Of a stretch of DNA of 64,000 nt, positions 1 through 64,000 are shown piece by piece. How positions within the stretch are numbered: position 1 is the first letter of the stretch; every line of letters starts with the position of its first letter. The notes under the pieces were generated by a model, which was given only the letters and a program-made list of their open reading frames with translations, searched no databases and had not been told where the DNA came from. Location: positions 15,822 through 79,821 of the forward strand of contig JAFGIV010000013.1 in the NCBI GenBank assembly GCA_016929435.1, read 5' to 3'. The DNA comes from Candidatus Uhrbacteria bacterium (GTDB lineage: Bacteria; Patescibacteriota; Patescibacteriia; SG8-24). The translations under genes were made by a program, and so were the position numbers.

Positions 1-1
1 C

Positions 2-178
2 GGTGTCCCGAACGTCACCGGGAAGATCCTGGGTTCGCCCAGCAAGCTCAACAACACGAAGGCCGCCTTTCAGGCGCTGAAGCGCCTGATGCCGCCGATC
101 GTGAGGAAGGCCGCTCCGGCAGCAGAGGGGGAGGGGGCTGCGGAAAAGTTACCGGTGAATACGGATGAAGGGAAATAA
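2..178 (+). CDS. rpsE: 30S ribosomal protein S5, C-terminal fragment (gene begins upstream of window)
   Basis: Frame-2 translation GVPNVTGKILGSPSKLNNTKAAFQALKRLMPP... matches the S5 C-terminal consensus (G..NV..K.LGS.N..N...A..AL..L..P). Lies immediately upstream of rplO. Confidence 0.6.
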   Translation, partial: GVPNVTGKILGSPSKLNNTKAAFQALKRLMPPIVRKAAPAAEGEGAAEKLPVNTDEGK

Positions 179-189
179 GACGAACGATT

Positions 190-630
190 ATGGCACTATC
201 ACTGAGTAACCTGAAACCGTCCAGGGGTTCGCGTTCGAACAGCAAGCGGGTCGGACGCGGCAACGCCTCCGGAAAGGGAACGACGGCCGGGCGGGGGACC
301 AAGGGACAGAAGGCACGGACCGGCGGCCGCGGAAGGAACAAGATCCGCGGCATGCGCCGACTGGTTTTGGCGACCCCGAAGCTACGCGGTTTCAGCCGTC
401 AGGGCACGGAGACCGTTGCCGTAAACCTTAGGGACATCCAGAATGCGTTTCGGGAAGGGGCGGTCATAAACCCCAGAAACCTGCGCACAAAGGGACTGAT
501 CGCTTCCAGCGACAGGACCGTAAAGATATTGGGGACCGGTGTCCTGAAGAAGGCCGTTCGGGTCGAGGGGTGCCTGGTTTCGGTTTCCGCCAAGGACAAG
601 ATATTGGCGTCAGGCGGCGAGGTGCGGTAG
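190..630 (+). CDS. rplO: 50S ribosomal protein L15
   Basis: 146 aa; Gly/Arg/Lys-rich N-terminus (GRGNASGKGTTAGRGTKGQK) typical of L15. Sits upstream of secY in the conserved spc-operon order. Confidence 0.9.
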   Translation: MALSLSNLKPSRGSRSNSKRVGRGNASGKGTTAGRGTKGQKARTGGRGRNKIRGMRRLVLATPKLRGFSRQGTETVAVNLRDIQNAFREGAVINPRNLRTKGLIASSDRTVKILGTGVLKKAVRVEGCLVSVSAKDKILASGGEVR

Positions 631-653
631 GATAACGGAGAACCCACTCCCGT

Positions 654-1931
654 ATGATCATCGAAAAGATCCGCCAAATCTGGAAGATCCGCGACTTGAG
701 GAACAGCATCCTTTTCCTGCTGGCCATGCTGGTGCTGTTTCGGGTGGCGTCGCACGTCCCGGTTCCGGGCGTTGATTTGGCGGCCCTCAAGGACTTCTTC
801 GATTCCAATGACGTCTTGGGCCTGATCAGCGTCTTTTCCGGCGGTTCGATGGCGACCTTTTCCATCGTTGCCCTGGGGGTCGGTCCGTACATTACCGCCT
901 CGATCATCTTCCAGCTGTTGGCAATGGTCGTCCCGCGGCTGGAGGAGATCCAGAAGGACGGACCTTCCGGACAGGCCCGGATATCCCAATGGACAAGGAT
1001 GCTGACCGTCCCCCTGGCGGCCCTCCAGGCCTACAGCATGATCCACCTGCTTCGTTCGTCCGGACGCCAGATCATCGGTGACCTGTCGGTCCTGGACTAC
1101 GTCACCACCATCATGGTGATGACCGCCGGCACCGTTTTCATCATGTGGATCGGCGAGCTCATTACCGAACGGAAAATAGGCAACGGCATCTCCATCCTGA
1201 TTTTCGCCAACATCGTCGACCGGATTCCCCAGGCTATCCAGCAGGCAATCGTCAGCTTCGAGCCGTCCCAGATAATTATTTGGGCCGCCTTTCTGGCCAT
1301 TGCCGTCATTACGGTCGCCAGCGTGGTTTTCGTGTCCGAGGGACAGAGGAACCTTCCGGTGGTCTATGCCCGGCGTTTGAGGGGAGGGCAGTCGTTTGGC
1401 GGCGTAGAGACCCACCTGCCGCTTCGCGTCAACATGGCCGGGGTCATCCCGATCATTTTCGCCATATCGATCGTCCTGTTGCCGCCCATGGTAGCCCAGT
1501 TTTTTGTGGGCGCCAAAAGCGCGTGGGTAGCCTCAACGGCCGAATGGATCATTGCCGTTTCCCAGAACCAGTGGCTTTACGGCCTGACCTATTTCGTGCT
1601 GGTTTTTGCCTTTACCTACTTCTACACGGCGGTCGTGTTTCACCCCGATCGGGTGGCGGAGAACCTCCAGAAGCAGGGGGGGTTCATTCCCGGAATCCGG
1701 CCCGGACAGCCGACAGTCGAACACATCCAGAGGACCGTCAACCGGATCATGCCCTTCGGAGCCGCCTTTTTGGCCACCGTGGCCGTCCTGCCGCTGGCCC
1801 TGCAGGGTTTCACTGACACGCAGTTCCTGGTCATCGGCGGTACCGGGCTGCTGATCGTCGTCTCGGTCGTCATTGAGATGGTCAACCAGATCAAGGCCCA
1901 GCTGGTGATGAGGGAATACGATTCGGTTTAG
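654..1931 (+). CDS. secY: Preprotein translocase subunit SecY
   Basis: 425 aa, multi-TM protein. Conserved position after rplO and before adk/map. Confidence 0.93.
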   Translation: MIIEKIRQIWKIRDLRNSILFLLAMLVLFRVASHVPVPGVDLAALKDFFDSNDVLGLISVFSGGSMATFSIVALGVGPYITASIIFQLLAMVVPRLEEIQKDGPSGQARISQWTRMLTVPLAALQAYSMIHLLRSSGRQIIGDLSVLDYVTTIMVMTAGTVFIMWIGELITERKIGNGISILIFANIVDRIPQAIQQAIVSFEPSQIIIWAAFLAIAVITVASVVFVSEGQRNLPVVYARRLRGGQSFGGVETHLPLRVNMAGVIPIIFAISIVLLPPMVAQFFVGAKSAWVASTAEWIIAVSQNQWLYGLTYFVLVFAFTYFYTAVVFHPDRVAENLQKQGGFIPGIRPGQPTVEHIQRTVNRIMPFGAAFLATVAVLPLALQGFTDTQFLVIGGTGLLIVVSVVIEMVNQIKAQLVMREYDSV

Positions 1932-2032
1932 GCGGGCAATCCCGGCATGTTGGGCAAGACCGTCCCGAGAGGGGCGGTTTTTGGTTGGCCGGCGCCTCCT
2001 TCCGGGAAGCGGGCCTGTGATATAATTACAGT

Positions 2033-2869
2033 ATGCCGAACGGGAAAAAAATTTCGGTTTTTGCGCTTTTGTTCCAGGGAACGGCCTTCGTGCTGACCGT
2101 CGGCCTGGCTTTAGCCGCAAAATTCTGGCATCCGATGTCGGCAAGCGGATACGGGAAACCCGGCCAGGTTTCCGTTTGGGGTTTCCTGGCCGCATTTACG
2201 GTCATGACCGCCTTCGTTTTGGCGATATTGCGCCACCGTTTGGGAGTAAGGGTCTTTTCCGTGATGTTCACGGCAGCCGTGTTTTTTGGGGTGGCCCTTA
2301 TCGGTTTGGCGATGGCCGGGGAGGCGGGGGCGGTGATCGGGTTTTCCGTAGCCGTTTTCCTTCACTATTCCGTCGCTCGGGTCTGGTCGTTCGACCTGGT
2401 CCTTTCGGTCGGGTTGGCCGGGGTGGCCCTTAGCCTTGGAGACTCGCTGGCTCCGACCGGGGCGGCCGTGATTCTGGCGGCCATATCCATCTATGACATA
2501 TTTGCGGTTTACGGAAGCCGCCACATGGTGGGGATGGCGGGACGTCTCCTGGACGGGGGGGCTGGTTTTGCCATGATGGTTCCGGTCAGCCCCAAAGGCC
2601 TTTTGGTCCGGACTGACCGGTCCCGTGCGGGGAACGGCTTGTTTTATTTGGGTACGGGGGATATCGTCCTGCCGGCCATGATGGCCGTTTCCGCTTCCCG
2701 AACCGGCCTGTTTTCCGGTTTGGTCGTCATGTTCGGTGCCTTGGTTGGTCAAATTTTCAATTTAGTGGTATTTTTTAGGCAGGACAGGTTACGGCCCGTT
2801 CCAGCCCTGCCACTTACGGCCACCGGATCGATTTTGGCCTATCTGGCGGTTTCCGTGTTCGTTAACTAG
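2033..2869 (+). CDS. Presenilin/signal-peptide-peptidase family (A22-like) intramembrane aspartyl protease homolog
   Basis: 278 aa polytopic membrane protein. YD motif in a TM helix (AISIYDIFAVYG), GxGD motif (LGTGDIVLPAMM) and a downstream PAL motif (RPVPALPL), in the order characteristic of presenilin/SPP/PSH. Confidence 0.55.
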   Translation: MPNGKKISVFALLFQGTAFVLTVGLALAAKFWHPMSASGYGKPGQVSVWGFLAAFTVMTAFVLAILRHRLGVRVFSVMFTAAVFFGVALIGLAMAGEAGAVIGFSVAVFLHYSVARVWSFDLVLSVGLAGVALSLGDSLAPTGAAVILAAISIYDIFAVYGSRHMVGMAGRLLDGGAGFAMMVPVSPKGLLVRTDRSRAGNGLFYLGTGDIVLPAMMAVSASRTGLFSGLVVMFGALVGQIFNLVVFFRQDRLRPVPALPLTATGSILAYLAVSVFVN

Positions 2870-2878
2870 GGAACAGAC

Positions 2879-3535
2879 ATGCTGAACGTCATCATGATCG
2901 GCCCACAGGGGTCGGGAAAGGGAACCCAGTCGGAACTGCTGTCCGAGAGGTTAGGATTGCCCATGGTTTCCGTCGGGCAGCTTTTGAGGGCCGAAACGGA
3001 CCGCCAGACCGGGCTGGGACGGGAAATAGACCGTTACCTGAAGTCCGGGGAACTGGTCCCGTCCGACATCATCCGCCATGTCATCAAGGACCGTCTCGGT
3101 GACCAGGATACGGATCAGGGGGTGGTTCTGGACGGGTATCCCCGGACCGTTGAGCAGGCCGAAACCCTGGATGAGATCATGACCGGACTGAACCGGCACG
3201 TTACGCACGCCATTTACCTGGACATTTCCGACGAGACGGCCGTGAATCGAATATCCGGGCGGAGAGTCTGCTCTAACCATCGCTGCGGACTGAACTACCA
3301 CGCCACCCTCAATCCCCCCAAGCGGGAAGGGGTATGCGATTCGTGCGGCCATGCCCTGACGGTACGGGAGGACGACAATCCGGAGGCCATCCGGCAACGC
3401 CTTTCCCTTTTCCACGAGAAGAGCCAGCCGCTGGCGGATTACTACGAGAGGCGGGGAATACTCCACCGCTTTGACGGAAATAAGGAGATTGCGGATGTCA
3501 GTCGGGATATCCTGGGGATTTTGAGGGACAGGTGA
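2879..3535 (+). CDS. adk: Adenylate kinase (long form with Cys4 zinc lid)
   Basis: P-loop GPQGSGKGTQ; lid CxxC...CxxC (CSNHRCGLNYH...CDSCGHAL). Confidence 0.93.
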   Translation: MLNVIMIGPQGSGKGTQSELLSERLGLPMVSVGQLLRAETDRQTGLGREIDRYLKSGELVPSDIIRHVIKDRLGDQDTDQGVVLDGYPRTVEQAETLDEIMTGLNRHVTHAIYLDISDETAVNRISGRRVCSNHRCGLNYHATLNPPKREGVCDSCGHALTVREDDNPEAIRQRLSLFHEKSQPLADYYERRGILHRFDGNKEIADVSRDILGILRDR

Positions 3536-3614
3536 AAACAGTGCCGGACGCAACGGCAAGACCGCCCTTAAATGGCGGTTTTTTCGTTTGTCCTGTAGAA
3601 TACGGGTTAAGCGT

Positions 3615-4400
3615 ATGTTAGAAGCCAAGACCGAAAAGGAGCTGGAAGCCATCCGTGAGGGGGGCAGGATCCTATCGCAAATAATCGGCGAATTAGCCAA
3701 AGCCGTCCGTCCTGGAATCGGGACAGGCGAGCTGGAACGGATGGCCCTGGACATGATGTCCGAGGCCGGCGGTCAGCCGTCGTTTAAGGGGTATGGGGGC
3801 AGCCGGAAGGTCAAGCCGTTCCCGACCGCCATCTGCGCTTCCCTGAACCATGAGGTGGTTCACGGGTTTTCCTTGCCGTCCAAGACGGTGCGGGACGGGG
3901 ACCTTCTGAAGATCGATGCGGGCTTGAGGTACCGCGGATGTTATACGGACATGGCCGTGACCGTCGGGGCCGGAAAGGTCGGGGCAAGGGAAATAGAGTT
4001 GGCCCGGGTAACGCGGGAGGCCCTGATATTGGGGGTCGAACAGGTCCGCCACGGGGCTTGGGTCAGCGACATCGGAAAGGCGATTGACCGGCATGTCCGG
4101 CGACACGGTTTCAGTACGGTGAAGGATCTGGTTGGACACGGGGTCGGACGGGCCGTGCACGAGGACCCGCAGATACCGAACTACCTGGACCGCCGGTCTG
4201 CCCCAATCCGCCTTTTTCGCAACTTGGTTCTGGCCATTGAGCCGATGGTGAACATGGGCGGAGAGGAGGTCAACTGCGAGAACGACGGGTGGACCGTGAC
4301 GACCGCTGACCGGTCCCTGTCCGCACATTTCGAGATGACCGTAATAGTCGGCCAGGACGGGCCGGAAATAGTGACCCCCTTACCAGATTTTTTCGCTTGA
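3615..4400 (+). CDS. map: Methionine aminopeptidase type I
   Basis: Type-I MAP family fold and metal-ligand pattern; conserved location after adk. Start chosen at the internal Met (MLEAKTEK); the six-frame ORF begins at 3588. Confidence 0.88.
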   Translation: MLEAKTEKELEAIREGGRILSQIIGELAKAVRPGIGTGELERMALDMMSEAGGQPSFKGYGGSRKVKPFPTAICASLNHEVVHGFSLPSKTVRDGDLLKIDAGLRYRGCYTDMAVTVGAGKVGAREIELARVTREALILGVEQVRHGAWVSDIGKAIDRHVRRHGFSTVKDLVGHGVGRAVHEDPQIPNYLDRRSAPIRLFRNLVLAIEPMVNMGGEEVNCENDGWTVTTADRSLSAHFEMTVIVGQDGPEIVTPLPDFFA

Positions 4401-4810
4401 ACATGCGGATCATTGGTATTGATTACGGGTTGGCAAGAATTGGGTCGGCAATTTGGGACAGTCAGGCCGACCTTGTCCTTCCCTTGGGGGTCATTGCCGA
4501 AAGGGATTTTAAACGGGCGGTTTCGGCGGTCGCCGGGCTGTGCCTGGAGGAAAGGGCGGATCTGGTGGTGGTCGGACTGCCGAAACGGCTGTCCGGCGAG
4601 GGGACCGGAGAGCAGGTCGGGCGGACCGAACGATTTGTGGCGGCCCTTCGGGATGAGACCGGTCTTCCGATAGAGATGGAGGACGAAAGGATGACGTCCG
4701 GTGTGGCCGAAAGCCAGAGGCGACATGCCAAACCCGGGCAGGTTGCGGAAAGGGATGCCTTGGCGGCCGTAGCCATCCTGGAGTCGCATGTCCGGAGGGG
4801 AATTCGGTAA
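4397..4810 (+). CDS. ruvX: Holliday junction resolvase-like protein YqgF/RuvX
   Basis: RIIGIDYGLARIGSA... RNase H-like YqgF signature. TTG start overlaps the map stop; alternative ATG at 4403. Confidence 0.8.
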   Translation: MNMRIIGIDYGLARIGSAIWDSQADLVLPLGVIAERDFKRAVSAVAGLCLEERADLVVVGLPKRLSGEGTGEQVGRTERFVAALRDETGLPIEMEDERMTSGVAESQRRHAKPGQVAERDALAAVAILESHVRRGIR

Positions 4811-4824
4811 ACCGGACCGGTTTT

Positions 4825-5574
4825 ATGTCCACGACATTTCGTGATCAGGCGATCGTTCTTAAGACCGTGCCGATGCGGGACGCTGATCGCCGCTATGTGG
4901 TTTACGGGCGGGAGCGGGGGAAGATGATCCTTCTGGCCAAGGGGGTCAGGCGGGGGAGAAGCAAGATGTCCCCGCACATGGCTTGGTTCGGGACGGTAGA
5001 CATCATGGTGGCACGGGGGAAGATCCTTGACCGTTTGGCCGGGGCCAGCCTGGCCCGACCGTTTGACGGGGTTTTGGAGTCGTTGACAAAGGCCTCCTTG
5101 GCACAGGGGTTTCTCCTGGCAGTTGATGCCCTTACCAGGCAGGAACAGCCGGACCGGCGAATTTTCGGGCTGATCGGGGATTTTCTGGAAGTTTTGGACC
5201 GTGCTGACCTGATTCGGTCCCCTGACGGCCGAGGCCCGCTGTTTGACGCCGCCGCATTGAAGCTTTTGGATGCGGTGGGGTTCGGACCGGAACTGGACCG
5301 CTGTGTCCGGTGCCGCAAACCGTCCGGCCCTTCCATGGCCATGAACTTTATGCAGGGGGGACTGGAGTGCCAGGCCTGTCGCCGTCCGGACTCCCTCCCC
5401 CTCCTTCCGGAAACGGTCGAACGGCTGCGTCGTTTCCGGAACGCCCCCCTTTCGGAGTCGGCTGCCGTGCCGCCGCCGTTCCAGGCCACGGCCAGGGTGA
5501 TCGAGACCCTTTTGGGCAACCAGGTGGATGACCGCTATCCGGCCATGAGTTTCCTGAGGCGGGTGGCTGCCTGA
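4825..5574 (+). CDS. recO: DNA repair protein RecO
   Basis: 249 aa; N-terminal OB fold followed by a C4 zinc motif (CVRC...CQAC). Confidence 0.75.
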   Translation: MSTTFRDQAIVLKTVPMRDADRRYVVYGRERGKMILLAKGVRRGRSKMSPHMAWFGTVDIMVARGKILDRLAGASLARPFDGVLESLTKASLAQGFLLAVDALTRQEQPDRRIFGLIGDFLEVLDRADLIRSPDGRGPLFDAAALKLLDAVGFGPELDRCVRCRKPSGPSMAMNFMQGGLECQACRRPDSLPLLPETVERLRRFRNAPLSESAAVPPPFQATARVIETLLGNQVDDRYPAMSFLRRVAA

Positions 5575-5578
5575 TTTC

Positions 5579-6931
5579 TTGCCAGTCTTTGAGGAAAATG
5601 GCACGATTAACCGGCTATCGAAAAACCTTATGGACAGCAACAGAATCGACATCAGGGATGCTCCGAAACACGTCGGTGAAGAGGTGGAAATCCGCGGCTG
5701 GAACTACAATAGCCGGTCTTCCGGGAAGATCGCCTTTCTGCAGCTGCGGGACGGGACAGGGCGGATTCAGGCCGTGGTGGTGTCCGGTGCGGTTTCCGGC
5801 GAATCCTGGCAGGCGGCCAAGTCGCTCAATACCGAGTCCTCGGTGATCGTTCGGGGGGTGGTGAAAGGGGAGCACCGGGCCCCGTCCGGGGTGGAGCTTC
5901 AGACGACGGCCGTGGAAGTCGTGGCTTTGGCGGAGGAATACCCCATCGGCAAAAAAGAGCACGGCGTCGATTTCCTGATGGACTACCGCCATCTCTGGAT
6001 TCGGTCCGCCCGGCAGGAGGCGATTCTCCGCATCCGGGACGAGATCAGCTTCGGCCTACGCGAGTTCATGAAGCAGCGCGGTTTTGTCCTAACCGATTCC
6101 CCGATCTTCACGCCGAGCGCATGTGAGGGCACGACCGACCTGTTTGAGGTCAAGTATTTCGACGACAAGGCCTATCTTTCCCAGTCCGGCCAGCTTTACC
6201 TGGAGGCGACTTCGGCGGCCCTCGGGAAGACCTACTGCTTCGGGCCGGCTTTCCGGTCGGAGAAGTCCAAGACCCGCCGTCACCTGACCGAATTCTGGAT
6301 GCTGGAGGCAGAGGTGGCCTTCATGGACTGGGAGGAGAACATGCAGGTGCAGGAGGACATGACCGTCCACGTGCTGAAAAGGGTCTTGGACAACTGCCAG
6401 GACGAGCTGAAGGCACTGGAACGGGACACGGCGCCCCTGAAGACGGCGGCCGAGGGCAATTTCCCCCGCATGCACCATGCCGAGGCGGTCAGGAAACTGC
6501 GGGAGTTGGGTTCTGACATCGGGGACAGGGACGATTTGGGGGCCGACGACGAAACCGTCCTGACCAGGCAGTTCGACCGGCCGGTTTTCATCCACCACTA
6601 TCCGGTGGAGGCCAAGGCCTTCTACATGAAACCGGACCCGAACGAGCCGGACCGGGCGCTGTGCGCCGACATGCTGGCCCCGGAAGGCTATGGGGAGGTG
6701 ATCGGCGGCTCCCAGCGCATCGATGACCTTAAGCTCCTGGAGGAACGGATCAGGGAAAAGGGGTTGCCGGTAGAGGCCTTCGAGTGGTTTCTGGACATCC
6801 GCCGCTACGGTTCCGTTCCCCATTCCGGGTTCGGCATCGGACTGGAGCGGACCGTGGCCTGGATCTGCGGCATTGAGCACGTCCGGGAGACCATCCCGTT
6901 CCCGCGGACCATTTACCGGATTAAGCCTTAG
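5579..6931 (+). CDS. asnS: Asparaginyl-tRNA synthetase (class IIb)
   Basis: Motif 2 region FRSEKSKTRRHLTEFWMLEAEVAF (the EFWM.E.E signature is diagnostic of AsnRS versus AspRS); C-terminal GFGIGLERTV. About 450 aa. Possible alternative start at 5630. Confidence 0.8.
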   Translation: MPVFEENGTINRLSKNLMDSNRIDIRDAPKHVGEEVEIRGWNYNSRSSGKIAFLQLRDGTGRIQAVVVSGAVSGESWQAAKSLNTESSVIVRGVVKGEHRAPSGVELQTTAVEVVALAEEYPIGKKEHGVDFLMDYRHLWIRSARQEAILRIRDEISFGLREFMKQRGFVLTDSPIFTPSACEGTTDLFEVKYFDDKAYLSQSGQLYLEATSAALGKTYCFGPAFRSEKSKTRRHLTEFWMLEAEVAFMDWEENMQVQEDMTVHVLKRVLDNCQDELKALERDTAPLKTAAEGNFPRMHHAEAVRKLRELGSDIGDRDDLGADDETVLTRQFDRPVFIHHYPVEAKAFYMKPDPNEPDRALCADMLAPEGYGEVIGGSQRIDDLKLLEERIREKGLPVEAFEWFLDIRRYGSVPHSGFGIGLERTVAWICGIEHVRETIPFPRTIYRIKP

Positions 6932-6943
6932 GCCACCAAAAAT

Positions 6944-8338
6944 ATGTCACGAACACTCGTCATAGACACCGTCGGCAAGGTCGGGCAGGAGGTCACCCTG
7001 TCCGGTTGGGTTCATGTCCGGAGGGACATGGGCAAGCTGGTCTTCATTGACCTGCGCGACCGGACCGGCACTATCCAGGCGGTTTTCCTGCCAAACCGGA
7101 AAGAGCTGCTGGAACAGGCCAATGTCCTGCGTCCGGAGTTCTGCGTCAGCCTGACCGGCACGGTCAATGCCCGCCCGGACAAGCAGGTCAATCCGGACAT
7201 GGCCACCGGAACGGTGGAGTTGGAGGTGACCGGTCTCACGATCCTGAACGAGGCCAAGACCCCGCCGTTCGAGATCGACAGGGACACCAGGGGAATAAGC
7301 GAGGAATTGCGCCTCAAATACCGCTATCTGGACCTGCGGACCGATCGGATGAGGAAAAACCTGAAGTTAAGGGCCGACGTCACCTCCTCCTTCAGGAAGT
7401 TCCTGGTCGGGGAGGGTTTCACCGAGGTCGAAACCCCCATCCTGACCAAGGGAACCCCCGAGGGTTCGCGGGAGTACCTGGTGCCGTCACGCCTGCATCC
7501 CGGAAAGTTCTATGTCCTTCCCCAGTCGCCGCAGCAGTTCAAGCAGCTCCTGATGGTCGCCGGGGCGGAAAGGTATTTCCAGGTCGCCCGGTGCTTCCGG
7601 GACGAGGATCAGCGCGGTGACCGCCAGCCGGAGTTCACCCAGCTGGACATGGAGATGTCTTTCGTCTATGGGGAGGAGGACGTGATGGGTATCGTGGAAG
7701 GGATGTTCAAGACGATGCTGAAGGAGGTCGCCCCGGAGAAGAGACTGACCTTCACCGAGTTCCCGCGGATCGGCTATGCCGAGGCGATGGAGAAGTACGG
7801 CAGCGATAAGCCAGACCTGAGAAAAGACAAGAACGATCCCAACGAATTGGCCTTCTGTTGGGTGGTGGATTTCCCGCTGTTCGAGATGTCCGAAACCGAG
7901 GGCCGCCTGGTATCCGCCCACCACCCGTTTACGGCCCCGAAGGACGAGGACCTGCCCCTGCTGGATGCCGAACCGGCCAAGGTCCGGGCCAAGGCCTATG
8001 ACATCGTCCTGAACGGGTATGAGATCGGAGGCGGCAGCATCAGGATCCACAAACGGGAACTGCAGAACCGGATATTCCAGATATTGGGCATTCCCGACGG
8101 GGACATCGCCCTGCGGTTCGGGCACATCCTGGAGGCCTTTGAATACGGTGCGCCGCCGCACGGCGGCATTGCCCCGGGGCTGGACCGGGTCGTCATGCTT
8201 TTGGCCGGGGAGCCGAACATCCGGGAGGTCATACCGTTCCCCAAGACCGGTGATGCGAGGGGCCTCATGATGGGCGATCCGTCGGAGATCCCTTCCGCCC
8301 AACTGGCCGAGGCGAACATCGAGATCGCCAAGAAATAA
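6944..8338 (+). CDS. aspS: Aspartyl-tRNA synthetase, bacterial-type motifs but short (464 aa, apparently lacking the GAD insertion domain)
   Basis: [40 protein letters not shown] (bacterial AspRS signature); C-terminal [14 protein letters not shown]. Length is about 120 aa shorter than canonical bacterial AspRS. Confidence 0.85.
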
Positions 8339-8390
8339 CCCGCCTTCGGCCCCTCTTGGGGAAAAGACCCCTACCCCCTTCGGGGGGGCT

Positions 8391-8879
8391 ATGAAAAGCG
8401 GGCACGGCGAAGATTTTGGTAAAACACGGCTTGAGAGACTGGAATGCGGCGGTCTGTCTAAGGAAGCCGTTGGCGGAATCGGGCATAAGAGGCTGTATCA
8501 CGAACTGGCATCATCGGCTCGAAAGATGAGGGAGAATCCGACCGTGGCGGAGTCGAGACTGTGGAATGAGATTCGGGAATCCCGCTTGGGCGCCAGGTTT
8601 CGCAGGCAATACGTCATCGACAGGTTTATTGTCGATTTCTGCTGCATAAAATTGAGGTTGGCGATTGAGGTGGACGGTTCGGTACATGACACCCGGAAAG
8701 AGTATGATGCAGAACGGGATCTGATATTGGAATCCTATGGCTGTAAGGTCTTGCGGTTCCCCAACGCCCAAGTCACGGGAGAGATTGAAATCGTGCTGAA
8801 TGCGATTCGTCACGCTATTGAATGTCGGATTGAGAGGACACCCCCAAACAAGTTCCCCCGAAGGGGGACAGGGGTTTAA
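8391..8879 (+). CDS. DUF559 (very-short-patch-repair-like endonuclease fold) domain protein
   Basis: Core ...PTVAESRLWNEIRESRLGARFRRQYVIDRFIVDFCCIKLRLAIEVDGSVHD...DAERDLILESYGCKVLRFPNAQV matches the DUF559 family. Start uncertain (internal Met at 8526). The 3' end runs into a REP half-site. Confidence 0.6.
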   Translation: MKSGHGEDFGKTRLERLECGGLSKEAVGGIGHKRLYHELASSARKMRENPTVAESRLWNEIRESRLGARFRRQYVIDRFIVDFCCIKLRLAIEVDGSVHDTRKEYDAERDLILESYGCKVLRFPNAQVTGEIEIVLNAIRHAIECRIERTPPNKFPRRGTGV

Positions 8880-8895
8880 AAAACCTTTCAAAAAC

Positions 8896-8925
8896 GCAAA
8901 ACCGCCCTCAAGAGGGGCGGTTTTA
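8896..8925 (+). terminator. Intrinsic terminator hairpin
   Basis: aaaccgccctcaagaggggcggtttt: GC stem plus T-tract, directly before the IS left end. Confidence 0.5.
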
Positions 8926-8929
8926 AAAA

Positions 8930-9858
8930 TGGGTAATAGGAAAATCGCCCCACCAAGTCGGGGTGATTTTTTAGACGGTTGAGCGGAAAATTGGCACGGT
9001 TTGGGGGAATAGGAAAATCATCCCGCCAAACTATGACAAACCCGGTCATCTGCCCGCACTGCGGGAGCGACGAATTCTGGGCCGTGAGGGGCCACGCGCT
9101 GAAGTGCTCAGCGTGCCGCGTCGAGCGCGTCGCGATACCCGCAAGGCCCGTCACGGGCTTCGCCCTGACGCGGCGCGGCTGGCTGTCGGCGATCGACTGC
9201 CTGCTCCGCGACGGAACCGGCACGGCAATGGCGCTGGAGCTTGGGATGGCGGAGCGGACGGCGTACAAGGTCATCGCCGCGCTCCAGCGCGCGATGTGCG
9301 GGGACGCGCCCGTGCGGCTGCGCGGCGCGCGCGAGGCGGACGCCACGTACGTCGGCGGCGATTGGGCGAACAAGCGCGTACACATTCGCGCCAAGGGCAC
9401 CAAGAGGGGCCGGGGCACAAGCAAACGGTGCGTGTTCGGGGTCGTGCAGCGACGTGGGCCGGTCATCGTCTGGGCGGTGCCGGGCGAGCGCCGCGAGGTA
9501 GTCGGGCCCCTGATTGCGGCGGCGGTCGAGCCGGGTGCGACCGTGTGCACCGACGAGTGCGGGGCGTACGGGCACCTCGCCGAGCTCGGCTTCGGGCACG
9601 AGACGGTCAACCACGGCGCGGGCGAGTACGCACGCGGCGACGTCCACACGCAGACGCTCGACGGATACTGGGGCCGGCTCAAGAATTTCCTCGCCGCAAA
9701 GGGCGGCGTCCAGCCGCAGCACCTCATGAGGTTCGTCGGCGAGCACTCGTGGCGCTACAACAACAGGGGCCTGTCCCGGAAGGAACAGGCCCTGAAGCTG
9801 TACGGGCTATTGGTGCAAAAGTGAAAAATTGGTGGGATTTGTTTCCTATTACCCAAAA
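8930..9858 (+). mobile_element. IS1595-family insertion sequence (about 0.93 kb) with about 13-bp terminal inverted repeats
   Basis: Left end GGGTAATAGGAAA (8932-8944) and right end TTTCCTATTACCC (9842-9854) are inverted repeats. A single transposase ORF lies inside. The interior is visibly much more GC-rich than the flanks. A second near-copy of the left IR (ggaataggaaaatc, about 9007-9020) makes the exact left boundary ambiguous. Confidence 0.6.
9033..9824 (+). CDS. IS1595-family (ISXO2-like DDE) transposase with N-terminal zinc ribbon
   Basis: N-terminal CPHCGS...CSAC zinc ribbon followed by a DDE region (ADATYVGGD..., VCTDECGAYGHL, HETVNHG, WRYNNR), typical of DDE_Tnp_IS1595. The six-frame ORF starts at 8979 (TTG); ATG at 9033 preferred. 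Confidence 0.75.
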   Translation: MTNPVICPHCGSDEFWAVRGHALKCSACRVERVAIPARPVTGFALTRRGWLSAIDCLLRDGTGTAMALELGMAERTAYKVIAALQRAMCGDAPVRLRGAREADATYVGGDWANKRVHIRAKGTKRGRGTSKRCVFGVVQRRGPVIVWAVPGERREVVGPLIAAAVEPGATVCTDECGAYGHLAELGFGHETVNHGAGEYARGDVHTQTLDGYWGRLKNFLAAKGGVQPQHLMRFVGEHSWRYNNRGLSRKEQALKLYGLLVQK

Positions 9859-9859
9859 T

Positions 9860-9886
9860 TTAAGCTGGGGACTGTCCCCAGCTTAA
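9860..9886. repeat. REP-like palindrome copy (ttaagctggggactgtccccagcttaa)
   Basis: Perfect 27-bp palindrome. Member of the GGGGAC-N-GTCCCC family seen at eight other sites; abuts the IS right end. Confidence 0.7.
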
Positions 9887-9902
9887 AAAATTAAAATCAG
9901 TT

Positions 9903-10232
9903 TCAGTCTTCCCACAGGTTTAATGCAATCATCACTCTCGGTTCTGCCTTGACCCCATATTTCTCCAGCCAGCGGATGAATCTGTCTCGGACGGTCGTCG
10001 CCCGTTCTCGAATTTTTTCCGGATTCAGCTCGCCGAACCACTGAATCTGGTCAAGGGCCACGCCGATCCCGGTCAGGCCGTATTCTGTCCTGGTGCCTGA
10101 CCATTGCGGGACTATTTTTAGCCCTTCAAATTCGTGGGTATTTTCGGCAATTTTTTCCAGTTCCGTGCCGGCGAATCTATCCGGGGTAATTCCCAGATAG
10201 ACGATCCCATACACCTCGCAGTTTTCTGTCAT
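9903..10232 (-). CDS. Hypothetical protein (109 aa)
   Basis: Intact ORF in lower-GC DNA adjacent to the IS; no recognisable motif. Confidence 0.35.
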   Translation of the reverse strand: MTENCEVYGIVYLGITPDRFAGTELEKIAENTHEFEGLKIVPQWSGTRTEYGLTGIGVALDQIQWFGELNPEKIRERATTVRDRFIRWLEKYGVKAEPRVMIALNLWED

Positions 10233-10349
10233 TTACCCTCCTTTTTGGGTTTTTAAGGAAGGGATGACATTAACAGGCTTTAGTCGGCCTGTCAAGGGAC
10301 GGGATTCAAAAAAAGAGGGGCAGGTTTGCCCCTCAAGAAATCAGGTTGC

Positions 10350-10640
10350 CTATTTTTTGCTTGCGGCCATGACGGCTATTTTTCGGATATCGCTGACATG
10401 TCCTTCGCACATCAGCGAAACCTTAAGTGCCTTGTCCGTTTCCCTGTCGAAAAAGGCATAGAGCCCGTCCTCATCAACGGAAAGGACCAGCACCGGTTTC
10501 GGCAATGCCCTGTCTTTCGTCCAGACATACACCGTTTGCCCGATTAGCCCATGCAGCCTCTTGGCAAAGGATCGATCTTTCGGACTCAAGTCCGGACTCG
10601 TTTCGAATTTTCGCCCCTCGTCGTTTTTTACGCTTTCCAT
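10350..10640 (-). CDS. Hypothetical protein (96 aa)
   Basis: Intact ORF co-directional with 9903-10232; no recognisable motif. Confidence 0.3.
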   Translation of the reverse strand: MESVKNDEGRKFETSPDLSPKDRSFAKRLHGLIGQTVYVWTKDRALPKPVLVLSVDEDGLYAFFDRETDKALKVSLMCEGHVSDIRKIAVMAASKK

Positions 10641-10756
10641 CCACTATCCCTTTCCTTTCCTTCAGCATACCATGGGGTGAAACAAGCGGAAATGTCCGCA
10701 AAATGATATATTAAGACAATAACCGTCAGGAATCACCCGTTAACCGCACGTAAGAT

Positions 10757-11497
10757 ATGGAAAAAACCGATAGGCGTCCGGCCGCCAAAAAGGCCGTGAC
10801 CGGGAAGCCGGTCAGGAAGTCCGCCGCCAAGAAGGCCACGGCCAAGAAGACTGCGGCCAAAAAGCCGGCTGGGAAAGAGAAGGGCGCCAGCCGGGAGATC
10901 ACCGTCCATCTCGGGAAGAAGGGCATCAAATTCGATGTCGTGGAGCACCGGAAGGTCTTCACTGCCTACGACTTGGCCCAGACCCTGGGAACCAAACTGG
11001 ACGACATCGCCAAGACCCTGTTGGTTGAGGTGGAGCTGCCTGAATTGGGGAAGAAAAAAAGGGGCCATTATGTCGTCGTCCTGTCGGCATCATACCGGCT
11101 TAACCTGGAAAAACTGAAGAAAGCCCTGAAGGCGTCCAAAATCGGCATTGCCACGGAAAAGGCGATGCTCAAGTTGGGCATGGCCCCCGGGGCGCTCACC
11201 CCGTTCGGAAGCCTGCGGAATTTCGGGGTGGTCGTGGACAGGAACCTGCTTCGGACCCAGAAGGTGCTGGTGGGTGCGGAGAGCTTCATCGAATCCTTGC
11301 GGATGCGGACGAGGGACCTGGTGAAGTCCGAAGGGGCGACCGTCGGCCTGATCGGAGACAGGGCCAAGCTGAAGCTACAGAGGAAACCGGTCAGGAAGCC
11401 GTCCAAAAGCCGTCCGAAGAAATTGGCCAAGAAGGCCGCCGGGAAAACGGTAGGGAAGGCCGTTAAGAATATCAAAAAAGCCGGTAAGAAAAAATAG
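10757..11497 (+). CDS. YbaK/ProX-like aminoacyl-tRNA trans-editing deacylase domain flanked by Lys/Ala-rich (histone-H1-like) N- and C-terminal tails
   Basis: Core KTLLVEV...YVVVLSASYRLNLEKLKKALKASKIGIATEKAMLKLGMAPGALTPFG resembles the YbaK/ProX fold. Tails: AKKAVTGKPVRKSAAKKATAKKTAAKKPAGK and KPVRKPSKSRPKKLAKKAAGKTVGKAVKNIKKAGKKK. Confidence 0.6.
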   Translation: MEKTDRRPAAKKAVTGKPVRKSAAKKATAKKTAAKKPAGKEKGASREITVHLGKKGIKFDVVEHRKVFTAYDLAQTLGTKLDDIAKTLLVEVELPELGKKKRGHYVVVLSASYRLNLEKLKKALKASKIGIATEKAMLKLGMAPGALTPFGSLRNFGVVVDRNLLRTQKVLVGAESFIESLRMRTRDLVKSEGATVGLIGDRAKLKLQRKPVRKPSKSRPKKLAKKAAGKTVGKAVKNIKKAGKKK

Positions 11498-11764
11498 CTA
11501 AATATAGCAAAAAAAATCGTTCGGGTAATGTCGGGCGATTTTTTGTTGTAAAATCGGACAGCCCGGCGGTCCGGACCGTTGGCGACCCCCATTGTCCCGC
11601 CCCCAATTATCCAAAGGATTCAGAGGCCCCCTAAAGGGGGCCGGGCCGTCCCTTCCGTTTATTCGGGGCTGCGCTATTTTATCCCCACACCGACGGTGCA
11701 TGATTACGCCTTATTTGATATGTTAATGAGGTCGTGTTTTTGGGTAGGTTTTTAACTGGAGACC

Positions 11765-12493
11765 ATGGCCTACGCCGTGAAAATAGAACAGTTTGAGGGA
11801 CCGCTGCAGCTCCTGCTCGAGATGATCGAGCAGGAGAAACTTGACATTTCCCAAGTGTCATTGGCCAAGGTGACTGACGGTTACCTTCGGTTTTTGGACG
11901 AGAATCCGGGCATTCCGGCCGAGGAACTGGCCGATTTTCTGGTCATCGCCTCCAAGCTGCTGCTGATCAAGTCCCGGTTGCTGCTGCCGTTCCTGTCCGT
12001 GGGGGAGGAGGAGCCGGAAGGCGACCTTGAATCCCAGCTGAAGATATACAGGGAGTATCTGGAGGCCTCCAAAACCATCGAGCAGATGATCGGCAGGCGA
12101 CGGTTCCTGTATGTCCACGACAGGCTGCCGAAGGTGGAGACCGGTTTTGCGCCGCCGAAGAGGCTGACCGTCGGACAGATGAGGGAACTTTTCGTGACGG
12201 TCATCCGGAGGTTGGATGAGGTTGTAAGGCTGCCCAAGGCCATCATCGAGCGGACCGTCTCCATACACGAGAAGATCGGCCATATCCGAGCCCTGATCGC
12301 CCGGGTGGAGAGGGTCAGTTTCCGGAAGCTGATCCAGTCCGCCGAATCGCGGACCGAGATCGTCGTCAGTTTTTTGGCCCTTCTGGAGCTGATCAAGCAG
12401 CGTCAGGTCACGGTCAGTCAGGACGGGGTATTCGACGACATTACCATCAACCGTCTGGAAGGCGGGGATGGGGAAAAGATCAATCAAGAATAG
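11765..12493 (+). CDS. scpA: Segregation and condensation protein A
   Basis: Kleisin ScpA-like N-terminus (FEGPLQLLLEMIEQEKLDISQVSLAKVTDGYL); followed by scpB. Confidence 0.8.
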   Translation: MAYAVKIEQFEGPLQLLLEMIEQEKLDISQVSLAKVTDGYLRFLDENPGIPAEELADFLVIASKLLLIKSRLLLPFLSVGEEEPEGDLESQLKIYREYLEASKTIEQMIGRRRFLYVHDRLPKVETGFAPPKRLTVGQMRELFVTVIRRLDEVVRLPKAIIERTVSIHEKIGHIRALIARVERVSFRKLIQSAESRTEIVVSFLALLELIKQRQVTVSQDGVFDDITINRLEGGDGEKINQE

Positions 12494-12499
12494 AGCCTT

Positions 12500-13138
12500 A
12501 TGCTGAAAGCCAAGATAGAGAGTCTCCTGTTCATCGCCAATCGGCCCATGACCGTCGCCAAGCTGGCGGAGGTATTGGGGACCAAGAGGGATCAGGTGGA
12601 GGAGGCGATTGCGGGACTGGCGGAAAAGTACGATTCCGCGGACAGCGGCATCCGTATTCTGCGCAACGCCGATTCGGTCCAGATGTCCACTGCCCCGGAG
12701 ACGGCCGCCACGATTCAGGAGTTCCTGAAGGACGAAACGACCGGGGAGATGACCCGACCGTCCCTGGAGACGCTGACGATCGTCGCCTACCGCGGGCCGA
12801 TCGCCAAGGCCGAGCTGGAGGAGATCCGCGGGGTCAACTGCAGCCTGATCCTGCGTAACCTGATGTTGCGCGGGCTGGTGGAGGCCAAGGGCGAACCGGG
12901 AAACCCGGGAACCACCTACGGCGTGACCATGGATTTTTTGAGGTTTTTGGGCGTTTCGGAGGTTACGGAGCTGCCGGATTACGGAAAGCTGAATTCGCAC
13001 GAGAACGTCATCAGGGTTCTGGAAAGGGCAACCGAGGAAAAGGCGGCGGCCGAGTCCGTCCGGGCGGACGGTGATTCCGGCATTGCGGACGGCGGACCGG
13101 AAACGGGGACGGAGGGAACCGAAACGGCTAGCGCCTGA
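12500..13138 (+). CDS. scpB: Segregation and condensation protein B
   Basis: Tandem winged-helix ScpB pattern (IESLLFIANRPMTVAKLAEVLG...IVAYRGPIAKAELEEIRGV). Confidence 0.8.
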   Translation: MLKAKIESLLFIANRPMTVAKLAEVLGTKRDQVEEAIAGLAEKYDSADSGIRILRNADSVQMSTAPETAATIQEFLKDETTGEMTRPSLETLTIVAYRGPIAKAELEEIRGVNCSLILRNLMLRGLVEAKGEPGNPGTTYGVTMDFLRFLGVSEVTELPDYGKLNSHENVIRVLERATEEKAAAESVRADGDSGIADGGPETGTEGTETASA

Positions 13139-13143
13139 TCGCC

Positions 13144-14100
13144 ATGTTCAGCCTCATTTTCGCCCTGGCCCTCTATTCCCTTACGGGTTCGGTCAACCTG
13201 ATTCCGGCCGTTTCCGGATCCGGCCCCGCCCTTCCGCAGGCCGAATCGCCCCGCCGGTACCTGGAGATAGCCTCGTCCGCCGCTCCGCTTTCCGTTACGT
13301 CCGTTAGTGGTCCTGTGAAGAGGGATGCCTCCAGGTTGGGGGTGGAGACGGATTCCAGGGCCGTAGCCGTGATGGATTGGGAAAGCGGCCGCATGCTTTT
13401 CTCCAAGAACGCCGAGGAGCCGATGCCGATCGCCTCCATCACGAAACTGATGAGCGCCCTGGTCTTTCTGGAAAACGAACCGGATTGGGGAAGGGAGATG
13501 ACCATCGTCAGGGAAGACGACCGGGTCGGAGACCTGCCGGTCATCAGGCCCGGAGACCGGGTGACCGTTGAGAACCTTTTCAACCTTAGCCTGGTCTCGT
13601 CGTCCAATGACGCCACGGTTGCCCTGGCCCGTTCCACCGGAATGTCCCAGGAGGAGTTCGCCCGGGAGATGGACCGGATGGGCAGCCGGATCGGGTTGGC
13701 CGGACACGGGTTTGTGGAACCGACCGGGTTGGATTCGGGAAACCGGGCCACGGCCGCCGATGTCGCCAGGCTGGTCAAGCGGGCCCTATCCGACGAGCGG
13801 ATCAGTAAGGCGGTGTTGAGCGGCTCGTATGAGTTCGAGACGTTGGACGGGGATCGCCGCCGGGTATGGAATACCGACCAGCTTCTCGACAGTTTCCTGA
13901 CCAGGTCGCCGTATTCCTTCCACGGCGGAAAGACCGGATACATCAGCCAGGCCGGATACTGTTTCGGGGCGGCGGCCAGCAACGGCAGCGGTAACCGGGT
14001 GATTGCCGTGGTTTTGGGGGCCAACACCAAGGAGAGCCGCTTTACGGAGGTCAAGCGGCTGTTGTGGTGGGCTTTTGATGCCTGGGACTGGGGCGTATGA
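13144..14100 (+). CDS. Serine-type D-Ala-D-Ala carboxypeptidase (PBP5/S11-like)
   Basis: Signal peptide; SxxK (SITK), SxN (SSSN) and KTG (GGKTGY) motifs in the correct order. Confidence 0.75.
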   Translation: MFSLIFALALYSLTGSVNLIPAVSGSGPALPQAESPRRYLEIASSAAPLSVTSVSGPVKRDASRLGVETDSRAVAVMDWESGRMLFSKNAEEPMPIASITKLMSALVFLENEPDWGREMTIVREDDRVGDLPVIRPGDRVTVENLFNLSLVSSSNDATVALARSTGMSQEEFAREMDRMGSRIGLAGHGFVEPTGLDSGNRATAADVARLVKRALSDERISKAVLSGSYEFETLDGDRRRVWNTDQLLDSFLTRSPYSFHGGKTGYISQAGYCFGAAASNGSGNRVIAVVLGANTKESRFTEVKRLLWWAFDAWDWGV

Positions 14101-15341
14101 GGATCGGGATAGACGGGCGGACCATGCTCAACTGGCGAGGCGGGGAGGGGGCGGGGATCGGCCACTATACCTTCCTGCTGGTCAGGAGCCTGCTGAAGGT
14201 CGACAGGGAAAACGAGTATGTCCTGTTCCTGGACCGCCACATCAGCGGCCAGATCCAGAAGGAGTGCGTCGGAGACAACCCTCGGGTTTCCATCCGGAAT
14301 TTCCCTTTCCGCAACGCCGGTAGGGCCCTGCCGTTCATTTACAGCCACATGGTGGTTTCGGCGGCCTTTGAGAAGGCCAACCTGGACATCCTGCATTCCC
14401 CGGCCAATTCCCTGCCGTTGTTTTACCGGAAGCCGTCGGTCATCACGGTCCATGATTTGGCGATATACGACCACCCGGAGTGGTTCCCGTCCCCGTTTCC
14501 CCATTCCCTTGGCTTTTCCGAGAGGATCGTCGTGCCGTATTCGGTCAGGCAGGCCAGACGGGTAATTGCCGTTTCGAAACAGACCAAATCCGACCTGATC
14601 CGCGTTTTCGGCATGCCTGAAGGGAAGATCGACGTCATTTATGAGGGGGCAGGGATGCCTAAGGGGAACGGGGGGAATGCGGTAATGGACCGTTACGGAC
14701 TGACCGCAGGGCGATACTTCCTTTTTTTGGGGACTTTGGAGCCGAGAAAGAACATACCGTCCGCCATCCAGGCCTTTTCGGATTTCGTCAGGGAGGATCC
14801 GAAGGGCCGGTTCGGGTTCGAACTCGTCATTGCCGGAAGGCGGGGATGGAAATACGAGCCGATTTTCGAGGCCATGACCAGGGCCAACCTGGAAATCAAC
14901 CGGATTTGCGGCGACCGGGAACCTGTGGAGCGGGTTCGGCATATCGGATATGTCCGGCGGGAGGACAAGGCCGGACTGATCCGGAATGCCGTCGCCTTCG
15001 TCTTCCCGTCTTTCTACGAGGGTTTCGGACTTCCGGTGATCGAGGCCATGGGCCTGGGAGTGCCGGTCATCGCCTCCAATCGGGCCTCCTTGCCGGAGAT
15101 TTGCGGACAGGCCTGCATCCTGACGGAACCGGAAGACTGTTCGGCCATGGCCGATGCGATGGGGAGGCTTGTCTCGGATGGGGGGGGTGCGGAAGATTGG
15201 GGGGAAAGGGGCAGGGTTCAGGCCCAGAAGTTCGATTGGGACCGGTCGGCCGCTGAAACCCTGTCGGTCTACAGGAAGGCCCTGGAAGAGCCGGTAACGG
15301 ATGACGGCGACATGCCCATTGACAGGGTTTTCGGAATGTAA
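14097..15341 (+). CDS. Glycosyltransferase family 4 (GT-B fold)
   Basis: C-terminal EGFGLPVIEAMGLGVPVIASNRASLPEICG (EX7E-type GT4 motif). ATGA overlap with the upstream gene. Confidence 0.8.
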   Translation: MRIGIDGRTMLNWRGGEGAGIGHYTFLLVRSLLKVDRENEYVLFLDRHISGQIQKECVGDNPRVSIRNFPFRNAGRALPFIYSHMVVSAAFEKANLDILHSPANSLPLFYRKPSVITVHDLAIYDHPEWFPSPFPHSLGFSERIVVPYSVRQARRVIAVSKQTKSDLIRVFGMPEGKIDVIYEGAGMPKGNGGNAVMDRYGLTAGRYFLFLGTLEPRKNIPSAIQAFSDFVREDPKGRFGFELVIAGRRGWKYEPIFEAMTRANLEINRICGDREPVERVRHIGYVRREDKAGLIRNAVAFVFPSFYEGFGLPVIEAMGLGVPVIASNRASLPEICGQACILTEPEDCSAMADAMGRLVSDGGGAEDWGERGRVQAQKFDWDRSAAETLSVYRKALEEPVTDDGDMPIDRVFGM

Positions 15342-15365
15342 TATTCTAATTCAGTGGAATGGTGG

Positions 15366-15440
15366 CGCGGGGTGGAGAAGTGGCATCTCGCAGGGCCCAT
15401 AACCCTGAGGTCGCAGGTTCGAATCCTGCCCCCGCAACCA
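15366..15440 (+). tRNA. Initiator tRNA-fMet (anticodon CAT)
   Basis: Cloverleaf with anticodon loop cccataa. Three consecutive G-C pairs close the anticodon stem (caGGG/CCCtg). C1-A72 mismatch at the acceptor-stem end. Ends in CCA. These are bacterial initiator hallmarks. Confidence 0.8.
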
Positions 15441-15442
15441 AA

Positions 15443-15473
15443 AATACCCGATCTGACGATCGGGTATTTTTGT
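15443..15473 (+). terminator. Intrinsic terminator after tRNA-fMet
   Basis: tacccgatc-tgac-gatcgggta followed by a T-tract. Confidence 0.5.
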
Positions 15474-15568
15474 ATGTCGAGACACGGGCGGTGCAACTTT
15501 TTGGAACATCACCTTCACCGCTTTCGACTTGCCAAAAACATCCGAATGCGCTATCTTTCTATTCGTGT

Positions 15569-15645
15569 GGCGAGGTAGCTCAGTTGGTTAGAGCGAGGGA
15601 CTCATAAGCCCTAGGTCGTCGGTTCAATTCCGACCCTCGCTACCA
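15569..15645 (+). tRNA. tRNA with CAT anticodon (elongator Met or lysidine-modified Ile2)
   Basis: Canonical D arm (tagctcagttggttagagc), anticodon loop ctcataa, T arm ggttcaattcc, CCA end. Followed by the hairpin aacccgag-ttta-tctcgggtt. Confidence 0.8.
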
Positions 15646-15704
15646 AAGGAACCCGAGTTTATCTCGGGTTTCTTTGCTGGAACGGATTATCAATAAATAA
15701 GCCT

Positions 15705-15950
15705 ATGTCGTTTGGGGAATCGCGGGCGAGATCGCTGGTCAAGGCAATCGTCTTTCGTGTTGTCGCCGTCCTGGCGGACCTGGTCTTGGCGTTCGTCTTC
15801 ACCAGGAAATGGAATCTGACCGTGGCACTTACCCTGACAGCGAACCTGGTCAGGTTTGTCCTGTATTTTGCCCACGAGAGGATATGGGATCGGGTGAACT
15901 ACGGGCGGAAAGAGGGGTTTTTTGCGGGTAGGGGTCGGAAAATCAGGTGA
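15705..15950 (+). CDS. DUF2061-like small membrane protein
   Basis: 81 aa, two TM helices; KAIVFRVVAVLADLVLAFVFT...LVRFVLYFAHERIW pattern typical of DUF2061. Confidence 0.5.
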   Translation: MSFGESRARSLVKAIVFRVVAVLADLVLAFVFTRKWNLTVALTLTANLVRFVLYFAHERIWDRVNYGRKEGFFAGRGRKIR

Positions 15951-16012
15951 CAGGGTAAAAAGAAAACCCCGCTTTTGGGCGTGGTTTGCCTTGCCTTATC
16001 TTGGTCTCGGTG

Positions 16013-16240
16013 TCAGGCGGCTGCCGTCGCCTTGACGGTTTCCACCTTAATTTCCTTGATTAGGGTGCCGATGTTCCTGTGGAAACATTCGTGGCATACG
16101 GCTAACCGAAGAGGGGCCCCGTTTTCCCATTGGACGGAAATCAGGTAGGCTGTTTCCCCACCCTTAAATTCATGTACGCACCTATGGAGCCGTGATTGAC
16201 AGAAACGTATCTCATCGGCGTTATGTTTCTTTTTCCGCAT
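16013..16240 (-). CDS. Hypothetical small Cys/His-containing protein (75 aa)
   Basis: Intact ORF; C..RLHRC...CHECFH spacing suggests possible metal binding. AT-rich promoter-like DNA upstream. Confidence 0.3.
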   Translation of the reverse strand: MRKKKHNADEIRFCQSRLHRCVHEFKGGETAYLISVQWENGAPLRLAVCHECFHRNIGTLIKEIKVETVKATAAA

Positions 16241-16345
16241 AATTCAGCTAAAAAAACTGTTTATATTTCCTAACGCAATTTTAGATTAGCACAAGACGGC
16301 AGATTAATCAAGGGTTGTCCGCCTGAGCTGAAAAAGGTTGAGGTT

Positions 16346-16879
16346 ATGGCCTTATTTTGGTATGATCCAATTACCGATATGTATATGGTCGTCCATGCCG
16401 CTGTCGGGGCGGCTGCCGGTCAGGCAGTCGAACACGTGTCAGTGGCCTTTGTTTTGGGGGTAGTTTCCCACTTTTTCCTGGACATGATTCCTCATGGGGA
16501 TGAGAACCTGTACCAGGCCTACATCGGGGGCAAGGGCCTGAAAAAGGGCCTGCTTCATGTTGGTTTTGATGTCCTGGCCACCATTGTTTTTTGTACGGCT
16601 ATTTACCTTAACCGGGAAGTTTTTGTCGCGCCGAACGTCGTTTTTTGGGGCGTTGTCGGCGGCCTGATTCCGGATTTTCTCGTGGCCCTTTCCGGCATTT
16701 TTCGGCCACGCCGGAAAAGGGGGTTGGTTTGGAGGCTGGATCGGTATAATGCCTTTCACCGATGGAACCACTCCCTGCTGATGAGGAAATGGCGCTGTTT
16801 CCGGAAGGATGTTCCCTATGTTTTTGGGGCGGCTTACCAGGCGGTCATACTGGTGATTTTGGCGAAGATGATCCTGTAA
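16346..16879 (+). CDS. Membrane protein, possibly DUF457/YdjM-like membrane-bound metal-dependent hydrolase
   Basis: Multi-TM with a conserved HFFLDMIPHGDE motif; weak family assignment. Confidence 0.35.
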   Translation: MALFWYDPITDMYMVVHAAVGAAAGQAVEHVSVAFVLGVVSHFFLDMIPHGDENLYQAYIGGKGLKKGLLHVGFDVLATIVFCTAIYLNREVFVAPNVVFWGVVGGLIPDFLVALSGIFRPRRKRGLVWRLDRYNAFHRWNHSLLMRKWRCFRKDVPYVFGAAYQAVILVILAKMIL

Positions 16880-16888
16880 TAAAAGATT

Positions 16889-18211
16889 ATGTCCGACGAA
16901 CCGGATAAAAACCTGACGACCAGCCCCCTGTCCGGGTTCATGGAACTGCTCCCGGCCGAGCAGTTGGCCTTTAACCGTATATACGATACGATCCGCCGGT
17001 CGTATGAGGCGTTCGGGTTCATTCCGATCGATACGCCGGTTTTGGAGAGGGCGGAGGTCCTGTTGGCCAAGGCCGGTGGGGAGACCGAGAAGCAGATCTA
17101 CCGATTCCGGAAAGGGGATACCGATTTGGCGATGAGGTTCGACCTGACCGTGCCCTTGGCCCGTTACGTGGCCGAACACTGCGGTCAGCTGGTCCTCCCG
17201 TTCCGCCGTTACGCCATGGGAAAGGTCTATCGGGGAGAAAGGGCCCAAGCCGGACGGTTTCGGGAATTCTACCAGTGCGACATCGATGTCATCGGCGACG
17301 GCGAACTTGACCTCCGTTTCGATGCGGAGATTCCCAGCGTCATCCACATGATATTCCGGCAGTTGGGTTTCGAGAGGTTCACGATCCGAATAAACAACCG
17401 AAAGATTTTCGGCGGGCTGTTCCGGGGGTTGGGAATCGAGCGTCAGTCGGTCGGGATCATGCAGGCCGTTGACCGGCTGGAGAAGGTCGGTCCGGAAGCG
17501 GTCCGGAAGGAACTGGCGGAAATGGGACTGCCGGAACCGGCCATCGGCCGGCTGTTCGATTTCGTCGGTTTGGGGGGAACCTGCGACGAGATCATCGCCG
17601 GGTTGAGGAAAATGGGGATTGACGACGGGGGACTGGCCGAAGGGATCAGTGAGCTGGAGACAGTGGTCGGGGCAATCAGGCAATTCGGCGTTCCGGACGC
17701 CAATTTTGCGGTTGACCTGACGATCGCCCGCGGACTGGATTACTATACCGGTACCGTCTACGAGACCCGGTTGGACGATTATCCAGAAATCGGATCGGTC
17801 TGTTCGGGGGGGCGTTATGACGACCTGGCCAGCCACTACACCGACCGGAAACTGCCGGGAGTCGGCATTTCCATCGGCCTGACACGGCTGTTCGACCAGC
17901 TTTACCGGCGGGGGGTGCTGAAGACCGGGGGGTCCACGACCACCAAGGCGCTGATCCTGCCCATGACGGAGGATATGGGACACTGTTTCCGGTTGGCGAC
18001 CAGGTTGAGGGAAGCCGGCATTGCCACCGAGGTATCGTTCGTTTCCGGAAAGATGAAGAAACGCCTGGGTTACGCCGATCGGCTCGGCATCCCGTTCGTG
18101 GTTTTCGTGGGGGACGATGAAATCAGGAAGGGAACCTATACCCTTAAGGATTTCCGGGAAGGCGACCAGGAGGAGCTGACCGAGGCGGAGCTGATACGGA
18201 AGTTGGTTTGA
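16889..18211 (+). CDS. hisS: Histidyl-tRNA synthetase (copy 1, canonical length)
   Basis: Motif 2 YRGERAQAGRFREFYQCD, HisRS-specific GGRYDDL, C-terminal anticodon-binding domain. Confidence 0.9.
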   Translation: MSDEPDKNLTTSPLSGFMELLPAEQLAFNRIYDTIRRSYEAFGFIPIDTPVLERAEVLLAKAGGETEKQIYRFRKGDTDLAMRFDLTVPLARYVAEHCGQLVLPFRRYAMGKVYRGERAQAGRFREFYQCDIDVIGDGELDLRFDAEIPSVIHMIFRQLGFERFTIRINNRKIFGGLFRGLGIERQSVGIMQAVDRLEKVGPEAVRKELAEMGLPEPAIGRLFDFVGLGGTCDEIIAGLRKMGIDDGGLAEGISELETVVGAIRQFGVPDANFAVDLTIARGLDYYTGTVYETRLDDYPEIGSVCSGGRYDDLASHYTDRKLPGVGISIGLTRLFDQLYRRGVLKTGGSTTTKALILPMTEDMGHCFRLATRLREAGIATEVSFVSGKMKKRLGYADRLGIPFVVFVGDDEIRKGTYTLKDFREGDQEELTEAELIRKLV

Positions 18212-18311
18212 CCAATTCCGCTTCGGTACCAAAAACCAGCCTCCATCTCCCCGGTGCCCGTGTGGTCCGGCCGATGGCCGCGCCAAACCGTAGCTCCGAA
18301 GGGACAAGGGC

Positions 18312-18395
18312 TGGTGCCGCGAGTGGGACTTGAACCCACATGAGTTGCCTCGAGCGATTTTGAGTCGCTTGCGTCTGCCATTCCGCCATCGCGGC
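18312..18395 (-). tRNA. tRNA-Leu (anticodon CAA), long variable arm
   Basis: Reverse complement gccgcgatggcggaatggcagacgcaagcgactcaaaatcgct...ggttcaagtcccactcgcggcacca. Anticodon loop ctcaaaa, 84 nt with extended variable arm. Confidence 0.85.
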
Positions 18396-18503
18396 CGGTT
18401 TGTCCGGCGGGACCCTTCCTACCGGGATAAAATACTACCAATTGCGACGGTTGTCAAAAGCCGTCGATGCGGGTAAAGTAAACGGGATGGCAAATGCCTT
18501 TTT

Positions 18504-19274
18504 ATGGCCTATCTCATTTCCGTGGTCAACCAGAAGGGGGGTGTGGGAAAGACGACAACGGCCGTCAATTTGGCGTCGTGCCTGGCCCTAAAGGGCCGTT
18601 TTGTCCTGCTGGTGGATCTTGATCCGCAGTCCAACGCCACCTCCGGTCTGGGGATCGGACATCGCGGGTTGGAGAGGGGTCTGTATGAGGCGATAATTGG
18701 CCAGGTTCCGGTAAGGGACATAACGGTCGGTACCGCAATCGAGGGCCTGAAGGTCGCACCGTCCACCGCCGCCTTGGCCGGGGCGGCCGTGGAGCTGGTG
18801 GACGTCGAGCGGCGCGAATACCGGCTGGCGGAGGCCCTGGCCGACGTCCGAAACAGCTATGACTACATCATCATCGACTGTCCGCCGTCGTTGGGACTCC
18901 TGACCGTCAACGGACTGGTGGCGGCCGATCGCCTGCTGATTCCCGTACAGGCCGAGTACTACGCCCTGGAGGGGCTGAGTCAGCTGCTTCGGACCATTGA
19001 CCTGGTCCGTTCCGGCCTGCGGCCGGAACTGGACGTGATGGGGGCGGTTTTGACGATGTTCGACAGCCGCAACCGACTGTCCAACGATGTCCTGAACGAG
19101 CTGAACAGGTTTTTCCCCAACCGGATATTCAAGGCGGTCATCCCCCGGAACATTCGGCTGGCGGAAGCGCCCAGTTTCGGCCAGCCGATCGTCCAGTACG
19201 ATCCCTGGTCAAAGGGGGCCAAGGCCTACGAACAGCTGACCCAAGAGATATTGGAAATGGAACAGAACATTTAG
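18504..19274 (+). CDS. parA: Chromosome partitioning ATPase ParA/Soj
   Basis: Deviant Walker A KGGVGKTT; followed by parB. Confidence 0.9.
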   Translation: MAYLISVVNQKGGVGKTTTAVNLASCLALKGRFVLLVDLDPQSNATSGLGIGHRGLERGLYEAIIGQVPVRDITVGTAIEGLKVAPSTAALAGAAVELVDVERREYRLAEALADVRNSYDYIIIDCPPSLGLLTVNGLVAADRLLIPVQAEYYALEGLSQLLRTIDLVRSGLRPELDVMGAVLTMFDSRNRLSNDVLNELNRFFPNRIFKAVIPRNIRLAEAPSFGQPIVQYDPWSKGAKAYEQLTQEILEMEQNI

Positions 19275-19277
19275 GTT

Positions 19278-20168
19278 ATGGCCAAAAGACCTTCCGGTCT
19301 CGGTCGCGGACTTGATTCGCTGATTCCGAGCCAAGACAAGACTGCCGCATCCGGCGTTGCCCTGAAGACCGTCCCTGACCGGTCCGGCGACGGATCGGTG
19401 AGGGTGCCGATCTCCGCCGTCATCGCCAATCCGGACCAGCCCCGAGTGGCCTTCAGGCACCATGAGCTGGAGGAGCTGACCGATTCGATTCGGGAACACG
19501 GGATAATCCAGCCCCTGACCGTTACCCCGAACGCTGACGGGACATACGAGCTGATTGCCGGGGAACGCCGCCTTAGGGCCGCCAAGATGGCGGGACTGGA
19601 GTCCGTACCGGTCATGGTCCGGCAGTCCGTCGGCAACCGGGAGAGGCTGATCCTGGCCTTGATCGAGAACATCCAGCGGGAAGACCTGAATCCCGTAGAG
19701 GAGGCGGCGGCATATGACCGGATGTCCAGGGAGTTCGGGATGAAGCAGGAGGATATCGCCAAGAAGGTCGGGAAGGCCCGATCCACGGTCGCCAACACTC
19801 TGCGTCTCCTGGAGCTTCCGTCCGAGATCAGGGAAGCGATTTCCGAGGGGGTGGTGGCGGCCGGGACGGCCCGGGCCATCCTTAGCCTGAAGGACGACGA
19901 AAGCCGGATGGCCTTCTTCCGGAAGATGATGGACAGGGGCGGGGTCATGACCACCCGGCAGGCCGAATCCACGGTCCGACGCTCGTCCGCCGGCAATACC
20001 CGTCGGCGAAAGGATCCGGCCGTGACCGCTGCCGAGGAGCGTATCCGCAACTGTTTGGGCACCAGGATCGACATCAAGAAGAAGGGGAGCAAGGGGTCGA
20101 TCGTCATCGGATTCTATTCGGAGGAGGAGTTCGGGAAGCTGGTGGGGAAACTGGAGGGGTGCAAATAG
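19278..20168 (+). CDS. parB: Chromosome partitioning protein ParB/Spo0J
   Basis: ParB box (GERRLRAAK), HTH region, C-terminal dimerisation region. Confidence 0.9.
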   Translation: MAKRPSGLGRGLDSLIPSQDKTAASGVALKTVPDRSGDGSVRVPISAVIANPDQPRVAFRHHELEELTDSIREHGIIQPLTVTPNADGTYELIAGERRLRAAKMAGLESVPVMVRQSVGNRERLILALIENIQREDLNPVEEAAAYDRMSREFGMKQEDIAKKVGKARSTVANTLRLLELPSEIREAISEGVVAAGTARAILSLKDDESRMAFFRKMMDRGGVMTTRQAESTVRRSSAGNTRRRKDPAVTAAEERIRNCLGTRIDIKKKGSKGSIVIGFYSEEEFGKLVGKLEGCK

Positions 20169-20234
20169 GGGGCCGTCCATTCCCGCAAATTCACGTTCAA
20201 GCAAGAAAAAGCCGGGCAAAACGTCCGGTCTTTT

Positions 20235-21824
20235 CTATCTCCTTCTCTTTCCCCTTGCCGTCGGTTTGGCCGATGGGGACCTGGCGGGGGCAGGTTTGGC
20301 GGACGGGGTGTCCGGACCGGACGGGCCGGGCGGGGCGGTTTCCTTCAGCCATTCGGACAGGCGCGACTTGTTGGCGGAGCGGATGCGGTTCTTGGCGGCG
20401 GTCGTTTTCACGAAGTCCAGCCAATCCGGGTTGGGTGACTTGCGGTTCCGGTCAGTGGTCACCTCACAGCAGTCGCCGGAGGACAGCGGCGTGTCCAGGC
20501 TGACGATCTGGTCGTTGATCCTGGCGCCCACGCATGTGTTCCCCATTTGGGTATGGATGGCATAGGCGAAATCCACCGGAGTCGCCCCTTCAGGCAGGTC
20601 GATGACGTCTCCCTTGGGGGTGAAGACGAAAATGCGACTATGGAAGATGTCGATTTTAGCCCCGATTTTCGGCCCGTCCGTCGAAATCCTCGGCCCGGAT
20701 GGGGCGGATCCGGACAGGTCCCTGACCCAGGAGAGCTGGTCGCTGATCCGGGCGGAAGCCCTCTTCCCGTCCTCGTCATACTGCCAGTGGGCGGCAATGC
20801 CCCGTTCCGCCTCCTCGTGCATTTCCTCGGTCCTGATCTGGAACTCCACCACCTCCCCGTCCTCACAGAATACGGTGGTGTGGAGGGAGCGGTAGCTGTT
20901 CGGTTTCGGGGCGGCGATATAGTCCTTGAACCGTCCCTTCATCGGTTTCCAGGCCTGGTGGATGGCGCCGAGGGCGGCGTAGCAGTCGGCTACCTGCGGG
21001 ACGATTATCCGAAGGGCAATCAGGTCATGGATCCGATCGATGTCCCGATCGTATTTCAGCAGCTTGCGGTAAAGGCTGTAGAGGTGTTTGGTCCGCCCTT
21101 GGACGGAGACAAAGGGGATGTTGGCCTCGTTCAGTCTCTTGCGGAGGAGGTGCTGGATCCGGTTAATGTAACCGGAACGGACCTTAACGGCCGCTTGGGC
21201 CAGTCGGGAGACCCACTCGTATTCCTTCGGCATGGCATGGCGGAAGGCCAGGTCCTCTATCTTGGTCTTGATGTCATACATGCCTAGGCGATTGGCAATC
21301 GGTGAGAATATTTCCAGGGACTCCAGGGCGATCCGGATCCGCTTTTCCGGGGGCAGGGAACCGAGAGTTTCCAGGTTATGCATCCGATCCGCGAACTTCA
21401 CCAGGATTACCCTGATGTCGGAGGCCATTGCCACGAACATCTTCCGGAGGTTTTCCACGTAGCGGTCTATGCCGCGATACTTGATTTTCCCCAGTTTGGT
21501 GATGCCGGCCACCATGGAGGCGATGTCCTCCCCGAAGTCTTTCCGGATGTCATCAACCGTCTTTTCGGTGTCCTCCGGGACGTCGTGGAGCAGTCCGGTC
21601 ACGATGATCGGGACCGGCAGGCGCATTTCCGCCAGGTGTTCCGCTGTCCGCAGGCAATGGGCGATATACGGCTCGCCGGAGGCCCGTTTCTGCCCGGCGT
21701 GGGCCTCCTTGGCGTAATCGAAAGCCAGCCGGATCGTGTCCAGGTCAGCCTTGGGGTTGTTGGCCTTGGCTTTGGCCAGCAGGTTTTGGCATCCCGTTTC
21801 CTCCATATGTCCCGTTATTGGCAT
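20235..21824 (-). CDS. Bifunctional (p)ppGpp synthetase/hydrolase RelA/SpoT homolog, short form
   Basis: HD hydrolase domain (HD...HDVPED), synthetase domain and TGS-like C-terminus. The six-frame ORF extends to 21965; the internal Met at 21824 or 21806 is more plausible. Confidence 0.8.
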   Translation of the reverse strand: MPITGHMEETGCQNLLAKAKANNPKADLDTIRLAFDYAKEAHAGQKRASGEPYIAHCLRTAEHLAEMRLPVPIIVTGLLHDVPEDTEKTVDDIRKDFGEDIASMVAGITKLGKIKYRGIDRYVENLRKMFVAMASDIRVILVKFADRMHNLETLGSLPPEKRIRIALESLEIFSPIANRLGMYDIKTKIEDLAFRHAMPKEYEWVSRLAQAAVKVRSGYINRIQHLLRKRLNEANIPFVSVQGRTKHLYSLYRKLLKYDRDIDRIHDLIALRIIVPQVADCYAALGAIHQAWKPMKGRFKDYIAAPKPNSYRSLHTTVFCEDGEVVEFQIRTEEMHEEAERGIAAHWQYDEDGKRASARISDQLSWVRDLSGSAPSGPRISTDGPKIGAKIDIFHSRIFVFTPKGDVIDLPEGATPVDFAYAIHTQMGNTCVGARINDQIVSLDTPLSSGDCCEVTTDRNRKSPNPDWLDFVKTTAAKNRIRSANKSRLSEWLKETAPPGPSGPDTPSAKPAPARSPSAKPTARGKRRR

Positions 21825-21876
21825 TGTAGCCGCTGTTGGCCGACATTTCAAAATCCCCCGGGGTTGGGGGGCCATC

Positions 21877-21906
21877 AAAAAGCGGGCCTTCGAGCCCGCT
21901 TTTTTC
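21877..21906 (-). terminator. Intrinsic terminator of topA (minus strand)
   Basis: agcgggc-cttcga-gcccgct flanked by A/T tracts, immediately downstream of the topA stop. Confidence 0.6.
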
Positions 21907-21910
21907 TCCC

Positions 21911-24178
21911 CTATTCCTCCCCCTTCTCGATGTCCTTCTCGAACCCGCATTCCTTGTTGGAGCATTTGGCCCTGTCTCCCTTGGCGAAGGTCAGGAGCGA
22001 TCGGCAGGATGGGCAGGTCTCACCGGTCGGGCGGTTCCAGAGGGCGAACTTGCAGGATGGGTACCGGGAACAGGCATAGAATACCCGCCCGGTCCGCGTC
22101 CGTTTCTCGGCGATGTCCCCTTCCCCGCATTCCGGACATTTTACGCCGGTCTTCTTGACCAGGGGCTTGATTGACTTGCAGTCCGGATAGGCGGAACAGC
22201 TCAGGAACTCGCCGAACCGGCCCCGACGGACCACCATGTCCGCCCCGCACTTTTCGCATTTCTCGTCTGTCCTGTTCGTGCCGTCGTTCGGCATCCCCGG
22301 TTCCGTTCCCGGCAGGGGCCGGGAGCTCTTGCATTCCGGGAAACCGGAACAGGCCAGGAATTTCCCGAACCGGCCGATCTTTATCAGCATCGGCTTTCCG
22401 CACTTTTCGCAGGTTTCCCCCTCGGCCGGTTCGGATGCCCGTTTCGGTACCGTAGCCTCCTTTTCCTTCAGGCTGGCCTCGAACGGCCGATAGAAATTCT
22501 CGATGACCGGTTCCCATTCCTTTTCCCCTTCGGCGATCTCGTCCAGACGCTCCTCCATTCCGGCGGTGAACTTGACGTCAACGATGTTCGGAAAGTGCTC
22601 GACCAGCAGGTCCGTAACGATGGAGGCCAGCTCGGTCGGCTGAAGGGCCTTCCCCTCCTTTTGGACATAGCCGCGATCGACGATCGTGCTGATGATCGGG
22701 GCGTAGGTGGACGGTCGCCCGATGGCGTTCTCCTCCAGGGCCTTGACCAGGGAGGCCTCGTTGTAGCGGGGAGGCGGTTCGGTGAAGTGCTGTTTGGGGT
22801 CGATGCCCAGGGTCTCCAGCGCCTGTCCCTCGTCCATCTCCGGCAGGATGACCATGTCCGCGTCCTTCTCGTACAGGATGCGGTACCCTTCCCTTACCAC
22901 GATCTTGCCGTTGGCCCGGAATCCGCCGGTGAAACCGTCGGCCGTAGCCCGGATTTCCGCCGAGGTGGTCAGCATCTCGGCGTCAACCATCTGGCTGGCG
23001 ACGGCCCGGCGCCAGATCAGCTCGTAGAGTTTCCTTTGGCGCTCGTTCAGGTGAGCCCTGACGTCGTTCGGGTGGCGCAGGACATCGGTCGGGCGGATGG
23101 CCTCGTGGGCCTCTTGGGCGTTTTTCGACTTGGTCTTGAAGCGGCGCGGGCTGTCGGGGACGGAATCCCCGCCGTGGCTTGATTGGAGGTAGCTGCGGCA
23201 CTCCTCGATGAACTTTTCGGCCAGGTTGACCGAATCGGTCCTCATGTAGGTGATGAGACCGACATGCTCGCCGCCGATGTCAATGCCCTCATACAGCTGT
23301 TGGGCCAGCATCATGGTCATCTTGGCCGAGAAGTTCAGCTTGTTGTTGGCGTCCTGCTGCAGCGTGGAGGTGGTGTAGGGGGGCGGCGGGGCCCGGAAGA
23401 CGGTCTTTTTCTCCGTCCGGCCGACCCTCCATTCCGCGTCCTTCAGGCCGTCAATTACGGTTTGGGAGGATTTTTCGTCCGGCAGGCCGAACTTGTCCAG
23501 CGGCCTGTCGTTCACGCTCACCAGTTTGGCCAGGAAATTCGGGCCATCGGTCTTGGACTTTCGGAGGTTGGCCTCGATGGTCCAGTATTCCTGGGGCTTG
23601 AAGGCCCCTATTTCCCGTTCCCGCTCGACGATCAGGCGGACGGCAACCGACTGTACCCGTCCGGCGGACAGTCCCCGGGCGACCTTTTTCCAGAGAAAGG
23701 GGGAGAGCCTGTAGCCGACCAGCCGATCCAGGATGCGGCGGGCCTGTTGGGCATCCACCAGGTGACGGTCGATGTTTCGGGGATTGGCCAGGGCCGCATC
23801 GATGGCGCTTTTCGTTATCTCATGGAAAGTGATGCGGTTGGATTTCCCCTCCTTGAGCCCGAGGAGTTCGGACAGGTGCCAGGCGATGGCCTCCCCCTCC
23901 CGGTCCTCATCCGATGCGAAATAGACGGCGTTTGACTTGGCCGCCTCCTTCTTCAGTTCAGAGGCGACCTTTTTTGATTTGGTGGGGATGACGTAACGGG
24001 GCCTGAACCCGTTTTCCGTGTCGATTCCCAGCTCTTTTTTGGGCAGGTCGCGGATATGCCCGAAAGAGGACATGACCTTAAAGCCACTGCCCAGAAACTT
24101 GGAGATCGTCTTGGCTTTGGTCGGGGACTCGACGATCACCAGCGATTTTTTGCTCGGCATAGTTCGTTCGGTATTCAT
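21911..24178 (-). CDS. topA: DNA topoisomerase I with C-terminal zinc-ribbon repeats
   Basis: TOPRIM N-terminus (LVIVESPTKAKTI); multiple C-terminal C4 ribbons (CEKCGKPM..., CEKCGADMV..., CPECGEG...). Confidence 0.93.
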   Translation of the reverse strand: MNTERTMPSKKSLVIVESPTKAKTISKFLGSGFKVMSSFGHIRDLPKKELGIDTENGFRPRYVIPTKSKKVASELKKEAAKSNAVYFASDEDREGEAIAWHLSELLGLKEGKSNRITFHEITKSAIDAALANPRNIDRHLVDAQQARRILDRLVGYRLSPFLWKKVARGLSAGRVQSVAVRLIVEREREIGAFKPQEYWTIEANLRKSKTDGPNFLAKLVSVNDRPLDKFGLPDEKSSQTVIDGLKDAEWRVGRTEKKTVFRAPPPPYTTSTLQQDANNKLNFSAKMTMMLAQQLYEGIDIGGEHVGLITYMRTDSVNLAEKFIEECRSYLQSSHGGDSVPDSPRRFKTKSKNAQEAHEAIRPTDVLRHPNDVRAHLNERQRKLYELIWRRAVASQMVDAEMLTTSAEIRATADGFTGGFRANGKIVVREGYRILYEKDADMVILPEMDEGQALETLGIDPKQHFTEPPPRYNEASLVKALEENAIGRPSTYAPIISTIVDRGYVQKEGKALQPTELASIVTDLLVEHFPNIVDVKFTAGMEERLDEIAEGEKEWEPVIENFYRPFEASLKEKEATVPKRASEPAEGETCEKCGKPMLIKIGRFGKFLACSGFPECKSSRPLPGTEPGMPNDGTNRTDEKCEKCGADMVVRRGRFGEFLSCSAYPDCKSIKPLVKKTGVKCPECGEGDIAEKRTRTGRVFYACSRYPSCKFALWNRPTGETCPSCRSLLTFAKGDRAKCSNKECGFEKDIEKGEE

Positions 24179-24221
24179 TATATAATCCGGAACAGGCGGA
24201 CTGACTTACATTAAATGACAG

Positions 24222-25322
24222 TCAGGCCAGACTGTCAACAACAAGGTCATAACTGTCCCCTTGGCGCCGGACATGCCCGTTCAGCTCAAGTTCGGTTAGG
24301 GCAGCCATCGTTTCGGAAGGTTGCCGCCCGGTCTTCTCTATGATCAGGTCAACGGGAAACGGCTCCTTGGCCAGGAATTCCATGATCGTTTCCGCAACGG
24401 GAGAAAGTTTTCCCGGCCGTTTCCGTCCGCATTCGGGGGTGATTCCGTAGTGTCCCACTATGGCCTGGGCGGATATGGCCGGCAGGGCCCCTTCGGCCAG
24501 CAGGCGGTTGGTTCCGGCGGACAGGCTTTGGCTGATGGGTCCGGGGACGGCCCAGACGTCGCGGTTGGATTCCAGGGCGCATTCGGCGGTGATCAGGGCC
24601 CCGGATTTTTCGGCTGCCTCCACGACCACCGTGCCGACGGTCATCCCGGCGATGATCCGGTTGCGGCGTGGGAAACGGAAGCGGTCCGGGCGGGTCAGGG
24701 GAGGGAATTCGGAAACCAGGACTCCGCCGCTTTCGGCAATACTTTCCGCTAGGGCCGCATTTTCCTTCGGACCGACGGTTTGGGCGTCAACCCCGCCGGC
24801 CAGGACAGCCACGGTTTTTCCGTTGGCCCGGAGGGTCGTGGCGTGGGCCTCGGCATCCACCCCCATCGCCAACCCGCTGACTATCGGGACGCCGGCTTGG
24901 GACAGCGGGCCGCAGAGCATGCGGACCGCCGTTTCCCCGTAGCGGGTCATGCTTCGCGTTCCGACGATCGCCAGGGCCGGGCTGTCCGACAGGATTCCCG
25001 CATTTCCCCGGACGAACAGGATGAACGGCGGGTCACTGATCTGTTTCAGGAGTTCCGGATAGCGGGGGTCGCCATGGGTAATGGTCTGCACTCCCGTTTT
25101 TTTCAGCAACTCGATCTCGTCTTTCGGGTCGGTGACCCTTCTCCGTTCGATGAATTTAGCCGTGGACTTTTCCCCGGCCCCGGCCTTGGTCAGGGCATCA
25201 GTCCCGGATTTCCAGATTCTTTCGGCACTACCCAACTTGGACAGCAGCTTTCTGACCGTGTTGGGGCCGTATGCATCGGTTCGGGCCAGGGCAATAAGGT
25301 AGGGAAGGTCTTGGTCTGTCAT
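24222..25322 (-). CDS. dprA: DNA processing protein DprA/Smf
   Basis: Rossmann-like DprA core (ALAIVGTRSMTRYGE...GVDAEAH...) plus C-terminal winged-helix region. Confidence 0.85.
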   Translation of the reverse strand: MTDQDLPYLIALARTDAYGPNTVRKLLSKLGSAERIWKSGTDALTKAGAGEKSTAKFIERRRVTDPKDEIELLKKTGVQTITHGDPRYPELLKQISDPPFILFVRGNAGILSDSPALAIVGTRSMTRYGETAVRMLCGPLSQAGVPIVSGLAMGVDAEAHATTLRANGKTVAVLAGGVDAQTVGPKENAALAESIAESGGVLVSEFPPLTRPDRFRFPRRNRIIAGMTVGTVVVEAAEKSGALITAECALESNRDVWAVPGPISQSLSAGTNRLLAEGALPAISAQAIVGHYGITPECGRKRPGKLSPVAETIMEFLAKEPFPVDLIIEKTGRQPSETMAALTELELNGHVRRQGDSYDLVVDSLA

Positions 25323-25470
25323 GTCCGTTCGGTTAATCGGCGGAGACCTTAGGTCAGATTCAGGGAGCTGTCAAATCGAGTTTTTTGCTTATTTTAAGCA
25401 ATCTGACCGGATGGGTATGTCGGCAACCGGTGTGGATTGGTTGGGGGTTGGGGATAATTTTTTAAGGCAG

Positions 25471-25499
25471 GGGACAGTCCCCAGCTTAAATTTTTAAGC
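25471..25499. repeat. REP-like palindrome copy
   Basis: ttaaggcaggggacagtccccagcttaaa. Confidence 0.65.
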
Positions 25500-25559
25500 T
25501 TCTTCCCTATTTTTGCCCTATTCCCGTTTCAACCCGGATTTCGGGCCGTAAAAAAACAA

Positions 25560-25578
25560 GCCGGGGACTGTCCCCGGC
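25560..25578. repeat. REP-like palindrome copy (short form gccggggactgtccccggc)
   Basis: Perfect 19-bp palindrome with the same GGGGACTGTCCCC core; forms a doublet with the 25471 copy. Confidence 0.55.
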
Positions 25579-25581
25579 CCG

Positions 25582-26163
25582 TCAGTTAAATTTTCCCATC
25601 GCCGATTCCGGGCCGTCGGCCAGTAGCGTCCTCACCGCTTCGGCGGCCCGTTCGGCGGCCGCCTTCAGTTCGGCCAACTCTTCGGCGGACGGCCGACCGA
25701 GGACAAAATCCGCAGCCTCGGACCGTTTGGACGTTTCCGTCCCGATCCCGATCCTCAACCGGGGGAAATCCCGGGTCCCCAGCCGTTCGATGATCGATTT
25801 CAGTCCGTTGTGCCCGCCGGCCGAACCGGACAGACGCAGCCGCAGCCGCCCCAGGGGGATATCCTTCTCGTCAGCGATCACCAGGATGCGGTCCGGATTG
25901 ATCTTGTGGAAGGAGGCGATGGCCGCCACTGCCTGCCCGGACAGGTTCATGAAAGTTTGGGGAAAGGCCAGCATGACCTTCCGTCCGGCCAGTCGGCCTT
26001 TGGCGGTCAGGGCCTTGAACTTTCGGTTCATTGCCAGGGATCCGAAACCGTCGCCGTGCCTCCTTAGGATGGCCTCAATGGCCATGGCGCCGGCGTTGTG
26101 CCGGGTCTGGGCGTATTCCGGTCCGGGATTGCCCAAACCGACGATCAGCCAATCCATGGCCGA
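25582..26163 (-). CDS. pth: Peptidyl-tRNA hydrolase
   Basis: MDWLIVGLGNPGPEY..., canonical Pth N-terminus. The six-frame ORF extends to 26220; the Met at 26163 is preferred. Confidence 0.85.
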   Translation of the reverse strand, partial: SAMDWLIVGLGNPGPEYAQTRHNAGAMAIEAILRRHGDGFGSLAMNRKFKALTAKGRLAGRKVMLAFPQTFMNLSGQAVAAIASFHKINPDRILVIADEKDIPLGRLRLRLSGSAGGHNGLKSIIERLGTRDFPRLRIGIGTETSKRSEAADFVLGRPSAEELAELKAAAERAAEAVRTLLADGPESAMGKFN

Positions 26164-26167
26164 TCCG

Positions 26168-27550
26168 CTACCGCTTGATTTCCCGGACAGCCAGCCGGAT
26201 AGGAGTGCCCTCAAAGCCATACTCGTCGCGTATCCGGTTTTCCACGAACCGGATGTAATTGGGGTGAATCGTCTCCTTTTTCTTTACGGTCATGGTGATC
26301 TCCGGCGGTTCGGTGCCGGTCTGCTTGAGGCCATAGACCTTCGGGCGGGCCATGCCTTTCTTGAATGCGGTGTGGTGGATCCGCTGCATCCTTTCGAAGA
26401 AGGCATCCAGGTCCGGCTGCCCTATCACCCGTCGGCGCTGCTCCAGGACCTTCAGGGCCATGGGGATGACCTTGTTGACCCCGCGGCCGGTCTTGGCCGA
26501 GACGAACAGGAGGGGGGACCAGGCGCAGAAGGGCATGGAAACGGCGAGGTGTTGGCGGAACTCCTCGGCATCACCGATCCTTTTTTCCTCCGCAATGTCC
26601 CACTTGTTGGCGACTACGACGATGCCGACCCGGCTGTCCTCTATCAGGCCGGTCAGCCGTTTCTCTTGGGCGCTGATCCCCTCTGCGGCATCGACCATCA
26701 GCAGGGCGACGTCGGCCTGGCGCATCTCGTTGAAGCTCATTCCGACCCCGGTATGCTCGATTCCCGGTTCCACCTTGGCCTGCTTGCGGATCCCGACCGT
26801 ATCGAATATCCGGACGTTTTTTCGCTCGCCGCTTTCCGGGTCGTCGAAGGCGATCATGGTGTCCTGCGGTTCCTTGGTGGTGTGGGCGATCTCGCTGACG
26901 ATCACCCGTTCCTCCCCGGCCAGGGCGTTCAGGAGGGAGGACTTGCCCACGTTCGGCTTCCCGATCAGGACCATCTTCAGGTCCGGTTCGGGAATCGGCA
27001 CCGAATCCAGCTTCCTTTCCCTGATTTTCTCGATCAGGACATCGAGCATGTCGCCGACTCCGGAGCCGTTGATGGCCGAGCAGGGCAATGGTTTTCCCAA
27101 CCCCAACCTCATCCAGTCCGGGGATTCCGCCCTGCGGCGGGAGTTGGGGCTGTCCGCCTTGTTGGTGACGAGCAGGATCGGTTTTTTGGACTGGAGCAGG
27201 TGCTTGGACAGGGCGCGGTCCTGGGGCATGATGCCGGCAGTGGCGTCGGTCAGCATTAGGATGATGTCGGCCTTGGCCATGGCCGATTCGGCCTGCCGCT
27301 TCAGGGCCTCTTCCGTGGCCCGGTCCGATGTCAGGTCCAGTCCGGCCGTATCGATGGTCGTGACCGTCACTCCCCGCCACTCGAAGCTGCCGTAGTTGAG
27401 GTCCCGGGTGGTCCCTTCCTTGCCGGAAGTTATCGCCTTGCGTCTTTCCAGCAGGCGGTTGAACATGGTGGATTTTCCGGTGTTCGGCCGGCCGACGATG
27501 GCGACGACCGGGGTCAGTTTCAGGCGTGTGTCCATAATGGTTTCTGTCAT
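26168..27550 (-). CDS. der: Ribosome-associated GTPase Der/EngA
   Basis: Two tandem GTPase domains (GRPNTGKST and GKPNVGKSS P-loops) plus C-terminal KH-like domain. Confidence 0.9.
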   Translation of the reverse strand: MTETIMDTRLKLTPVVAIVGRPNTGKSTMFNRLLERRKAITSGKEGTTRDLNYGSFEWRGVTVTTIDTAGLDLTSDRATEEALKRQAESAMAKADIILMLTDATAGIMPQDRALSKHLLQSKKPILLVTNKADSPNSRRRAESPDWMRLGLGKPLPCSAINGSGVGDMLDVLIEKIRERKLDSVPIPEPDLKMVLIGKPNVGKSSLLNALAGEERVIVSEIAHTTKEPQDTMIAFDDPESGERKNVRIFDTVGIRKQAKVEPGIEHTGVGMSFNEMRQADVALLMVDAAEGISAQEKRLTGLIEDSRVGIVVVANKWDIAEEKRIGDAEEFRQHLAVSMPFCAWSPLLFVSAKTGRGVNKVIPMALKVLEQRRRVIGQPDLDAFFERMQRIHHTAFKKGMARPKVYGLKQTGTEPPEITMTVKKKETIHPNYIRFVENRIRDEYGFEGTPIRLAVREIKR

Positions 27551-27710
27551 TTTCGCAAAGGCGGCAATTCCGACGGTTTCATGCCCTTGTTTCCCGTTGG
27601 GGTCCGTGCGATCTTTTTATTCGGATAGGTTCAGGCAAGATCGCATTATCGCTTATTTACAATAATAGCACAAGGGGCTGACCCCACGGGAGCCGTTCGG
27701 TCGGATTTTT

Positions 27711-27741
27711 AAAGACACCGATTTTCGATCGGTGTCTTTTT
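27711..27741. terminator. Bidirectional intrinsic terminator
   Basis: gacaccgat-tttcg-atcggtgtc, a perfect 9-bp stem flanked by A- and T-tracts; downstream of the LCP gene on the minus strand. Confidence 0.6.
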
Positions 27742-27769
27742 GCCCGACTTTCCAAATTCCTTCCCGATT

Positions 27770-29209
27770 TCAATTCGGCACGTCCCGCCCCAAAATGATC
27801 AGGATATCCGCGGACGGTTTTCCGGTTCCGGACGGGGCCGGGGAGACGGATATCTCCGGATCGGCGGTTCCCAGCCGCTTAGCCAGGTCCTCGATGTTCC
27901 CGGCCATTTTCCCGCCGGTGAGGTCCTGGATGGCCGTGCGGCTGCGGGCCTGGTTGCTGGCGTTGCCTATGTCGTGAATCCGGTAACCGAGGGTTTCCAG
28001 GGTTTTGGCGGTGTTGGCGGCCAATCCGGTTCGGGTGGTGCCGTTAAGGATCTCCAGCCTTATCTCGGACGGCTGGACGGCTTCCGGAGGATCGTCGTTC
28101 TTGGCCGTTTCCGTGGCGGTTTTCGGTGCGGCCACGATGTCGCTGGTTTCCCCGAACAGCCCTAGGGCCAACTGGCGCAGGCCGTTCCAGTCGCTGTTCC
28201 TGGGGACAAGGACATAGGCCCCGTTGACCGAGGCCGACATCAGCGGGGAATCCGGACCGTCACCGATGACCTTGTGGACGATCTGTCCGGGATCAACGGC
28301 CCGGCCGATCTTGGCCAGGCGCAGGATTTCCCCGAGCTGCAGGTTGGTCCTGAAATTGTCCCTGACGTCAGAGAGGAGGGAGGATACCGTTGCCGGATTG
28401 CGCAGGAACTTCAGGGTCAGCAGCTGGTCCTTCAGGGCCAGGAGCACCTTCTGCTGCCGTTTGGCCCGGGAAAAATCCGACCCTTCCCCATTGTTTCCGT
28501 GGCGGGATCGGGAATATTTAAGGGCCGTCTCCCCGTCCATCAGCTGCGTCCCTTTCCTGAACGACACCGCCTGGTATCCGTGGCTGTCGGTTGGGTAGGA
28601 ATAGTCCGTGAAATCCCGTTCAACATCAATTTCGACCCCTCCAAGGTCGTCGATGATTTTTCGGAATCCGCTGAAGTCGATTCGGACATGGTACGGTATC
28701 TCCATCCCCAGGAGCCCCTCGACGGTCGTTCGGGCCAGGTCTGCCCCGCTGCCCTCCTCGGCCGATTCGCCGTAGGCGTTGGCGGCGTTGATCTTCTGCC
28801 ACCCCCGTCCCTCAATTGGTGCCAGGAGATCGCGGGGGATGGAGAGCATGGCCACCCTGCTGTCCGATGGGCGGATGCTGGCGACGATGATGGTGTCGGT
28901 GAGCATCGGTCCGTCATGGCCCTTGCCGCCCATTCCCAGAAGCAGGATGTTGATCCGGTCTTCGGCTTCCCCCAGCAGGCGGCGGTCCGGACTGGCGATC
29001 AGGTGCATCTGACGGAAGATGGGGATGTCGTCCAGGCGGGTCAGGGCGGCGGCGGCCGTTTCCGTCAGGGAAAGGCGGCCCAGTCCGAAGGATACGGAGA
29101 ACATCAGGATCATGGCAAAAACCAAAAAGGCCCGGTTACCTTTCCGTCCCTTCCCCGTCGGGTTGGGGATGCGGGTGCCGTTCAGCAGGTTTATCTTGAC
29201 TGGATTCAT
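27770..29209 (-). CDS. LytR-CpsA-Psr (LCP) family cell-envelope phosphotransferase
   Basis: N-terminal TM anchor; LCP core (INILLLGMGGKGHDGPMLTDTIIVASIRP...MLSIPRDL). Confidence 0.8.
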   Translation of the reverse strand: MNPVKINLLNGTRIPNPTGKGRKGNRAFLVFAMILMFSVSFGLGRLSLTETAAAALTRLDDIPIFRQMHLIASPDRRLLGEAEDRINILLLGMGGKGHDGPMLTDTIIVASIRPSDSRVAMLSIPRDLLAPIEGRGWQKINAANAYGESAEEGSGADLARTTVEGLLGMEIPYHVRIDFSGFRKIIDDLGGVEIDVERDFTDYSYPTDSHGYQAVSFRKGTQLMDGETALKYSRSRHGNNGEGSDFSRAKRQQKVLLALKDQLLTLKFLRNPATVSSLLSDVRDNFRTNLQLGEILRLAKIGRAVDPGQIVHKVIGDGPDSPLMSASVNGAYVLVPRNSDWNGLRQLALGLFGETSDIVAAPKTATETAKNDDPPEAVQPSEIRLEILNGTTRTGLAANTAKTLETLGYRIHDIGNASNQARSRTAIQDLTGGKMAGNIEDLAKRLGTADPEISVSPAPSGTGKPSADILIILGRDVPN

Positions 29210-29340
29210 GTGAAGTTTCGCTTTCTGTATTATAATATACGAGTCAGCGCATAAATCAAGATGCGTTTCGGCCGCAGGGATGGCCGCGCGTTCTTAACTG
29301 ATGCGGTGGGGCAGGCCCCCGCCGTGTCGCCCCAAGCGTC

Positions 29341-30426
29341 ATGTCAAAGGTTTTCGTCACCGGAGTGGCCAGGGGCCAGGATCCGCAGCGGACAAAAAAG
29401 GCAATTGCCGAAGTTTTCCTGAAGGCCAGCAACGATTTGTCCTGGCTCAAGAAGGGTGATTTGGTCCTGCTGAAACCGGCCCTGAATTCGCCGGACCCGT
29501 ATCCGTCCACGACCGACCCGTTGGCGGTCGAGGCCGTGGCCGAACTGATCAAAGAGCGGGGCGGGCAGGTCGTTGTCGGCGACCAGAGCGGCATTGAGCA
29601 CGTCATTCAGACCGAAAGGGGGGTCTTTAGGGGCGATTCGGCCGATAATTTTCTGAAATCCGGAATGGGCAGGCCGGGACAGCATGAGTTTGCCGCCTTC
29701 GAGAAAGGGGACTGGAACGGCGGGTTCTATAATTTCAAACCGGAAGACGGCAGCCAGTGGCCGGACGGGTTTTGGGTTACCGAATGGATCCGCAGGGCCG
29801 ATCACATCGTCAACCTGCCGCGCCTGAGTACCCACTCCCAGGCCGGGGTCACTCTCGGTTTCAAGAATCTTGTCGGCCTGCTGCGTGAGGACAGCCGGAT
29901 GGAGTTTCACGCATCCGGCCCGATGTCGGTTTTTCCCCGCCTCTATGCGGCCGGAAGCGGCCTGAAGACGGGTTACGGGCGCCAGGGGGACTTTTGGAGA
30001 AAGGTTACGGAAATCAGCCTGGCGGTTCGGGACAGGATGAGGCTGACCTTGTTTTCCGGGACCAGGGCCCAGCTGACTTTCGGGCCGGACAGGAAGACGG
30101 TGGGGGTTTTTTCTGCCAAGGCCGTTGAGCCGGAGACCGGATTGGTTTTCGCCAGCGCCGATCCGGTGGCCGCCGAAGCGACGGCCATTGCCTTCATGTC
30201 ATTCCTTTACGGGCAATTGCCCCTGTCCGCCAGGATGCTCCAGAAATTACTGGTGGCCATGAACGGGAAGATCGGGGATTTGGGCCGCCAGCCGGTCTGG
30301 GACAACCCGTTTTTGCGCCACGCCCTGGATCTGGGGTTGGGGGAGAGGGCGGTTGACCTGGACATGACAGACGTGCCGGAAGGTTTGGTTGGGGAGATCG
30401 GGGGGAGGTTGGGACGACTGCCTTAA
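29341..30426 (+). CDS. DUF362 domain protein
   Basis: KVFVTGVARG...LKKGDLVLLKPALNSPDPYPSTTDPLAVEAVAELIKERGGQVVVGDQSG matches the conserved DUF362 N-terminal block. Confidence 0.5.
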   Translation: MSKVFVTGVARGQDPQRTKKAIAEVFLKASNDLSWLKKGDLVLLKPALNSPDPYPSTTDPLAVEAVAELIKERGGQVVVGDQSGIEHVIQTERGVFRGDSADNFLKSGMGRPGQHEFAAFEKGDWNGGFYNFKPEDGSQWPDGFWVTEWIRRADHIVNLPRLSTHSQAGVTLGFKNLVGLLREDSRMEFHASGPMSVFPRLYAAGSGLKTGYGRQGDFWRKVTEISLAVRDRMRLTLFSGTRAQLTFGPDRKTVGVFSAKAVEPETGLVFASADPVAAEATAIAFMSFLYGQLPLSARMLQKLLVAMNGKIGDLGRQPVWDNPFLRHALDLGLGERAVDLDMTDVPEGLVGEIGGRLGRLP

Positions 30427-30500
30427 TGCCGGACGGGTTGGTTTCGGTGCCATCCCAAAAACTTCCCTGTCAGACGTTGCTCCAACCGCAATACCGGGGC

Positions 30501-30529
30501 TTGACAACCGGATCCGAATAAGCTAGACT
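30501..30529 (+). promoter_or_regulatory. Sigma70-type promoter (TTGACA-17-TAGACT)
   Basis: Exact -35 hexamer, 17-bp spacer, good -10. Drives a roughly 175-nt leader ahead of the GNAT gene. Confidence 0.5.
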
Positions 30530-30705
30530 ATTTTTGCCTATGGATTGCGTCTATATAGCAACTTGCCGCCATCATGCGGGTGTCCTGCCAGGATCCCTGC
30601 CTGATTTGTGCTGAAGTCCAGTTGTCCATTAGACACAAGCGGGTAGTAGGGGTCCTGTCAGGGACCTTTTGTGGTTTTTGGCCAAATTGGCCGGAAAGGA
30701 AAGCC

Positions 30706-31239
30706 ATGTTAGTTCGAAAATTCGTTCCTTCAGACCTGGAAACCTTGGTTTCCATGTACATCGGGTCATTTTCAGAGCCTCCCTGGTATGAGGTCATTAC
30801 CCGGGAAGAGGCGGAAAAGACGTTTTCAGGGGCAATGGCCTATGAGGAGTCCGTTATCTTGACCGGAACGGACGATGACGGCAATCGGCCCATCGGTTCG
30901 GCAATCATGTTTGCGGTCAGCCGCAGGCACGACGTCGTTTCGCTGCTTTCGGGCGAGGACCGAGAGGCTGCCTACCTGGCGGAGGTTTTCGTCCATTCGG
31001 ACCATCGCCACTCTGGGGTGGCCAGCCGCCTGATCGGGGAGATGATGATCAATGCCGCCGCAATGGGGTTCCGTCGGTTCGCCGTAAGGACCTCGGTTGA
31101 CCAGCCGATCATTCGGCGCATCTTCGGCAGACTGGGCTTCTCGGAGGTTGCCGTGGATAGCGTGGAATCGATGAAGCTGGTCGGCGGAGCGATCCGTTCG
31201 GTGCCGGACCGGCGAGTCATAATGTGCGGGGACACCTGA
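30706..31239 (+). CDS. GNAT family N-acetyltransferase
   Basis: Acetyl-CoA binding motif region (VHSDHRHSGVASRLIGEM) and GNAT fold pattern. The upstream ORF extension (30574) is judged non-coding. Confidence 0.65.
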   Translation: MLVRKFVPSDLETLVSMYIGSFSEPPWYEVITREEAEKTFSGAMAYEESVILTGTDDDGNRPIGSAIMFAVSRRHDVVSLLSGEDREAAYLAEVFVHSDHRHSGVASRLIGEMMINAAAMGFRRFAVRTSVDQPIIRRIFGRLGFSEVAVDSVESMKLVGGAIRSVPDRRVIMCGDT

Positions 31240-31330
31240 TCCCGCTTTCCGTGGGGGGATGGCATCTCATCCCCCCACGCCTTCACCAATTAACGCCAGG
31301 GGCGAAACGGCAAATAACCTACAGGGCAAT

Positions 31331-32419
31331 ATGGACAAGGCAGTGGAAATCCTTCGGGAAATAGTCCGAATCCCGTCTTTTGTCGGGAACGGACAGGACG
31401 AGTCGGCCATGGCCGATGCCGTCCGGGAAATGCTTCGGGATTTGGGTGGCCGGTGGAAGGTTACCGAACAGGCGGTGGAAGGAAGGCGGCGCAACGTTTT
31501 CGTGTCCAATTCCCCTGATCCCAAGCTGCTGTTTTTGGCCCACATGGACACCGTGCCGCCGAGCGCCGCCTGGTCCAGGGACCCCTTTGCCGCCGAAATA
31601 GAGGGAGGCCGCCTCTATGGCCTGGGGGCGGTGGACATGAAGGCCGGGTTGGCCGCGATAGTCGATGCCCTGACGGAAAGGAAGGATACCGCCGTGCCGA
31701 CGGCCGCCCTGTTCTATGTGGGCGAGGAGTACGATTTTTGCGGCATGAGGAGGTTCATCGCCGAAAGTCGGCTGGCTCCGGAAACCGTCATCGTTCCCGA
31801 ACCGACTGACCTGAAGGTCTATCAGGGATGTCGGGCCGTGATCGGGGGCGTCATGACGGTAATCGGCAGGACCGGGCACTCGGCCATGAGCCGGGGGACG
31901 GTCAATGCCATTACGGCCGGGTTCCGGGCCCTGTCCGCCCTGGAACGACGCTTGGCCGAAGAGAGGGACGACCGTCTCGGGACATCCAGCCTTAACGTCG
32001 CCGGTTCCGCCGGCGGTGTCCGCCAGGACGGCCGGATCGCGATCGTGGAAAACATGGTCCCTGACTTTGCCCGGTTCAACTTTTCCGTCCGGGCCTCGAC
32101 CCCTTCGGCGGCGGATCTGTCTCTCATAACGAAGGTGGTGGGGCGGGAACTGGAGGGTTGCGGGGCAAAACTGGAGTCTTGCGATTGCCTGGGGACCGGT
32201 GTGATGAAATCCACCGGGAGGTTTGCGGGCTTTCCGGAATTCGAACGGGGGGACGAGTCGGCCTTCGGCTATACCGATTCGGAAATGCTGGTGTCGGCCT
32301 TCGGCGGCAACCCGGTCGTCTGCGGACCCGGACCGATGGGCATGGCCCACTGTCCGGACGAGTATGTTGACCTGGACGAATTCGGAAGGATGACGGATGA
32401 GCTGAGGAAAATGCTGTAA
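31331..32419 (+). CDS. M20 family metallopeptidase (ArgE/DapE-like deacylase)
   Basis: HMDTVP metal-binding motif, GAVDMKAG, and a dimerisation-domain insert. The ORF starts at 31259; MDKAVEIL (31331) is preferred. Confidence 0.7.
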   Translation: MDKAVEILREIVRIPSFVGNGQDESAMADAVREMLRDLGGRWKVTEQAVEGRRRNVFVSNSPDPKLLFLAHMDTVPPSAAWSRDPFAAEIEGGRLYGLGAVDMKAGLAAIVDALTERKDTAVPTAALFYVGEEYDFCGMRRFIAESRLAPETVIVPEPTDLKVYQGCRAVIGGVMTVIGRTGHSAMSRGTVNAITAGFRALSALERRLAEERDDRLGTSSLNVAGSAGGVRQDGRIAIVENMVPDFARFNFSVRASTPSAADLSLITKVVGRELEGCGAKLESCDCLGTGVMKSTGRFAGFPEFERGDESAFGYTDSEMLVSAFGGNPVVCGPGPMGMAHCPDEYVDLDEFGRMTDELRKML

Positions 32420-32450
32420 GGAAGGGTCCAAGACAGAGGAGGGGACTGTC

Positions 32451-32463
32451 CCCGGCAGGACCG
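32451..32463. repeat. REP-like core copy (ggggactgtcccc)
   Basis: Core palindrome only; forms a doublet with the 32512 copy. Confidence 0.45.
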
Positions 32464-32511
32464 GCTTTTTCGGACGGCACACGGGGTCCAGGACGGCGTT
32501 TTTAAGCCGGG

Positions 32512-32540
32512 GACTGTCCCTTGCCTTAAAAGTTTAAACT
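32512..32540. repeat. REP-like palindrome copy (imperfect)
   Basis: ttaagccggggactgtcccttgccttaaa; overlaps the stop region of the RAYT gene. Confidence 0.55.
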
Positions 32541-33145
32541 CCGTCGAATTTCATCAAATTTGATTCTTCGGAAAAGCTCGTCAGATGACCGATCTCCATC
32601 CTGTGCTCGGTCAATTCCCTATGGGCCCGATGCCGGCTCAACGGATCATCGCCGATTGATAGGTATTGGTCGTCGAAAGTGATGATTCTGTCGTGCGGAG
32701 AAGAGGTGTGCCCACGGTAGCTGGTCCATCGGTATTGTTCCGGCCGTTCGCACAGGCCACTCCTTACGGGATTCAACTCTATGTAAGAAGAACAGGTTGC
32801 GAAGTAGATTTCGTCAGAAATCAGCTTACTTTTGAACCTGTCCTGCCACAGGTGTCCGATCCCGCCGTACTTGTTCCTGTGCCAGATCGAGTATCCCTGT
32901 TCGATCATCTTCATGGCCAAGGAAAGACATCCGGCATTTAGAGAATCGACCAGGAGATGATAGTGATTCGGCATCCAGGCATAATAGAATATCCTGATGC
33001 CTGTTTTTCGTTTGGCCCTAAGGATCAGCTGGCGGAATTTTAGACAGTCTTCATCGTCGTGAAACACAGGTTTTTTGTTGTTGCCTCGGTTATAGACATG
33101 AAATATCCCCACATCACCGATGACACCCCTTGGTTTTCTGGGCAT
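32534..33145 (-). CDS. IS200/IS605-like HuH tyrosine transposase, REP-associated (RAYT-like)
   Basis: HuH motif MPNHYHLLV; C-terminal catalytic Tyr region QYRWTSY; about 200 aa. Flanked on both sides by REP-like palindromes. Confidence 0.7.
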   Translation of the reverse strand: MPRKPRGVIGDVGIFHVYNRGNNKKPVFHDDEDCLKFRQLILRAKRKTGIRIFYYAWMPNHYHLLVDSLNAGCLSLAMKMIEQGYSIWHRNKYGGIGHLWQDRFKSKLISDEIYFATCSSYIELNPVRSGLCERPEQYRWTSYRGHTSSPHDRIITFDDQYLSIGDDPLSRHRAHRELTEHRMEIGHLTSFSEESNLMKFDGV

Positions 33146-33276
33146 AGTGCGATGTTTTTACGCCTTGCCCAGAAATATTGCAAATTCAATTTTTTAGCTT
33201 TGGTTGGCAAAAAGGGTTATACGGTTGATGTTTTGATTGAGCATTTCTCGTATTTGATTGTTGATAACCTGAAAAG

Positions 33277-33306
33277 TTTAAGGCAAGGGACAGTCCCCAG
33301 CTTAAA
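33277..33306. repeat. REP-like palindrome copy
   Basis: tttaaggcaagggacagtccccagcttaaa. Confidence 0.6.
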
Positions 33307-33333
33307 AAATTTATAAACAGGTCGGCTTTTCGC

Positions 33334-33362
33334 TTGACACCAGAACCGATAGCTGGTATTTT
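33334..33362 (+). promoter_or_regulatory. Sigma70-type promoter (TTGACA-17-TATTTT) for the rpsL operon
   Basis: Sequence match; about 130 nt upstream of rpsL. Confidence 0.45.
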
Positions 33363-33489
33363 ACGGCTAACGCGACTGCGATTTTTTTGTTGCGGTCCGC
33401 CTGTCCGTAAATAGCTGCTGCGGCGGGTGCGATGTCGTGGCTGACATCGGGCGCAAACCGTCATTATTAAGATAACCTGAAAATCGGCT

Positions 33490-33909
33490 ATGCCGACAAT
33501 GAATCAGCTGATTCGTCGGGGGCGCAAGACGGCCAAGGTGAAATCCAAGACACCGGCCCTTCAGTTCACCCTCGATTCGCTTCACCGCCGCAAGACCGAC
33601 CTGAAGAAGGGTTCGGCCTTCAAGCGCGGGGTCTGCGTCAAGGTCACCACCACCACCCCGAAGAAGCCTAACTCGGCCCTTCGGAAGATTGCCCGTGTCC
33701 GCCTGTCGAACGGCATGGAAGTCACCGCCTACATTCCCGGCGTCGGACACAACCTGCAGGAGCACTCCATCGTCATGCTGCGGGGCGGCCGCGTCAAGGA
33801 CCTTCCGGGTGTCCGGTACCACATTGTCCGGGGCGTTTATGATACCCAGGGCGTACAGAACCGCCGTCGGAGCCGTTCCGTCTACGGCGCCAAAAGGCCC
33901 AAGGCCTAA
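33490..33909 (+). CDS. rpsL: 30S ribosomal protein S12
   Basis: [14 protein letters not shown]...[10 protein letters not shown], near-universal S12 sequence. Confidence 0.95.
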
Positions 33910-33925
33910 TTAAGGTCGAACGACT

Positions 33926-34393
33926 ATGAGAGGAAAGAAAGCGACAAGGCGCGAAATCCGTCCGGATTCCAAGTTCGGGAACCAGACCGTCGCCAAGCTC
34001 ATCAACTACATAATGCTGGACGGAAAGAAATCCGTCGCCCGGGGAATCGTCTATGAGGCCCTGGACACCGTCTCCAAGAGGACCGAGAAGGATCCCCTGG
34101 ACGTATTCGACGAGGCGATGAAAAACATCACCCCAACGGTCGAGACCAAGTCCAAGCGGGTCGGCGGCGCCAATTACCAGGTGCCAATGCCGGTTCGGGG
34201 CGAGCGTCGGATGGCGCTGGCCTTCCGTTGGCTGATCGAGGCCGCCCGCCGGAAGAAGGGGAAATCAATGGGTAGCCGCCTGGCCTCCGAGCTTATGGCC
34301 GCAGCCCAGGGGGAGGGCGACGCCGTCAAGAAGAAGATGGACGTCCATCGGATGGCCGAGGCCAACCGGGCCTTCGCCCACTTCTCCCGTTAG
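33926..34393 (+). CDS. rpsG: 30S ribosomal protein S7
   Basis: 155 aa, S7 pattern; str operon order. Confidence 0.92.
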
Positions 34394-34414
34394 CGGCGAT
34401 CCCGTCATCCTGAT

Positions 34415-36508
34415 ATGTCAAGACAATTTTCCTTGGATCGAATCCGGAACATAGGCATCATCGCCCACATCGACGCCGGGAAGACCACCTTCAGCGAACG
34501 GGTCCTGTTCTATACCGGAAAGAAGCACAAGATCGGCGAGGTGCACGATGGGGGGGCCACCATGGACTGGATGGACCAGGAACAGGAGCGGGGCATCACC
34601 ATCACCTCCGCCGCCACCACCTGCCTTTGGAAGGACCACCAGATCAACCTGATCGACACCCCCGGACACATCGACTTTACGGTCGAGGTCAAGCGGTCCC
34701 TGCGCGTCCTGGACGGTGCGGTCGTCGTCTTTGACGGCGTGGCCGGAGTGGAGCCGCAGTCCGAGACCAACTGGCGCTATGCCGACGATTTTCGCGTTCC
34801 GCGGTTCTGTTTCATCAACAAGCTGGACCGGACAGGGGCGGATTTTTACGCTGACCTGAAGTCCATCCACACCCGACTTACCCCGAACGCCTATGCCATG
34901 CAGCTGCCGATCGGGACAGAGGCCAATTTCGTCGGGATCGTGGATCTCCTGACCCGTCGGGCCGAGATATACAGGGACGACATGGGTAAGGACATAGAGG
35001 AAACCGACTGTCCGGAGGACCTTAAGCCGAAGATGGAGGAATACCGAGCCAGGCTGATTGAGGCGATCGTCGAGAACGACGAGGCCATGATGGAGAAGTA
35101 CCTGGCCGGTGAGGAGCCTTCGCTCCAGGACCTGAAGCGGGCCCTACGCAAGGCGGTCATCAACCTGAACGTCATTCCGGTGTTCTGCGGCACTGCCCTG
35201 AAGAACAAGGGCATCCAGTTCGTCCTGGATGCGGTCGTCGATTACCTGCCGTCCCCGCTGGACGTGCCGGCTGTCAAGGGAATCGACCCGCGCGACGACG
35301 AGAAGGTCCTGGAGCGCGACCCGAGCGACGACGAGCCGTTCGCTGCCCTGGCCTTCAAGATATACGCAGACCCGTTCGTGGGTAAGCTCTGCTTCTTCCG
35401 CGTCTATTCCGGTGTCCTGAAGGCCGGTTCCTACATCGTCAACACCACCACCGGAAACAAGGAGCGGATCGGCCGCATCCTGCGGATGCACGCCAACTCC
35501 CGGGAGGAGATCGAGGAGGTCAGGACCGGGGACATCGCCGCGGCCGTTGGCCTGAAGAACACCTTCACCGGCGATTCCCTCTGCGAGGAGGACCACCAGA
35601 TCACCCTGGAGAAGATGACGTTCCCCGAGCCGGTCATCCACCTGGCCGTTGAGCCGAAGACCAAGGCCGACCAGGAGAAGCTGGCCGTGGCCCTGCAGAA
35701 GCTGGCCGAGGAGGATCCGACGTTTACGGTTCGTACCGACGAGGAAACCACCCAGACGATCATCGGCGGCATGGGGGAGCTGCACCTGGACGTAATCGTC
35801 GAGCGGCTGCGGCGGGAATTCAGCGTGGAATGCAATACCGGCAGCCCGCAGGTCGCCTACAGGGAGACCATCACCAGGTCGGCCGAGGCCGAAGGCAAGT
35901 ACGTCAAGCAATCCGGCGGCCGCGGCCAATATGGCCACTGTTGGATACGGGTCGAGCGGATTCCGGAGGAAGAGCGGGCGGAAAAGGGCAATTTTGCCTT
36001 CCTTGACGAGATCAAGGGAGGCGTCATCCCGCGGGAATACATCCCGGCCATCGGTAAGGGCATCAAGGAGGCCATGGCGACCGGCGTGGTCGCCGGCTAC
36101 CCGATGATCGGCATCCAGGCTGCCGTATATGACGGCACCTACCACGACGTCGATTCCTCGGAGGTGGCCTTCAAGATCGCAGGTTCGATGGGCTTCAAGG
36201 ACGCCTGCCGGAAGGCCGGACCGGTTCTCCTGGAGCCGATCATGAAGGTGGAGGTCATCGTTCCCGAGGATTTCATGGGAGACTGCATCGGCGACCTGTC
36301 ATCGAAGCGCGGCCAGATCAAGGAGATGCGCGACCGCACCAACGGCATCAAGGCGATCGAGGCCTCCGTTCCGCTGTCCGAGATGTTCGGATACGCCACC
36401 CAGTTGCGCTCAATGACCCAAGGCCGCGGTTCCTATACCATGGAATTCAATTCCTACGAACCGGTCCCGAAGAACGTTGAGGAGGCCATCAAGGCAGGGA
36501 AGAAATAG
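34415..36508 (+). CDS. fusA: Elongation factor G
   Basis: G1-G4 motifs ([18 protein letters not shown]); 697 aa. Confidence 0.95.
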
Positions 36509-36527
36509 TCCCCATCAAAAAAATCCA

Positions 36528-36578
36528 AGCATAAGATCGGCATCCCCGTCCGTCAGGCCATGGCCTGCGTGGGGGTGC
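36528..36578 (+). terminator. Compound hairpin downstream of fusA
   Basis: atcggcatcccc...caggccatggcctg...gggggtgccgat nested inverted repeats followed by a T-tract. Confidence 0.4.
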
Positions 36579-36628
36579 CGATTTTGGATCAAAAAATCAC
36601 CCTCAGACGGTTTTTAGGAACGAATCAT

Positions 36629-36657
36629 TTTAAGGCGGGGGACAGTCCCCAGCTTAA
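36629..36657. repeat. REP-like palindrome copy
   Basis: ttaaggcgggggacagtccccagcttaaa. Confidence 0.65.
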
Positions 36658-36701
36658 ATTCCGTTGGAAATTAGAGGTGACCGCTTAAATTTGGTTAGAT
36701 A

Positions 36702-36731
36702 CTTAAGGCAGGGGACTGTCCCCTGCCTTAA
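36702..36731. repeat. REP-like palindrome copy (perfect 29-bp palindrome)
   Basis: cttaaggcaggggactgtcccctgccttaaag; forms a doublet with the 36629 copy. Confidence 0.7.
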
Positions 36732-36907
36732 AGTTTGCGGACTCCCGACACACGGCGGAGACGGGACACCGCCCCGAACATGACGGCGGTTCCGGTTATC
36801 GGCATGCGAAAAGCCACGGACGGTTCCGGGAATGAAGGAATCTTTGGTGATCCGGACGGATCAAGAAAGGGGCATGAGCAGTTATTCGAGATCTGACCTG
36901 CTACCGA

Positions 36908-36930
36908 TAAGGCGGGGGATGTCCCCGGAT
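36908..36930. repeat. Degenerate REP-like copy
   Basis: ataaggcgggggatgtccccggatttg. Confidence 0.35.
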
Positions 36931-36959
36931 TTGAGCAAAACCGTCAATTAAGCTAAAAT
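36931..36959 (+). promoter_or_regulatory. Sigma70-type promoter (TTGAGC-17-TAAAAT) for tyrS
   Basis: Sequence match 8 nt upstream of the tyrS ATG region. Confidence 0.4.
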
Positions 36960-36967
36960 CCCATCAT

Positions 36968-38179
36968 ATGAAAGTCACGACCGACCCAATAAAGACAGAG
37001 GCCCTCCTGACCCGGCGGGTGGAGGAGGTGGTGGTAAGGGAATCCCTGGCCGCCAAGCTCGCTTCCGGCAGGCAGCTGACCGTGAAGATGGGTTTTGACC
37101 CGACTGCCCCGGACATCCATTTGGGGCACAGCATCGGTTTGAGGAAACTGCAGGAGTTCATGGACCTGGGCCACAGGGCGGTGATGATCATCGGGGACTA
37201 TACCACCCTGATCGGGGATCCGTCCGGCAAGTCCAAGACCCGCCCGATGCTGACGCCGGAGGAGATCGAGGCCAACGCCAAGACCTACCTGGAACAGGCC
37301 GGAAAGGTCCTGGATGTCGAAAGGCTGGAGATTCGGCGCAACAGCGAGTGGTTTTCCAGGATGGATTTCCTGGACATCCTGAAGCTGGCCGGAAAGTTCA
37401 CCGTCGCCCGGATGATCGAACGGGAGGATTTCCGCAGTCGGATGGCGTCCGGGACGGACATCGGCCTGCACGAGCTGCTTTACCCGATGATGCAGGCCTA
37501 CGATTCCGTGATGGTCCAGGCCGACGCGGAATTGGGGGGCACGGATCAGCGCTTCAACATCCTGGTCGGCCGGGACCTTCAGAGGAAAATGGGGATGCCG
37601 CAGCAGGATGCGGTGTTCCTGGGGCCGATCCTGGCGGGTACGGACGGTGTCCAGAAGATGTCGAAGTCTCTCGGCAACTACATCGGCGTGTCCGAAGCGC
37701 CGGAGGAGATGTACGGGAAGACGATGTCGATTCCGGACAGCGTCATGTGGGACTGGTTCCTGGCGGTGACCGACGTGCCGGAACAGGAGGTCAGGGAGAT
37801 TCGGGAGGCCTGTGACCGGGGGGAAATGAACCCGCGGGAGGCCAAGGCCCGCCTGGCCCGAGAAATCGTCCTGACCTACCACGGGGAAGCGATAGCCGCC
37901 CGGGCGGAAGAGCATTTCAACCGGACTGTCCGGAATCGGGAGTTGCCGGAGGAGATCGGGGAGTTCGTTGTTCCGGCCGGTAAACACGGCCTGATCGATC
38001 TGCTGTTCGGGTCCGGTTTGGCGCCGTCCAAGACCGAGGCCCGGAGGCTGATCCAGCAGGGCGGGATCAGGATCGACGGAAAGGCCGTCGGGGACATCGA
38101 TACGGTCGTCGAGATCGGCGGTAACCCCGTCATTATCCAGAAGGGCAAGCGGGGATACCGGCGGATAACGGCCGGTTAG
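36968..38179 (+). CDS. tyrS: Tyrosyl-tRNA synthetase with C-terminal S4 domain
   Basis: HIGH-type motif (PDIHLGH), KMSKS, class I Rossmann fold, C-terminal S4-like RNA-binding domain; 403 aa. Confidence 0.85.
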   Translation: MKVTTDPIKTEALLTRRVEEVVVRESLAAKLASGRQLTVKMGFDPTAPDIHLGHSIGLRKLQEFMDLGHRAVMIIGDYTTLIGDPSGKSKTRPMLTPEEIEANAKTYLEQAGKVLDVERLEIRRNSEWFSRMDFLDILKLAGKFTVARMIEREDFRSRMASGTDIGLHELLYPMMQAYDSVMVQADAELGGTDQRFNILVGRDLQRKMGMPQQDAVFLGPILAGTDGVQKMSKSLGNYIGVSEAPEEMYGKTMSIPDSVMWDWFLAVTDVPEQEVREIREACDRGEMNPREAKARLAREIVLTYHGEAIAARAEEHFNRTVRNRELPEEIGEFVVPAGKHGLIDLLFGSGLAPSKTEARRLIQQGGIRIDGKAVGDIDTVVEIGGNPVIIQKGKRGYRRITAG

Positions 38180-38391
38180 CGGACCTGTCAGGGGGTTTTA
38201 TTGCGGATCTCACCAGATCCATGTCGGCTAAATAGCAGGCAGGCGCACGAAGACAGGGGGGAGAATCCCGGTTCACCGGAGAAGGTTGGGCGAAGTTCGC
38301 ATGACACGCAAGCCCGCAGCGCAAAAGGGGCAAATAGTTCGGATAATGACGAGTTAAGTGAAATAATTTTTGGGCTATAACCTTTAAAAAC

Positions 38392-38895
38392 ATGAGTTAC
38401 TACATAATCATTCGAGGCCCGTTAGGAAGCGGTAAATCAACGATATCCGAGAAACTCGCTCAAATTCTTGACGCAAAATACATTGGAATGGACGAGGTGC
38501 TCGAAAAGCATGGCCTTGATAAAATGCCGCCTGACGCACCTTGCATACCAGCGGAAAATTTTATAAAAGCAAATGAAATCGTACTGCCAGAAGTAAAAAA
38601 ATTACTTACAGGCGGCAAGATCGTTATTTTTGATGCCTGCTTTTATCATAAGGAAGTGATCGAGCACCTCGTCCAAAACCTTGAAATGCCGCACTACATT
38701 TTTACGCTTAAAGCACCATTGGAACTCTGCATAAAAAGAGATAGTGAACGAAGCAAAACTCTTGGTGAAGGTGCGGCAGGGGCTGTCCATTCGCTCGTTT
38801 CCCGGTTCGACTACGGCAATATTGTTGATGTTACAGGGGGCCTCGAAGACGCAATAAAAGATATTCTTTCTTTCCTACCGATGCCCAAAAATTAA
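38392..38895 (+). CDS. Chloramphenicol-phosphotransferase-like (CPT family) P-loop kinase
   Basis: Walker A GPLGSGKST at the N-terminus; VIFDACF (Walker B-like); overall block order resembles CPT/AAA_33 small kinases. Lies in a low-GC island. Confidence 0.45.
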   Translation: MSYYIIIRGPLGSGKSTISEKLAQILDAKYIGMDEVLEKHGLDKMPPDAPCIPAENFIKANEIVLPEVKKLLTGGKIVIFDACFYHKEVIEHLVQNLEMPHYIFTLKAPLELCIKRDSERSKTLGEGAAGAVHSLVSRFDYGNIVDVTGGLEDAIKDILSFLPMPKN

Positions 38896-39075
38896 ATTAC
38901 TTAACAGCGTGTATGCGGTTCCGTTCGTCGTCGCACCTTATCTTCACTGCACCCATATTTGTTGGTGATTGCGCTTCGCACTATTATTTCACCCGCAAAC
39001 ATCGCTTATATCTGGCCGTCGGGCGCAATTTCGCTCCGCCCCCCAAAACGATTATAATTTTAAGGGAATGAAATT

Positions 39076-40059
39076 TTGATTTTTATGAATCCAGAAATGT
39101 CCCACGGCATTGAACGACCCGAATCACGGCAGGAGGGTTCGGTCGTTCTTGACGCCCTGTCTTTCGAGTTTTGCGGGGATGATTTGGTGCGTGACTTTTA
39201 CGGTAAAAAATTGCGAGAGATGGAAGATTACACAAAATGGCTGGAGGACAGCAGGGAAAATTTAGAACAGAACAGGGAGAAAATAGCCAAGGCCGTGGAA
39301 GACGGCCTGCTCAATGACCCCGAACCAGAAACAATTTGGAAATTTCAGGCCGATAAGGCGAGGGAGAGTCAGGAGAAGGTGTTGGCGATAAAAAAGGAGA
39401 TAGAAAGTAGAATCAAAGAAATTAGGGACGAAACGGGGAGAAGATTGGGCAAATTTCTCCCCGATTGGTTTCCCGGTGAGGCAAGAATCACCTTCACCAT
39501 GAACGAAAAAGCCGATTTTTGCGTTGAAGGCGAAACCGTAACCGTAGATTTGGGACGACTGTCGTTTGAGCAAAACCCGGTCGAAAAAGTGAAGGAAGGT
39601 CTGGCACACGAAGTTTTTCATCTTTGGATGAAGGAGAAAAACAAGCGGCCTGACCCTGAGCGGAGCGATGAAACTGACGATGACCTAAAAAACCAAATCA
39701 TATCCCGAACCGTCGATGAGGGTCTGGCGGTTTTGGTGAGCGGACAATCCTTGGCGGAGCATCACCAAAAACAGGGACGAGACTATCAAGAGTACATTGC
39801 GGAGTCATTTGAATTCTTCAGGGAATTTTTAGCGCAGGATGACGGAGCGGAGCTGGAAAAAATCAACGAGAAGGAATTCAGGAACATGGGACATTTTTAT
39901 GTGGTCGGCAATGAAATCGCGGCGGCTGTCCTGCGGCAGGACGGCATGGAAAAATTTAGGGGACAAATCGTTGAGGCAAGAGACAACCCGCCCGTGTTTT
40001 TGGGGAGATACAGGAAGATTTGCGGAAAAAACGCAGGTTTGCATAAAATCGATCCATAA
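39076..40059 (+). CDS. Hypothetical protein with HExxH zinc-metallopeptidase-like motif
   Basis: 327 aa, Glu/Lys-rich; GLAHEVFHLWM contains HExxH. Low-GC island. Start could be the internal Met at about 39088. Confidence 0.35.
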   Translation: MIFMNPEMSHGIERPESRQEGSVVLDALSFEFCGDDLVRDFYGKKLREMEDYTKWLEDSRENLEQNREKIAKAVEDGLLNDPEPETIWKFQADKARESQEKVLAIKKEIESRIKEIRDETGRRLGKFLPDWFPGEARITFTMNEKADFCVEGETVTVDLGRLSFEQNPVEKVKEGLAHEVFHLWMKEKNKRPDPERSDETDDDLKNQIISRTVDEGLAVLVSGQSLAEHHQKQGRDYQEYIAESFEFFREFLAQDDGAELEKINEKEFRNMGHFYVVGNEIAAAVLRQDGMEKFRGQIVEARDNPPVFLGRYRKICGKNAGLHKIDP

Positions 40060-40293
40060 AAATAATTTTGCCCGAATGGTGTCCGCTATCGTTCGTTAAT
40101 CTGTCGGCGTTAGCCAATGCGGCATATCCGGTTACGGCTTTCGTCCGAAAGCCTCCATCCATATTTTATTTCGCCCCGCCCGACCGTCGCCCGCGCGGCA
40201 TGCCGGCCCGGTGGCCCCGCCGTCGCCCCGCCGCGATCGCACAAACGCCGCCCCTTATCGGAAATGATTTAGCCGCCTAATCTTACTGACAAT

Positions 40294-40905
40294 ATGGAAA
40301 AAGAAGATTTTACGTCGATTGGAATCTGCTTTTCGTGCGGGGTGCGCAAACGAAACGGTAAGGATGTTCTGGCTTGGGATACGCGAGCCAGGACCGATAG
40401 GGCATTCATCCTATACAAACTTGGATATATCAGCAAAATCCTCTGTACCGGGGGCATATTCCAAAAGGGGCAGCAGGTTCCGATCGCCGAATTAATGAAA
40501 GGTTACCTGACAGGAAAGGGCGTGCCCAAAAACGACATTCTAATCGAGACCAGATCCGTGGAAACCGTAGAGAACATAAAATTTTCCCTCTTATTACTGA
40601 AAAAAAGAAATATTCTCAAAAATCTCAAAAATGCCGAGCAGTTGCGCTTGGTTTTGATTAGCGAACCGAATCATTTGCGCCGTATAGAGATTATCGCCCG
40701 TGCTTATTTGGAAAGACACAAAATAGGCAAATTCGTGCCCTTGCTACTCGATCCGGTCCATTACCATATTTCTGAAAAAACCAGGCACGAAGAGGACGCA
40801 ATGCTGTACCATACGGCCCTTGATCCGCTTGGTGAGGGTGAGATTTTTGAAAAAATTAGACAGGAAAGACGTCAGGCCCTTGGCAAAAGACACGGTTCAC
40901 GTTAA
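40294..40905 (+). CDS. DUF218 (YdcF/SanA/ElyC-like) domain protein
   Basis: ILIETRSVETVENIKFSLLLL matches the DUF218 signature (E..S.nT.EN). Low-GC island. Confidence 0.5.
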   Translation: MEKEDFTSIGICFSCGVRKRNGKDVLAWDTRARTDRAFILYKLGYISKILCTGGIFQKGQQVPIAELMKGYLTGKGVPKNDILIETRSVETVENIKFSLLLLKKRNILKNLKNAEQLRLVLISEPNHLRRIEIIARAYLERHKIGKFVPLLLDPVHYHISEKTRHEEDAMLYHTALDPLGEGEIFEKIRQERRQALGKRHGSR

Positions 40906-40974
40906 CGTGTCGGTGTCTTTGAAAAATGACGTCCGCCGAACGGTGGCGTCCAAAATCCCCCACAGGAGGAAAAA

Positions 40975-41376
40975 ATGACGGTACAATTCAGGAAAACATT
41001 AGATACCCTGCTCTCGTTCAACGAAGGAAGGCCTATAAGGGTTGGAGTTCGGGGATCAAGAGAGTATCTAAACGCAATATTGGGCTATTTTCGAGATAGA
41101 TCATTTATCGTCTCTGAACAGGGATCGGTTCGTGATCTCGGGAATGCCTTTCCCATTCCCGAAAACATACCAGATACAGCCCCCGGATATGTAGTCGTGG
41201 TTGATTCAAGGGGTGCTTGGGACAATCACACGATGAATAAGGGAATCCTAACGGCCAATCTGGGAATCTCTGATGGTCAAAACGCCGTTTTTATCTCATG
41301 GACCTCTGATCTCAACGAAACTTCAGGAGGTGGGGCGGAATGGGACACCTCTTTTCTTGAGGGTATTAACCAGTAG
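40975..41376 (+). CDS. Hypothetical protein (133 aa)
   Basis: Intact ORF at the island edge; no motif recognised. Confidence 0.3.
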   Translation: MTVQFRKTLDTLLSFNEGRPIRVGVRGSREYLNAILGYFRDRSFIVSEQGSVRDLGNAFPIPENIPDTAPGYVVVVDSRGAWDNHTMNKGILTANLGISDGQNAVFISWTSDLNETSGGGAEWDTSFLEGINQ

Positions 41377-41512
41377 CTCCTGCCGCCATCCCCAAAAAAA
41401 TCGCCTTGACCGGGGCGATTTTCTGTTCCCCCCGCCGCCAGGTTCCGGAGGTTCGGATATCCGGCATAATCTGGTATAATACCATTGCAGGATAACTCAA
41501 ATACCATTCGGG

Positions 41513-42583
41513 ATGTCCAATTTCAGTTCAGCGGAATTGACCATAATCGGCGCTTTCGGGGCGGTCTTTCTGGCTTTCCTGACGATTCACCCCTACCGTC
41601 GCCGGCTTTTCGGTTGGCGGATCGCGGCGGTGGAGGCGTTCGCCTTCGCCCTGGTCATGATCAACTTCACGGAAATGGTGATGTCCAGGGACAGCGGGCA
41701 GTTTACGGTCCGGACGGTCCTGTTTACGGTTTCGGCCATCGCCGGAACCCTCCTGGTCCGGAGCGTGGTCGCGGAGATGGAAACCCACCGGAAAGTGAAG
41801 GCCCTGGCGGTTCGGCTGAACAGGATGAACCGCGAGCTGCGCCGGATGGACGAGATGAGGAGCGAATTCGTTTCCGTCGCCTCCCACCAGCTGCGGACCC
41901 CGGTTTCGGTCATCAGGGGATACCTTTCCCTCATCAAGGACGGGGCGTTCGGGAAGCTGGAGGGGGACCTGCAGGACAAGATGGAGCAGATATACGACAT
42001 AAACGAACGGCTGGTCCTTTTGATCAACAACCTGCTCAACGTCTCCCGGATAGAGAAGGACGCCGCCCAGTTCTGGTGTTCGGAGGTGAACCTTCCGGAG
42101 ATCATCCGCCGGACGGTGGACAGCATGGGGTTTCGGATCCGCGGAAAGGGGCTGACGCTTGATTTCGTTGATCCGGAAGCCGGAGTGCCCAATGTCTTCG
42201 CCGACCCGGAACGTCTGACCGAGGTGATCGTCAACCTGATCGATAACGCCGTAAAGTACACCTATTCCGGTTCCGTGACGGTGAGCGTTTCGGAGGGGGA
42301 GGACGGGTCGTCGGTCATCGTCCGGGTGAAGGACACCGGCATCGGCATGGACCCGCAGGACATGCACCACGTGTTCCAGAAATACTACCGTCCCCACCGC
42401 CCGACCGACGAGCACCAATCCGGACTGAATCTGGGTTTGGGGCTGTATGTCTGCGCCCGCTTCCTGGAAAGCATGGGCGGGAAGATTTGGGTGGAGTCGA
42501 CGGAACCGGGGAAGGGGACCACCGTCGCTTTTTCCCTGCCGGTCCGTCCGGGCGGGGTCTGCGTCCCCACGGAGGGAAAGTGA
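41513..42583 (+). CDS. Sensor histidine kinase (orphan, no adjacent response regulator)
   Basis: N-terminal TM segments; H-box FVSVASHQLRTPVSVIRGY; HATPase_c N/G boxes (NLIDNAVKYT, DTGIGM, GLGLYVC). Confidence 0.85.
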   Translation: MSNFSSAELTIIGAFGAVFLAFLTIHPYRRRLFGWRIAAVEAFAFALVMINFTEMVMSRDSGQFTVRTVLFTVSAIAGTLLVRSVVAEMETHRKVKALAVRLNRMNRELRRMDEMRSEFVSVASHQLRTPVSVIRGYLSLIKDGAFGKLEGDLQDKMEQIYDINERLVLLINNLLNVSRIEKDAAQFWCSEVNLPEIIRRTVDSMGFRIRGKGLTLDFVDPEAGVPNVFADPERLTEVIVNLIDNAVKYTYSGSVTVSVSEGEDGSSVIVRVKDTGIGMDPQDMHHVFQKYYRPHRPTDEHQSGLNLGLGLYVCARFLESMGGKIWVESTEPGKGTTVAFSLPVRPGGVCVPTEGK

Positions 42584-42702
42584 GGACGACAGGCCCGATT
42601 CAGCGCCTTTTCGTTTGACGGCAGCCTTGGGGGGCTGTAAAATTCCTGGGAATAACAAACAGGGGAGAAAGCCTTCCCCTGCGGATTTAATAATCCCGGT
42701 CT

Positions 42703-43209
42703 ATGTTTCAAAAGAGCAACCCTATGTCCAACAAGGAAAATTCCGGCAATGAGGCCGAAACCGTAATCGCCGCCTCCGTTAGGGTGGAGGGCGACTTCGC
42801 CAGCCAGGGCAATGTCCTGATCGAGGGAACGGTAGAGGGGAGCCTGCGGACCGAAAGGAACCTGCGGGTCGGGGAAAGGGCCAACATCAGCGCCGATGTC
42901 TTTGCCGCCAACGCCTCCGTGGCCGGGGAGATCACCGGAAACATCACCGTTTCCGAGCGCCTGGAGCTTGAGCCGACCGCCCGGATCCACGGCGACATCA
43001 GGACAAAGTCGCTTGTGGTCGCCAATGGGGCGATGGTCGAGGGGCGCATATCGATGGAACAGAAGGCCGAGGGCGGGGCTGCGGATAGGGGGAAAGCCAA
43101 GGCTTCCGTCAGGGAAACGGCGGGAATCCGGACGGAGGGTTCCGAAAAGGCTGGGGTGACGGAAGAAGAGACGAGTCGGGAGAGGGTAACGGCCGCTTTC
43201 GGGCGGTAA
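42703..43209 (+). CDS. Bactofilin family cytoskeletal protein
   Basis: Beta-helical bactofilin repeats (GNVLIEGTVEGSL.., ANISADVFAANASVAGEITGNITV, RIHGDIRTKSLVVANGAMVEGRI); acidic/Lys C-terminal tail. Alternative start at 42721. Confidence 0.75.
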   Translation: MFQKSNPMSNKENSGNEAETVIAASVRVEGDFASQGNVLIEGTVEGSLRTERNLRVGERANISADVFAANASVAGEITGNITVSERLELEPTARIHGDIRTKSLVVANGAMVEGRISMEQKAEGGAADRGKAKASVRETAGIRTEGSEKAGVTEEETSRERVTAAFGR

Positions 43210-43275
43210 CCGGCCCGAACATCCCGGATCGGCAGCGAGCCGCAGCGGCTCGCTGCCTGTGATTGAGTTTTTGAG

Positions 43276-44049
43276 ATGTATTACTTCATCTACGACAGTT
43301 ACCTGAATGACCGCAAGTACGGCCGGACAATGGCGGCCGTGGAGACGCGGCTGACCGACTTGGGCCTTTCCGGAAGAATCGGCCGCTTGGGGGCCTTCAC
43401 CAACGCCCGGGGGCTGGTCAGGGACGAGGTCAGGAAGGGCATCAATACGATTGTCGTGGTCGGGAACGACGAGACCGTCGCCAAGGTGGTTTCCGGCATC
43501 GGTGAGGCCGAGGTGACCCTTGGGATAATTCCGGTCGGGCAGCCGAACGGGATCGCCAGGGCCCTGGGCATACCGCCGGCGGAGGAGGCCTGCGACGTCC
43601 TGTCCCGTCGGGTAACGCAGAGGGTGGACCTGGGCAGTTTGAACGGCCAGCTTTTCCTGTCCGAGGTGAGGGTTCCCCCCGGCAGGCACACGGTCGAGAT
43701 CGAGGGCCGGTATCGGGTTTTCCCGGAAACCGACAACTGCGAGCTGGTGATAAGCAACATGAAGGGTTTCGGGATGCTGCCGAGCGGGTCCTCCAGGGAG
43801 TTGGGCGATCCCCAGGACGGGGTCTTGGACATGATGATCATCCCGGTCCGGTCCGGGAAATGGCTTCCCGGTTCCCGGGACGGCGGTTCCACCCTGATCC
43901 CGATCCGGCGGATGGTCATTCGGGGCGACGAGGACTTCGACGCGTCAGTCGATACCGTCAGGGTGACGGGAAAGGAGATGACGATTGAGGTGGTGCCGAA
44001 CCGCCTTAAGGTCATCGCCGGCCGGGGGCGGGTTTTCGGGGAAGTCTAG
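43276..44049 (+). CDS. Diacylglycerol-kinase catalytic-domain (YegS/BmrU-like) lipid kinase
   Basis: TIVVVGNDETVAKVVSGI...TLGIIPVGQPNGIARALGIP, the DAGK_cat signature GGDGT-equivalent block. Confidence 0.65.
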   Translation: MYYFIYDSYLNDRKYGRTMAAVETRLTDLGLSGRIGRLGAFTNARGLVRDEVRKGINTIVVVGNDETVAKVVSGIGEAEVTLGIIPVGQPNGIARALGIPPAEEACDVLSRRVTQRVDLGSLNGQLFLSEVRVPPGRHTVEIEGRYRVFPETDNCELVISNMKGFGMLPSGSSRELGDPQDGVLDMMIIPVRSGKWLPGSRDGGSTLIPIRRMVIRGDEDFDASVDTVRVTGKEMTIEVVPNRLKVIAGRGRVFGEV

Positions 44050-44103
44050 CCGTTTGCCAAAACGCCGGTCGGTTGCTATGATTCCAGCGCAATTTGCGGT
44101 TTC

Positions 44104-44180
44104 GGGCGTGTAGCTCAGCTGGTTAGAGCGCTGTCCTCACACGACAGAGGCCACTGGTTCGAACCCAGTCACGCCCACCA
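44104..44180 (+). tRNA. tRNA-Val (anticodon CAC)
   Basis: gggcgtgtagctcagctggttagagcgctgtcctcacacgacagaggccactggttcgaacccagtcacgcccacca; anticodon loop ctcacac. Confidence 0.85.
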
Positions 44181-44215
44181 TGATTTTTTTTCGTTAAACC
44201 TTAGCCAGTCGGGCC

Positions 44216-44842
44216 ATGGACACGGATCCCCAAAAATACGCCGACATTCCCGGCGGGGAAGGGGGCGGGACCGAAAGGAAAGGGACTTTCGGGGCGGTTT
44301 TGGAGTTCGTCGGCGAGTTGGTCCACGTCATACTGATATCCCTGGCCATCATCGTCCCGATCCGGTATTTCCTGATCCAGCCGTTCTACGTCAAGGGGGC
44401 ATCGATGGAGCCGAGCTTCTATGACCACGAATACCTGATCATCGACGAGATCAGCTACCGGTTCGGCGACCCGAACCGGGGCGACATCGTCGTTTTTCGG
44501 TACCCGAACGACCCCAGGCAGTTTTTCATCAAGCGGGTAATTGGCCTGCCGGGGGAACGGGTGGTGATAGGCGGCGGTCAGGTGACCATCTACGGCAACG
44601 GCGATGCGGAAGGGAAGGTGCTGGACGAAGGCGCCTATCTGGGGACCGCCATAACCGTGGGGAACAGGGACGTCACCCTGGCCGAGGACGAATTTTTCCT
44701 GATGGGGGACAACCGTTCCGCCAGCCTTGATTCCCGGGTGTTCGGGGCCGTCTCCAGGGACTTCATCGTCGGTCGGGTATGGTTCAGGGGTTGGCCGCCG
44801 GAAAAGATCCGTTTCTTCGGTTCCGAAAACGCCCTGGAATAA
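44216..44842 (+). CDS. lepB: Signal peptidase I
   Basis: Catalytic Ser region (VKGASMEPSF), Lys box (FFIKRVIGLPGERV) and GDNRSASLDSR boxes. Confidence 0.88.
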   Translation: MDTDPQKYADIPGGEGGGTERKGTFGAVLEFVGELVHVILISLAIIVPIRYFLIQPFYVKGASMEPSFYDHEYLIIDEISYRFGDPNRGDIVVFRYPNDPRQFFIKRVIGLPGERVVIGGGQVTIYGNGDAEGKVLDEGAYLGTAITVGNRDVTLAEDEFFLMGDNRSASLDSRVFGAVSRDFIVGRVWFRGWPPEKIRFFGSENALE

Positions 44843-44873
44843 TTTTTTCGTCTATTTTTTTCCGAAAAGGCAT

Positions 44874-46334
44874 ATGGCAACCAAACCCAAGAAACCGATC
44901 GCCAAAGCCAAGGCGGCGACTCGAAAGGAAAAACCCCGGAAGGAACCGGTTCAAAGGCCGGTCCAGAAAAAGAAGCCGGCCGTGAAGGATCCGCCGGCCA
45001 GGAAGGTTGCGCCCAAGGAGGAGCCGGCGGAAGAAAACGCGGCAGCGGCGACCAAGGCCGTTCGGATTCCGCAGCTGCTCCGGGGCATGCGCGACATCCT
45101 TCCGTCCGAACAGCGGTATTGGCGCCATGTCGTCCGGAAGATGGAGGAGATAGCCCTGGCCTACGGGTACGAGAGGATCGACACCCCTGTCCTGGAGGAG
45201 ACTTCCCTGTTCGTCCGTTCCGTCGGCAAGCAGAGCGATGTCGTTGAGAAGGAGCTGTTCACCTTCACGGACCGGAGCGGGGACAGCGTTTCCCTCCGTC
45301 CGGAGGGTACCGCCTCCGTGGCCCGGGCCTACATAAACCATGGCATGGTCAACCTGCCGCAGCCGGTGAAGATGTTTTACGTCGGATCGATGTTCCGTTA
45401 CGAGCGTCCCCAAGCCGGCCGTTTCCGCGAGCATCACCAGTTCGGCCTGGAGGTCTTGGGTGAGGGCAGCCCGGTAATCGATGCCGAGCTGATCATGCTG
45501 TCCCACCTGCTCTACCGCGACATAGGCATCAAGACCGTGGCGCACGTGAACAGCATCGGCTGCTCCAACTGCCGCCAGGCATACCTGGAGCGCTTGACTG
45601 ACTTCTATCGGCCGAGACGCTCCCGTCTCTGCGAGGACTGCCGGCGTAGGCTGCTGAAGAATCCCCTGCGCCTGTTGGACTGCAAGGAGCCTTCATGCGT
45701 GGCCGCCCGCGAGGAGGTGCCGCATATCGTCGACTACCTCTGTGAGGAATGCAAGAACCACCTGACCAGGGTCCTGGAATACCTGGATGAGATGGGCGTT
45801 CCGTATGTCCTCAACCCGCACCTGGTCCGCGGCCTGGACTACTATACCCGGACGGTATTCGAGCTCATGCAGTCCGACGAGCAGTCCGCCGGACAGCACT
45901 CCCTGGCCGGGGGCGGCCGTTACGACAACCTCCTGGAACAGCTCGGCGGGAGTCCGACTCCGGCCTGCGGCTTCTCCATTGGCGTGGAACGGGCCATCCT
46001 GCAGATGAAGGCCCTGGACCTGCAGCCGGTTTCCGACCTGCAGCCCGACGTCTTCCTGGCCCAGTTGGGCGATACGGCCCGCCGGAAGGCCTTGATCCTG
46101 TTCGAGAGCCTTCGGAATTCCGGGATCCGGACCTCCGCCACCTTTTCCAAGAGCGCCCTGAAGGGCCAGTTGGAGGCCGCCAACCGGTTGGGGGCCAGGT
46201 ATACGGTCATTATCGGGCAGAAGGAAGTGATCGACGGGACGGTGCTTGTCCGGGACATGGAGTCCGGAATGCAGGAAGTGGTCGATTTCACCAAGGCCGT
46301 AGCGGAGATGAGGAAGAAACTGAGCCGCATGTAG
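44874..46334 (+). CDS. Histidyl-tRNA synthetase paralog (copy 2) with Lys-rich N-terminal extension and Cys-rich insertion
   Basis: Motif 2 FRYERPQAGRFREHHQFG, HisRS GGGRYDNL, anticodon-binding C-terminus. About 60-aa KPKK/AKAK-rich leader. Insertion with 8 Cys (CSNCRQ...CEDCRRRL...CKEPSC...CEECKNHL). The six-frame ORF begins at 44727, inside lepB; ATG at 44874 preferred. Confidence 0.8.
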   Translation: MATKPKKPIAKAKAATRKEKPRKEPVQRPVQKKKPAVKDPPARKVAPKEEPAEENAAAATKAVRIPQLLRGMRDILPSEQRYWRHVVRKMEEIALAYGYERIDTPVLEETSLFVRSVGKQSDVVEKELFTFTDRSGDSVSLRPEGTASVARAYINHGMVNLPQPVKMFYVGSMFRYERPQAGRFREHHQFGLEVLGEGSPVIDAELIMLSHLLYRDIGIKTVAHVNSIGCSNCRQAYLERLTDFYRPRRSRLCEDCRRRLLKNPLRLLDCKEPSCVAAREEVPHIVDYLCEECKNHLTRVLEYLDEMGVPYVLNPHLVRGLDYYTRTVFELMQSDEQSAGQHSLAGGGRYDNLLEQLGGSPTPACGFSIGVERAILQMKALDLQPVSDLQPDVFLAQLGDTARRKALILFESLRNSGIRTSATFSKSALKGQLEAANRLGARYTVIIGQKEVIDGTVLVRDMESGMQEVVDFTKAVAEMRKKLSRM

Positions 46335-46356
46335 GCGGATTTACGGGAATGGGTAC

Positions 46357-46390
46357 GGAAAACCCGTTCGGATTGCCGGGCGGGTTTTTT
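46357..46390 (+). terminator. Intrinsic terminator after hisS copy 2
   Basis: aaaacccg...cgggtttttt. Confidence 0.45.
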
Positions 46391-46441
46391 GTTGTCCCGA
46401 AGACAGGCCGTCAATAAGCCAAAAACGAGGTCGGGAGGCTG

Positions 46442-46470
46442 TTGACTGTGTCGGATTCGGTTGCTATAGT
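46442..46470 (+). promoter_or_regulatory. Sigma70-type promoter (TTGACT-17-TATAGT) for rpsU
   Basis: Sequence match; an AGGAGG Shine-Dalgarno at 46519-46524 precedes the GTG start. Confidence 0.5.
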
Positions 46471-46533
46471 GCTGTTAGGCAAGAGTCGAGTTTAGGGGAG
46501 GCCTAATTTAAGCCTGAAAGGAGGTCGAGGAAT

Positions 46534-46782
46534 GTGTCGGAAGTGAAACGCAAGAAAGGCGAAAGCTTCGAGAGTCTGTTGCGCCGGTTCAGCCGAAAGG
46601 TTCAGGAGAGCGGGCGGGTTTTTCAGGCTAGGAAGATTCGTTTCAAGAGCGAAAACAAGAGCAAGACGGCCACCCGCGAGGCGGCCCTTCGGCGGGAATA
46701 CCTTCGGTCCAAGCGGGAATACCTGATAAAGACCGGCCAGGCCACGGAAGAGGATTTCCAGAAAAAACGGCGTCACCGTTAG
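46534..46782 (+). CDS. rpsU: 30S ribosomal protein S21
   Basis: Small basic protein (ESFESLLRRFSRKVQESGRV..RKIRF..E..S) matching the S21 pattern; GTG start with a strong SD. Confidence 0.75.
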   Translation: MSEVKRKKGESFESLLRRFSRKVQESGRVFQARKIRFKSENKSKTATREAALRREYLRSKREYLIKTGQATEEDFQKKRRHR

Positions 46783-46834
46783 GTGGATCGCCGGTTAAGA
46801 GGTCGGTCATGCCCATGCCCGACCGGTTGCCAAC

Positions 46835-47293
46835 ATGACTGTCCAAGAGAGAATCGAAAGCGATTTCATCAGGGAGATGAAGGCCGGTAACAGGCCGGTG
46901 GTATCCGCGCTTCGGATGCTGAAGGCTGCCCTGAAGAACGCCCAGATAGAGAAGATGGCGCCATTGGATGACAGCGGGGCCATTGAGACCATATCCCGCG
47001 AGGCCAAGAAGATGCGGGATGCCCTTGAGACCTACCGGTCTGCCGGCCGCCAGGACATGGTCGACCGGGCCGAAGCGGAGATATCCGTTTTTCAGGCCTA
47101 TCTTCCCCAACCCCTCGGCAGGGAGGCCCTTGAGGGGATCGTCCGCTCCAAGATATCGGAATTGGGGGCCGTTGGGCCGAAGGACATGGGCCGGGTCATG
47201 GCAGCGGTCATGAAGGAGGCCCAGGGGCAGGCCGACGGTTCGGTTGTGAGCGAAATGGTAAGGTCTGCCCTCCTGGTCGGGTCAGGTGGCTGA
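46835..47293 (+). CDS. GatB/YqeY domain protein
   Basis: 152 aa; GatB_Yqey-like helical domain (ALRMLKAALKNAQIEK...AVMKEAQGQADGSVVSEMVRSAL). Confidence 0.7.
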   Translation: MTVQERIESDFIREMKAGNRPVVSALRMLKAALKNAQIEKMAPLDDSGAIETISREAKKMRDALETYRSAGRQDMVDRAEAEISVFQAYLPQPLGREALEGIVRSKISELGAVGPKDMGRVMAAVMKEAQGQADGSVVSEMVRSALLVGSGG

Positions 47294-47335
47294 CCGGGCA
47301 GTACGGCCATCGGATCCGCTGTTAAACCTTCACCC

Positions 47336-49564
47336 ATGCTTGGAAGGAAACACCGGGAAAAAATCGCCGCCGTGACGGCCGACGGTCCGGGACACCGGAT
47401 CGGTTGGTTGTTGGCGGCGGTTTTGCTTTTGGCGTCAGCGGCGGCGTGGCCGGAAGCGGCCATGGCCCAGACGTCCGCCGCCGATCAGCTGGCGGCCGGA
47501 TTGGAGTCCACCCAGACAATCGGCCTGGGGACGGCCGATCTGGTGACCATGGTCGGGCGGATCATCAACGTTGCCCTGGGGATTTTGGGCGTCATAGTCG
47601 TTGTCCTGTTCGTGTACGCCGGTTACGTGTACATGATGGCCAAGGGCGATTCGGGGGAGGTCGACAAGGCCAAGCGGATCATGGTCAGTACGGTCATCGG
47701 GCTTGTCATTGTCCTGTCCGCCTACGCCATTACCCAGTTCATCCTTCGCACCATTTTGGGGAGCGTCGGACCGGGCGGCGGCCAGTCCGGTTCGGGGGGT
47801 TCGGTCTTGATGTCGAACTACTGCACGGACTGCGGCCCGGAACAGTTGGGCAACGGGATAATCTCCTACCACTACCCGACGGTCAACCAGACGGACGTGG
47901 AGCGGAACACCGGAATCGCCATTACCTTCAAGCTGCCGCTGTTGCCGTCGTCGGTACTGAAGAACTATTTCGATAACGGGACCTACGATACTGCGGATGA
48001 CGGCTGGTGCCCGACGGATTGCTCCGCGGAAGGGCACAACCCGATCGATCCGGCCAATCCCCCGACCTTTTACCTGAACGACGATAACGTCAAGGTCGTC
48101 CCGTTCGCTGACCTTCAGACGCCTTCCGGAAGCGCGGGTTCGGCGGAGGCCTTTGAGTCCCGGTACGACACCGATGCGGTCCTGTCCGGAGGGGAGGCAA
48201 CCGCCGTGCTGACGGCCGTTTCGCCGGTTTTTGACGTCAACGGATTGGGTCAGACCCTGGTGATCATGCCTACCGAATTTTTGGGAAGCAGCCAGGCTGA
48301 CGTGAACTACAGGGTGGCCCTGCGGGGCGGTTCGGACGAGGGGGCCATTCGGGTATTTGCCTGGGACCCGGATTCCGGCGCACCGGTATCGCGTCCGGCC
48401 TTCGACCGCCTCAATCCGGACGGGTCGTATTTCTGGAATTTCACCACCGGCACCCTCTTGGACCTGACCCCGCCGGAAATAACCGCCGTGGTACCCAAAA
48501 CCGCCAAGAACCTGCCGGTTGACGGCGACGATTCCGGACGGCTGTTCCGCAACCAGCTCCTGCAGGTCTATTTTTCCAAACCCATGAATCCGGCGACGGT
48601 TTCCGGGATCAACGGCAGCGGTTTCGGCTTCATTGAGACCTACTACAGGGACGGGGCGTCATGGAAGGTCCTGCCGGGAACGTGGGTCGTGGCGGCCGGG
48701 TATCGGGCCGTTGAGTACGTCCCTGACATGCCCTGCGACGGCATTACCGAAAACTCCTGTGGGGATAAGGTGTTTTGCCTGCCGTCGGATACCTTGATTG
48801 CCGTGGCCGTAAAGCCGGCCAGCGTCGGGGAACAGCCTCCCCGGGCCGCGGCCCTGAACGGCGTCGTTGACATGGTCGGCAACGTCCTGGACGGCAACGC
48901 CGACGGGGAGCTTTTGGGGCCGGGTCCGGTGGGAATCGGGTCATGGACCATGAACGGCTCCCTTATCCCCGGCACCTCGGTTTGGGCCAATTTTTCCAGG
49001 GATACCGTCATTTGGCTTTATGCGGTCGGAAACCGGATAGACCTTGAGCCGCCGAAGATAACGGCCGTAGACCCCACCAACCTTTCCAGCCGGCTCGGGC
49101 AGCCCTACCCGGACGGGTCGTCGCGGTTTCCGGTCGACCAGCCGATCACCTCCACCTGGACGAAGTCGATGAGCATCAAGTCCATGATCACCGGTCCTGA
49201 TTCCTACGGTCCGGCCACCATCGGCCTGCGGGCACAGGAGATAGCCAAGGACGGATCGGGGATCGGTTCGCCGGCCTTTACGGTCGAACCTGTCCTGGTT
49301 GACGGGGATACCCGCACCAGGATGGTCATGACCCACAGGATTTTCCTCACCGCCAACGATCTCGGATGGACGCCTCTCGACGCCAACCCCTCACTTCCAG
49401 TCTATATTCCGGTATTCAAGTCCCGCCTCCAGGATACCCGCCAAAACTGTTTCTACCCGAGTGAGGCGATCAACTGCTCGGGGATCGGGGAGATCAGCCC
49501 GTTTTGCTGCAGCGATTCGGTCAGCGCATCCGCCCTGCCGGCCTGTAACCCTAGCCTGCCGTAG
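47336..49564 (+). CDS. Secreted/membrane-anchored surface protein (742 aa): signal peptide, pilin-like double-TM N-terminal module, Ig-like (SbsA-type) repeats
   Basis: Signal peptide ending AMA|Q. Module ...MVGRIINVALGILGVIVVVLFVYAGYVYMMAKGDSGEVDKAKRIMVSTVIGLVIVLSAYAITQFIL is shared with the next gene. Gly-rich linker; repeated DLTPPEITAV/DLEPPKITAV Ig-like segments; C-terminal Cys cluster. Confidence 0.6.
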   Translation: MLGRKHREKIAAVTADGPGHRIGWLLAAVLLLASAAAWPEAAMAQTSAADQLAAGLESTQTIGLGTADLVTMVGRIINVALGILGVIVVVLFVYAGYVYMMAKGDSGEVDKAKRIMVSTVIGLVIVLSAYAITQFILRTILGSVGPGGGQSGSGGSVLMSNYCTDCGPEQLGNGIISYHYPTVNQTDVERNTGIAITFKLPLLPSSVLKNYFDNGTYDTADDGWCPTDCSAEGHNPIDPANPPTFYLNDDNVKVVPFADLQTPSGSAGSAEAFESRYDTDAVLSGGEATAVLTAVSPVFDVNGLGQTLVIMPTEFLGSSQADVNYRVALRGGSDEGAIRVFAWDPDSGAPVSRPAFDRLNPDGSYFWNFTTGTLLDLTPPEITAVVPKTAKNLPVDGDDSGRLFRNQLLQVYFSKPMNPATVSGINGSGFGFIETYYRDGASWKVLPGTWVVAAGYRAVEYVPDMPCDGITENSCGDKVFCLPSDTLIAVAVKPASVGEQPPRAAALNGVVDMVGNVLDGNADGELLGPGPVGIGSWTMNGSLIPGTSVWANFSRDTVIWLYAVGNRIDLEPPKITAVDPTNLSSRLGQPYPDGSSRFPVDQPITSTWTKSMSIKSMITGPDSYGPATIGLRAQEIAKDGSGIGSPAFTVEPVLVDGDTRTRMVMTHRIFLTANDLGWTPLDANPSLPVYIPVFKSRLQDTRQNCFYPSEAINCSGIGEISPFCCSDSVSASALPACNPSLP

Positions 49565-49567
49565 CGT

Positions 49568-52500
49568 ATGGTCAGACAAGCCCTTTCCGCAAGAAAAACG
49601 CTGGCCGCCATCCTGGCATTGGGTTTGGGGGCGGTTTTGGCCGTTCCCGCCCTGGCCCAAGTCGATGTCGGCCTGGAATCGGCGGCCGCCATTGGCCTTA
49701 CCACCACTGACATTCGAACGATCGTTTCCCAGGTAATCAACGTTTTCCTGGGTCTTTTGGGTATTGTGGCGGTTGCGCTGATAGTTTACGGCGGATACGT
49801 CTACATGATGGCCAAGGGGGACCAGAACGAGGTTCAGCGCGCCAAGAAGATATTGGTGAACGCCCTCATCGGGCTGATCATAATTTTGGCCTCATACGCC
49901 ATCGCCTCATTCGTGCTGCGGGCGATTTCCGGAGGCAGCGGCGGAGAGGTGGGGGAGGGGGATTGCCCTCCGGGGGCCACCTGCAGCTCCTCCTTCCCGT
50001 CCCCGGGCAACTCCCTCCTGCTGAACGGGGTCATTCCGAGCGGCAGCGGCCCGAACGGGATGGGTTGGACCAGGGATAGCCTGCCCAGGATCGTCTTTAA
50101 CCGCAAAATCGACGCAACCACCCTGGATGACAGCCGCATCAGGGTTACCCGCTGCAACAGCCGGATGGACGGGGAGACGATCGCCGATTTCAGGAACAGC
50201 GCCTGCAATACTGCGGTATCCGGGGAAGTCAGCCTGGTAAACGAGACCACTGCCGTGTTCCGACCGGTCGGACTGGAGAATGAGGGTCTTTTTGACGGTG
50301 ACTACTGGTATCGGCTGGAGCTTCGGGGGATCCCCCTGCCGATCAGGAGCCTGGACGGGAAGGACCTGGCATGCCTGACGGCCCTGCCGGGAGACGGGGA
50401 TTACGATTCCTACGTTCAGAACCTGCCGTCTAATTCCCGGGTCTGCATTAGGGCCATTGCCTACAACACCCTAATTGATACCGGACCGCCCACCGTAGCC
50501 ATCAGTTGGCCCAGGGACGGGCAGTCGATCTGTGCCGATACGACCGAGGCTTCGGCCGTGGCCAGGGACGATGTCCTGGTTTCGGGGATCCGGTTCTCTC
50601 TTTCCGATCCGGCCTCGCCGTCCGACCCGCTTTCCCTGGCCTTCCCGTCGAACCCCTTGGACATCCCCAATTCCGGGCAGGTGACCGGTCCGTTTACCGC
50701 CTCCGCCACGATTTTCGGCAGTCACCTCAACGTTGGACAGGAATACAGGTTTTCGGCCGTGGCTTCCGACCTCCGTTTCCCGAACCCCGAAGGGGAGACT
50801 GTTGGGGTTGATTTCAGCGTCAGGCCCCAGCACTGCTGCGACGGCCAGCTGAACGACGACGAGAGCGGGGTGGACTGTGGCCCTGATTCCGGCTGCGGGT
50901 CGTGCCCGGGGGACGGGTGCACGGAAAACGGCGACTGTTCGTCCGGTTTTTGCGAGGAAGGCGTCTGCGTTTCCCTGCCGCGAATAGTCTCCGTTGACCC
51001 GATTGATCCCAATACGCAAGTTTTTGGCGGCGGTCCGGGGACCCTGGTTACCCTGAACGGCGAGTACTTCGGCGGGGCGGTCGGGGTCGTGGAGTTCTAT
51101 GACGGTACGCATGCCCTGACCGCCGAACCGTGCCTTCCGGGAGCCTGGACCAACGGCCAGGTGACCGTTAGGGTTCCTGAGGGGGTGAAGGTGGGAGGGC
51201 GGTATTTCGTCCGACTGACCAGGTCCGACAGCCGACACACCAGCACGGAAGCCGGACAGGAGGATGCCTACGGCTGGCTGGGGTATTTTCAGGAGAACGG
51301 GAATAACACCCCGGGCATCTGCCTGATCAGGCCGGCCAGCGGCAGCGAGGGCGACGTTTTTGAGGTTGTCGGTGACGGTTTCGGTGACGGTTCGGTGGGT
51401 GACCTGACGGTTAGTTTCGGGATATCCAACCCTTTCACGGTGGTGCCGGATTCCCGGACAGCGTCTTCCCTGACGGCCAAGGTCCCGCGGGCCCCGGAGG
51501 GCACCTATCCGGTTCGGGTTTCCGGATCCGGATGGATGACCACAAACGACCCGAAGTTCGCCGTCCTTCTGCCCTCCGAAAGCATGCAGCCGAAGATCGA
51601 GGGGATTTCGCCGAACGCCGGCCCGGTCGGAAATTACGTTACGATCAGCGGTAAGGGGTTCGGCAGCCAGCGCGGGCGGGTGGTGTTCCTGTTCGGGGAC
51701 GGACTGAACGAGGAACGGGCCATTGGGGCGGATACGGTCTGCGAAGACAGCTGGAAGGACTCCTACGTTACGGTCAAGGTACCGAAACAGTACGAGTGCC
51801 AGGAAGGAAGCGCCTGTCCCCTGCAGTTGGGCACGCACCGGATCCGGGTGGAGACGGCCAAGGGGCTGAAGAGCAACACCGTTAACTTCACGGTCAACAC
51901 CGATCCCCTGACCCCGAACATCTGTTCCATCAAGCCGGATAACGGCCCGCCCGGCACGGTCGTGACGGTGGGCGGGGAAAACCTTGGATCCGGTCCGGCC
52001 GCCGCCGCTCCCCTGAACGCCGTCGGATACGAGTGCCAGGACCCGAACCAGACCGGATGCGACATCAACGGCGTCGCCATGTCCTCGGAGGTCTCCTCCT
52101 GGCAGGTGAAGGCCCTGAAGTCAATCGTTCCGGGCAACAGGCTTAGCGTTGCCACCTGGCCGGACAGCGGCGATGTCCATGTCTGGTCCTACAATGTCCG
52201 CAGCGGAAACGGCCTGCCGTTCCTGGTCCAGGACTGCAACGACGGCGGGGACCGGGCCTGCCCCGCGGGTTTCGTGTGCTGCCAATCCGGTATCTGCGAT
52301 GACGGTTCGTCCAGCCCGACCGGCCGTCCCTGCGACTTCAGCCGCACCAGCGAGTTCGCCTGGCGTTTGAGCACGGAGATGATGCCCGTACCCCCCCAGC
52401 TTCTGACCTGTCCGTCATGCGGGGCGGTCGCCTGTCCCCTGACCGACGGCCTGCAGAGCCCCTCCCCGTTTCCGGGGTCGCGGGATGCCTGCGTCAACGC

Positions 52501-55500
52501 CAACATTGAGGCGGTGATCAGCCAGCGGCTGGAGGTTCCGTCCGGTGTCTCCGCGGCGGTTTCCGTTCTGTCCTGCGGTTCCGGGGAATCGCCGGATTCC
52601 TGTGTCGATGTGACAGGTGAAATGTCCCTGACGGTTTCGGCGGTCGGGGCGGGAGGGGGAAGCGGCCTGGTCAGCATCCGGCCGTCCGGCGGGGATTTCC
52701 TCCTGCCGGATACCTGGTACAGGGTCACTCTCAAATCCGACGGGCTTAGGGAAAACCTGACCGGGAACCGTACGGCCTTTGACGGCGACAGGGACGGCCT
52801 GCCGGGCGGCGATTATGTTTGGGAGTTCCGGACCAAGGATTCCCCCTGTGCCCTTGCGTCGGTAAGCGTAACGCCGAGCGAATACAACATTGACCACTGG
52901 AAGGGACAGCCGTCCCCGGACGACAGCGGTTTCAGGGCCGGCCTTCAGGCCGCCAACTGCAACAGCATCACCTGTGATCCCCTGAGCTATTCCATCGGGT
53001 GGTCGGTATCCGATCCCATGACGATATCCAAGGTGACGACGGCCAAGGCCTGTCACCAGAAGGTAGAGGCCCTGAAGGAAACCCTAATCGGGGAATTGGT
53101 CGACCTTTCGGCCAATGTCCGGCCTGTAGGGGAAACCCTGAGCCGGACCGGGAAGGCGGGGATTACGGCCCGGTTCGCCGATCCGGAGGTAGCGGGATTT
53201 GAGCCTGATTGCGATGAGGCCTGCGTCAACGCCGCCATCGGCATGACGTTCAGCACGCCGATGGAACCGAATTCCGTAATCGCCGGCAATACCGTCCTTC
53301 TCAAGACCTGCCGAAACCAAAGCTGCAACGAGCCTTTCGAGACGGCCGGGGCGGTCGGTCTGGTCGGCATCGAAAGCTATGCTGGCACTGATTCCGACGG
53401 CTATGTCGGATTCAGCCTTGATACCGACTCTGACCTGGCGCCGAACACTTTCTACCTGGTGATGGTGAAGGGCGGAGGGAACGGCGTGATGAGCAAGAGC
53501 GGCAAGACCCTGGTCGGCACCAACCTTACCGATTCCTCCGGAACCCCCTGGTTTACCTGGCGTTTCCGGACCAAGGACAGCAACCTGCCCTGCCAGCCGA
53601 GTCGGGCGGAAATAGTACCAAGGAACGCCGAGTTCAGGTATGTCGGACAGAAACTGCCGCTTTTCGTCCGCACCTACGGTTCCCCCGATTCCTGCAGCGC
53701 CGAAGGGCAGGCCCTGAACGCCGGCGATTACGGCTGGAGTTGGGGAAAGACGGCCAATGGCGTAGTCAGCCGGTTCCTGACCTCTGGGTCGGCCACTGTC
53801 CTGGATACCAATCCGGCCGTCCCGATCGGGTGCTCCTCCAGTTGCCTTAAGGTCGGTTCCCAGACGGCCCGGCCCCAATGCGGCAACGGGAAGGTCGAAT
53901 TAGGGGAGGATTGTGACGGAGGCAGCGGCTGCTCCCCCACCTGCCTGAACACCGGTTCCCCGACCTGCGGCAACGGTGTCCTTGATCCTGGGGAGGATTG
54001 CGAGTCGGTCGGCGGGATATTCCCTCCCGGGTGCTCCGACTGCCTCAATGCCGGATCGGCCCAGGGGAACTCGACCTGCGGCGACGGGTACGTTGGGGAC
54101 GGCGAGGATTGCGACGGGACCAGCGGCTGTGACCCCGTGTCCTGCCTAAATTTGGGGACCTTGCCCAGGTGCGAGGCCGTTACCGCACCCAAACCGGGCG
54201 TTAACTGCATAAACTATTGCGGAAACGGGATTTTGGAATACGGGGAGGAGTGTGAGGCTGCAGGCGGCACCTTTCCCCCGGGTTGCGACAGGAAAACCTG
54301 CCTGTGGGCCGGGACACCCAAGTGTTCCGATCCTGAAGGCGCCAAATGCTGCGGCAACGGGATTACGGACAGCGGGGAGGATCCGGGTTGCGAGTTCGGG
54401 TTCGGCCAATCGGCCGAATGGTGCGACGACCGGTGCCTGAACCGCGGATCCTCATACCTTTACGATTCGCCCAGCTTCTGCGGAGACATGGTTTTGGGCA
54501 GCGGGGAGGAATTGGGGTGTGAGGTGGCCTCCACAGGCCAGCCCGGACCGGCCGATCCTTTCCAGGTGATACTCGGGGGCAAGCCCCTGGCCACGGCCAT
54601 TGACCCGGCCACCGGATCGGCGACCGACACGGTAACATCCCGGACCGGGGGGATTTCGGCATCCAACCAGGGTGAAGCCACCGTCAGCCTTACCTGCCGC
54701 TGCCGGGAGGAGGACGATCCGCACGGTTTCTGTGAGTCGGTGGGGGAAGGTTTGGGGTGCGACGACATCGGCTGCTGCTCGCCGGCTCCCGGCGTGGCCG
54801 GCTCTACGCCGGCGGACGGCTCCTCCAACATCTGCCGCAATGCCCTTGTCAGCGTTGTTTTCGATGCGGCCATCAGTCCAGACTCGGTCAACGGCAGCAG
54901 TTTCCGGGTCGTGCGGGACGCTGGTTTTGGCACGCCGGCCTGCCGGTTCTGCAGTAACGATCCGGACAGGGCCTGCCTGTCCGATGGGGATTGCGGTTCG
55001 GGCGGTACCTGCCAGGACGGGACGGTGGAGAACGGCGGGAAGATACTGGCCGCTGTCGGCACGGGGGAACCGTCCGAAGACGGCGGGTTATGGGATCGGT
55101 TCGTCCGGTTCGTCCGCCGGCTGTTTTTCCGGTCAGCGTCAGCCCAGACTGTACAGACCTTCTGTCGGGTTCCCGGCCAGGTCAGCCTGACCGGACAGGA
55201 CACCGTTACCTTTACCCCGTTCGGCGTAATGTCCGGAACGGTAGGCCACCACATCCTTTTGACCGGCGGCAGCGACGGAATTCGCTCGTCCATGGGCGTG
55301 CCCATGAAGGCGGACCGGAGGATATCGTTCGTCACCTCGGACAGCGTCTGCGAAATAGGATCGATCCGGATCGATCCGGAATCGGTCCTGATCCAGGGCA
55401 TTGAGGGGGAAAACTCCTCCTTTGTCCTGACGGCCCATGCCCAGGCGGCCGGCCAGCCGGTCGGGACGGAAATCGTTTCCACGCCGGCCTATCGGTTCGA

Positions 55501-58500
55501 CTGGAACTGGAACCTGCCGGTCGTCACCTCTCCGGTGGCGCTGACGGTATCCGACTTTTTTCCTGACGGCCAGGGCCACAGTCCGGTATCCGAAGTCAGG
55601 GCCAGGACAGGAGCGGGATTCCCGAAGGAGGGGAGGGAAACCGTAACGGTCCGGACCGACATATACGGTTCGGGGACATCGGTCACCAAAACCATGACTG
55701 CCTCTTCCGATGCGACGGTCATGCTCTGTGAGCACCCGTGGCCGGATTGGCATGTCTGCAGTTCGGCCAATGACGTCTATTATCCCTATCCGGGGCACGC
55801 CGTCGACTGTTCCAGGGCCGGCCAGCAGATGTGGTATCCGTTCATAGACGGAAGCACCCTAACCTCCTTCTATTACTGTCGTGACGGTGCCACGGCCGGC
55901 GATTCCGGACAGTTGCTGCCGGCATTGAGCGGCGTTAAGATCGGCAGTAACCGGGCCGACATCCTCCACGAATACCTGTTCACCTTTCCGGGTTCGGCGG
56001 GGGAAAACTGGGTTAGGGACGCCATCGGACTGCGGGTTTCCAAGAACATGGAGCATTTCGGCATTTCCGACTGGTATTCCCGGCAGGGTTTCGTCGGTTC
56101 CCCGCAGCCGGTAACGATGGACGGCTATGAGGGCCTGAAGGAGGGACGGAGCGTTTACGTAAATGCCGCCGCCAAGACCGCCGTTTCCCCGAACCTGTAC
56201 ACCAATGTGTATACCCTGTCCCACAGTGACGGGGCTTCCCCGGAGACGGTCGGCATTTTCAGCCAGATCCTCGGAAACATGGACATGAACTGGCGGGTCC
56301 TGACCGACAGCCGCTATTGCGTGATTGACGACAGGCAGGTCCTGGTTGACGGGCAACCGGTATATTGCGAGAAGGACCGGGACTGTCGGGTTACGGCCGG
56401 TGACGACGGCCGGGAATCGTTCCCATCCGAAAGGTCCGTTTGGACCTGTCAGGCCGACAGGAGCAAGGTCCGACGCGATGTCCTGCGCTGGTCAGACATC
56501 CATACCATCCGTCTGGCCCTGAACCGGGCCCGGTCGGTAGGCGGATACCCGTCCCTGGATTCCGGGACCTACCTGCGCGGCTGGACCACCAGTGCCTGGC
56601 CGTCCTGGAACGAGGTCTTGGCGAACCAGATCGGTTTGGGGTCGCTTCCGGCCGATCCGGCGGAGGGTTTCATGGACTGCGGAACCGGCGGTTCGGGGCA
56701 CGATTCAGTGACCTGCTGGGATCCGGCTGTCAGGACCTACCGGTGTCCGTCCGGATCGCAGACATATACGTATAGGGGTTTGGGCGGGCTGAACTATGTC
56801 CTGGAGGCGATGTTCGAGTATGCGGACGGAAACTGGGCCAGCGGCACTGCCTGTTTGGGCAAGGGCGAGCCTGCCTGCCGGGCAAACGACCGTTGCGAAT
56901 GGCTTTCCTCCGACGGCTCCCCTTCGGAATGCCAATACCGGGGCGGCGGTCGGATAAGGGTCAGGGGTATCGGTAACGTTGAAACCACGTGCTCATCCGG
57001 GGTTACCGTTGGCATCGGCTCGGTTTGCGGTGACGGCCTGGTCGGGGAAGGGGAGGAATGCGAGCCGGGAGTGTCGTCCCCGCGCCAGATTCCCTGCGCG
57101 GCGGATTCGCGGAGCGGTTTCCGCCATCAGGCCTGCAATGACCAGTGCCGGTGGCAGGACTCCAGCGGCTGCATTACCGGTTCCTGCGGCGACGGCATTG
57201 TCCAGACGGAAGCGGGCGAGGCCTGCGATGACGGGCCCCTGAACGGGCAATACGGCCGATGCGGCAATGACTGCACCTATTCTGCCTCCCGATGCGGCGA
57301 CGGCGTCCGTCAGGCCAACGAGGCCTGCGATTGTGCACCCGGCGGGTTGCCGAACGGCACCTATGCCCTGAACGGCGTCCTGGCATCGTCCGGACAGCGG
57401 TGCGGAAACTCCGGACACGCCGTTCCGGGGTGTGCCTGGGACTGTTCCGGTCCCGGACCGCGCTGCGGTGACCTGGTGGTGAACGGCAGCGAGCAGTGCG
57501 ACGGCGGGACGGAGGAATATCCCAGGCTGTGCATCGGAAAGAACAACGGCAACCCGAAACGGCCGGTCATGACCGGCAACACCTACAGTCCGGTTCCCGG
57601 AAACGCCTACACCGGGTGTCGGACAGATGCCGATTGCCCGAGTGACCAGGTTTGCGCCGCCCTATGCGATCCTGACAGGCCGGAGCGGGTCTGGCGCAGG
57701 AACTGCCAGAGCAACGACCCGTTCGATTGGTTCGATAACGATGACGGCAGGGCCTGCACCTGGACCGTTTGGCAGTGCGGCTCGGCAGGTTTCTGCGGCA
57801 ACGGGGTCTTGGAAACGGGGGAGGAATGCGATGACGGCAATGACGACAATATGGACTCCTGCATCATCGACCCGAACGGCACCGGAACCTTCGGGACGCC
57901 GGTGATGTGCCGGAAAGCCGCCTGCGGCGACGGCTACGTCAGCCCGTCCAACAACGAGGAGTGCGATGCCGGCAGCCAAAACGGCCAGTCCTGCATTGCG
58001 GAATACGGCAAGACCTGCTCGTTCTGTTCGACGGGATGCAAGTTGGCCTACGTTTCCGGCGGGTTCTGCGGGGACAGCGTCATCCAGAACCGTTCCTTTG
58101 TCCCTCCGGGGCCGGAGGAATGCGAAGGGAGCCTGGAGCTGGAGAACTGGGTCTGCGTCAGCGACCGCCCGGAACACCAGATGTTCGGAAAGATGACCGG
58201 TTTGGCCATATGTGACCACGAAAGGGGGTGTGTCCGGGGGTGTTCCGATTCCGGGTCGGTCCCGTGCCTGGAGACCGGGAACCCGCTTGCCGGATCGGAT
58301 TACGACGGGGAGGCCGGATGGGACAAGCCGAACGATGCCCTTTTGGCGGCCATCGGTTACGGTTATGACCTGGGACAGACGGTTTTGGCTGACGGGCCGT
58401 GCGATCCGGACTGGGATAACGACGGCGTGCCCAACGGTTCGGACTGCCGCCCGACGGTCAGTGAGGTGCATCCCGCATACCAGGTGGTGGCCTCGGACGG

Positions 58501-59320
58501 CAAGGTCTTGAGGGTTCCGGCTGCCTTTGACGACTGCGACGGCTGCGATAACGACTGCGACGGCGTAGTGGACAACGGCGATCCCGACATATTCAAGAAG
58601 GTGGACATCCTGTTCGTGGTGGACGGTTCCGCATCAATGGACACCAGCATTCGGGGGCTGACCATGTTCACGGCGGATTTGGCCAGGCAGATGATACCTC
58701 CGGATAGGCCGGATGGGGTTCCGGCTGAAGTGGGAACAAAAGTCAAGCTGGGCCTCATCCAGTACTCGTGGAAAAGCAAGGATGATGAGGGTTCGGGCTA
58801 CAGGCGCGAATTAGACCTCTCCACCCCCAAGGTCTATTCCGAATGGGCGGATGGTTTCGCTGACAAGTGTGAGGGGGACTGCACCACCCAAGGCGGAATA
58901 GAAGCCGGAACCGCCATGCTGTGGAAGATACTCCAGGACCGGTTCGTCGATGAAAGCACCATGCCGGACATCACTTGGGACCAAGACGCCGTCCCCTACA
59001 TCATCATCATGACCGATGACAACCCCTACCAGCTGGTGGATGTCATCGAGAAATCGGCCCCCTCGGATATACGCGACATGTTGGGTGACGATCCGAGGGC
59101 CCAGATATTCGCCCTGCAGATGAGAACGAGAAGATGTTCCCCAGGTTCCTGTTCAGAGCATTGGGATATCGTTTTCGCCAACTACCCGGAAAACGAGACT
59201 CACCTCAAGGTTGCGGATCCGGGTAAGGATTTCGAGTATTACAGGGGAGAGTTCGGCCAGTTCTTCTACGACTATATCCTGAGACACATCTGCTACGCCT
59301 ATGTCTGCAGATTCGACTGA
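49568..59320 (+). CDS. Giant cell-surface protein (3250 aa): pilin-like N-terminal anchor module, IPT/TIG repeats, numerous Cys-rich CxxCGDG...EECDDG repeats, C-terminal VWA domain
   Basis: Uninterrupted 9.75 kb ORF. N-terminus paralogous to the 47336 gene. IPT/TIG-like segments (PRIVSVDPIDP...GGGPGTLVTLNGEYFG; PKIEGISPNAGPVGNYVTISGKGFG; PNICSIKPDNGPPGTVVTVGGENLG). More than 15 repeats of the CGNG/CGDGxxxxGEECD type. VWA with MIDAS DxSxS (DILFVVDGSASMDTS). Confidence 0.7.
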   Translation: MVRQALSARKTLAAILALGLGAVLAVPALAQVDVGLESAAAIGLTTTDIRTIVSQVINVFLGLLGIVAVALIVYGGYVYMMAKGDQNEVQRAKKILVNALIGLIIILASYAIASFVLRAISGGSGGEVGEGDCPPGATCSSSFPSPGNSLLLNGVIPSGSGPNGMGWTRDSLPRIVFNRKIDATTLDDSRIRVTRCNSRMDGETIADFRNSACNTAVSGEVSLVNETTAVFRPVGLENEGLFDGDYWYRLELRGIPLPIRSLDGKDLACLTALPGDGDYDSYVQNLPSNSRVCIRAIAYNTLIDTGPPTVAISWPRDGQSICADTTEASAVARDDVLVSGIRFSLSDPASPSDPLSLAFPSNPLDIPNSGQVTGPFTASATIFGSHLNVGQEYRFSAVASDLRFPNPEGETVGVDFSVRPQHCCDGQLNDDESGVDCGPDSGCGSCPGDGCTENGDCSSGFCEEGVCVSLPRIVSVDPIDPNTQVFGGGPGTLVTLNGEYFGGAVGVVEFYDGTHALTAEPCLPGAWTNGQVTVRVPEGVKVGGRYFVRLTRSDSRHTSTEAGQEDAYGWLGYFQENGNNTPGICLIRPASGSEGDVFEVVGDGFGDGSVGDLTVSFGISNPFTVVPDSRTASSLTAKVPRAPEGTYPVRVSGSGWMTTNDPKFAVLLPSESMQPKIEGISPNAGPVGNYVTISGKGFGSQRGRVVFLFGDGLNEERAIGADTVCEDSWKDSYVTVKVPKQYECQEGSACPLQLGTHRIRVETAKGLKSNTVNFTVNTDPLTPNICSIKPDNGPPGTVVTVGGENLGSGPAAAAPLNAVGYECQDPNQTGCDINGVAMSSEVSSWQVKALKSIVPGNRLSVATWPDSGDVHVWSYNVRSGNGLPFLVQDCNDGGDRACPAGFVCCQSGICDDGSSSPTGRPCDFSRTSEFAWRLSTEMMPVPPQLLTCPSCGAVACPLTDGLQSPSPFPGSRDACVNANIEAVISQRLEVPSGVSAAVSVLSCGSGESPDSCVDVTGEMSLTVSAVGAGGGSGLVSIRPSGGDFLLPDTWYRVTLKSDGLRENLTGNRTAFDGDRDGLPGGDYVWEFRTKDSPCALASVSVTPSEYNIDHWKGQPSPDDSGFRAGLQAANCNSITCDPLSYSIGWSVSDPMTISKVTTAKACHQKVEALKETLIGELVDLSANVRPVGETLSRTGKAGITARFADPEVAGFEPDCDEACVNAAIGMTFSTPMEPNSVIAGNTVLLKTCRNQSCNEPFETAGAVGLVGIESYAGTDSDGYVGFSLDTDSDLAPNTFYLVMVKGGGNGVMSKSGKTLVGTNLTDSSGTPWFTWRFRTKDSNLPCQPSRAEIVPRNAEFRYVGQKLPLFVRTYGSPDSCSAEGQALNAGDYGWSWGKTANGVVSRFLTSGSATVLDTNPAVPIGCSSSCLKVGSQTARPQCGNGKVELGEDCDGGSGCSPTCLNTGSPTCGNGVLDPGEDCESVGGIFPPGCSDCLNAGSAQGNSTCGDGYVGDGEDCDGTSGCDPVSCLNLGTLPRCEAVTAPKPGVNCINYCGNGILEYGEECEAAGGTFPPGCDRKTCLWAGTPKCSDPEGAKCCGNGITDSGEDPGCEFGFGQSAEWCDDRCLNRGSSYLYDSPSFCGDMVLGSGEELGCEVASTGQPGPADPFQVILGGKPLATAIDPATGSATDTVTSRTGGISASNQGEATVSLTCRCREEDDPHGFCESVGEGLGCDDIGCCSPAPGVAGSTPADGSSNICRNALVSVVFDAAISPDSVNGSSFRVVRDAGFGTPACRFCSNDPDRACLSDGDCGSGGTCQDGTVENGGKILAAVGTGEPSEDGGLWDRFVRFVRRLFFRSASAQTVQTFCRVPGQVSLTGQDTVTFTPFGVMSGTVGHHILLTGGSDGIRSSMGVPMKADRRISFVTSDSVCEIGSIRIDPESVLIQGIEGENSSFVLTAHAQAAGQPVGTEIVSTPAYRFDWNWNLPVVTSPVALTVSDFFPDGQGHSPVSEVRARTGAGFPKEGRETVTVRTDIYGSGTSVTKTMTASSDATVMLCEHPWPDWHVCSSANDVYYPYPGHAVDCSRAGQQMWYPFIDGSTLTSFYYCRDGATAGDSGQLLPALSGVKIGSNRADILHEYLFTFPGSAGENWVRDAIGLRVSKNMEHFGISDWYSRQGFVGSPQPVTMDGYEGLKEGRSVYVNAAAKTAVSPNLYTNVYTLSHSDGASPETVGIFSQILGNMDMNWRVLTDSRYCVIDDRQVLVDGQPVYCEKDRDCRVTAGDDGRESFPSERSVWTCQADRSKVRRDVLRWSDIHTIRLALNRARSVGGYPSLDSGTYLRGWTTSAWPSWNEVLANQIGLGSLPADPAEGFMDCGTGGSGHDSVTCWDPAVRTYRCPSGSQTYTYRGLGGLNYVLEAMFEYADGNWASGTACLGKGEPACRANDRCEWLSSDGSPSECQYRGGGRIRVRGIGNVETTCSSGVTVGIGSVCGDGLVGEGEECEPGVSSPRQIPCAADSRSGFRHQACNDQCRWQDSSGCITGSCGDGIVQTEAGEACDDGPLNGQYGRCGNDCTYSASRCGDGVRQANEACDCAPGGLPNGTYALNGVLASSGQRCGNSGHAVPGCAWDCSGPGPRCGDLVVNGSEQCDGGTEEYPRLCIGKNNGNPKRPVMTGNTYSPVPGNAYTGCRTDADCPSDQVCAALCDPDRPERVWRRNCQSNDPFDWFDNDDGRACTWTVWQCGSAGFCGNGVLETGEECDDGNDDNMDSCIIDPNGTGTFGTPVMCRKAACGDGYVSPSNNEECDAGSQNGQSCIAEYGKTCSFCSTGCKLAYVSGGFCGDSVIQNRSFVPPGPEECEGSLELENWVCVSDRPEHQMFGKMTGLAICDHERGCVRGCSDSGSVPCLETGNPLAGSDYDGEAGWDKPNDALLAAIGYGYDLGQTVLADGPCDPDWDNDGVPNGSDCRPTVSEVHPAYQVVASDGKVLRVPAAFDDCDGCDNDCDGVVDNGDPDIFKKVDILFVVDGSASMDTSIRGLTMFTADLARQMIPPDRPDGVPAEVGTKVKLGLIQYSWKSKDDEGSGYRRELDLSTPKVYSEWADGFADKCEGDCTTQGGIEAGTAMLWKILQDRFVDESTMPDITWDQDAVPYIIIMTDDNPYQLVDVIEKSAPSDIRDMLGDDPRAQIFALQMRTRRCSPGSCSEHWDIVFANYPENETHLKVADPGKDFEYYRGEFGQFFYDYILRHICYAYVCRFD

Positions 59321-59338
59321 TAGTCACCCCCAAACGCC

Positions 59339-59842
59339 ATGAGAAAGTTCGCCATTGCCATTGTCCTGCTGTCCGTCCTGCTGACGGCCGGAATAGTGCT
59401 GGTCGTAAGGGAACGGAACAGACATTCGGTTTCCGGAGTCCCAGACGTCCCGCTGGCCGGAAACGTGGGATCCGAATCCGGCCTGACTGCGGATAATTCG
59501 GGCCCGACCCAGCCGTTCTGCGGGGACTATGTCTGCGACACCGGGGAGACGATTGCCGGCTGCCCCATTGACTGTCCGCCGACGGTCATGTCCGGGGTGG
59601 AAATACGGAACCAAACCGCCGACGTTTCGTGGAAAAGCCTGATACCGGTGACCATTTCCGTCCGGTACGGCTCCGGTACCCTGGACCGCACCGCCAACCT
59701 GGATCGGGCATCAACGGAACACGAGTTAAGGCTGGAGGGAATCGAGCCGGATACGATATACGACCTGTGCGTTGTTTCGGTTGGGGAGGACGGAACCCGG
59801 TATCCGGAATCGTGCGATGAGTTCCGGTCTCCGGCGGAATAG
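59339..59842 (+). CDS. Small membrane-anchored protein with Cys-rich motif and FN3-like domain
   Basis: N-terminal signal anchor; CGDYVCDTGETIAGCPIDC motif, the same pattern as the repeats in the 60536 gene; beta-rich C-terminal domain. Confidence 0.5.
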   Translation: MRKFAIAIVLLSVLLTAGIVLVVRERNRHSVSGVPDVPLAGNVGSESGLTADNSGPTQPFCGDYVCDTGETIAGCPIDCPPTVMSGVEIRNQTADVSWKSLIPVTISVRYGSGTLDRTANLDRASTEHELRLEGIEPDTIYDLCVVSVGEDGTRYPESCDEFRSPAE

Positions 59843-59876
59843 GGCGGCTTTTGTGGTATAGTAACGGTATAGGCTT

Positions 59877-60539
59877 ATGTTTGATTCCGTACAGGAACCG
59901 GAGGACATCTTCGCCGGGACTGATCCGGTGGCGCCGGCAGGGAACGCCGCGCCGGTGGCGACCGGGGAGACGGAGGGGTCTCCGGCCATAACGAGGAAAG
60001 GTCCGTCGCCGCTGATCCCCATTGCCGTCATTGCCCTTGTTTTTGGGGCCGTCGGCGGCGGGGGTTACTATTGGTATTCCCAGCGAACCGGCGGCCATGC
60101 CTCGGTTTTGGAGGAACAACCGGTCGAGACCGTGGAAACGGAACCCGTTCAGGAAGAGACGTTCGGGGAGGAATTGCCGGAAGGGTTTCCGGACACGGAG
60201 GGGGAGGAAACGGAAGGGATCGGAAATGGAACGGAAGGGGAGACCGAAACCGGCGGGGAGGAATCTGCGGAGGGGGAGGGCGAACCAACGGAACCGGTCA
60301 ATGCCGTTGATACCGACGGTGACGGCTTGAGCGACGACGAGGAGCTGGCGATCGGTTCCGACCCGTCGGTAACCGACACGGACGGGGACGGGCTGACCGA
60401 TTTCGACGAGGTCCGCATATACCGGTCAGACCCATTGCTGGCGGATACGGACGGCGACGGTTACCCGGACGGCCTGGAGGTTTCCGGCGGCTATAGCCCC
60501 ATCGGTCCGGGCCGCCTGTTCGAGGTTCCGGTCGAGTGA
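59877..60539 (+). CDS. Membrane protein with acidic linker and three thrombospondin-type-3-like Ca-binding repeats
   Basis: Single TM; DTDGDGLSDDEE, DTDGDGLTDFDE, DTDGDGYPDGLE repeats. Confidence 0.5.
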   Translation: MFDSVQEPEDIFAGTDPVAPAGNAAPVATGETEGSPAITRKGPSPLIPIAVIALVFGAVGGGGYYWYSQRTGGHASVLEEQPVETVETEPVQEETFGEELPEGFPDTEGEETEGIGNGTEGETETGGEESAEGEGEPTEPVNAVDTDGDGLSDDEELAIGSDPSVTDTDGDGLTDFDEVRIYRSDPLLADTDGDGYPDGLEVSGGYSPIGPGRLFEVPVE

Positions 60540-61741
60540 TTTTTACGGATATGAAGGAAGACAGCGACAAAAACACGGAAGGGATAGGGCAAGTCCCTTC
60601 AGGGAACGGGGAGGCGGCACCGAAGAATCCGGAACCGCCGGTTATCCATGTCATTCCCGATGAGTTTCACGGGGCGGCCCTGAAGCGGAAAGTCAGGCTG
60701 TCCCAGCCCGAAAAGCCAAAAAAGACCCCGCCGCCCAAGGTTTCGCCTGAAAAGGCCGGACCGCCGGCAAAGGCATCCGGACAGAAGCCCGATGGCGCCG
60801 ACAGGCGGAAAAGGGGGATACTGATGGCGATCATGGGGCTGTTCATCCTGGCAATCATCGGTCTGGCGGCCTATTATTTTCTGTACGTGAGAAAGGCCCC
60901 GCCGGCGGAGGAGGTGCCGATCACCGAGGAACCGGAGATTCGTTGCGGAGACGGCCGCTGCGATGACGGCGAGGATGCGGTGACCTGCGCTTCCGACTGT
61001 GCGGTGAAGGCCTTTTGCGGGGACGGAACCTGCCAGGAGTCGGAGGGGGAGGATTGGCGCTCCTGTCCGGGGGACTGCGAGGTTCCGGAACCGGTATGCG
61101 GGGACGGGATCTGCGAGGAGGCCATCGGGGAGGGTTACGAGACCTGTCCGGAGGACTGCGAACCGCCGGCCCCCAGCCCCTCCCCGGATACGGACAGCGA
61201 CGGCATGACCGATATCGAGGAGACCGAAATCTACGGCACCAACCCCTATATCCCGGATACGGACGGGGACAGTTTCGTTGACCTGAACGAGCTGCTCAAC
61301 CTGTTTAACCCGTCCAAGATTCAGCCGTCCGTCCTTTTGGACAATCCCGGAGTCGCCGAATTCGGGAGTCAGACGGAAGGGTATCTCCTGATCTACCCGA
61401 AGGCCTGGACCGTCAGCGAGGATGCGGACAGGAAGACCGCCGTCTTTCAGGCGGGCAGCGGAGAGTCGATATCCGTTTCCGTGGACGAGAACACGGAAGG
61501 GTTGAGCCTGATGGATTGGTACCTGTCCGGGAACCCCTCCCTCCGCAGTTCGGAGGTTCCGGTGTTCCGGACAAAATACGGCTACGACGAGATCGTCAGC
61601 CAGGACCAGATGGTTTCCCACGTGGGGATAGACGGGCGGATTTTTACCGTCAGGTACGAATTGGGCAACCAGCTGAAGATTCGCTACAAGGCGACCTTTA
61701 AGATGATGGTCAACAGCATTAAGCCGCCGTCAGGGCTATGA
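60536..61741 (+). CDS. Membrane protein with three CGDGxC...C..DC mini-repeats, TSP3-like repeats and a C-terminal globular domain
   Basis: Pro/Lys-rich N-terminus, single TM. CGDGRCDDGEDAVTCASDC / CGDGTCQESEGEDWRSCPGDC / CGDGICEEAIGEGYETCPEDC; DTDSDGMTD, DTDGDSFVD. GTGA overlap with the upstream gene and ATGA overlap with ybeY. Confidence 0.5.
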   Translation: MIFTDMKEDSDKNTEGIGQVPSGNGEAAPKNPEPPVIHVIPDEFHGAALKRKVRLSQPEKPKKTPPPKVSPEKAGPPAKASGQKPDGADRRKRGILMAIMGLFILAIIGLAAYYFLYVRKAPPAEEVPITEEPEIRCGDGRCDDGEDAVTCASDCAVKAFCGDGTCQESEGEDWRSCPGDCEVPEPVCGDGICEEAIGEGYETCPEDCEPPAPSPSPDTDSDGMTDIEETEIYGTNPYIPDTDGDSFVDLNELLNLFNPSKIQPSVLLDNPGVAEFGSQTEGYLLIYPKAWTVSEDADRKTAVFQAGSGESISVSVDENTEGLSLMDWYLSGNPSLRSSEVPVFRTKYGYDEIVSQDQMVSHVGIDGRIFTVRYELGNQLKIRYKATFKMMVNSIKPPSGL

Positions 61742-62172
61742 TTGACGTGGAATGCTCCGGCCGTTTCCCGTCCGGATTGGGCAGGGACGAGGCCGTCAGC
61801 CTGGTGCGGAGGGTGATCGGGACTTCCGGTGACTGGAAAACCGCAACGGTCAGCCTGTCCCTGGTCAATGACCGTGAAATCAGGCGGATCAACCGGAAAT
61901 GGCGGGGGGTTGACCGCCCGACCGATGTCCTTTCGTTCTCGTATCCCAGGATCGGTTCCGGCCAGGTGCCGAAATCCGGTGACGTCGTCATTTCCCTGGA
62001 AACCGTCCGGCGCCAGGCCAAGACGAACCTCCGGACGGTCCGGGAGGAGCTGGCCCTGATGATCGTTCACGGCTGCCTGCATCTCCTGGGGTTTGACCAC
62101 GATACGGCGGCCAGGGAGAACCGGATGTTCCGCATCCAACAGGACATGCTGTTGGGAACCGGATTTTTCTGA
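61738..62172 (+). CDS. ybeY: rRNA maturation endoribonuclease YbeY
   Basis: HGCLHLLGFDH zinc-binding motif. Confidence 0.88.
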   Translation: MIDVECSGRFPSGLGRDEAVSLVRRVIGTSGDWKTATVSLSLVNDREIRRINRKWRGVDRPTDVLSFSYPRIGSGQVPKSGDVVISLETVRRQAKTNLRTVREELALMIVHGCLHLLGFDHDTAARENRMFRIQQDMLLGTGFF

Positions 62173-62177
62173 AGGCC

Positions 62178-62540
62178 ATGATGATCAGCCCCAAAAAGGT
62201 AATCCGGAGTTTCCGCCACGCCCTTCGGGGGACGGTCAAGGTGTTTCGGGAAGAGCACAGCTTCAGGGTGGAGCTGGTCGCCGCCGCCGCCGTTACGGTC
62301 CTGATGTTCGCTTTTGGGCTCCGAACCTCAGAGAAGGCCATTCTCGTACTGGTCATGCTTCTGGTCCTCGTCCTGGAGCTGGTCAACAGCGTCTTCGAGC
62401 GGATCGCCGACATGCTGAAGCCGCGCTTCCATCCCTATGTGGAGGACCTGAAGGACATCATGGCGGCCACTGTCCTCGTTTCTGCGGTAGGGGCGGTTGC
62501 CATCGGGCTTTTGATTTTTTGGCCCTATATTGTAAAATAA
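62178..62540 (+). CDS. dgkA: DgkA-family membrane kinase (diacylglycerol/undecaprenol kinase)
   Basis: 120 aa, 3 TM; ELVNSVFE and DLKDIMAATVL blocks as in DgkA. Confidence 0.75.
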   Translation: MMISPKKVIRSFRHALRGTVKVFREEHSFRVELVAAAAVTVLMFAFGLRTSEKAILVLVMLLVLVLELVNSVFERIADMLKPRFHPYVEDLKDIMAATVLVSAVGAVAIGLLIFWPYIVK

Positions 62541-62573
62541 AACAGGCTTCGAGCTCTGGTTAAGGATAGGTTT

Positions 62574-63821
62574 ATGCCCAACGACGAATTGTTTGCCGGA
62601 ATAGACATAGGGACGACGGCCGTCCGGGTGGCGGTCGGCCAAAGGTTGCCGATGGGGGACAGGGAAACCGTCCACATCATCGGTGTGGCCGACCACCCGA
62701 CCGAGGGGGTGAAACGTGGGGTCATCAATTCCATTGAGGACGCCGTTTCTTCGGTTTCGGCCTGCCTGGAGAAGGCCGAGCGGGGTTTGGGCAGCCAGAT
62801 ATCCTCCGCATGGGTAGGCGTTTCCGGGAACCAGGTCAGTTCCGTCGTAAGCAAGGGGGTCACCGCGGTTTCCAGGACGGATGGGGAGATCAGGGAGGAG
62901 GATGTCGAGCGGGCCCTGCAGCAGGCCCAGACCGTGGCCTTGCCGGCTAATTTTGAGACCATCCATGTCTTGCCGCGCGCCTATTCCGTTGACGGACAGA
63001 CCGGCATAAAGGATCCGGTAGGCATGACCGGAATCCGTCTGGAGGTCGAGTCCCAGATCATCCAGGCCCCTACCCCCTACATAAAGAACCTGACCAAATG
63101 CGTCTATCGGACCGGAATCAACCTGGAGCAGACCGTTTTGGGTATCCTGGCGGCAGCGGAGGTGACGGTCAGCCAGAGACAGAAGGAGTTGGGGGTGGCG
63201 GTCGTCAATATCGGGCACTCCTCCACCTCCATGGCCGTCTTTGAGGGCGGGGACCTGCTTCACCTGGCCTCCGTTCCCATCGGGTCGGATCATGTCACGG
63301 CCGATTTGGCCATCGGGTTACGGACCACCCTGGATATCGCCGAAAGGATCAAGGTCGGACACGCTTCGGCCGTACCGGGACAATTCGACAAGAACGACCG
63401 CATTGACCTGATGGAGTTGGGGGCCGACGAGAGGGAGGATTGCTCCCTGAAATTCGTGGCACAGATCGTTCAGGCTCGCCTGGAGGAACTGCTGGAGAAG
63501 ATCGATCGGGAGATGGTGAAGGTCGGACGGAGCGGGATGCTTCCGGCCGGAGTGGTGATGACCGGCGGGGGATCAAAGACGGCGGGCCTGGTGGACTTGG
63601 CCAAGAGAAAGCTTCGGCTGCCGGTTTCCCTCGGATACCCGGTAAACATCACCAGCTACACCGATCGGGTCAACGACTTGTCCTATACGACCGCCATCGG
63701 CTTGGTCCAGTGGGGAATAAACGAATCCGGCCCGATGGGGAAAAGCGGATCCTTTGCCGGTTTTCGGATGGCGGAAAAGGCCGTCGGAAGGATCAAGGGG
63801 CTTTTTGGGGTCAGGACCTGA
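62574..63821 (+). CDS. ftsA: Cell division protein FtsA
   Basis: Actin-like ATPase; FAGIDIGTTAVRVAV phosphate-1 motif; about 415 aa. Confidence 0.88.
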   Translation: MPNDELFAGIDIGTTAVRVAVGQRLPMGDRETVHIIGVADHPTEGVKRGVINSIEDAVSSVSACLEKAERGLGSQISSAWVGVSGNQVSSVVSKGVTAVSRTDGEIREEDVERALQQAQTVALPANFETIHVLPRAYSVDGQTGIKDPVGMTGIRLEVESQIIQAPTPYIKNLTKCVYRTGINLEQTVLGILAAAEVTVSQRQKELGVAVVNIGHSSTSMAVFEGGDLLHLASVPIGSDHVTADLAIGLRTTLDIAERIKVGHASAVPGQFDKNDRIDLMELGADEREDCSLKFVAQIVQARLEELLEKIDREMVKVGRSGMLPAGVVMTGGGSKTAGLVDLAKRKLRLPVSLGYPVNITSYTDRVNDLSYTTAIGLVQWGINESGPMGKSGSFAGFRMAEKAVGRIKGLFGVRT

Positions 63822-63910
63822 ATTTACGGGAAGGGAACGGGTTACCATTCCGGCAAGGGCCGGACTTTGCCTTTCATGAGTATTTTTTCTGTTCAGTTAG
63901 CTAATAACGC

Positions 63911-63939
63911 TTGACACCCCAACCGGTAGAGTCTACAGT
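63911..63939 (+). promoter_or_regulatory. Sigma70-type promoter (TTGACA-17-TACAGT), probably for the next division gene (ftsZ expected beyond window)
   Basis: Sequence match downstream of ftsA. Confidence 0.35.
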
Positions 63940-64000
63940 TACATAAGCATTAAGAATCCCATTGGCCAGTGCCCGCCGTTTGCGTGCGGGACTGCCTAAG

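Follow-up and report, generated by a model that had tools for sequence, protein, structure and literature searches.

A presenilin/SPP-family intramembrane aspartyl protease gene between secY and adk in a Candidatus Uhrbacteria genome

Near the start of the window, by which we mean the whole 64-kb stretch of DNA that was analysed, lies a series of + strand genes: rplO, encoding ribosomal protein L15 (190..630; PF00828, E=3.4e-13), secY (654..1931; PF00344, E=2e-104), which shares 58-77% identity with its counterparts in syntenic loci, a gene for a presenilin/SPP-family GxGD intramembrane aspartyl protease of the PSH type (PF06550; 2033..2869), adk (2879..3535; PF00406, E=1e-42, and PF05191), located 9 nt 3' of the protease gene and probably co-transcribed with it, and map, encoding methionine aminopeptidase (3588..4400; PF00557, E=1e-37). 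Further downstream follow ruvX, recO, and an Asx-type tRNA synthetase gene, as identified by synteny with annotated relatives. The protease gene begins with ATG and specifies a product of 278 aa with nine transmembrane (TM) helices. The ATG at 2033 is the one start codon that can serve it: the frame is closed by a TGA ending at 2020, four codons 5' of the ATG, so that no earlier start is available, and the start at V20 adopted by one automatic gene call (P0001, 259 aa) is ruled out, as it would cut off TM1, which is both conserved and confidently modelled. From the N- to the C-terminus, the ORF carries the motif strings AISIYDIFAVYG / IYDIFAVYG (Y154-D155), LGTGDIVLPAMM (G207-T-G-D210), and PVPALPL (P257-A-L-P260); the description given in the earlier note, of a 278-aa protein with YD, GxGD, and PAL in canonical order, is correct in its coordinates, its start, and its strings. 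The ORF is intact, and its GC3 of 0.68 is typical of coding sequence within the window, a comparison drawn against crude and noisy gene calls based on length and GC3. The product is identical to NCBI MBN1585243.1, which is labelled 'hypothetical protein' (Candidatus Uhrbacteria bacterium), and the window thus derives from a MAG of an uncultured member of the Patescibacteria (CPR). Relatives of the protein bear automatic names such as 'presenilin family intramembrane aspartyl protease' (NCBI) and 'presenilin-like A22 family membrane protease' (JGI).

The family assignment is carried in the first place by a Pfam profile search, in which PF06550 ('Signal-peptide peptidase, presenilin aspartyl protease') matches with E=9.9e-20 and a whole-protein score of 71.6 bits against a gathering threshold of 23.9 bits, the match spanning protein residues 35-276 and profile positions 23-280 of 283. 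PF04258 (Peptidase_A22B) scores just above its threshold (27.8 versus 23.3 bits), and no further Pfam family is found on the protein even at E<=1, neither PF01080 (presenilin proper) nor PF01478 (Peptidase_A24) giving a match at that level; the transporter family that had been named beforehand as the result which would overturn the assignment did not appear. A sequence search of the PDB returned the archaeal presenilin homologue PSH (4HYC, E=5e-10) as the sole meaningful match, with both aspartates in register (SIYDIFAVY with AVYDAISVY, and GTGDIVLPA with GMGDLIMPS). The first catalytic aspartate lies in TM6 and belongs to the Y154-D155 pair (codons 2492..2497, + strand), which aligns to the YD of 4HYC, and the second lies at the N-terminal end of TM7 within G207-T-G-D210 (codons 2651..2662, + strand), which aligns to the GMGD of PSH; the PAL motif, P257-A-L-P260 (codons 2801..2812, + strand), falls right before TM9. 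In an alignment of 18 homologues reaching down to 22% identity and including archaeal ones, Y154, D155, G207, G209, D210, P214, and P257-A-L-P260 are invariant, and the strict pattern YD...GxGD...PAL occurs in this order in 135 of 158 near-full-length homologues.

The predicted structure agrees with this assignment. The AlphaFold2 model of the protease (pLDDT 91.0, pTM 0.89) has helices at residues 9-32, 48-67, 71-114 (two membrane spans), 117-138, 141-162, 209-224, 226-249, and 259-277, making nine membrane helices in all. In this model YD is placed inside TM6 (helix 141-162), GTGD at the N-terminal end of TM7 (209-224), and PALP at the entry to TM9 (helix 259-277), and TM6 and TM7 are joined by a loop of 46 residues with two short strands; the two catalytic motifs thus fall within neighbouring predicted helices or at their ends, as the topology check suggested in the earlier note anticipated. 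When the model was compared with the PDB by Foldseek, all 18 matches at E<=1e-3 were to PSH, human SPPL2a, or human presenilin-1 (TM-scores 0.60-0.74), with no A24 structure among them. The features that define A22 membership (MEROPS clan AD), namely YD and GxGD on the adjacent TM6 and TM7, PAL before TM9, and the nine-TM presenilin fold, are all present, and the profile matches, the alignment to 4HYC, and the fold matches concur in bearing out the original identification of the ORF as an A22-family GxGD intramembrane aspartyl protease.

The closest characterised protein is PSH, also known as MCMJR1 (MmIAP), of the archaeon Methanoculleus marisnigri (PDB 4HYC, 4HYG, 4Y6K), which likewise belongs to PF06550, is about 22-23% identical to the protease over the whole fold, and provides its best structural match (TM-score 0.73-0.74, target-normalised). 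The two proteins share nine TMs, YD in TM6, GxGD in TM7, a short TM6-7 loop, and the same charge-predicted orientation, and both are without partner-subunit genes nearby. Unlike PSH, the protease is bacterial, reads PALP in the aligned columns where PSH and most archaeal loci (Thermoplasmata set) read AGLP, and is encoded in a secY/adk cluster rather than beside the eIF-2beta-like neighbour seen in Thermoplasmata. It also scores 67.7 bits against NF041679, the NCBIfam equivalog model for archaeal PSH, which has a cut-off of 125; since this cut-off is not reached, the function of PSH is not simply transferable, and on the profile scores the protease would be classed as a relative of PSH and not as a protein of equivalent function. 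With the eukaryotic SPP/SPPL proteases (MEROPS A22B; PF04258), the protein has in common the GxGD chemistry, the nine-TM fold, and PAL; SPPL2a (PDB 9K92) is matched by Foldseek at E=1e-5, with 15-16% identity in the structural alignment. The eukaryotic SPP and SPP-like proteases are active without cofactors. Presenilin-1/2, the catalytic subunit of gamma-secretase (MEROPS A22A; PF01080), has the same fold (TM-score up to 0.72, query-normalised), YD, GxGD, and PAL in the same order and at the same places, and the arrangement that is also predicted for the protease, with the N-terminus inside, the TM6-7 loop cytoplasmic, and the C-terminus outside. It is set apart by its obligatory cofactors, by the PF01080 profile, which the protease does not match, and by a long TM6-7 loop that undergoes endoproteolysis (PMC2947513), as against the 46 residues of the protease, in whose gene neighbourhood no equivalents of nicastrin, APH-1, or PEN-2 were found.

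The position of the gene directly after secY had led the earlier note to propose co-expression with the translocon, and the signals around the gene speak to this proposal. The spacer between secY and the protease gene measures 101 nt and contains, 3' of secY, a terminator-like hairpin (1960..1982, + strand; CCGTCCC-GAGA-GGGGCGG followed by TTTTT) that forms in the minimum-free-energy fold of the spacer and has a stability of -13.5 kcal/mol before the T-run; it is a predicted terminator that the consensus terminator scanner did not list. An equivalent hairpin with a T-run is present in 10 of 15 related spacers. It is followed by a perfect extended -10 promoter-like box, TGaTATAAT (2018..2026, + strand), only 6 nt before the ATG, an arrangement of the leaderless type. 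The sequence TGNTATAAT has two sites in the 64-kb window against 0.24 expected (two sites are reached in 3 of 100 shuffles), one of them being this box, and both are intergenic and just upstream of + strand genes. The same succession of a hairpin with T-run, an extended -10 box, and an ATG within 6-18 nt is seen in three related loci (L001, L017, and L030), and with a weaker -10 in a fourth (L026). Across the syntenic loci, the distance from secY to the protease gene ranges from 39 to 1,610 nt (median about 290), and some of these spacers hold further ORFs, whereas the distance from the protease gene to adk, 9 nt in the window, has a median of 9 and is <=18 nt in 12 of 17 loci, these short gaps being free of hairpins. 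Between adk and map lies a second terminator-like hairpin with a T-rich tail (3558..3582, + strand; 9-bp stem with 5 G-C pairs), the first site listed in the terminator scan. From the hairpin at 1960-1982, the -10 box, the tight gap to adk, the long and variable gap to secY, and the hairpin at 3558-3582, the protease gene and adk appear to form a bicistronic unit transcribed from an extended -10 promoter of its own into an mRNA with no leader or almost none, an arrangement that suggests constitutive housekeeping expression of the protease together with adk and not a translocon-coupled module. Intrinsic terminators are often leaky, and some read-through from secY into the protease gene is possible. 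The signals nevertheless speak against the proposed co-expression with the translocon, as the hairpin with its T-run and the extended -10 box separate the gene from secY, and its tight coupling is to adk.

The distribution of the family places this gene order in a wider frame. Homologues at 54% and 45% identity occupy the context rplO-secY-SPP-adk-...-map-ruvX-recO (SPP here denoting the protease gene), as in the window. When each GTDB species was represented by one genome and scanned with a pattern built from the 11 closest sequences, a procedure that under-counts distant members, 80 loci were found, spread over many lineages of Patescibacteria, with nine in Dehalococcoidia and about 23 in archaea. 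A tblastn search with the window proteins recovered the order secY-SPP-adk in 15 of the scanned genomes (L006-L011, L013, L017, L018, L020, L022, L023, L025, L026, and L030/L054) and in none of the others. The 18 syntenic sequences, among which identity of the protease falls to 32%, form one clade in a neighbour-joining tree calculated without support values. With a synteny limited to about 15 GTDB species plus L001-L003 and a monophyletic set of syntenic sequences, the most economical account is one insertion event 5' of adk in the common ancestor of this patescibacterial clade, followed by vertical inheritance. The earlier note was right that the protease gene stands between secY and adk, and the survey of relatives which it proposed shows the same gene order in related genomes, but the placement is the inherited state of one clade and does not extend to the family. 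Its description of the secY-adk junction as conserved across bacteria was likewise too broad: the adjacency holds in many lineages, for example in Bacillus-type spc clusters, and not in E. coli. Nor are bacterial homologues as uncommon as had been stated, since they are frequent among Patescibacteria and occur in Dehalococcoidia as well, and an exhaustive profile search retrieved 1,981 family representatives at 50% identity (E<=1e-3), 485 of them at E<=1e-30.

Outside the syntenic clade, the neighbourhoods are varied. A 33%-identical Uhrbacteria homologue (L004 and L005, the same protein) is non-syntenic and is followed by a solute-binding protein gene and then by seven PF18895 pilin genes, and one archaeal homologue adjoins eIF genes. 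Clustering of neighbouring ORFs over the scanned loci brought out a Mur ligase and a weakly cupredoxin-like protein in loci of the Yanofsky-/Doudnabacteria type and an eIF-2beta-like protein in Thermoplasmata, and it revealed no recurrent secretion-related neighbour in the other lineages. The placement after secY is best described as a clade-level historical feature, and coupling to the translocon is not supported. In the neighbour-joining tree, again without support values, the Woesearchaeota copies nest among the patescibacterial ones, which may reflect movement of the family between CPR bacteria and DPANN archaea.

The orientation of the protein in the membrane bears on the kind of substrate that it might accept. 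In the structural model, the loops on the N-terminal side (the N-terminus and the TM2-3, TM4-5, TM6-7, and TM8-9 loops) contain 12 K+R, as against 1 on the opposite side, and a bias in the same direction, mapped through an alignment of homologues, is found in 81 of 81. The mean K+R counts are ~13 versus ~1 both for the syntenic clade and for other Patescibacteria, 12.8 versus 0.8 in Dehalococcoidia, and 9.5 versus 1.3 in archaea. According to the positive-inside rule, positively charged loops are cytoplasmic; applied to this bias, the rule places the N-terminus and the TM6-7 loop in the cytoplasm and the C-terminus outside. The protease is thus predicted, on the loops of the model, to have the presenilin-like N-in/C-out orientation, inverse to that of eukaryotic SPP, and the inverted orientation that marks a functional SPP, in which the N-terminus and the TM6-7 loop are non-cytoplasmic, is not what the charge count predicts. 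A signal peptide released by LepB is itself N-in/C-out (type II). The topology of SPP is reported to be opposite to that of presenilin, and this difference has been linked to the preference of presenilin for type I and of SPP for type II substrates (PMC2947513). By analogy with these eukaryotic enzymes, from which the rule connecting orientation to substrate derives, the presenilin-like orientation argues against a role as signal peptide peptidase and would make TM stubs of N-out/C-in (type I) orientation likelier substrates than signal peptides, which are N-in/C-out.

In our main reading, to which we assign a probability of roughly 0.7, the gene encodes an active, stand-alone presenilin-type intramembrane protease that is expressed with adk and is not specifically coupled to SecY. 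By homology, D155 in TM6 and D210 at the start of TM7, surrounded by the nine TM helices of the model, would activate a water molecule and cut a peptide bond within the TM helix of the substrate, and PALP (257-260) would be positioned at the entry to TM9. Homology to PSH, presenilin, and SPP further suggests that the substrate is a membrane protein or peptide with one span, whose TM helix would enter laterally, and that the protease, in common with PSH and SPP, needs no cofactors. The charge bias, read by analogy, would give it a preference for single-span stubs of N-out/C-in orientation, and transcription of the SPP-adk unit from its own promoter between two terminator-like hairpins would keep its expression at a constitutive housekeeping level. 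For the archaeal MCMJR1, intramembrane proteolysis that depends on the aspartates and is sensitive to transition-state gamma-secretase inhibitors has been demonstrated (PMC2947513).

The alternative with the best claim to attention is a bacterial signal peptide peptidase tied to the Sec translocon, which would be co-expressed with SecY and clear the remnants left by LepB, perhaps replacing SppA or RseP in a reduced genome. Several observations lend it some plausibility: adjacency to secY has been kept across a clade whose proteases have diverged to 32% identity, eukaryotic members of the family clear signal peptides and the Pfam family is named accordingly, and PSH-type proteins have been named as candidate archaeal signal peptide peptidases (PMC8305020). 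The genome also makes cleaved signal peptides, as the window encodes a LepB (44216-44842; PF10502) and two large surface proteins, each combining a signal peptide with a two-helix PF18895 domain (47336-49564 and 49568-59320), and no SppA or RseP gene was seen in the 64-kb window, a weak indication given that the window is part of the genome. We nonetheless consider this alternative unlikely, as a hairpin with T-run and a promoter-like box stand between secY and the protease gene and recur in relatives, as the spacing to secY is long and variable and at times interrupted by ORFs whereas that to adk is tight, and as linkage to secY is missing from other patescibacterial clades, Dehalococcoidia, and archaea. 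The orientation counts against it as well, being predicted as presenilin-like and thus the inverse of that of eukaryotic SPP (PMC2947513), whereas a cleaved signal peptide is N-in/C-out. On the same grounds, the signal-peptide clearing proposed in the earlier note is disfavoured. SppA (S49) and RseP (M50) would share a physiological niche with the protease if signal-peptide clearing were its role; SppA is a serine and RseP a metalloprotease, and their folds and catalytic types are unrelated to those of the presenilin family.

A broader version of the same idea makes the protease the clade's main enzyme for clearing TM debris from its single membrane, whether signal-peptide remnants, type I stubs from surface proteins that have been shed, or both, in place of SppA/RseP-type systems in a reduced genome. 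With the LepB and the surface proteins with signal peptides encoded in the window, such debris could arise both from signal peptides and from surface proteins anchored in the membrane; the C-termini of both PF18895 surface proteins are without TM anchors. We hold this version to be speculative and rather improbable. If it were true, a prokaryotic presenilin homologue would for the first time have a physiological role assigned to it, and this in a bacterium.

A maturation protease for pilins, comparable to the A24 prepilin peptidases and acting on type IV pilins or on proteins with the PF18895 'T4SS_pilin' domain, is very unlikely. GxGD chemistry is common to A22 and A24 enzymes, two PF18895-domain surface proteins are encoded in the window, and the L004/L005 homologue precedes the solute-binding protein gene and the seven PF18895 pilin genes; that neighbourhood, however, is found in one lineage only and does not recur in the neighbour clustering, and PF18895 genes are so numerous in these genomes that the adjacency may be due to chance. 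The sequence, the fold, and the PAL motif point to A22, PF01478 gives no match even at E<=1, and an identity as an A24 prepilin peptidase is ruled out by the profile and fold evidence. Least probable of all, to the point of being negligible, is a non-proteolytic membrane function, such as the ion-leak channel or scaffold roles proposed for eukaryotic presenilins and their holoprotein, or a gene in decay, as both aspartate motifs and PAL are strictly retained in the aligned bacterial and archaeal homologues, the YD...GxGD...PAL order persists in most near-full-length sequences (135/158), the ORF is intact with a GC3 typical of coding sequence, and the model is of high confidence.

The protein is a real but ordinary member of the known presenilin/SPP family and does not represent a new kind of system. 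The published work on presenilin/SPP proteins that we found concerns eukaryotic and archaeal enzymes, and the literature searched contained no paper on bacterial members, those of CPR bacteria and Dehalococcoidia included. For the homologue in the archaeon Haloferax, one table gives the physiological role as unknown (PMC9263693), and elsewhere the protein is entered as no more than a predicted candidate for a signal peptide peptidase, without a gold-standard homologue (PMC8305020). Close relatives of the protease are already correctly named, and the practical gain therefore lies in re-annotating a 'hypothetical protein' and in correcting the idea of translocon coupling. Beyond this, the family is found to be widespread in Patescibacteria and present in Dehalococcoidia, with the catalytic motifs kept throughout, a uniform, predicted presenilin-like orientation and, in one clade, a tightly kept pairing with adk, and it offers a concrete set of bacterial enzymes together with a testable prediction, namely type I rather than signal-peptide substrates and housekeeping expression.

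Within the syntenic clade, the region around the protease gene is plastic. In 7 of 14 syntenic loci, secY and the protease gene are separated by an ORF for a soluble protein of about 75-96 aa (mostly 75-85), which is absent from the window; as a substrate of the protease it is ruled out, being soluble, without a hydrophobic segment, and without a Pfam match. One locus (L022) contains a 1.6-kb gap within the region, and in several of the syntenic loci one or two extra P-loop kinase-like genes are present between adk and map.

The spacer between secY and the gene of the presenilin/signal-peptide-peptidase family (the protease gene) is occupied by a conserved small soluble ORF in 7 of the 14 related genomic loci (numbered here with the prefix L) that share the secY-protease-adk order, namely L002 (4772-5008), L006 (4592-4831), L008 (4622-4864), L009 (1227-1517), L013 (162-419), L020 (4617-4844), and L023 (3395-3625). 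This ORF encodes 75-96 aa, mostly 75-85, with neither a Pfam match nor a hydrophobic segment, and its 3' end reaches or overlaps the start of the protease gene; it is missing from the window and from L001. The adk-map interval is likewise variable and in several relatives holds one or two additional P-loop kinase-like genes, with two being found in L001 (6602-7213 and 7346-7972) and one in L002 (6576-7208), all of which give weak, sub-threshold matches to AAA_33, AAA_18, or AAA_17. The window carries no extra kinase-like gene between adk and map, which are separated there by a gap of 52 nt.

In a neighbour-joining tree of the protease homologues, computed without support values, the copies from Woesearchaeota metagenome-assembled genomes (L033, L053, and L055) sit inside the patescibacterial sequences and apart from the other archaea, and this nesting of DPANN-archaeal copies suggests either inter-domain transfer or mis-binning. 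Public-record titles reading "uncultured Gammaproteobacteria" or "Candidatus Binatia" are attached to loci of clear patescibacterial synteny, including L006, L008, L018, L026, and L027 among others, and these taxon labels look unreliable.

Several features lie elsewhere in the window. The second of its only two perfect extended -10 boxes, TGGTATAAT, occupies 41472-41480, 32 nt 5' of a histidine kinase gene (41513-42583). An adjacent pair of genes for surface-type proteins of 742 aa (47336-49564) and 3,250 aa (49568-59320) follows further downstream, each product having a signal peptide and an N-terminal PF18895 "T4SS_pilin" two-helix domain, with TIG and Big_5 domains also present in the giant, and after them comes a gene for a TSP3-repeat protein (59877-60539). 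A seven-gene PF18895 array adjoins the protease homologue in the non-syntenic Uhrbacteria loci L004 and L005.

Two HisRS-family genes (PF13393 plus HGTP_anticodon) are found within this one 64-kb stretch, at 16889-18211 and ~44900-46334, the second coming after lepB, which its listed ORF start at 44727 overlaps; that start is probably too far upstream. Side by side at 5579-6931 and 6944-8338 lie two class II tRNA-synthetase-like genes, presumably one for AsnRS and one for AspRS. Matches to PF00152 and PF01336 identify the second, and the first is assigned by position alone, by comparison with the post-recO PF00152/PF01336 gene of L002. Two tRNA-Met (CAT) genes ~130 nt apart (15366-15440 and 15569-15645) are possibly an initiator/elongator pair or include a tRNA-Ile2 precursor. 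An IS200-like Y1 transposase gene (PF01797) lies on the minus strand at 32534-33145. Following a 403-aa ORF (36968-38179), a low-GC3 island at 38392-41376 (GC3 of 0.41-0.54 versus ~0.75-0.85 in neighbouring genes) was possibly acquired horizontally; it comprises a 133-aa ORF and genes for a kinase-like protein (AAA_33), a putative zinc peptidase (DUF5700), and a DUF218 protein.

Follow-up and report, generated by a model that had tools for sequence, protein, structure and literature searches.

How did an insertion sequence (IS) come to lie directly beside a REP palindrome in Candidatus Uhrbacteria, where does this element begin, and is it a recent arrival? The locus was analyzed in a 64,000-nucleotide stretch of one contig (the window, to which all positions refer). 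The overall explanation that we favor, at a probability of roughly 0.78, is that a single 924-bp IS1595-family IS of a Patescibacteria-associated subgroup was probably imported from a higher-GC Patescibacteria lineage and inserted beside the REP through its preference for A/T-rich targets, without recognizing the REP.

Positions 8931 to 9854 on the plus strand hold one intact IS1595-family IS in the Candidatus Uhrbacteria (Patescibacteria/CPR) chromosome. The complete element has 66.8% GC, and its limits agree with the limits of homology in related copies: homology with loci L001 to L004, whose proteins are 88% (L001 and L002), 78% (L003), and 62% (L004) identical to the window transposase, starts at 8931 and ends at 9852 to 9854. 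Relatives of the same subgroup measure 914 to 920 bp. The element consists of a single transposase ORF between 26-bp repeats that start with GGG, in keeping with the GG start of the IS1595 family. The terminal inverted repeats that had been described as bounding the element were borne out; the core repeats GGGTAATAGGAAA (8931 to 8943) and TTTCCTATTACCC (9842 to 9854) could be extended to 26 nt each, with 21 of 26 positions matching. The left terminal inverted repeat (the outer IRL, GGGTAATAGGAAAATCGCCCCACCAA; 8931 to 8956, plus strand) is the left homology boundary in all four related copies, and the right one (IRR, reverse complement GGGTAATAGGAAACAAATCCCACCAA) lies at 9829 to 9854 on the minus strand. 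In L004, both ends are a perfect 26-bp repeat with the same sequence as the window IRR. The window holds only this copy, and the assembly has no further one on record, so that activity of the IS in this genome can only be presumed.

The transposase gene (9033 to 9824, plus strand; ATG at 9033, stop codon at 9822 to 9824) encodes 263 amino acids. The protein matched Pfam PF12762 DDE_Tnp_IS1595 over profile positions 2 to 153 of 153 (E = 1.1e-31, 110 bits vs. a cutoff of 27) and NCBIfam NF033547 transpos_IS1595 (124.7 bits vs. a cutoff of 75), which upholds the family assignment of the first-pass annotation. A 100% identical NCBI protein (P0001) is already named, correctly, 'IS1595 family transposase [Candidatus Uhrbacteria bacterium]' by the NCBI pipeline. 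The Pfam zinc ribbon PF12760 Zn_ribbon_IS1595 scored 25.1 bits (E = 1.8e-5), slightly below its cutoff of 25.4, and this domain is precomputed as present for P0001. Among 27 aligned relatives, zinc-ribbon cysteines C7, C10, and C25 are invariant, and C28 is kept in at least 90%. The catalytic residues are D103, D174, D210, and K217, with D103, D174, and K217 invariant in the alignment. Of 61 close proteins, 57 have D at the third catalytic position (HTQTLDGYWGxLK); the more distant relatives that matched a motif search, 70 loci with elements of about 860 bp, have E there (HINGLEGFWGYLKR). D210 is chemically equivalent to E but makes the triad a variant of the stated motif of D, D, E (or N/H) and a K/R seven residues later. 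The ISfinder groups of the IS1595 family are generally described with E, N, or H here. No invariant residue is missing from the intact ORF, and the element is apparently functional. The nearest known relative is 88% identical, i.e., 12% diverged.

The transposase region had been called strikingly GC-rich. The elevation was confirmed: the 792-bp ORF has a GC content of 0.702 (GC3 0.90) against 0.595 for the window and exceeds every other 792-bp stretch in it (mean 0.595, sd 0.042, maximum 0.672), but with a z of about 2.6 the excess is moderate rather than striking. The four closest copies have a GC content of 0.67 to 0.68 in host flanks of 0.56 to 0.69. The flank of L001 and L002 is a split CTP-synthase gene of 65% GC, with named best matches nearly all in Patescibacteria, and the closest genome matches came from Parcubacteria, Uhrbacteria, Moraniibacteriota, and Kerfeldbacteria. 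The GC excess is consistent with import from a Patescibacteria lineage of higher GC content, a transfer whose direction and timing we infer. The accompanying claim of recent acquisition was left plausible and unproven: the intact ORF, the GC content at the top of the window, and the 88% identical relatives in DNA of about 65% GC speak for it, and the missing clean target duplication and the 12% divergence of the nearest relative speak against it. Recent transposition is not demonstrated, because the window copy has only a 5-bp flanking repeat.

It is possible, although improbable, that the copy has long resided in the host lineage and that its GC excess is an intrinsic habit of the IS lineage, whose protein is rich in Arg, Ala, and Gly. 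GC1 and GC2 are raised alongside GC3 (0.68 and 0.52 vs. roughly 0.60 and 0.44), pointing to amino acid composition, and the IS lies 4 to 8 points above its flanks in other hosts too (L003, L010, and L012). The imperfect terminal repeats, the absent clean duplication, and the distance to the nearest relative would also suit an old resident. However, the GC3 of the ORF is higher than that of any other ORF in the window (maximum 0.844), no invariant residue has been lost from the intact ORF, and more distant members follow the GC content of their hosts (element/host, 0.44/0.44 in L014 and 0.51/0.47 in L010). The four closest copies, in contrast, stay constant in GC whether their flanks have 0.56 or 0.69, as expected for recent spread among hosts.

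The sole direct repeat at the ends of the element is the 5-bp AAAAT, found at 8926 to 8930 on the left and at 9855 to 9859 on the right, where it overlaps the first T of the REP stem. A check for target-site duplications returned this repeat on both sides and no clean 7- to 8-bp duplication; the 7-mers at the two ends differ (left TAAAAAT, right AAAATTT). Among 56 loci with GGGTA...TACCC ends, 14 had exact 7-bp and 9 had exact 8-bp duplications, and 25 of the 56 likewise lacked a clean duplication with no REP nearby. The 45-nt flanks of the 56 loci have 31% GC vs. 47% in control DNA. The family inserts into A/T-rich DNA with duplications of 7 (sometimes 8) bp, and by analogy the window IS would target such DNA and duplicate as its relatives do. 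As a separate observation, the flanks of family members are slightly more stable when folded, by about 1.8 kcal/mol, than expected for their GC content; this was rejected as evidence for hairpin targeting, the comparison being confounded by intergenic flanks set against mostly coding controls.

On the left, the element is preceded at a distance of 6 nt by a terminator hairpin 3' of the DUF559 gene (8898 to 8924, plus strand), a 10+10-nt perfect inverted repeat (-17.5 kcal/mol, z = -4.1). This terminator and the REP are convergent hairpins with a short A/T-rich gap between them; the copy would have inserted into this gap, where it would do no harm. Without the IS, the joined flanks would read ...GGCGGTTTTAAAAA(T)TTAAGCTGGGGAC..., that is, the terminator, AAAAAT, and then the same REP, with no second REP. 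Neither an empty-site allele nor a second copy of the IS was present in the collections searched, which hold no close relative of the source genome. The 109-aa right-hand neighbor had no homologue besides itself among 5.8 billion proteins, and AspRS, the DUF559 protein, YbaK, and a 96-aa ORF, all on one contig, each formed a single-member cluster at 90% identity. For the transposase, GTDB genomes scanned with a protein pattern contained no close relatives, and a profile scan returned 80 distant loci. An Rfam scan of 8300 to 10400 gave chance-level matches only (E above 0.3).

The palindrome beside the right end is a genuine REP, as had been claimed. It lies intact outside the IS at 9859 to 9887 (TTTAAGCTGGGGACTGTCCCCAGCTTAAA; a 14+14-nt perfect palindrome, -20.4 kcal/mol, z = -5.8), and the end of the IS at 9854 is 4 nt from its stem. 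The core GGGGACNGTCCCC occurs nine times in the window with up to one mismatch vs. 0.8 expected, and a leave-one-out REP profile recovered 9859 to 9887 at E = 1.3e-7. About eight copies lie between ORFs in the window as G+C-rich, repeated, intergenic palindromes, including three doublets with 68- to 93-nt spacing, and a terminator scan also picked up the copy at 9859 to 9887 as terminator-like with respect to the convergent gene on the minus strand. A RAYT-like gene was found at 32534 to 33145 on the minus strand (Pfam Y1_Tnp, 45.4 bits vs. a cutoff of 23; NCBIfam REP_Tyr_transpos, 63.8 bits, below its cutoff of 80), flanked by REPs at 32501 to 32530 and 33277 to 33306 that differ by an opposite central base.

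Could the transposase have recognized the REP palindrome or doublet and inserted into the spacer of a doublet? The neighboring palindrome, the presence of doublets in the window, and the REP-targeting IS elements documented in five other families (PMC1525189) would suit this idea. It had been proposed with a 'REP half-site' (GGGGACAGGGG; 8864 to 8874, plus strand) left of the element. Without the IS, GGGGACAG at 8864 would stand 74 nt from the REP core, with a central A and then a central T, as in two of the three doublets of the window. The half-site, located inside the terminal part of the annotated DUF559 ORF, did not hold up: it was indistinguishable from chance. It occurs nine times at up to one mismatch vs. 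5.3 expected, the REP profile gave no match at 8864 to 8874 even with E <= 100 allowed, and 24% of the 60-nt windows reach an alignment to the REP consensus at least as good as that of this region. Insertion into a doublet is likewise unsupported.

REP targeting itself is very unlikely. The REP is unsplit, and its reunion with the left flank reconstructs nothing new. In the 88 loci with relatives that were retrieved, the REP core of the window did not occur once, although their hosts may carry different REPs or lack them altogether; the relatives whose ends are defined lie in ordinary A/T-rich DNA. Of the pure-A/T 7-mers in the window, 12% to 16% lie at REP edges vs. 0.3% to 0.4% of all positions, so that an A/T target preference alone would place about 1 in 7 candidate sites at a REP edge. 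In type 1 association, every copy (100%) enters the REP at one fixed point; for IS1016, an element of the IS1595 family, only 2 of 17 copies were associated with a REP (PMC1525189). The adjacency is most likely explained by the A/T-rich flanks of REPs and a tolerance of intergenic insertion, not by REP recognition. One insertion beside one REP may leave room for some REP or hairpin preference.

The reversed order, in which the IS came first and a RAYT-like transposase later placed the REP beside it and disturbed the right-hand duplication, is likewise very unlikely. The REP-flanked RAYT-like gene suggests that REPs may be mobile in this genome, and the two flanks of the IS share only 5 bp; however, positive evidence is nil, removal of the REP converts neither 7-mer flank into the other, and the relatives without a clean duplication have no REP near.

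There remains the left end. The first-pass annotation had noticed a near-copy of the left repeat inside the element and had taken the left end as ambiguous. The near-copy is present: a third repeat-like site (GGGGAATAGGAAAATCATCCCGCCAA; 9004 to 9029, plus strand) lies 73 nt inside the outer repeat, ends 3 nt before the ATG, and matches the outer IRL at 22 of 26 positions and the IRR at 21 of 26. The ambiguity is not. The inner repeat was found in every subgroup member examined, and the distance from the outer repeat to the ATG is 98 to 103 nt in nine members with 41% to 100% amino acid identity. The outer repeat is the terminus because the homology of relatives (41% to 88% protein identity) starts there and because the 7-bp target duplications AAAATTA in L003 and AAAAGAA in L008 flank it. 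The box of the inner repeat changes together with those of the terminal repeats: one group carries CCCACCAA, and the other carries TGCCACCA. In comparison with L004, the inner site is conserved at 23 of 29 positions vs. 13 of 24 in the spacer. These sequences identify the outer repeat as the true left terminus and the inner copy as a conserved internal feature.

The least credible account takes the inner repeat at 9004 for the functional left end of an IS of 851 bp and 8931 to 9003 for a relic of another copy or a MITE-like fragment (a left repeat plus a partial right end), which would make the left end truly ambiguous at this locus. It can appeal to the inner repeat, whose match to the IRR equals that of the outer one, and to IRLs 30 to 48 nt from the ATG (about the position of the inner copy) in the relatives of about 860 bp. 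Moreover, 8982 to 9003 resembles the 22 nt preceding the IRR tip (16/22 in a fixed register, binomial P about 1e-5), a hint that the additional 73 bp may have started out as a fragment made of a left end and a right end, and L013 has the corresponding unit perfectly duplicated in tandem. Against this account, the 73-bp segment lies within the element at a constant distance from the ATG in every subgroup member, the duplications of L003 and L008 surround the outer repeat, and the likeness to a partial IRR is lost in L003 (9-10/22) and L004 (7-10/22). Nested ends may describe an ancient origin of the subgroup, not an event at the window locus. The match behind the idea of a half-IRR, with the extra 73 bp as a fossil right-end/left-end junction or MITE, was significant in the window and in L001 (15/22) and was not kept in L003 or L004; the idea was set aside except as a possible ancient origin.

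Just inside the outer repeat, and partly formed by its inner half, lies a terminator-like hairpin (8939 to 8972, plus strand) with the stem TCGCCCC/GGGGTGA (8945 to 8951 and 8960 to 8966) followed by a T-run at 8967 to 8972. It folds at -18.3 kcal/mol (z = -4.5), with 0 of 200 shuffles as good, and is retained in five related sequences; among these, one base pair has changed on both sides in a compensatory way and several have changed on one side only, which amounts to little true covariation. A plus-strand terminator scan did not list this hairpin, probably because its longest stem consumes the T-run; folding confirmed it. A consensus scan placed a promoter-like site at 8991 to 9018 on the plus strand (TTGGCA, a 16-nt spacer, and GAAAAT), with the second hexamer inside the inner repeat; one site vs. 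0.6 expected makes this a weak match. TTGACA/TTGAGA-like hexamers occur at the equivalent place in the distant relatives L008, L010, L012, and L014. The leader runs from the outer IRL through the terminator-like hairpin and the promoter-like site to the second IRL-like site abutting the start codon. The transposase would recognize terminal inverted repeats of about 26 bp that start with GGGTAAT and carry the CCCACCAA box. The inner site is a putative transposase-binding site through which the protein may control its own promoter or translation start, and the left-end hairpin could shield the gene from outside transcription or read-through.

Compared with the relatives of about 860 bp, the subgroup differs in its sequences by about 73 extra bp at the left end and by Asp for Glu at the third catalytic position. 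Tentatively, and with more doubt than attaches to the main reading, it could be an undescribed Patescibacteria-associated IS1595 subgroup with a D-D-D triad and a three-site architecture (outer IRL, built-in terminator, and promoter overlapped by a second putative transposase-binding site at the ATG), giving a self-contained, insulated, and self-regulated gene that was imported from higher-GC Patescibacteria into a REP/RAYT-running member of Uhrbacteria. The value of the locus is mainly one of annotation, as one more IS1595-family element. The apparent double left end is a conserved design in the subgroup, and knowing this makes it easier to set the limits of such elements in MAGs. Caution is also suggested, as an IS beside a REP in a G+C-rich genome can come from an A/T-rich target preference alone. 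The neighboring REPs and the RAYT-like gene suggest REP/RAYT systems in small-genome CPR bacteria and may merit a study of their own.

In IS1, IS10/IS50, and IS911, the left end reportedly holds the transposase promoter and a transposase-binding site and blocks read-through from outside. The window IS resembles them in that its promoter-like site overlaps a repeat-like site by the start codon and in having a terminator-like hairpin immediately inward of its left end. It differs in that the candidate regulatory role falls not to the terminal repeat but to a separate third copy of the repeat, which lies 73 nt further in.

The neighborhood of the IS shares with REP/RAYT (REPIN) systems (PMC3116915, PMC3333891, PMC2817692) the G+C-rich intergenic palindromes of about 30 nt, some in inverted doublets, and a Y1-transposase gene between two of them. 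Unlike those systems, the host here is a Candidatus Uhrbacteria (CPR) and the RAYT-like protein reaches 63.8 against the curated 80 bits; the likeness concerns the neighbor and not the IS. No description of a REP/RAYT system in CPR bacteria was found in the limited literature searched. The known REP-targeting ISs are IS1397, ISKpn1, and ISPsy8 (IS3 family), IS621, ISPpu9, ISPpu10, and ISPa11 (IS110 family), and ISRm22 (IS4 family) (PMC1525189). The window IS is like them in lying directly beside a REP in a REP-rich genome. Every copy of those elements has inserted at one fixed point within the REP, which is thereby split and can be reconstructed, whereas the REP of the window is intact; the window IS is moreover a single copy of a different family whose relatives do not need REPs. 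Its adjacency to the REP is at most the loose 'type 2' of PMC1525189.

The IS1595 family comprises the groups ISPna2, ISH4, IS1016, IS1595, ISSod11, ISNwi1, and ISNha5 (Siguier, Gagnevin and Chandler 2009, summarised in PMC8101967); an N-terminal zinc ribbon occurs in all groups except IS1016, and the target-site duplication is usually 8 bp (PMC8101967). The window IS conforms to this family in its one transposase gene, whose product has a zinc finger at the N terminus and a DDE_Tnp_IS1595 domain at the C terminus, its short repeats starting with GG, its size of about 0.9 kb, and the 7- to 8-bp target duplications of its relatives. It departs from the family in its third catalytic residue, Asp and not Glu, which would set it apart from the ISfinder groups. 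Its left end is also about 73 bp longer, with a hairpin and a second IRL-like site by the ATG, and the commonest duplication among its relatives is 7 bp and not the usual 8 bp. The nearest relatives of the window IS are found in Patescibacteria.

The element at 8931-9854, 924 bp in length, is an ordinary single-copy insertion sequence of the IS1595 family and is probably functional. The tips of the terminal inverted repeats, GGGTAATAGGAAA on the left (8931-8943) and its reverse complement TTTCCTATTACCC on the right (9842-9854), were read in the sequence as the first-pass annotation had proposed, and a repeat finder extended them to 26-27 nt (8931-8956 and 9829-9854; 21 of 26 positions identical). 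A single long ORF lies between them, and alignment with relatives and with an identical NCBI protein (P0001, 263 aa) showed that the transposase gene runs from ATG 9033 to a stop codon at 9822-9824. Its product matched NCBIfam transpos_IS1595 with 124.7 bits (cutoff 75) and Pfam DDE_Tnp_IS1595 with E=1.1e-31, confirming the family originally assigned, and scored 25.1 bits against Pfam Zn_ribbon_IS1595 (cutoff 25.4). Zinc-ribbon residues C7, C10 and C25 and catalytic residues D103, D174, D210 and K217 were invariant in 27 aligned relatives, and C28 was present in at least 90%. Members of the IS1595 family carry a zinc finger and a DDE domain and usually generate 8-bp duplications (PMC8101967). 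The transposase is already named correctly by the NCBI annotation. The earlier description was mostly accurate. The mildly new points are confined to the subgroup features (a D-D-D triad and a third repeat-like site in a lengthened left end) and to the nearby REP/RAYT system. Within the ORF, a GC-rich hairpin, GGGCCTGT-CCCGGAAGGA-ACAGGCCC (9767-9792), was picked up as a terminator-like site of the minus strand. It encodes a nearly invariant LSRKEQ motif, and its nucleotides were kept in the four related loci L001-L004, apart from what looks like a single G-C to A-T exchange in L004; codon conservation alone may account for this.

To the left of the gene, an inner copy of the left repeat was found at 9004-9029, 73 nt inside the outer repeat and ending 3 nt before the start codon, with 22/26 matches to the outer repeat and 21/26 to the right repeat. 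The left end had been called ambiguous on this account, a view that relatives contradict, as their homology starts at the outer repeat and 7-bp duplications flank that repeat in two of them. Alignment of the window with L001 and L002, metagenome contigs encoding 88%-identical transposases, begins exactly at 8931 and continues rightwards, with the inner copy present in both; the layout was identical in L003 (78% aa identity) and L004 (62%). A clean 7-bp duplication, AAAATTA, surrounded the outer repeat and right repeat in L003, and AAAAGAA occupied the same positions in L008 (52%). The distance from outer repeat to ATG was 98-103 nt in nine members of 41-100% aa identity, and the inner-site box co-varied with the terminal-repeat box (CCCACCAA in the window's group, TGCCACCA in the group of L008, L010, L012 and L014). 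Taken together, these comparisons show that the outer repeat is the terminus of the element and the inner copy a conserved internal site.

Between the two copies lies a hairpin with a T-run behind it (-18.3 kcal/mol, z=-4.5), which five sequences retain and which shows one compensatory pair. A weak promoter-like match, TTGGCA-16-GAAAAT, was located at 8991-9018, its second hexamer inside the inner site. The hairpin would block transcription entering from outside the IS, and the inner site would let the transposase regulate its own expression. The ~73-nt left-end unit (TTTTTGTTTGAGCGGAAAAGTGGCATAATTATTCGATTTCATAAAATTTGCCACCAAA) is perfectly duplicated in tandem at 1351-1500 of L013 (Candidatus Moraniibacteriota, JBAXOD010000018.1), upstream of a related transposase gene, which suggests that this unit duplicates recurrently; the L013 copy is probably inactive because its third catalytic residue is Val. 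The right repeat tip of L001 (1128-1139) and L002 (977-988) read ...CCTATTACTT in place of ...CCTATTACCC, with the terminal CC altered, and no target duplication was found in either.

In 185,579 species-representative genomes scanned with a profile, 445 relatives were found and the best 80 retained. Among these 80, the closest came from Uhrbacteria (52%), Parcubacteria (48%), Moraniibacteriota (42%) and Kerfeldbacteria (41%), and the more distant (30-38%) from methanogens and many bacterial phyla. The distant relatives are ~860 bp long, with the left repeat just 30-48 nt from the ATG and Glu as third catalytic residue (HINGLEGFWGYLKR, 70 loci), whereas Asp occupies this position in the window's ~920-bp subgroup (HTQTLDGYWGxLK, 57/61 close proteins). 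These differences indicate a subgroup marked jointly by the 73-bp left extension and the D-D-D triad. In a survey of 56 loci with recognisable GGGTA...TACCC ends, exact duplications of 7 bp (14/56) and 8 bp (9/56) were all A/T-rich, and the 45-nt flanks on each side averaged 31% GC vs 47% in control DNA of the same loci.

That the IS was recently acquired by this genome, as first proposed from its GC content, is plausible. The ORF is intact, and its GC (70.2%) and GC3 (0.90) exceeded everything else in the window, where overall GC was 59.5%, any other 792-bp stretch reached at most 67.2% (mean 59.5%, sd 4.2%), and GC3 of other long ORFs peaked at 0.844. The computed elevation is real (z ~2.6) but moderate in size. 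On either side of the ORF, the non-coding DNA of the element is A/T-rich (49% and 37% GC), and the flanking DNA, with its DUF559 gene and pair of orphan ORFs, is unusually GC-poor (~0.46-0.55), a contrast that makes the element look more extreme than it is. The four closest copies stayed at 67-68% GC in host flanks of 56% to 69%. The right flank common to L001 and L002, whose left flanks differ, is a split CTP-synthase glutaminase gene of 65% GC with named best matches nearly all in Patescibacteria, which suggests a donor in a higher-GC lineage within the same phylum. Against recent arrival, the closest relative known differs by 12%, GC1 and GC2 were raised along with GC3, a sign that amino-acid composition may contribute, and the target-site duplication looked for at this copy amounted to just 5 bp (AAAAT) on both sides, the 7-mers TAAAAAT and AAAATTT being unlike. 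No second copy of the IS was visible in the window or on record for the assembly, and no sister genome for this locus was present in the collections searched; a single 93.7-kb contig of "Candidatus Uhrbacteria bacterium" was the sole recorded source of the identical protein and of four proteins encoded nearby, the latter being singleton clusters at 90% identity.

The low-GC islet housing the IS spans 8391-10700, between aspS and a ybaK-like gene. Its DUF559 (Vsr-like endonuclease) gene has 52% GC, with the last 12-19 codons running past the conserved domain, and its orphan ORFs encode 109 and 96 aa, both singletons at 90% identity; the former, the right-hand neighbour of the IS, had no homologue but itself among 5.8 billion proteins. 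A second low-GC island at 38392-41600 (0.43-0.49 vs 0.60), which may also have been acquired, encodes a kinase of the AAA_33 type, a putative zinc peptidase (DUF5700) and a DUF218 protein. A giant plus-strand ORF (49568-59320, 3250 aa) carries TIG and Big_5 Ig-like domains behind a T4SS_pilin domain at its N terminus, resembling large surface proteins frequent in CPR genomes.

The REP palindrome reported beside the IS, TTTAAGCTGGGGACTGTCCCCAGCTTAAA (9859-9887), is genuine: its core occurred nine times in the window with ≤1 mismatch (0.8 expected), and a profile built without this copy recovered it at E=1.3e-7. REP copies share a palindrome of ~30 nt with TTTAAG/CTTAAA at the sides. Three pairs, 68-93 nt apart, were located at 25461-25584, 32434-32530 and 36629-36732; their spacers are mutually unrelated, and two of the three show opposite central bases (A then T), a REPIN-like arrangement. 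Weaker matches resembling the REP occur around 36470-36550, 36880-36960 and 10221-10290. REPs with opposite central bases (32501-32530 and 33277-33306) bracket a minus-strand ORF at 32534-33145 (203 aa, 48.5% GC), which scored 45 bits against Pfam Y1_Tnp (cutoff 23) and 63.8 bits, under the cutoff of 80, against the NCBIfam REP-associated tyrosine transposase. Together, the ORF and its REPs resemble a RAYT/REP system, here in a CPR (Uhrbacteria) genome; in the paper collection searched, nothing relevant turned up on RAYT/REPIN in combination with Patescibacteria.

The proposed insertion into a REP doublet was not supported. Its left half-site, GGGGACAGGGG at 8864, occurs at chance frequency (nine in the window with ≤1 mismatch vs 5.3 expected) and lies within the last part of the annotated DUF559 ORF; the REP profile gave no match there even at E<=100, and an equal or better alignment to the REP consensus is reached by 24% of all 60-nt windows. 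Joining the flanks after removal of the IS and one AAAAT revealed no second REP, the order being DUF559 terminator hairpin, AAAAAT, REP. REP targeting fared no better: this REP core was present in 0/88 retrieved loci carrying relatives, and 12-16% of the pure-A/T 7-mers in the window lie at REP edges, vs 0.3-0.4% of all positions, so an A/T-seeking element would adjoin a REP about one time in seven. With one insertion to judge from, targeting of a REP or doublet is not supported by these comparisons. REP targeting is known in the IS3, IS110, IS4, IS256 and IS5 families, and IS1016 of the IS1595 family was REP-associated in just 2/17 copies (PMC1525189). In the documented cases every copy has inserted at one set position within the REP (PMC1525189), whereas the right end of the present IS lies 4 nt outside an intact, unsplit REP.

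Follow-up and report, generated by a model that had tools for sequence, protein, structure and literature searches.

Two histidyl-tRNA synthetases of different types in a Candidatus Uhrbacteria genome, one resident and one most likely acquired laterally

The 64,000-nucleotide stretch of Candidatus Uhrbacteria DNA analysed here, referred to as the window, encodes two full-length histidyl-tRNA synthetases (HisRS) that belong to two different types. Copy 2 (44874..46334, + strand, 486 aa) is of the classical bacterial type, and copy 1 (16889..18211, + strand, 440 aa) has neither the N-terminal tail nor the Cys cluster of copy 2. The explanation that we favour, and judge moderately probable as a whole, combines a resident copy 2, equipped with a tail and putative metal sites, and an acquired isoenzyme, copy 1, with both enzymes competent.

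The sequence-only reading of this DNA had claimed two complete HisRS genes in one small genome. The genome is indeed a small one, of the CPR/Patescibacteria, both open reading frames are confirmed, and their products score 386.8 bits (copy 1) and 468.5 bits (copy 2) against the NCBIfam model TIGR00442 hisS, above its curated cut-off of 286.75. The same 486-aa and 440-aa products are annotated by NCBI on one 93,709-bp contig ('Candidatus Uhrbacteria bacterium'), and the frame of copy 2 is open further upstream to a TTG at 44727, overlapping lepB. The Pfam domains tRNA-synt_His and HGTP_anticodon are found in both proteins. Alignment with the E. coli, S. aureus, Nostoc (3net) and human enzymes showed that the motif-2 loop is intact in both copies (equivalents of E. 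coli R113, E115, R116, Q118, R121, R123 and Q127) and that RGLDYY, GGRYD and the motif 3 Arg are kept. The family consensus is matched by copy 1 at 149/151 columns of at least 95% conservation and by copy 2 at 137/139 conserved columns, and at family-invariant columns the deviations in either copy are conservative only. Both copies thus look catalytically competent.

The earlier statement that neither protein is an obvious HisZ agrees with these data, and the careful alignment that it called for revealed no lost catalytic residue in either copy. HisZ, the regulatory subunit of ATP phosphoribosyltransferase, is the classic HisRS paralogue and has a HisRS-like catalytic-domain fold in common with both copies, and both match the HisZ model at sub-threshold scores (184.5 for copy 1 and 169.5 for copy 2, cut-off 271.65). 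That either copy is an inactive paralogue, be it HisZ-like or a pseudo-enzyme, is nevertheless exceedingly unlikely and already largely refuted. Both exceed the HisS cut-off while falling below that of HisZ, both possess an anticodon-binding domain, which is missing from most HisZ proteins, and the adenylate- and histidine-binding motifs are all intact. Furthermore, there is no hisG within the window and, to our knowledge, histidine biosynthesis is generally missing from CPR genomes. By sequence, both copies are HisRS and neither is HisZ-like.

Copy 1 and copy 2 share only 29% identity, so they represent distinct HisRS types and not one gene in two copies. The duplication envisaged in the sequence-only reading is therefore not upheld, all the more since copy 1 was most likely acquired laterally. 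The best solved relatives of copy 2 are the S. aureus (1qe0) and E. coli (1kmm) enzymes (E about 1e-105). In common with bacterial-type HisRS (E. coli HisS, S. aureus 1QE0, T. thermophilus 1ADJ/4RDX), it has a three-domain architecture of class II catalytic core, helical insertion domain and HGTP anticodon-binding domain and keeps all catalytic and G-1-recognition residues, and its model gives TM values of 0.85-0.92, normalised by target length, with solved bacterial HisRS. Unlike these three enzymes, copy 2 carries a 64-aa disordered polycationic N-tail, and its insertion domain holds eight Cys, of which three are kept in S. aureus and one in E. coli. Among solved structures, copy 1 is closest to 3net (E 1.8e-105) and next-closest to human cytoplasmic HisRS. 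It aligns end to end with this second-type (type-2) enzyme of Nostoc sp. PCC 7120, has an insertion domain of the same type and shares with it the signatures RFDLTVP, EFYQCDID, ARGLDYYTG, SGGRYD and GISIGLTRL. The second-type group comprises Nostoc 3NET, the housekeeping HisS of Clostridia, NCBIfam PRK12420-like proteins and, distantly, eukaryotic cytoplasmic HisRS. This type is a true housekeeping HisRS elsewhere (many Clostridia, Babeliales and some other Patescibacteria), and its gene is located at relA-...-hisS-aspS in many Clostridia loci. In contrast, copy 1 is an extra gene that the genome has in addition to the bacterial type, at a position unrelated to the relA-hisS-aspS locus.

The gene order DAGK - signal peptidase - HisRS - S21 - YqeY - pilin - giant protein is common to the window and a relative locus, L005, on a 1,516,122-bp contig. 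The syntenic left neighbour of copy 2 is the signal peptidase I ORF (lepB, 44216..44842, + strand), to the left of which lies tRNA-Val (44104-44180), and Peptidase_S26 and tRNA-Val occupy the same positions in L005. In addition, 14 contigs of relatives carry both a copy-2-type HisRS and a ParB orthologue. This pairing and the synteny with L005 argue that copy 2 is native, a bacterial-type HisRS that the lineage has inherited vertically.

Copy 1 is located directly downstream, after a 9-nt gap, of a native gene for a 177-aa membrane protein (memb177, 16346..16879, + strand), with which it is probably co-transcribed. Its slot is bordered on the right by tRNA-Leu(CAA) (18312..18395, - strand, found by ARAGORN and Rfam), and the syntenic backbone continues with ParA and ParB (18504..20168, + strand, Pfam), orthologues of which are found in the same order in the relative loci L006, L007 and L008. 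In L006 and L007 the order is memb177 - conserved 160-aa gene - tRNA-Leu - ParA - ParB with no HisRS, the memb177 homologues being in the same position at 47-51% identity and the same tRNA-Leu adjoining ParA/ParB. None of the 14 relatives' contigs is among the best 120 copy-1 homologues; absence of copy 1 from the relatives refers to the two inspected loci and to contig matching, which is blind to homologues below about 58% identity. At 68-71%, the nearest homologues of copy 1 are found in unrelated neighbourhoods, including outer-membrane efflux genes, and its named relatives are Babeliales, Moranbacteria and Pacebacteria. A GTDB scan with copy 1 returned one Patescibacteria genome at 67% and then Clostridia at 53-60%, and in Paraclostridium a type-2 hisS is carried on a plasmid. 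Since the slot holds another gene in L006 and L007 and the closest homologues sit in unrelated neighbourhoods, copy 1 is most likely a lineage-specific lateral acquisition. It would have replaced a small membrane-protein gene between memb177 and tRNA-Leu and would probably be transcribed from the promoter of the upstream gene. Neighbour-joining bootstrap values for the nested clades of copy 1 were <=2/50 and therefore no donor can be named, and neither integration scars nor mobile-element genes flank copy 1. The codon-usage distances of the two HisRS genes (0.10 and 0.11) and their GC3 (0.76 and 0.83) lie within the range of the window's genes; both are native in composition, and copy 1 by now matches the codon usage of its host.

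An assembly or binning artefact, in which copy 1 from another organism was joined at tRNA genes, was also considered. In its favour, the Logan assembly is broken at three points (tRNA-Met, within copy 1 and tRNA-Leu), and the closest copy-1 homologues sit in non-CPR contexts. However, the independent Logan contig L098, equivalent to window 15599-17290, reproduces the junction from memb177 to copy 1 at 100% identity; this assembly covers the left junction only, ending inside copy 1 (window 17290) and resuming at tRNA-Leu. Synteny with Uhrbacteria relatives sets in within 100-300 bp of copy 1 on either side, the codon usage of copy 1 is typical of the window, and a chimera would take two breakpoints in a span of about 1.4 kb. 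Such an artefact has barely any probability. A contaminating contig had been named as a caveat at the outset, but codon usage, the synteny of both loci and the Logan junction mark this contig as no obvious contaminant.

The Cys-rich block reported in copy 2 between motifs 2 and 3 is real. Its eight Cys are at residues 230, 233, 253, 256, 270, 275, 290 and 293, and the Cys-bearing part of the insertion domain (C230 to C293) spans 45561..45752 (+ strand). It was described as an added insertion, but in alignment with S. aureus and E. coli HisRS it falls on their insertion domain and adds no length, and the copy 2 model superposes over about 420 columns on HisRS structures of 415-420 residues; the block is hence part of an ordinary HisRS insertion domain. 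The proposed two zinc ribbons are also rejected, as the domain is predicted to be all-helical (pLDDT 94-98) and free of beta-hairpins. Among 120 family members, the inner C253/C256/C270/C275 are conserved in 118-120. C233 and C293 are both present in 235 sequences, both missing in 23 and discordant in 7, independently of the inner site, in a statistic that ignores phylogeny, and where positions 230 and 290 are substituted, the residue is Asp or His. This co-variation of ligand positions suggests two separate putative four-ligand metal sites, an inner one and an outer one (C230/C233/C290/C293), and the most likely role of the Cys (or Asp/His) clusters is to bind structural metals, probably zinc. 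The helical insertion domain itself would clamp the acceptor stem, as in solved HisRS-tRNA complexes. The Cys pattern is common in bacterial HisRS of ordinary length, e.g. in Monoglobus and other Bacillota.

The Lys/Ala/Pro-rich N-tail of copy 2 (44874..45065, + strand, about residues 1-64) is predicted to be disordered, with a pLDDT of 45-53 over residues 1-70, and 20 of residues 1-69 are K or R. Comparable tails, with a median length of 42 aa, are found in 114/119 of the closest copy 2 homologues, where the K+R fraction is 0.28 compared to 0.13 in the core and the median net charge is +10. The earlier comparison of this leader to eukaryotic aminoacyl-tRNA synthetase (aaRS) appendices thus holds for its polycationic, disordered nature and its composition, but the tail is a clade-wide feature and not special to copy 2. 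Lys-rich N-terminal tRNA-binding extensions are known from yeast AspRS and mammalian LysRS and are, as in copy 2, polycationic, of low complexity and placed before a complete aaRS core. They show no sequence homology to the copy 2 tail, which is bacterial, Ala/Pro-rich and histone-H1-like with no predicted amphipathic helix, and whose tRNA binding is putative; eukaryotic HisRS has a WHEP domain in place of such a tail, and neither copy here contains one. In a window-wide scan for K-rich segments, the only other protein with such a tail was a YbaK/ProX-type tRNA deacylase with an aminoacyl-tRNA editing domain (10757..11497, + strand; Pfam tRNA_edit, E 1.1e-21, residues 64-190), which has Lys-rich tails at both ends. 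This observation fits a non-specific role in tRNA binding, and the copy 2 tail most likely acts as a non-specific arm that would raise the affinity for tRNA.

As to why a second enzyme is kept, specialisation towards another tRNA had been proposed, and a specialised role is no more than a possibility. In both copies, however, the motif-2 loop residues for G-1:C73 recognition are retained, in contrast to the G-1-less alphaproteobacterial enzyme of Sinorhizobium, which has K and G at those positions and a DDDD pocket. The prediction is therefore that both enzymes share one canonical G-1:C73 tRNA-His as substrate, and nothing suggests a different tRNA substrate; a tRNA-His gene was found neither in the window nor in roughly 10 kb of extra flank recovered. 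The broader idea that copy 1 acts on another substrate or outside translation, e.g. on a second tRNA-His species lacking G-1, in regulation like that in histidine decarboxylase (hdc) clusters or in amino-acid transfer to another acceptor, came from the sequence-only reading and is very unlikely. In its favour, full-length second HisRS genes whose role is unassigned are found in hdc clusters of lactic acid bacteria, the name hisS2 appears in a paper on such a cluster (PMC5313534), plasmid records matching copy 2 come from Tetragenococcus (9) and Limosilactobacillus (2), and no full-length HisRS duplicate with a characterised function appears in a 2022 review. Against it, copy 1 keeps the R116/Q118/R121/R123-equivalent loop that Sinorhizobium does not, its orthologues occupy the canonical hisS locus in Clostridia, and the window contains neither hdc nor hisG.

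Since both copies are predicted to charge the same tRNA-His, copy 1 would rather be an alternative isoenzyme, devoid of tail and Cys clusters. It may simply be redundant, as a step towards replacement, or it may be a backup when a metal- or thiol-dependent copy 2 is compromised or inhibited. In the strictly neutral form of the former, the two enzymes would divide no labour between them: copy 1, a xenologue, would be partway through displacing the resident HisRS, and either gene could be lost. Lateral replacement is frequent among aaRS genes, each HisRS type is the sole housekeeping enzyme in different lineages, both copies have the same tRNA-recognition residues and copy 2 alone suffices in relatives. 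The host-like codon usage of copy 1 and its strong constraint, seen in the near-complete match to the conserved columns, suggest long retention instead, and the two-type pairing persists in cultured Bacillota; we regard neutral transience as possible, if on the unlikely side. Unlikely, too, and more so, is a metal- or redox-sparing pair in which copy 2 depends on two Cys-coordinated metal sites and copy 1 takes over under zinc limitation or thiol-oxidising stress. Comparable cases are the duplicated cyanobacterial ThrRS and those ribosomal proteins that have paralogues with and without Cys. The eight ligand positions of copy 2 that co-vary as two sites, the mere five scattered Cys of copy 1 with no CxxC, and the type-1 enzyme of Acetoanaerobium, which keeps the inner Cys4 site beside a type-2 enzyme, are in line with such a pair. 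On the other hand, no regulator or Zur/Fur-type site was found, the literature searched for a link between Zur or zinc and HisRS paralogues yielded nothing relevant, and metal binding by HisRS insertion domains is itself putative. The pairing of the two types is not confined to this lineage: the Acetoanaerobium noterae chromosome and Bacillus sp. N5-665 each encode, as here, one full-length HisRS of each type, but these Bacillota have large genomes and their type-1 enzymes are without a Lys-rich tail.

The window carries two complete histidyl-tRNA synthetase (HisRS) genes, copy 1 at 16889-18211 (+), an ORF of 440 aa, and copy 2 at 44874-46334 (+), an ORF of 486 aa. This observation of the sequence-only reading is confirmed, as both products score above the cut-off (286.75 bits) of the curated whole-protein model NCBIfam TIGR00442 hisS, with 386.8 bits for copy 1 and 468.5 bits for copy 2. 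Both contain the Pfam tRNA-synt_His and HGTP anticodon-binding domains, the latter being C-terminal in copy 1 (PF03129, residues 354-439, E 5.5e-17). Public records have proteins identical to both, named histidine--tRNA ligase, on a single contig (93,709 bp) of 'Candidatus Uhrbacteria bacterium', a member of the Patescibacteria/Parcubacteria group. The interpretation put forward with the observation is supported in part. The genes are not a duplication, since they represent two different HisRS types with a protein identity of 29% and unlike best solved relatives. The nearest solved relatives of copy 2 are the classical bacterial enzymes of S. aureus (1QE0) and E. coli (1KMM; E about 1e-105), and the AF2 model of copy 2 (mean pLDDT 86) has the three-domain fold of bacterial HisRS, with Foldseek TM-scores of 0.85-0.92, normalised by target length, against 1adj, 4e51 and 1kmm. 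Copy 1 is closest to the Nostoc enzyme 3NET (E 1.8e-105), followed by Elizabethkingia 6NHI and human cytoplasmic HisRS.

Judged by gene order and relatedness, copy 2 is evidently the resident gene of the lineage. Its closest homologues are from Patescibacteria, at 52-78% identity, and in the closest relative with a long contig (L005, 1,516,122 bp) the homologue keeps the gene order of the window, namely diacylglycerol kinase, signal peptidase, HisRS, S21, YqeY, pilin-domain protein and giant protein, with tRNA-Val upstream of this block in both. On 14 contigs of relatives, matched by their identical lengths, a copy-2-type HisRS occurs together with an orthologue of the window's ParB. The two T4SS-pilin-domain proteins encoded directly downstream of copy 2, S21 and YqeY (47336-59320, +) are of 742 aa and 3,250 aa, the larger one with additional faint Big_5 and TIG matches, and their syntenic counterparts in L005 are of 731 aa and 3,456 aa. 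It is curious that L005 also encodes a pyruvoyl-type histidine decarboxylase (PF02329; L005 3036-3869) about 6 kb upstream of its HisRS, since HisRS genes accompany the hdc clusters of lactic acid bacteria; the window has no homologue of this decarboxylase. The stretch 38392-41376, flanked by TyrRS and a histidine kinase, has a GC content of 0.48-0.51 versus about 0.60, and encodes an AAA_33 kinase-like protein, a DUF5700 protein (putative zinc peptidase, GC3 0.54), a DUF218 protein and an unknown ORF. As L005 has other genes in its place (ArgRS, the pyruvoyl histidine decarboxylase and two kinases), the stretch is likely to be an island that is variable or was acquired.

Copy 1, from its slot and its relatives, is most likely a lateral acquisition. 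None of the 14 contigs with a copy-2-type HisRS and the ParB orthologue is represented among the best 120 copy-1 homologues. The gene order around copy 1 is GT4, two tRNA-Met genes, DUF2061, a small ORF, a 177-aa membrane protein, copy 1, tRNA-Leu (-), ParA, ParB, RelA (-), TopA (-) and DprA (-). The same backbone is found in the ParA/ParB region of the 1.5-Mb relative (L006), in which the interval from the membrane-protein homologue to tRNA-Leu contains a 160-aa membrane protein, DUF2202 and one further ORF, and HisRS is absent; in the corresponding region of another relative (L007) the order is membrane protein, 161-aa gene, tRNA-Leu, ParA and ParB. The predicted membrane proteins of 160 and 161 aa (L006 6946-7428 and L007 588-1073) are 53% identical to each other, fill the slot of copy 1 and have no homologue anywhere in the window. 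Around copy 1 neither integration scars nor directly repeated tRNA ends were found, and a promoter and terminator scan was uninformative.

The nearest copy-1 homologues are 68-71% identical and have unrelated genes around them, among these outer-membrane efflux genes and others of Gram-negative type; the named relatives are Babeliales, Moranbacteria and Pacebacteria. Among the matches listed from GTDB species genomes, one Patescibacteria genome at 67% without common synteny was followed by Clostridia at 53-60%, and among those listed from a metagenome scan none was closer than 68%. Both sets of matches were driven by one motif (EFYQCDID) and were mostly Clostridia, and among them no copy-2-type gene was found within the flanks of a copy-1-type locus. 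Since the neighbour-joining tree places copy 1 amid Babeliales-like and unnamed sequences in nested clades of negligible bootstrap (at most 2/50), no donor is claimed.

Elsewhere the copy-1 type apparently works as the housekeeping HisRS, with orthologues at the canonical hisS-aspS locus of Clostridia, where at least 21 loci have the gene directly upstream of aspS in the classical Firmicutes arrangement; this position of the orthologues lends indirect support to the prediction that copy 1 histidylates tRNA-His. Many clostridial loci have copy-1-type hisS downstream of relA. A full RelA/SpoT homologue with HD, synthetase and TGS domains (20235-21965, -) is also encoded near copy 1, and this proximity looks coincidental, since the two genes are on opposite strands and RelA belongs to the native backbone. 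Copy-1-type hisS is furthermore carried on 139-146-kb plasmids in three Paraclostridium bifermentans strains, as exemplified by NZ_CP079738.1 (L096, 3977-5272), where it adjoins Crp/Fnr regulator and cupin genes, and such plasmids might serve to transfer HisRS of this kind. The pairing of the two types is not unique, and both are present in the 2.63-Mb record of Acetoanaerobium noterae and in the 5.5-Mb record of Bacillus sp. N5-665. A 2022 review lists no full-length HisRS duplicate with a characterised function.

The N-terminal leader of copy 2 had been likened to the Lys-rich appendices of eukaryotic synthetases, and the likeness holds as to form, in that it is a terminal, Lys-rich and flexible extension on a complete synthetase core, with residues 1-70 predicted as disordered coil (pLDDT 45-53). 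Whereas eukaryotic HisRS carries an N-terminal helix-turn-helix WHEP domain, copy 2 is here predicted as coil at a pLDDT of about 50, and neither copy has a Pfam match to WHEP-TRS. A tail of at least 20 residues is present in 114 of the 119 closest copy 2 homologues whose conserved start could be located, so the tail is a conserved compositional feature of this Patescibacteria HisRS clade and not the oddity of one gene. The tails of the homologues are not alignable in sequence; they have a median length of 42 aa, a K+R fraction of 0.28 versus 0.13 in the core, a K+R+A+P fraction of 0.62 and a median net charge of +10. When all window ORFs of at least 100 aa were scanned for Lys-rich segments, the only other protein with a comparable tail was a YbaK/ProX-type aminoacyl-tRNA editing-domain protein (10757-11497, +; Pfam tRNA_edit, residues 64-190), in which both termini form Lys/Ala-rich tails (residues 1-45 and 205-246). 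No such tail is found on the TyrRS, AsnRS or AspRS of the window or on copy 1. Lys-rich extensions of eukaryotic synthetases bind tRNA non-specifically, and a similar role may be suggested for the copy 2 tail, with circumstantial support from the fact that both tailed window proteins, copy 2 and the tRNA deacylase, bind tRNA.

The Cys block of copy 2 had been described as an 8-Cys insertion with two likely zinc ribbons, and neither description survives alignment and modelling. The segment is the ordinary insertion domain, aligning residue for residue with that of S. aureus and E. coli HisRS, and is modelled with high confidence (AlphaFold pLDDT 94-98) in a protein that superposes on bacterial HisRS structures of 415-420 residues. 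Zinc ribbons have CxxC knuckles on beta-hairpins in a small beta-sheet domain. DSSP assigned only helices to residues 228-310 of the copy 2 model, with every CxxC at a helix N-terminus, and the all-helical prediction thus argues against a zinc ribbon.

In the 120 closest copy 2 homologues, C253, C256, C270 and C275 are kept in 118-120 and C230, C233 and C293 in 101-105, while at position 290 Asp (87) is more frequent than Cys (24). A search with the 89-aa Cys domain against 1.84 billion cluster representatives gave 2,417 matches; all four Cys pairs were present in at least 64 of the best 150, and many matches with four pairs were ordinary HisRS of 405-440 aa without an N-terminal tail. All eight cysteines are found in Monoglobus pectinilyticus HisRS and the inner four in the Brevibacillus and Acetoanaerobium enzymes; those of Fusobacterium, Paenibacillus and S. 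aureus have three each and that of E. coli one. Across 265 sequences the inner four are conserved in 256-264, C233 and C293 vary in step with each other (both present in 235, neither in 23, discordant in 7) and independently of the inner four, and positions 230 and 290 alternate between Cys, Asp and His, the replacements being Asp or His. This pattern fits two separate putative four-ligand metal sites, of which the outer would tie the entry of the insertion domain to its exit and the inner would be placed at the domain tip, and from it we infer that the Cys block may bind metal. No description of metal in the HisRS insertion domain was found in the literature or in solved structures, and the literature on CPR HisRS, HisRS zinc sites, Zur-regulated HisRS paralogues and hisS1/hisS2 yielded nothing specific.

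It is extremely unlikely that an assembly or binning artefact accounts for copy 1, since a chimera would have to break twice within 1.4 kb, between flanks that are syntenic. A contaminating contig is likewise rejected by these flanks, by a codon usage typical of the window (distance to pooled usage 0.10 for copy 1 and 0.11 for copy 2; GC3 0.76 and 0.83, respectively) and by the left junction of copy 1, which is reproduced in an independent Logan assembly of SRR13394437. Contig L098 of that assembly matches 15599-17290 with 100% identity and spans the junction at which copy 1 follows the native membrane-protein gene after 9 nt. The right junction (17290-18312) lies between contigs, as L097 of the same assembly corresponds to 18312-22759 and starts at tRNA-Leu. 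The Logan contigs break inside tRNA-Met (15599), inside copy 1 (17290) and exactly at the end of tRNA-Leu (18312), possible reasons being shared tRNA sequence or variation between strains around the acquired gene, and the start of the Logan contig over the right end of the window was computed to fall inside copy 2. Exact look-ups of the two HisRS products gave no entry. That one of the genes encodes a pseudo-enzyme is equally hard to credit, as both copies look catalytically intact when aligned jointly with sequences from E. coli, Nostoc, human, Sinorhizobium and Clostridia. In both, the residues that bind histidine and ATP are retained, as are RGLDYY, GGRYD and the motif-3 arginine. Copy 1 has class II motifs 1-3, HisA (RGLDYY), HisB (GGRYD) and the motif-2 and motif-3 arginines, with YRGERAQAGRFREFYQ, ARGLDYYTG, SGGRYD and GISIGLTRL aligned with the 3net, human and E. 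coli enzymes. Copy 2 has LRPEGTA, FRYERPQAGRFREHHQ, VRGLDYYTR, GGGRYD and GFSIGVERA, and retains the equivalents of E. coli E83, R113, R116, Q118, R121, R123, Q127, R259, Y264 and R311, comprising catalytic residues and the motif-2 loop recognising G-1 and C73. At columns with a consensus conserved to at least 95% within each copy's own family, copy 1 keeps the consensus in 149 of 151 and copy 2 in 137 of 139, the four deviations all being conservative. Since the catalytic residues are intact and nearly all conserved columns are kept, neither copy appears to be a HisZ-like or degenerate paralogue, as the sequence-only reading had held; both score below the cut-off (271.65 bits) of the curated HisZ model (184.5 and 169.5 bits for copies 1 and 2), both keep the anticodon-binding domain that HisZ usually lacks, and hisG, the partner gene of HisZ, did not turn up among the window genes examined.

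A different substrate or a regulatory role for the second HisRS is very unlikely, and nothing in the aligned recognition residues of either copy would suggest a different tRNA. Both retain the motif-2 loop equivalents of E. coli R116, Q118, R121 and R123, of which Q118 takes part in C73 recognition; the T. thermophilus counterparts among these loop residues, R115 and R122, contact the G-1 phosphate in the HisRS-tRNA complex. In the Sinorhizobium enzyme, of the G-1-less alphaproteobacterial type, R116 and Q118 are replaced by K and G and the G-1 pocket reads DDDD, in agreement with the published account of this type. The four tRNA genes of the window are two tRNA-Met, Leu-CAA and Val-CAC; tRNA-His was found neither there nor in about 10 kb of additional flank on Logan contigs, nor in the loci of relatives. 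Rfam returned only these four tRNAs in the window, and no T-box or other leader near either copy. We consider it rather probable that the two genes encode active isoenzymes, one resident and one laterally acquired, which charge the same canonical tRNA-His. The resident isoenzyme would be copy 2, with its tail and Cys clusters, and the acquired one copy 1, with neither and probably co-transcribed with the upstream membrane-protein gene. Nested within this explanation, neutral redundancy of the second HisRS is a tentative possibility, and a backup for times of metal stress, redox stress or pressure from an inhibitor is improbable. It is doubtful, as a wider proposition, that Uhrbacteria-type Patescibacteria independently evolved eukaryote-like polycationic tRNA-binding tails on HisRS and the YbaK-type deacylase, together with two undescribed structural metal sites in the insertion domain that clamps the acceptor stem, the acquired tail-less and Cys-free HisRS serving as a metal- or redox-independent backup.

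If the proposed readings are true, a streamlined CPR genome can retain a laterally acquired second aaRS of another type, copies 1 and 2 would represent a snapshot of aaRS replacement under way, and caution is called for when aaRS serve as single-copy markers or when metabolism is inferred from MAGs. Appended tRNA-binding domains are thought typical of eukaryotic synthetases, and the clade-wide Lys/Ala/Pro tail on HisRS, with that on the tRNA deacylase, would be a bacterial counterpart. The widespread Cys pattern of the insertion domain would point to structural metal sites in HisRS; the crystallised bacterial enzymes are all from species without most of the ligands. That there are two HisRS types, which occasionally coexist, can already be seen in databases, and the basic picture of HisRS function is unaltered by these findings, while the clade-wide polycationic tail on bacterial HisRS and the putative double metal site appear to be undescribed so far.

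Further synthetase genes are found at 5579-8338 (+), where an AsnRS of 450 aa with a TTG start directly precedes a short AspRS of the bacterial type (464 aa). Since its match to the 590-position AspRS model falls into two stretches, this AspRS appears to lack the usual large insertion domain. At 8391-8879 (+), with AspRS on one side and an unannotated 279-aa ORF of the opposite strand on the other, a restriction-endonuclease-like protein (DUF559 / MTES_1575) is encoded.
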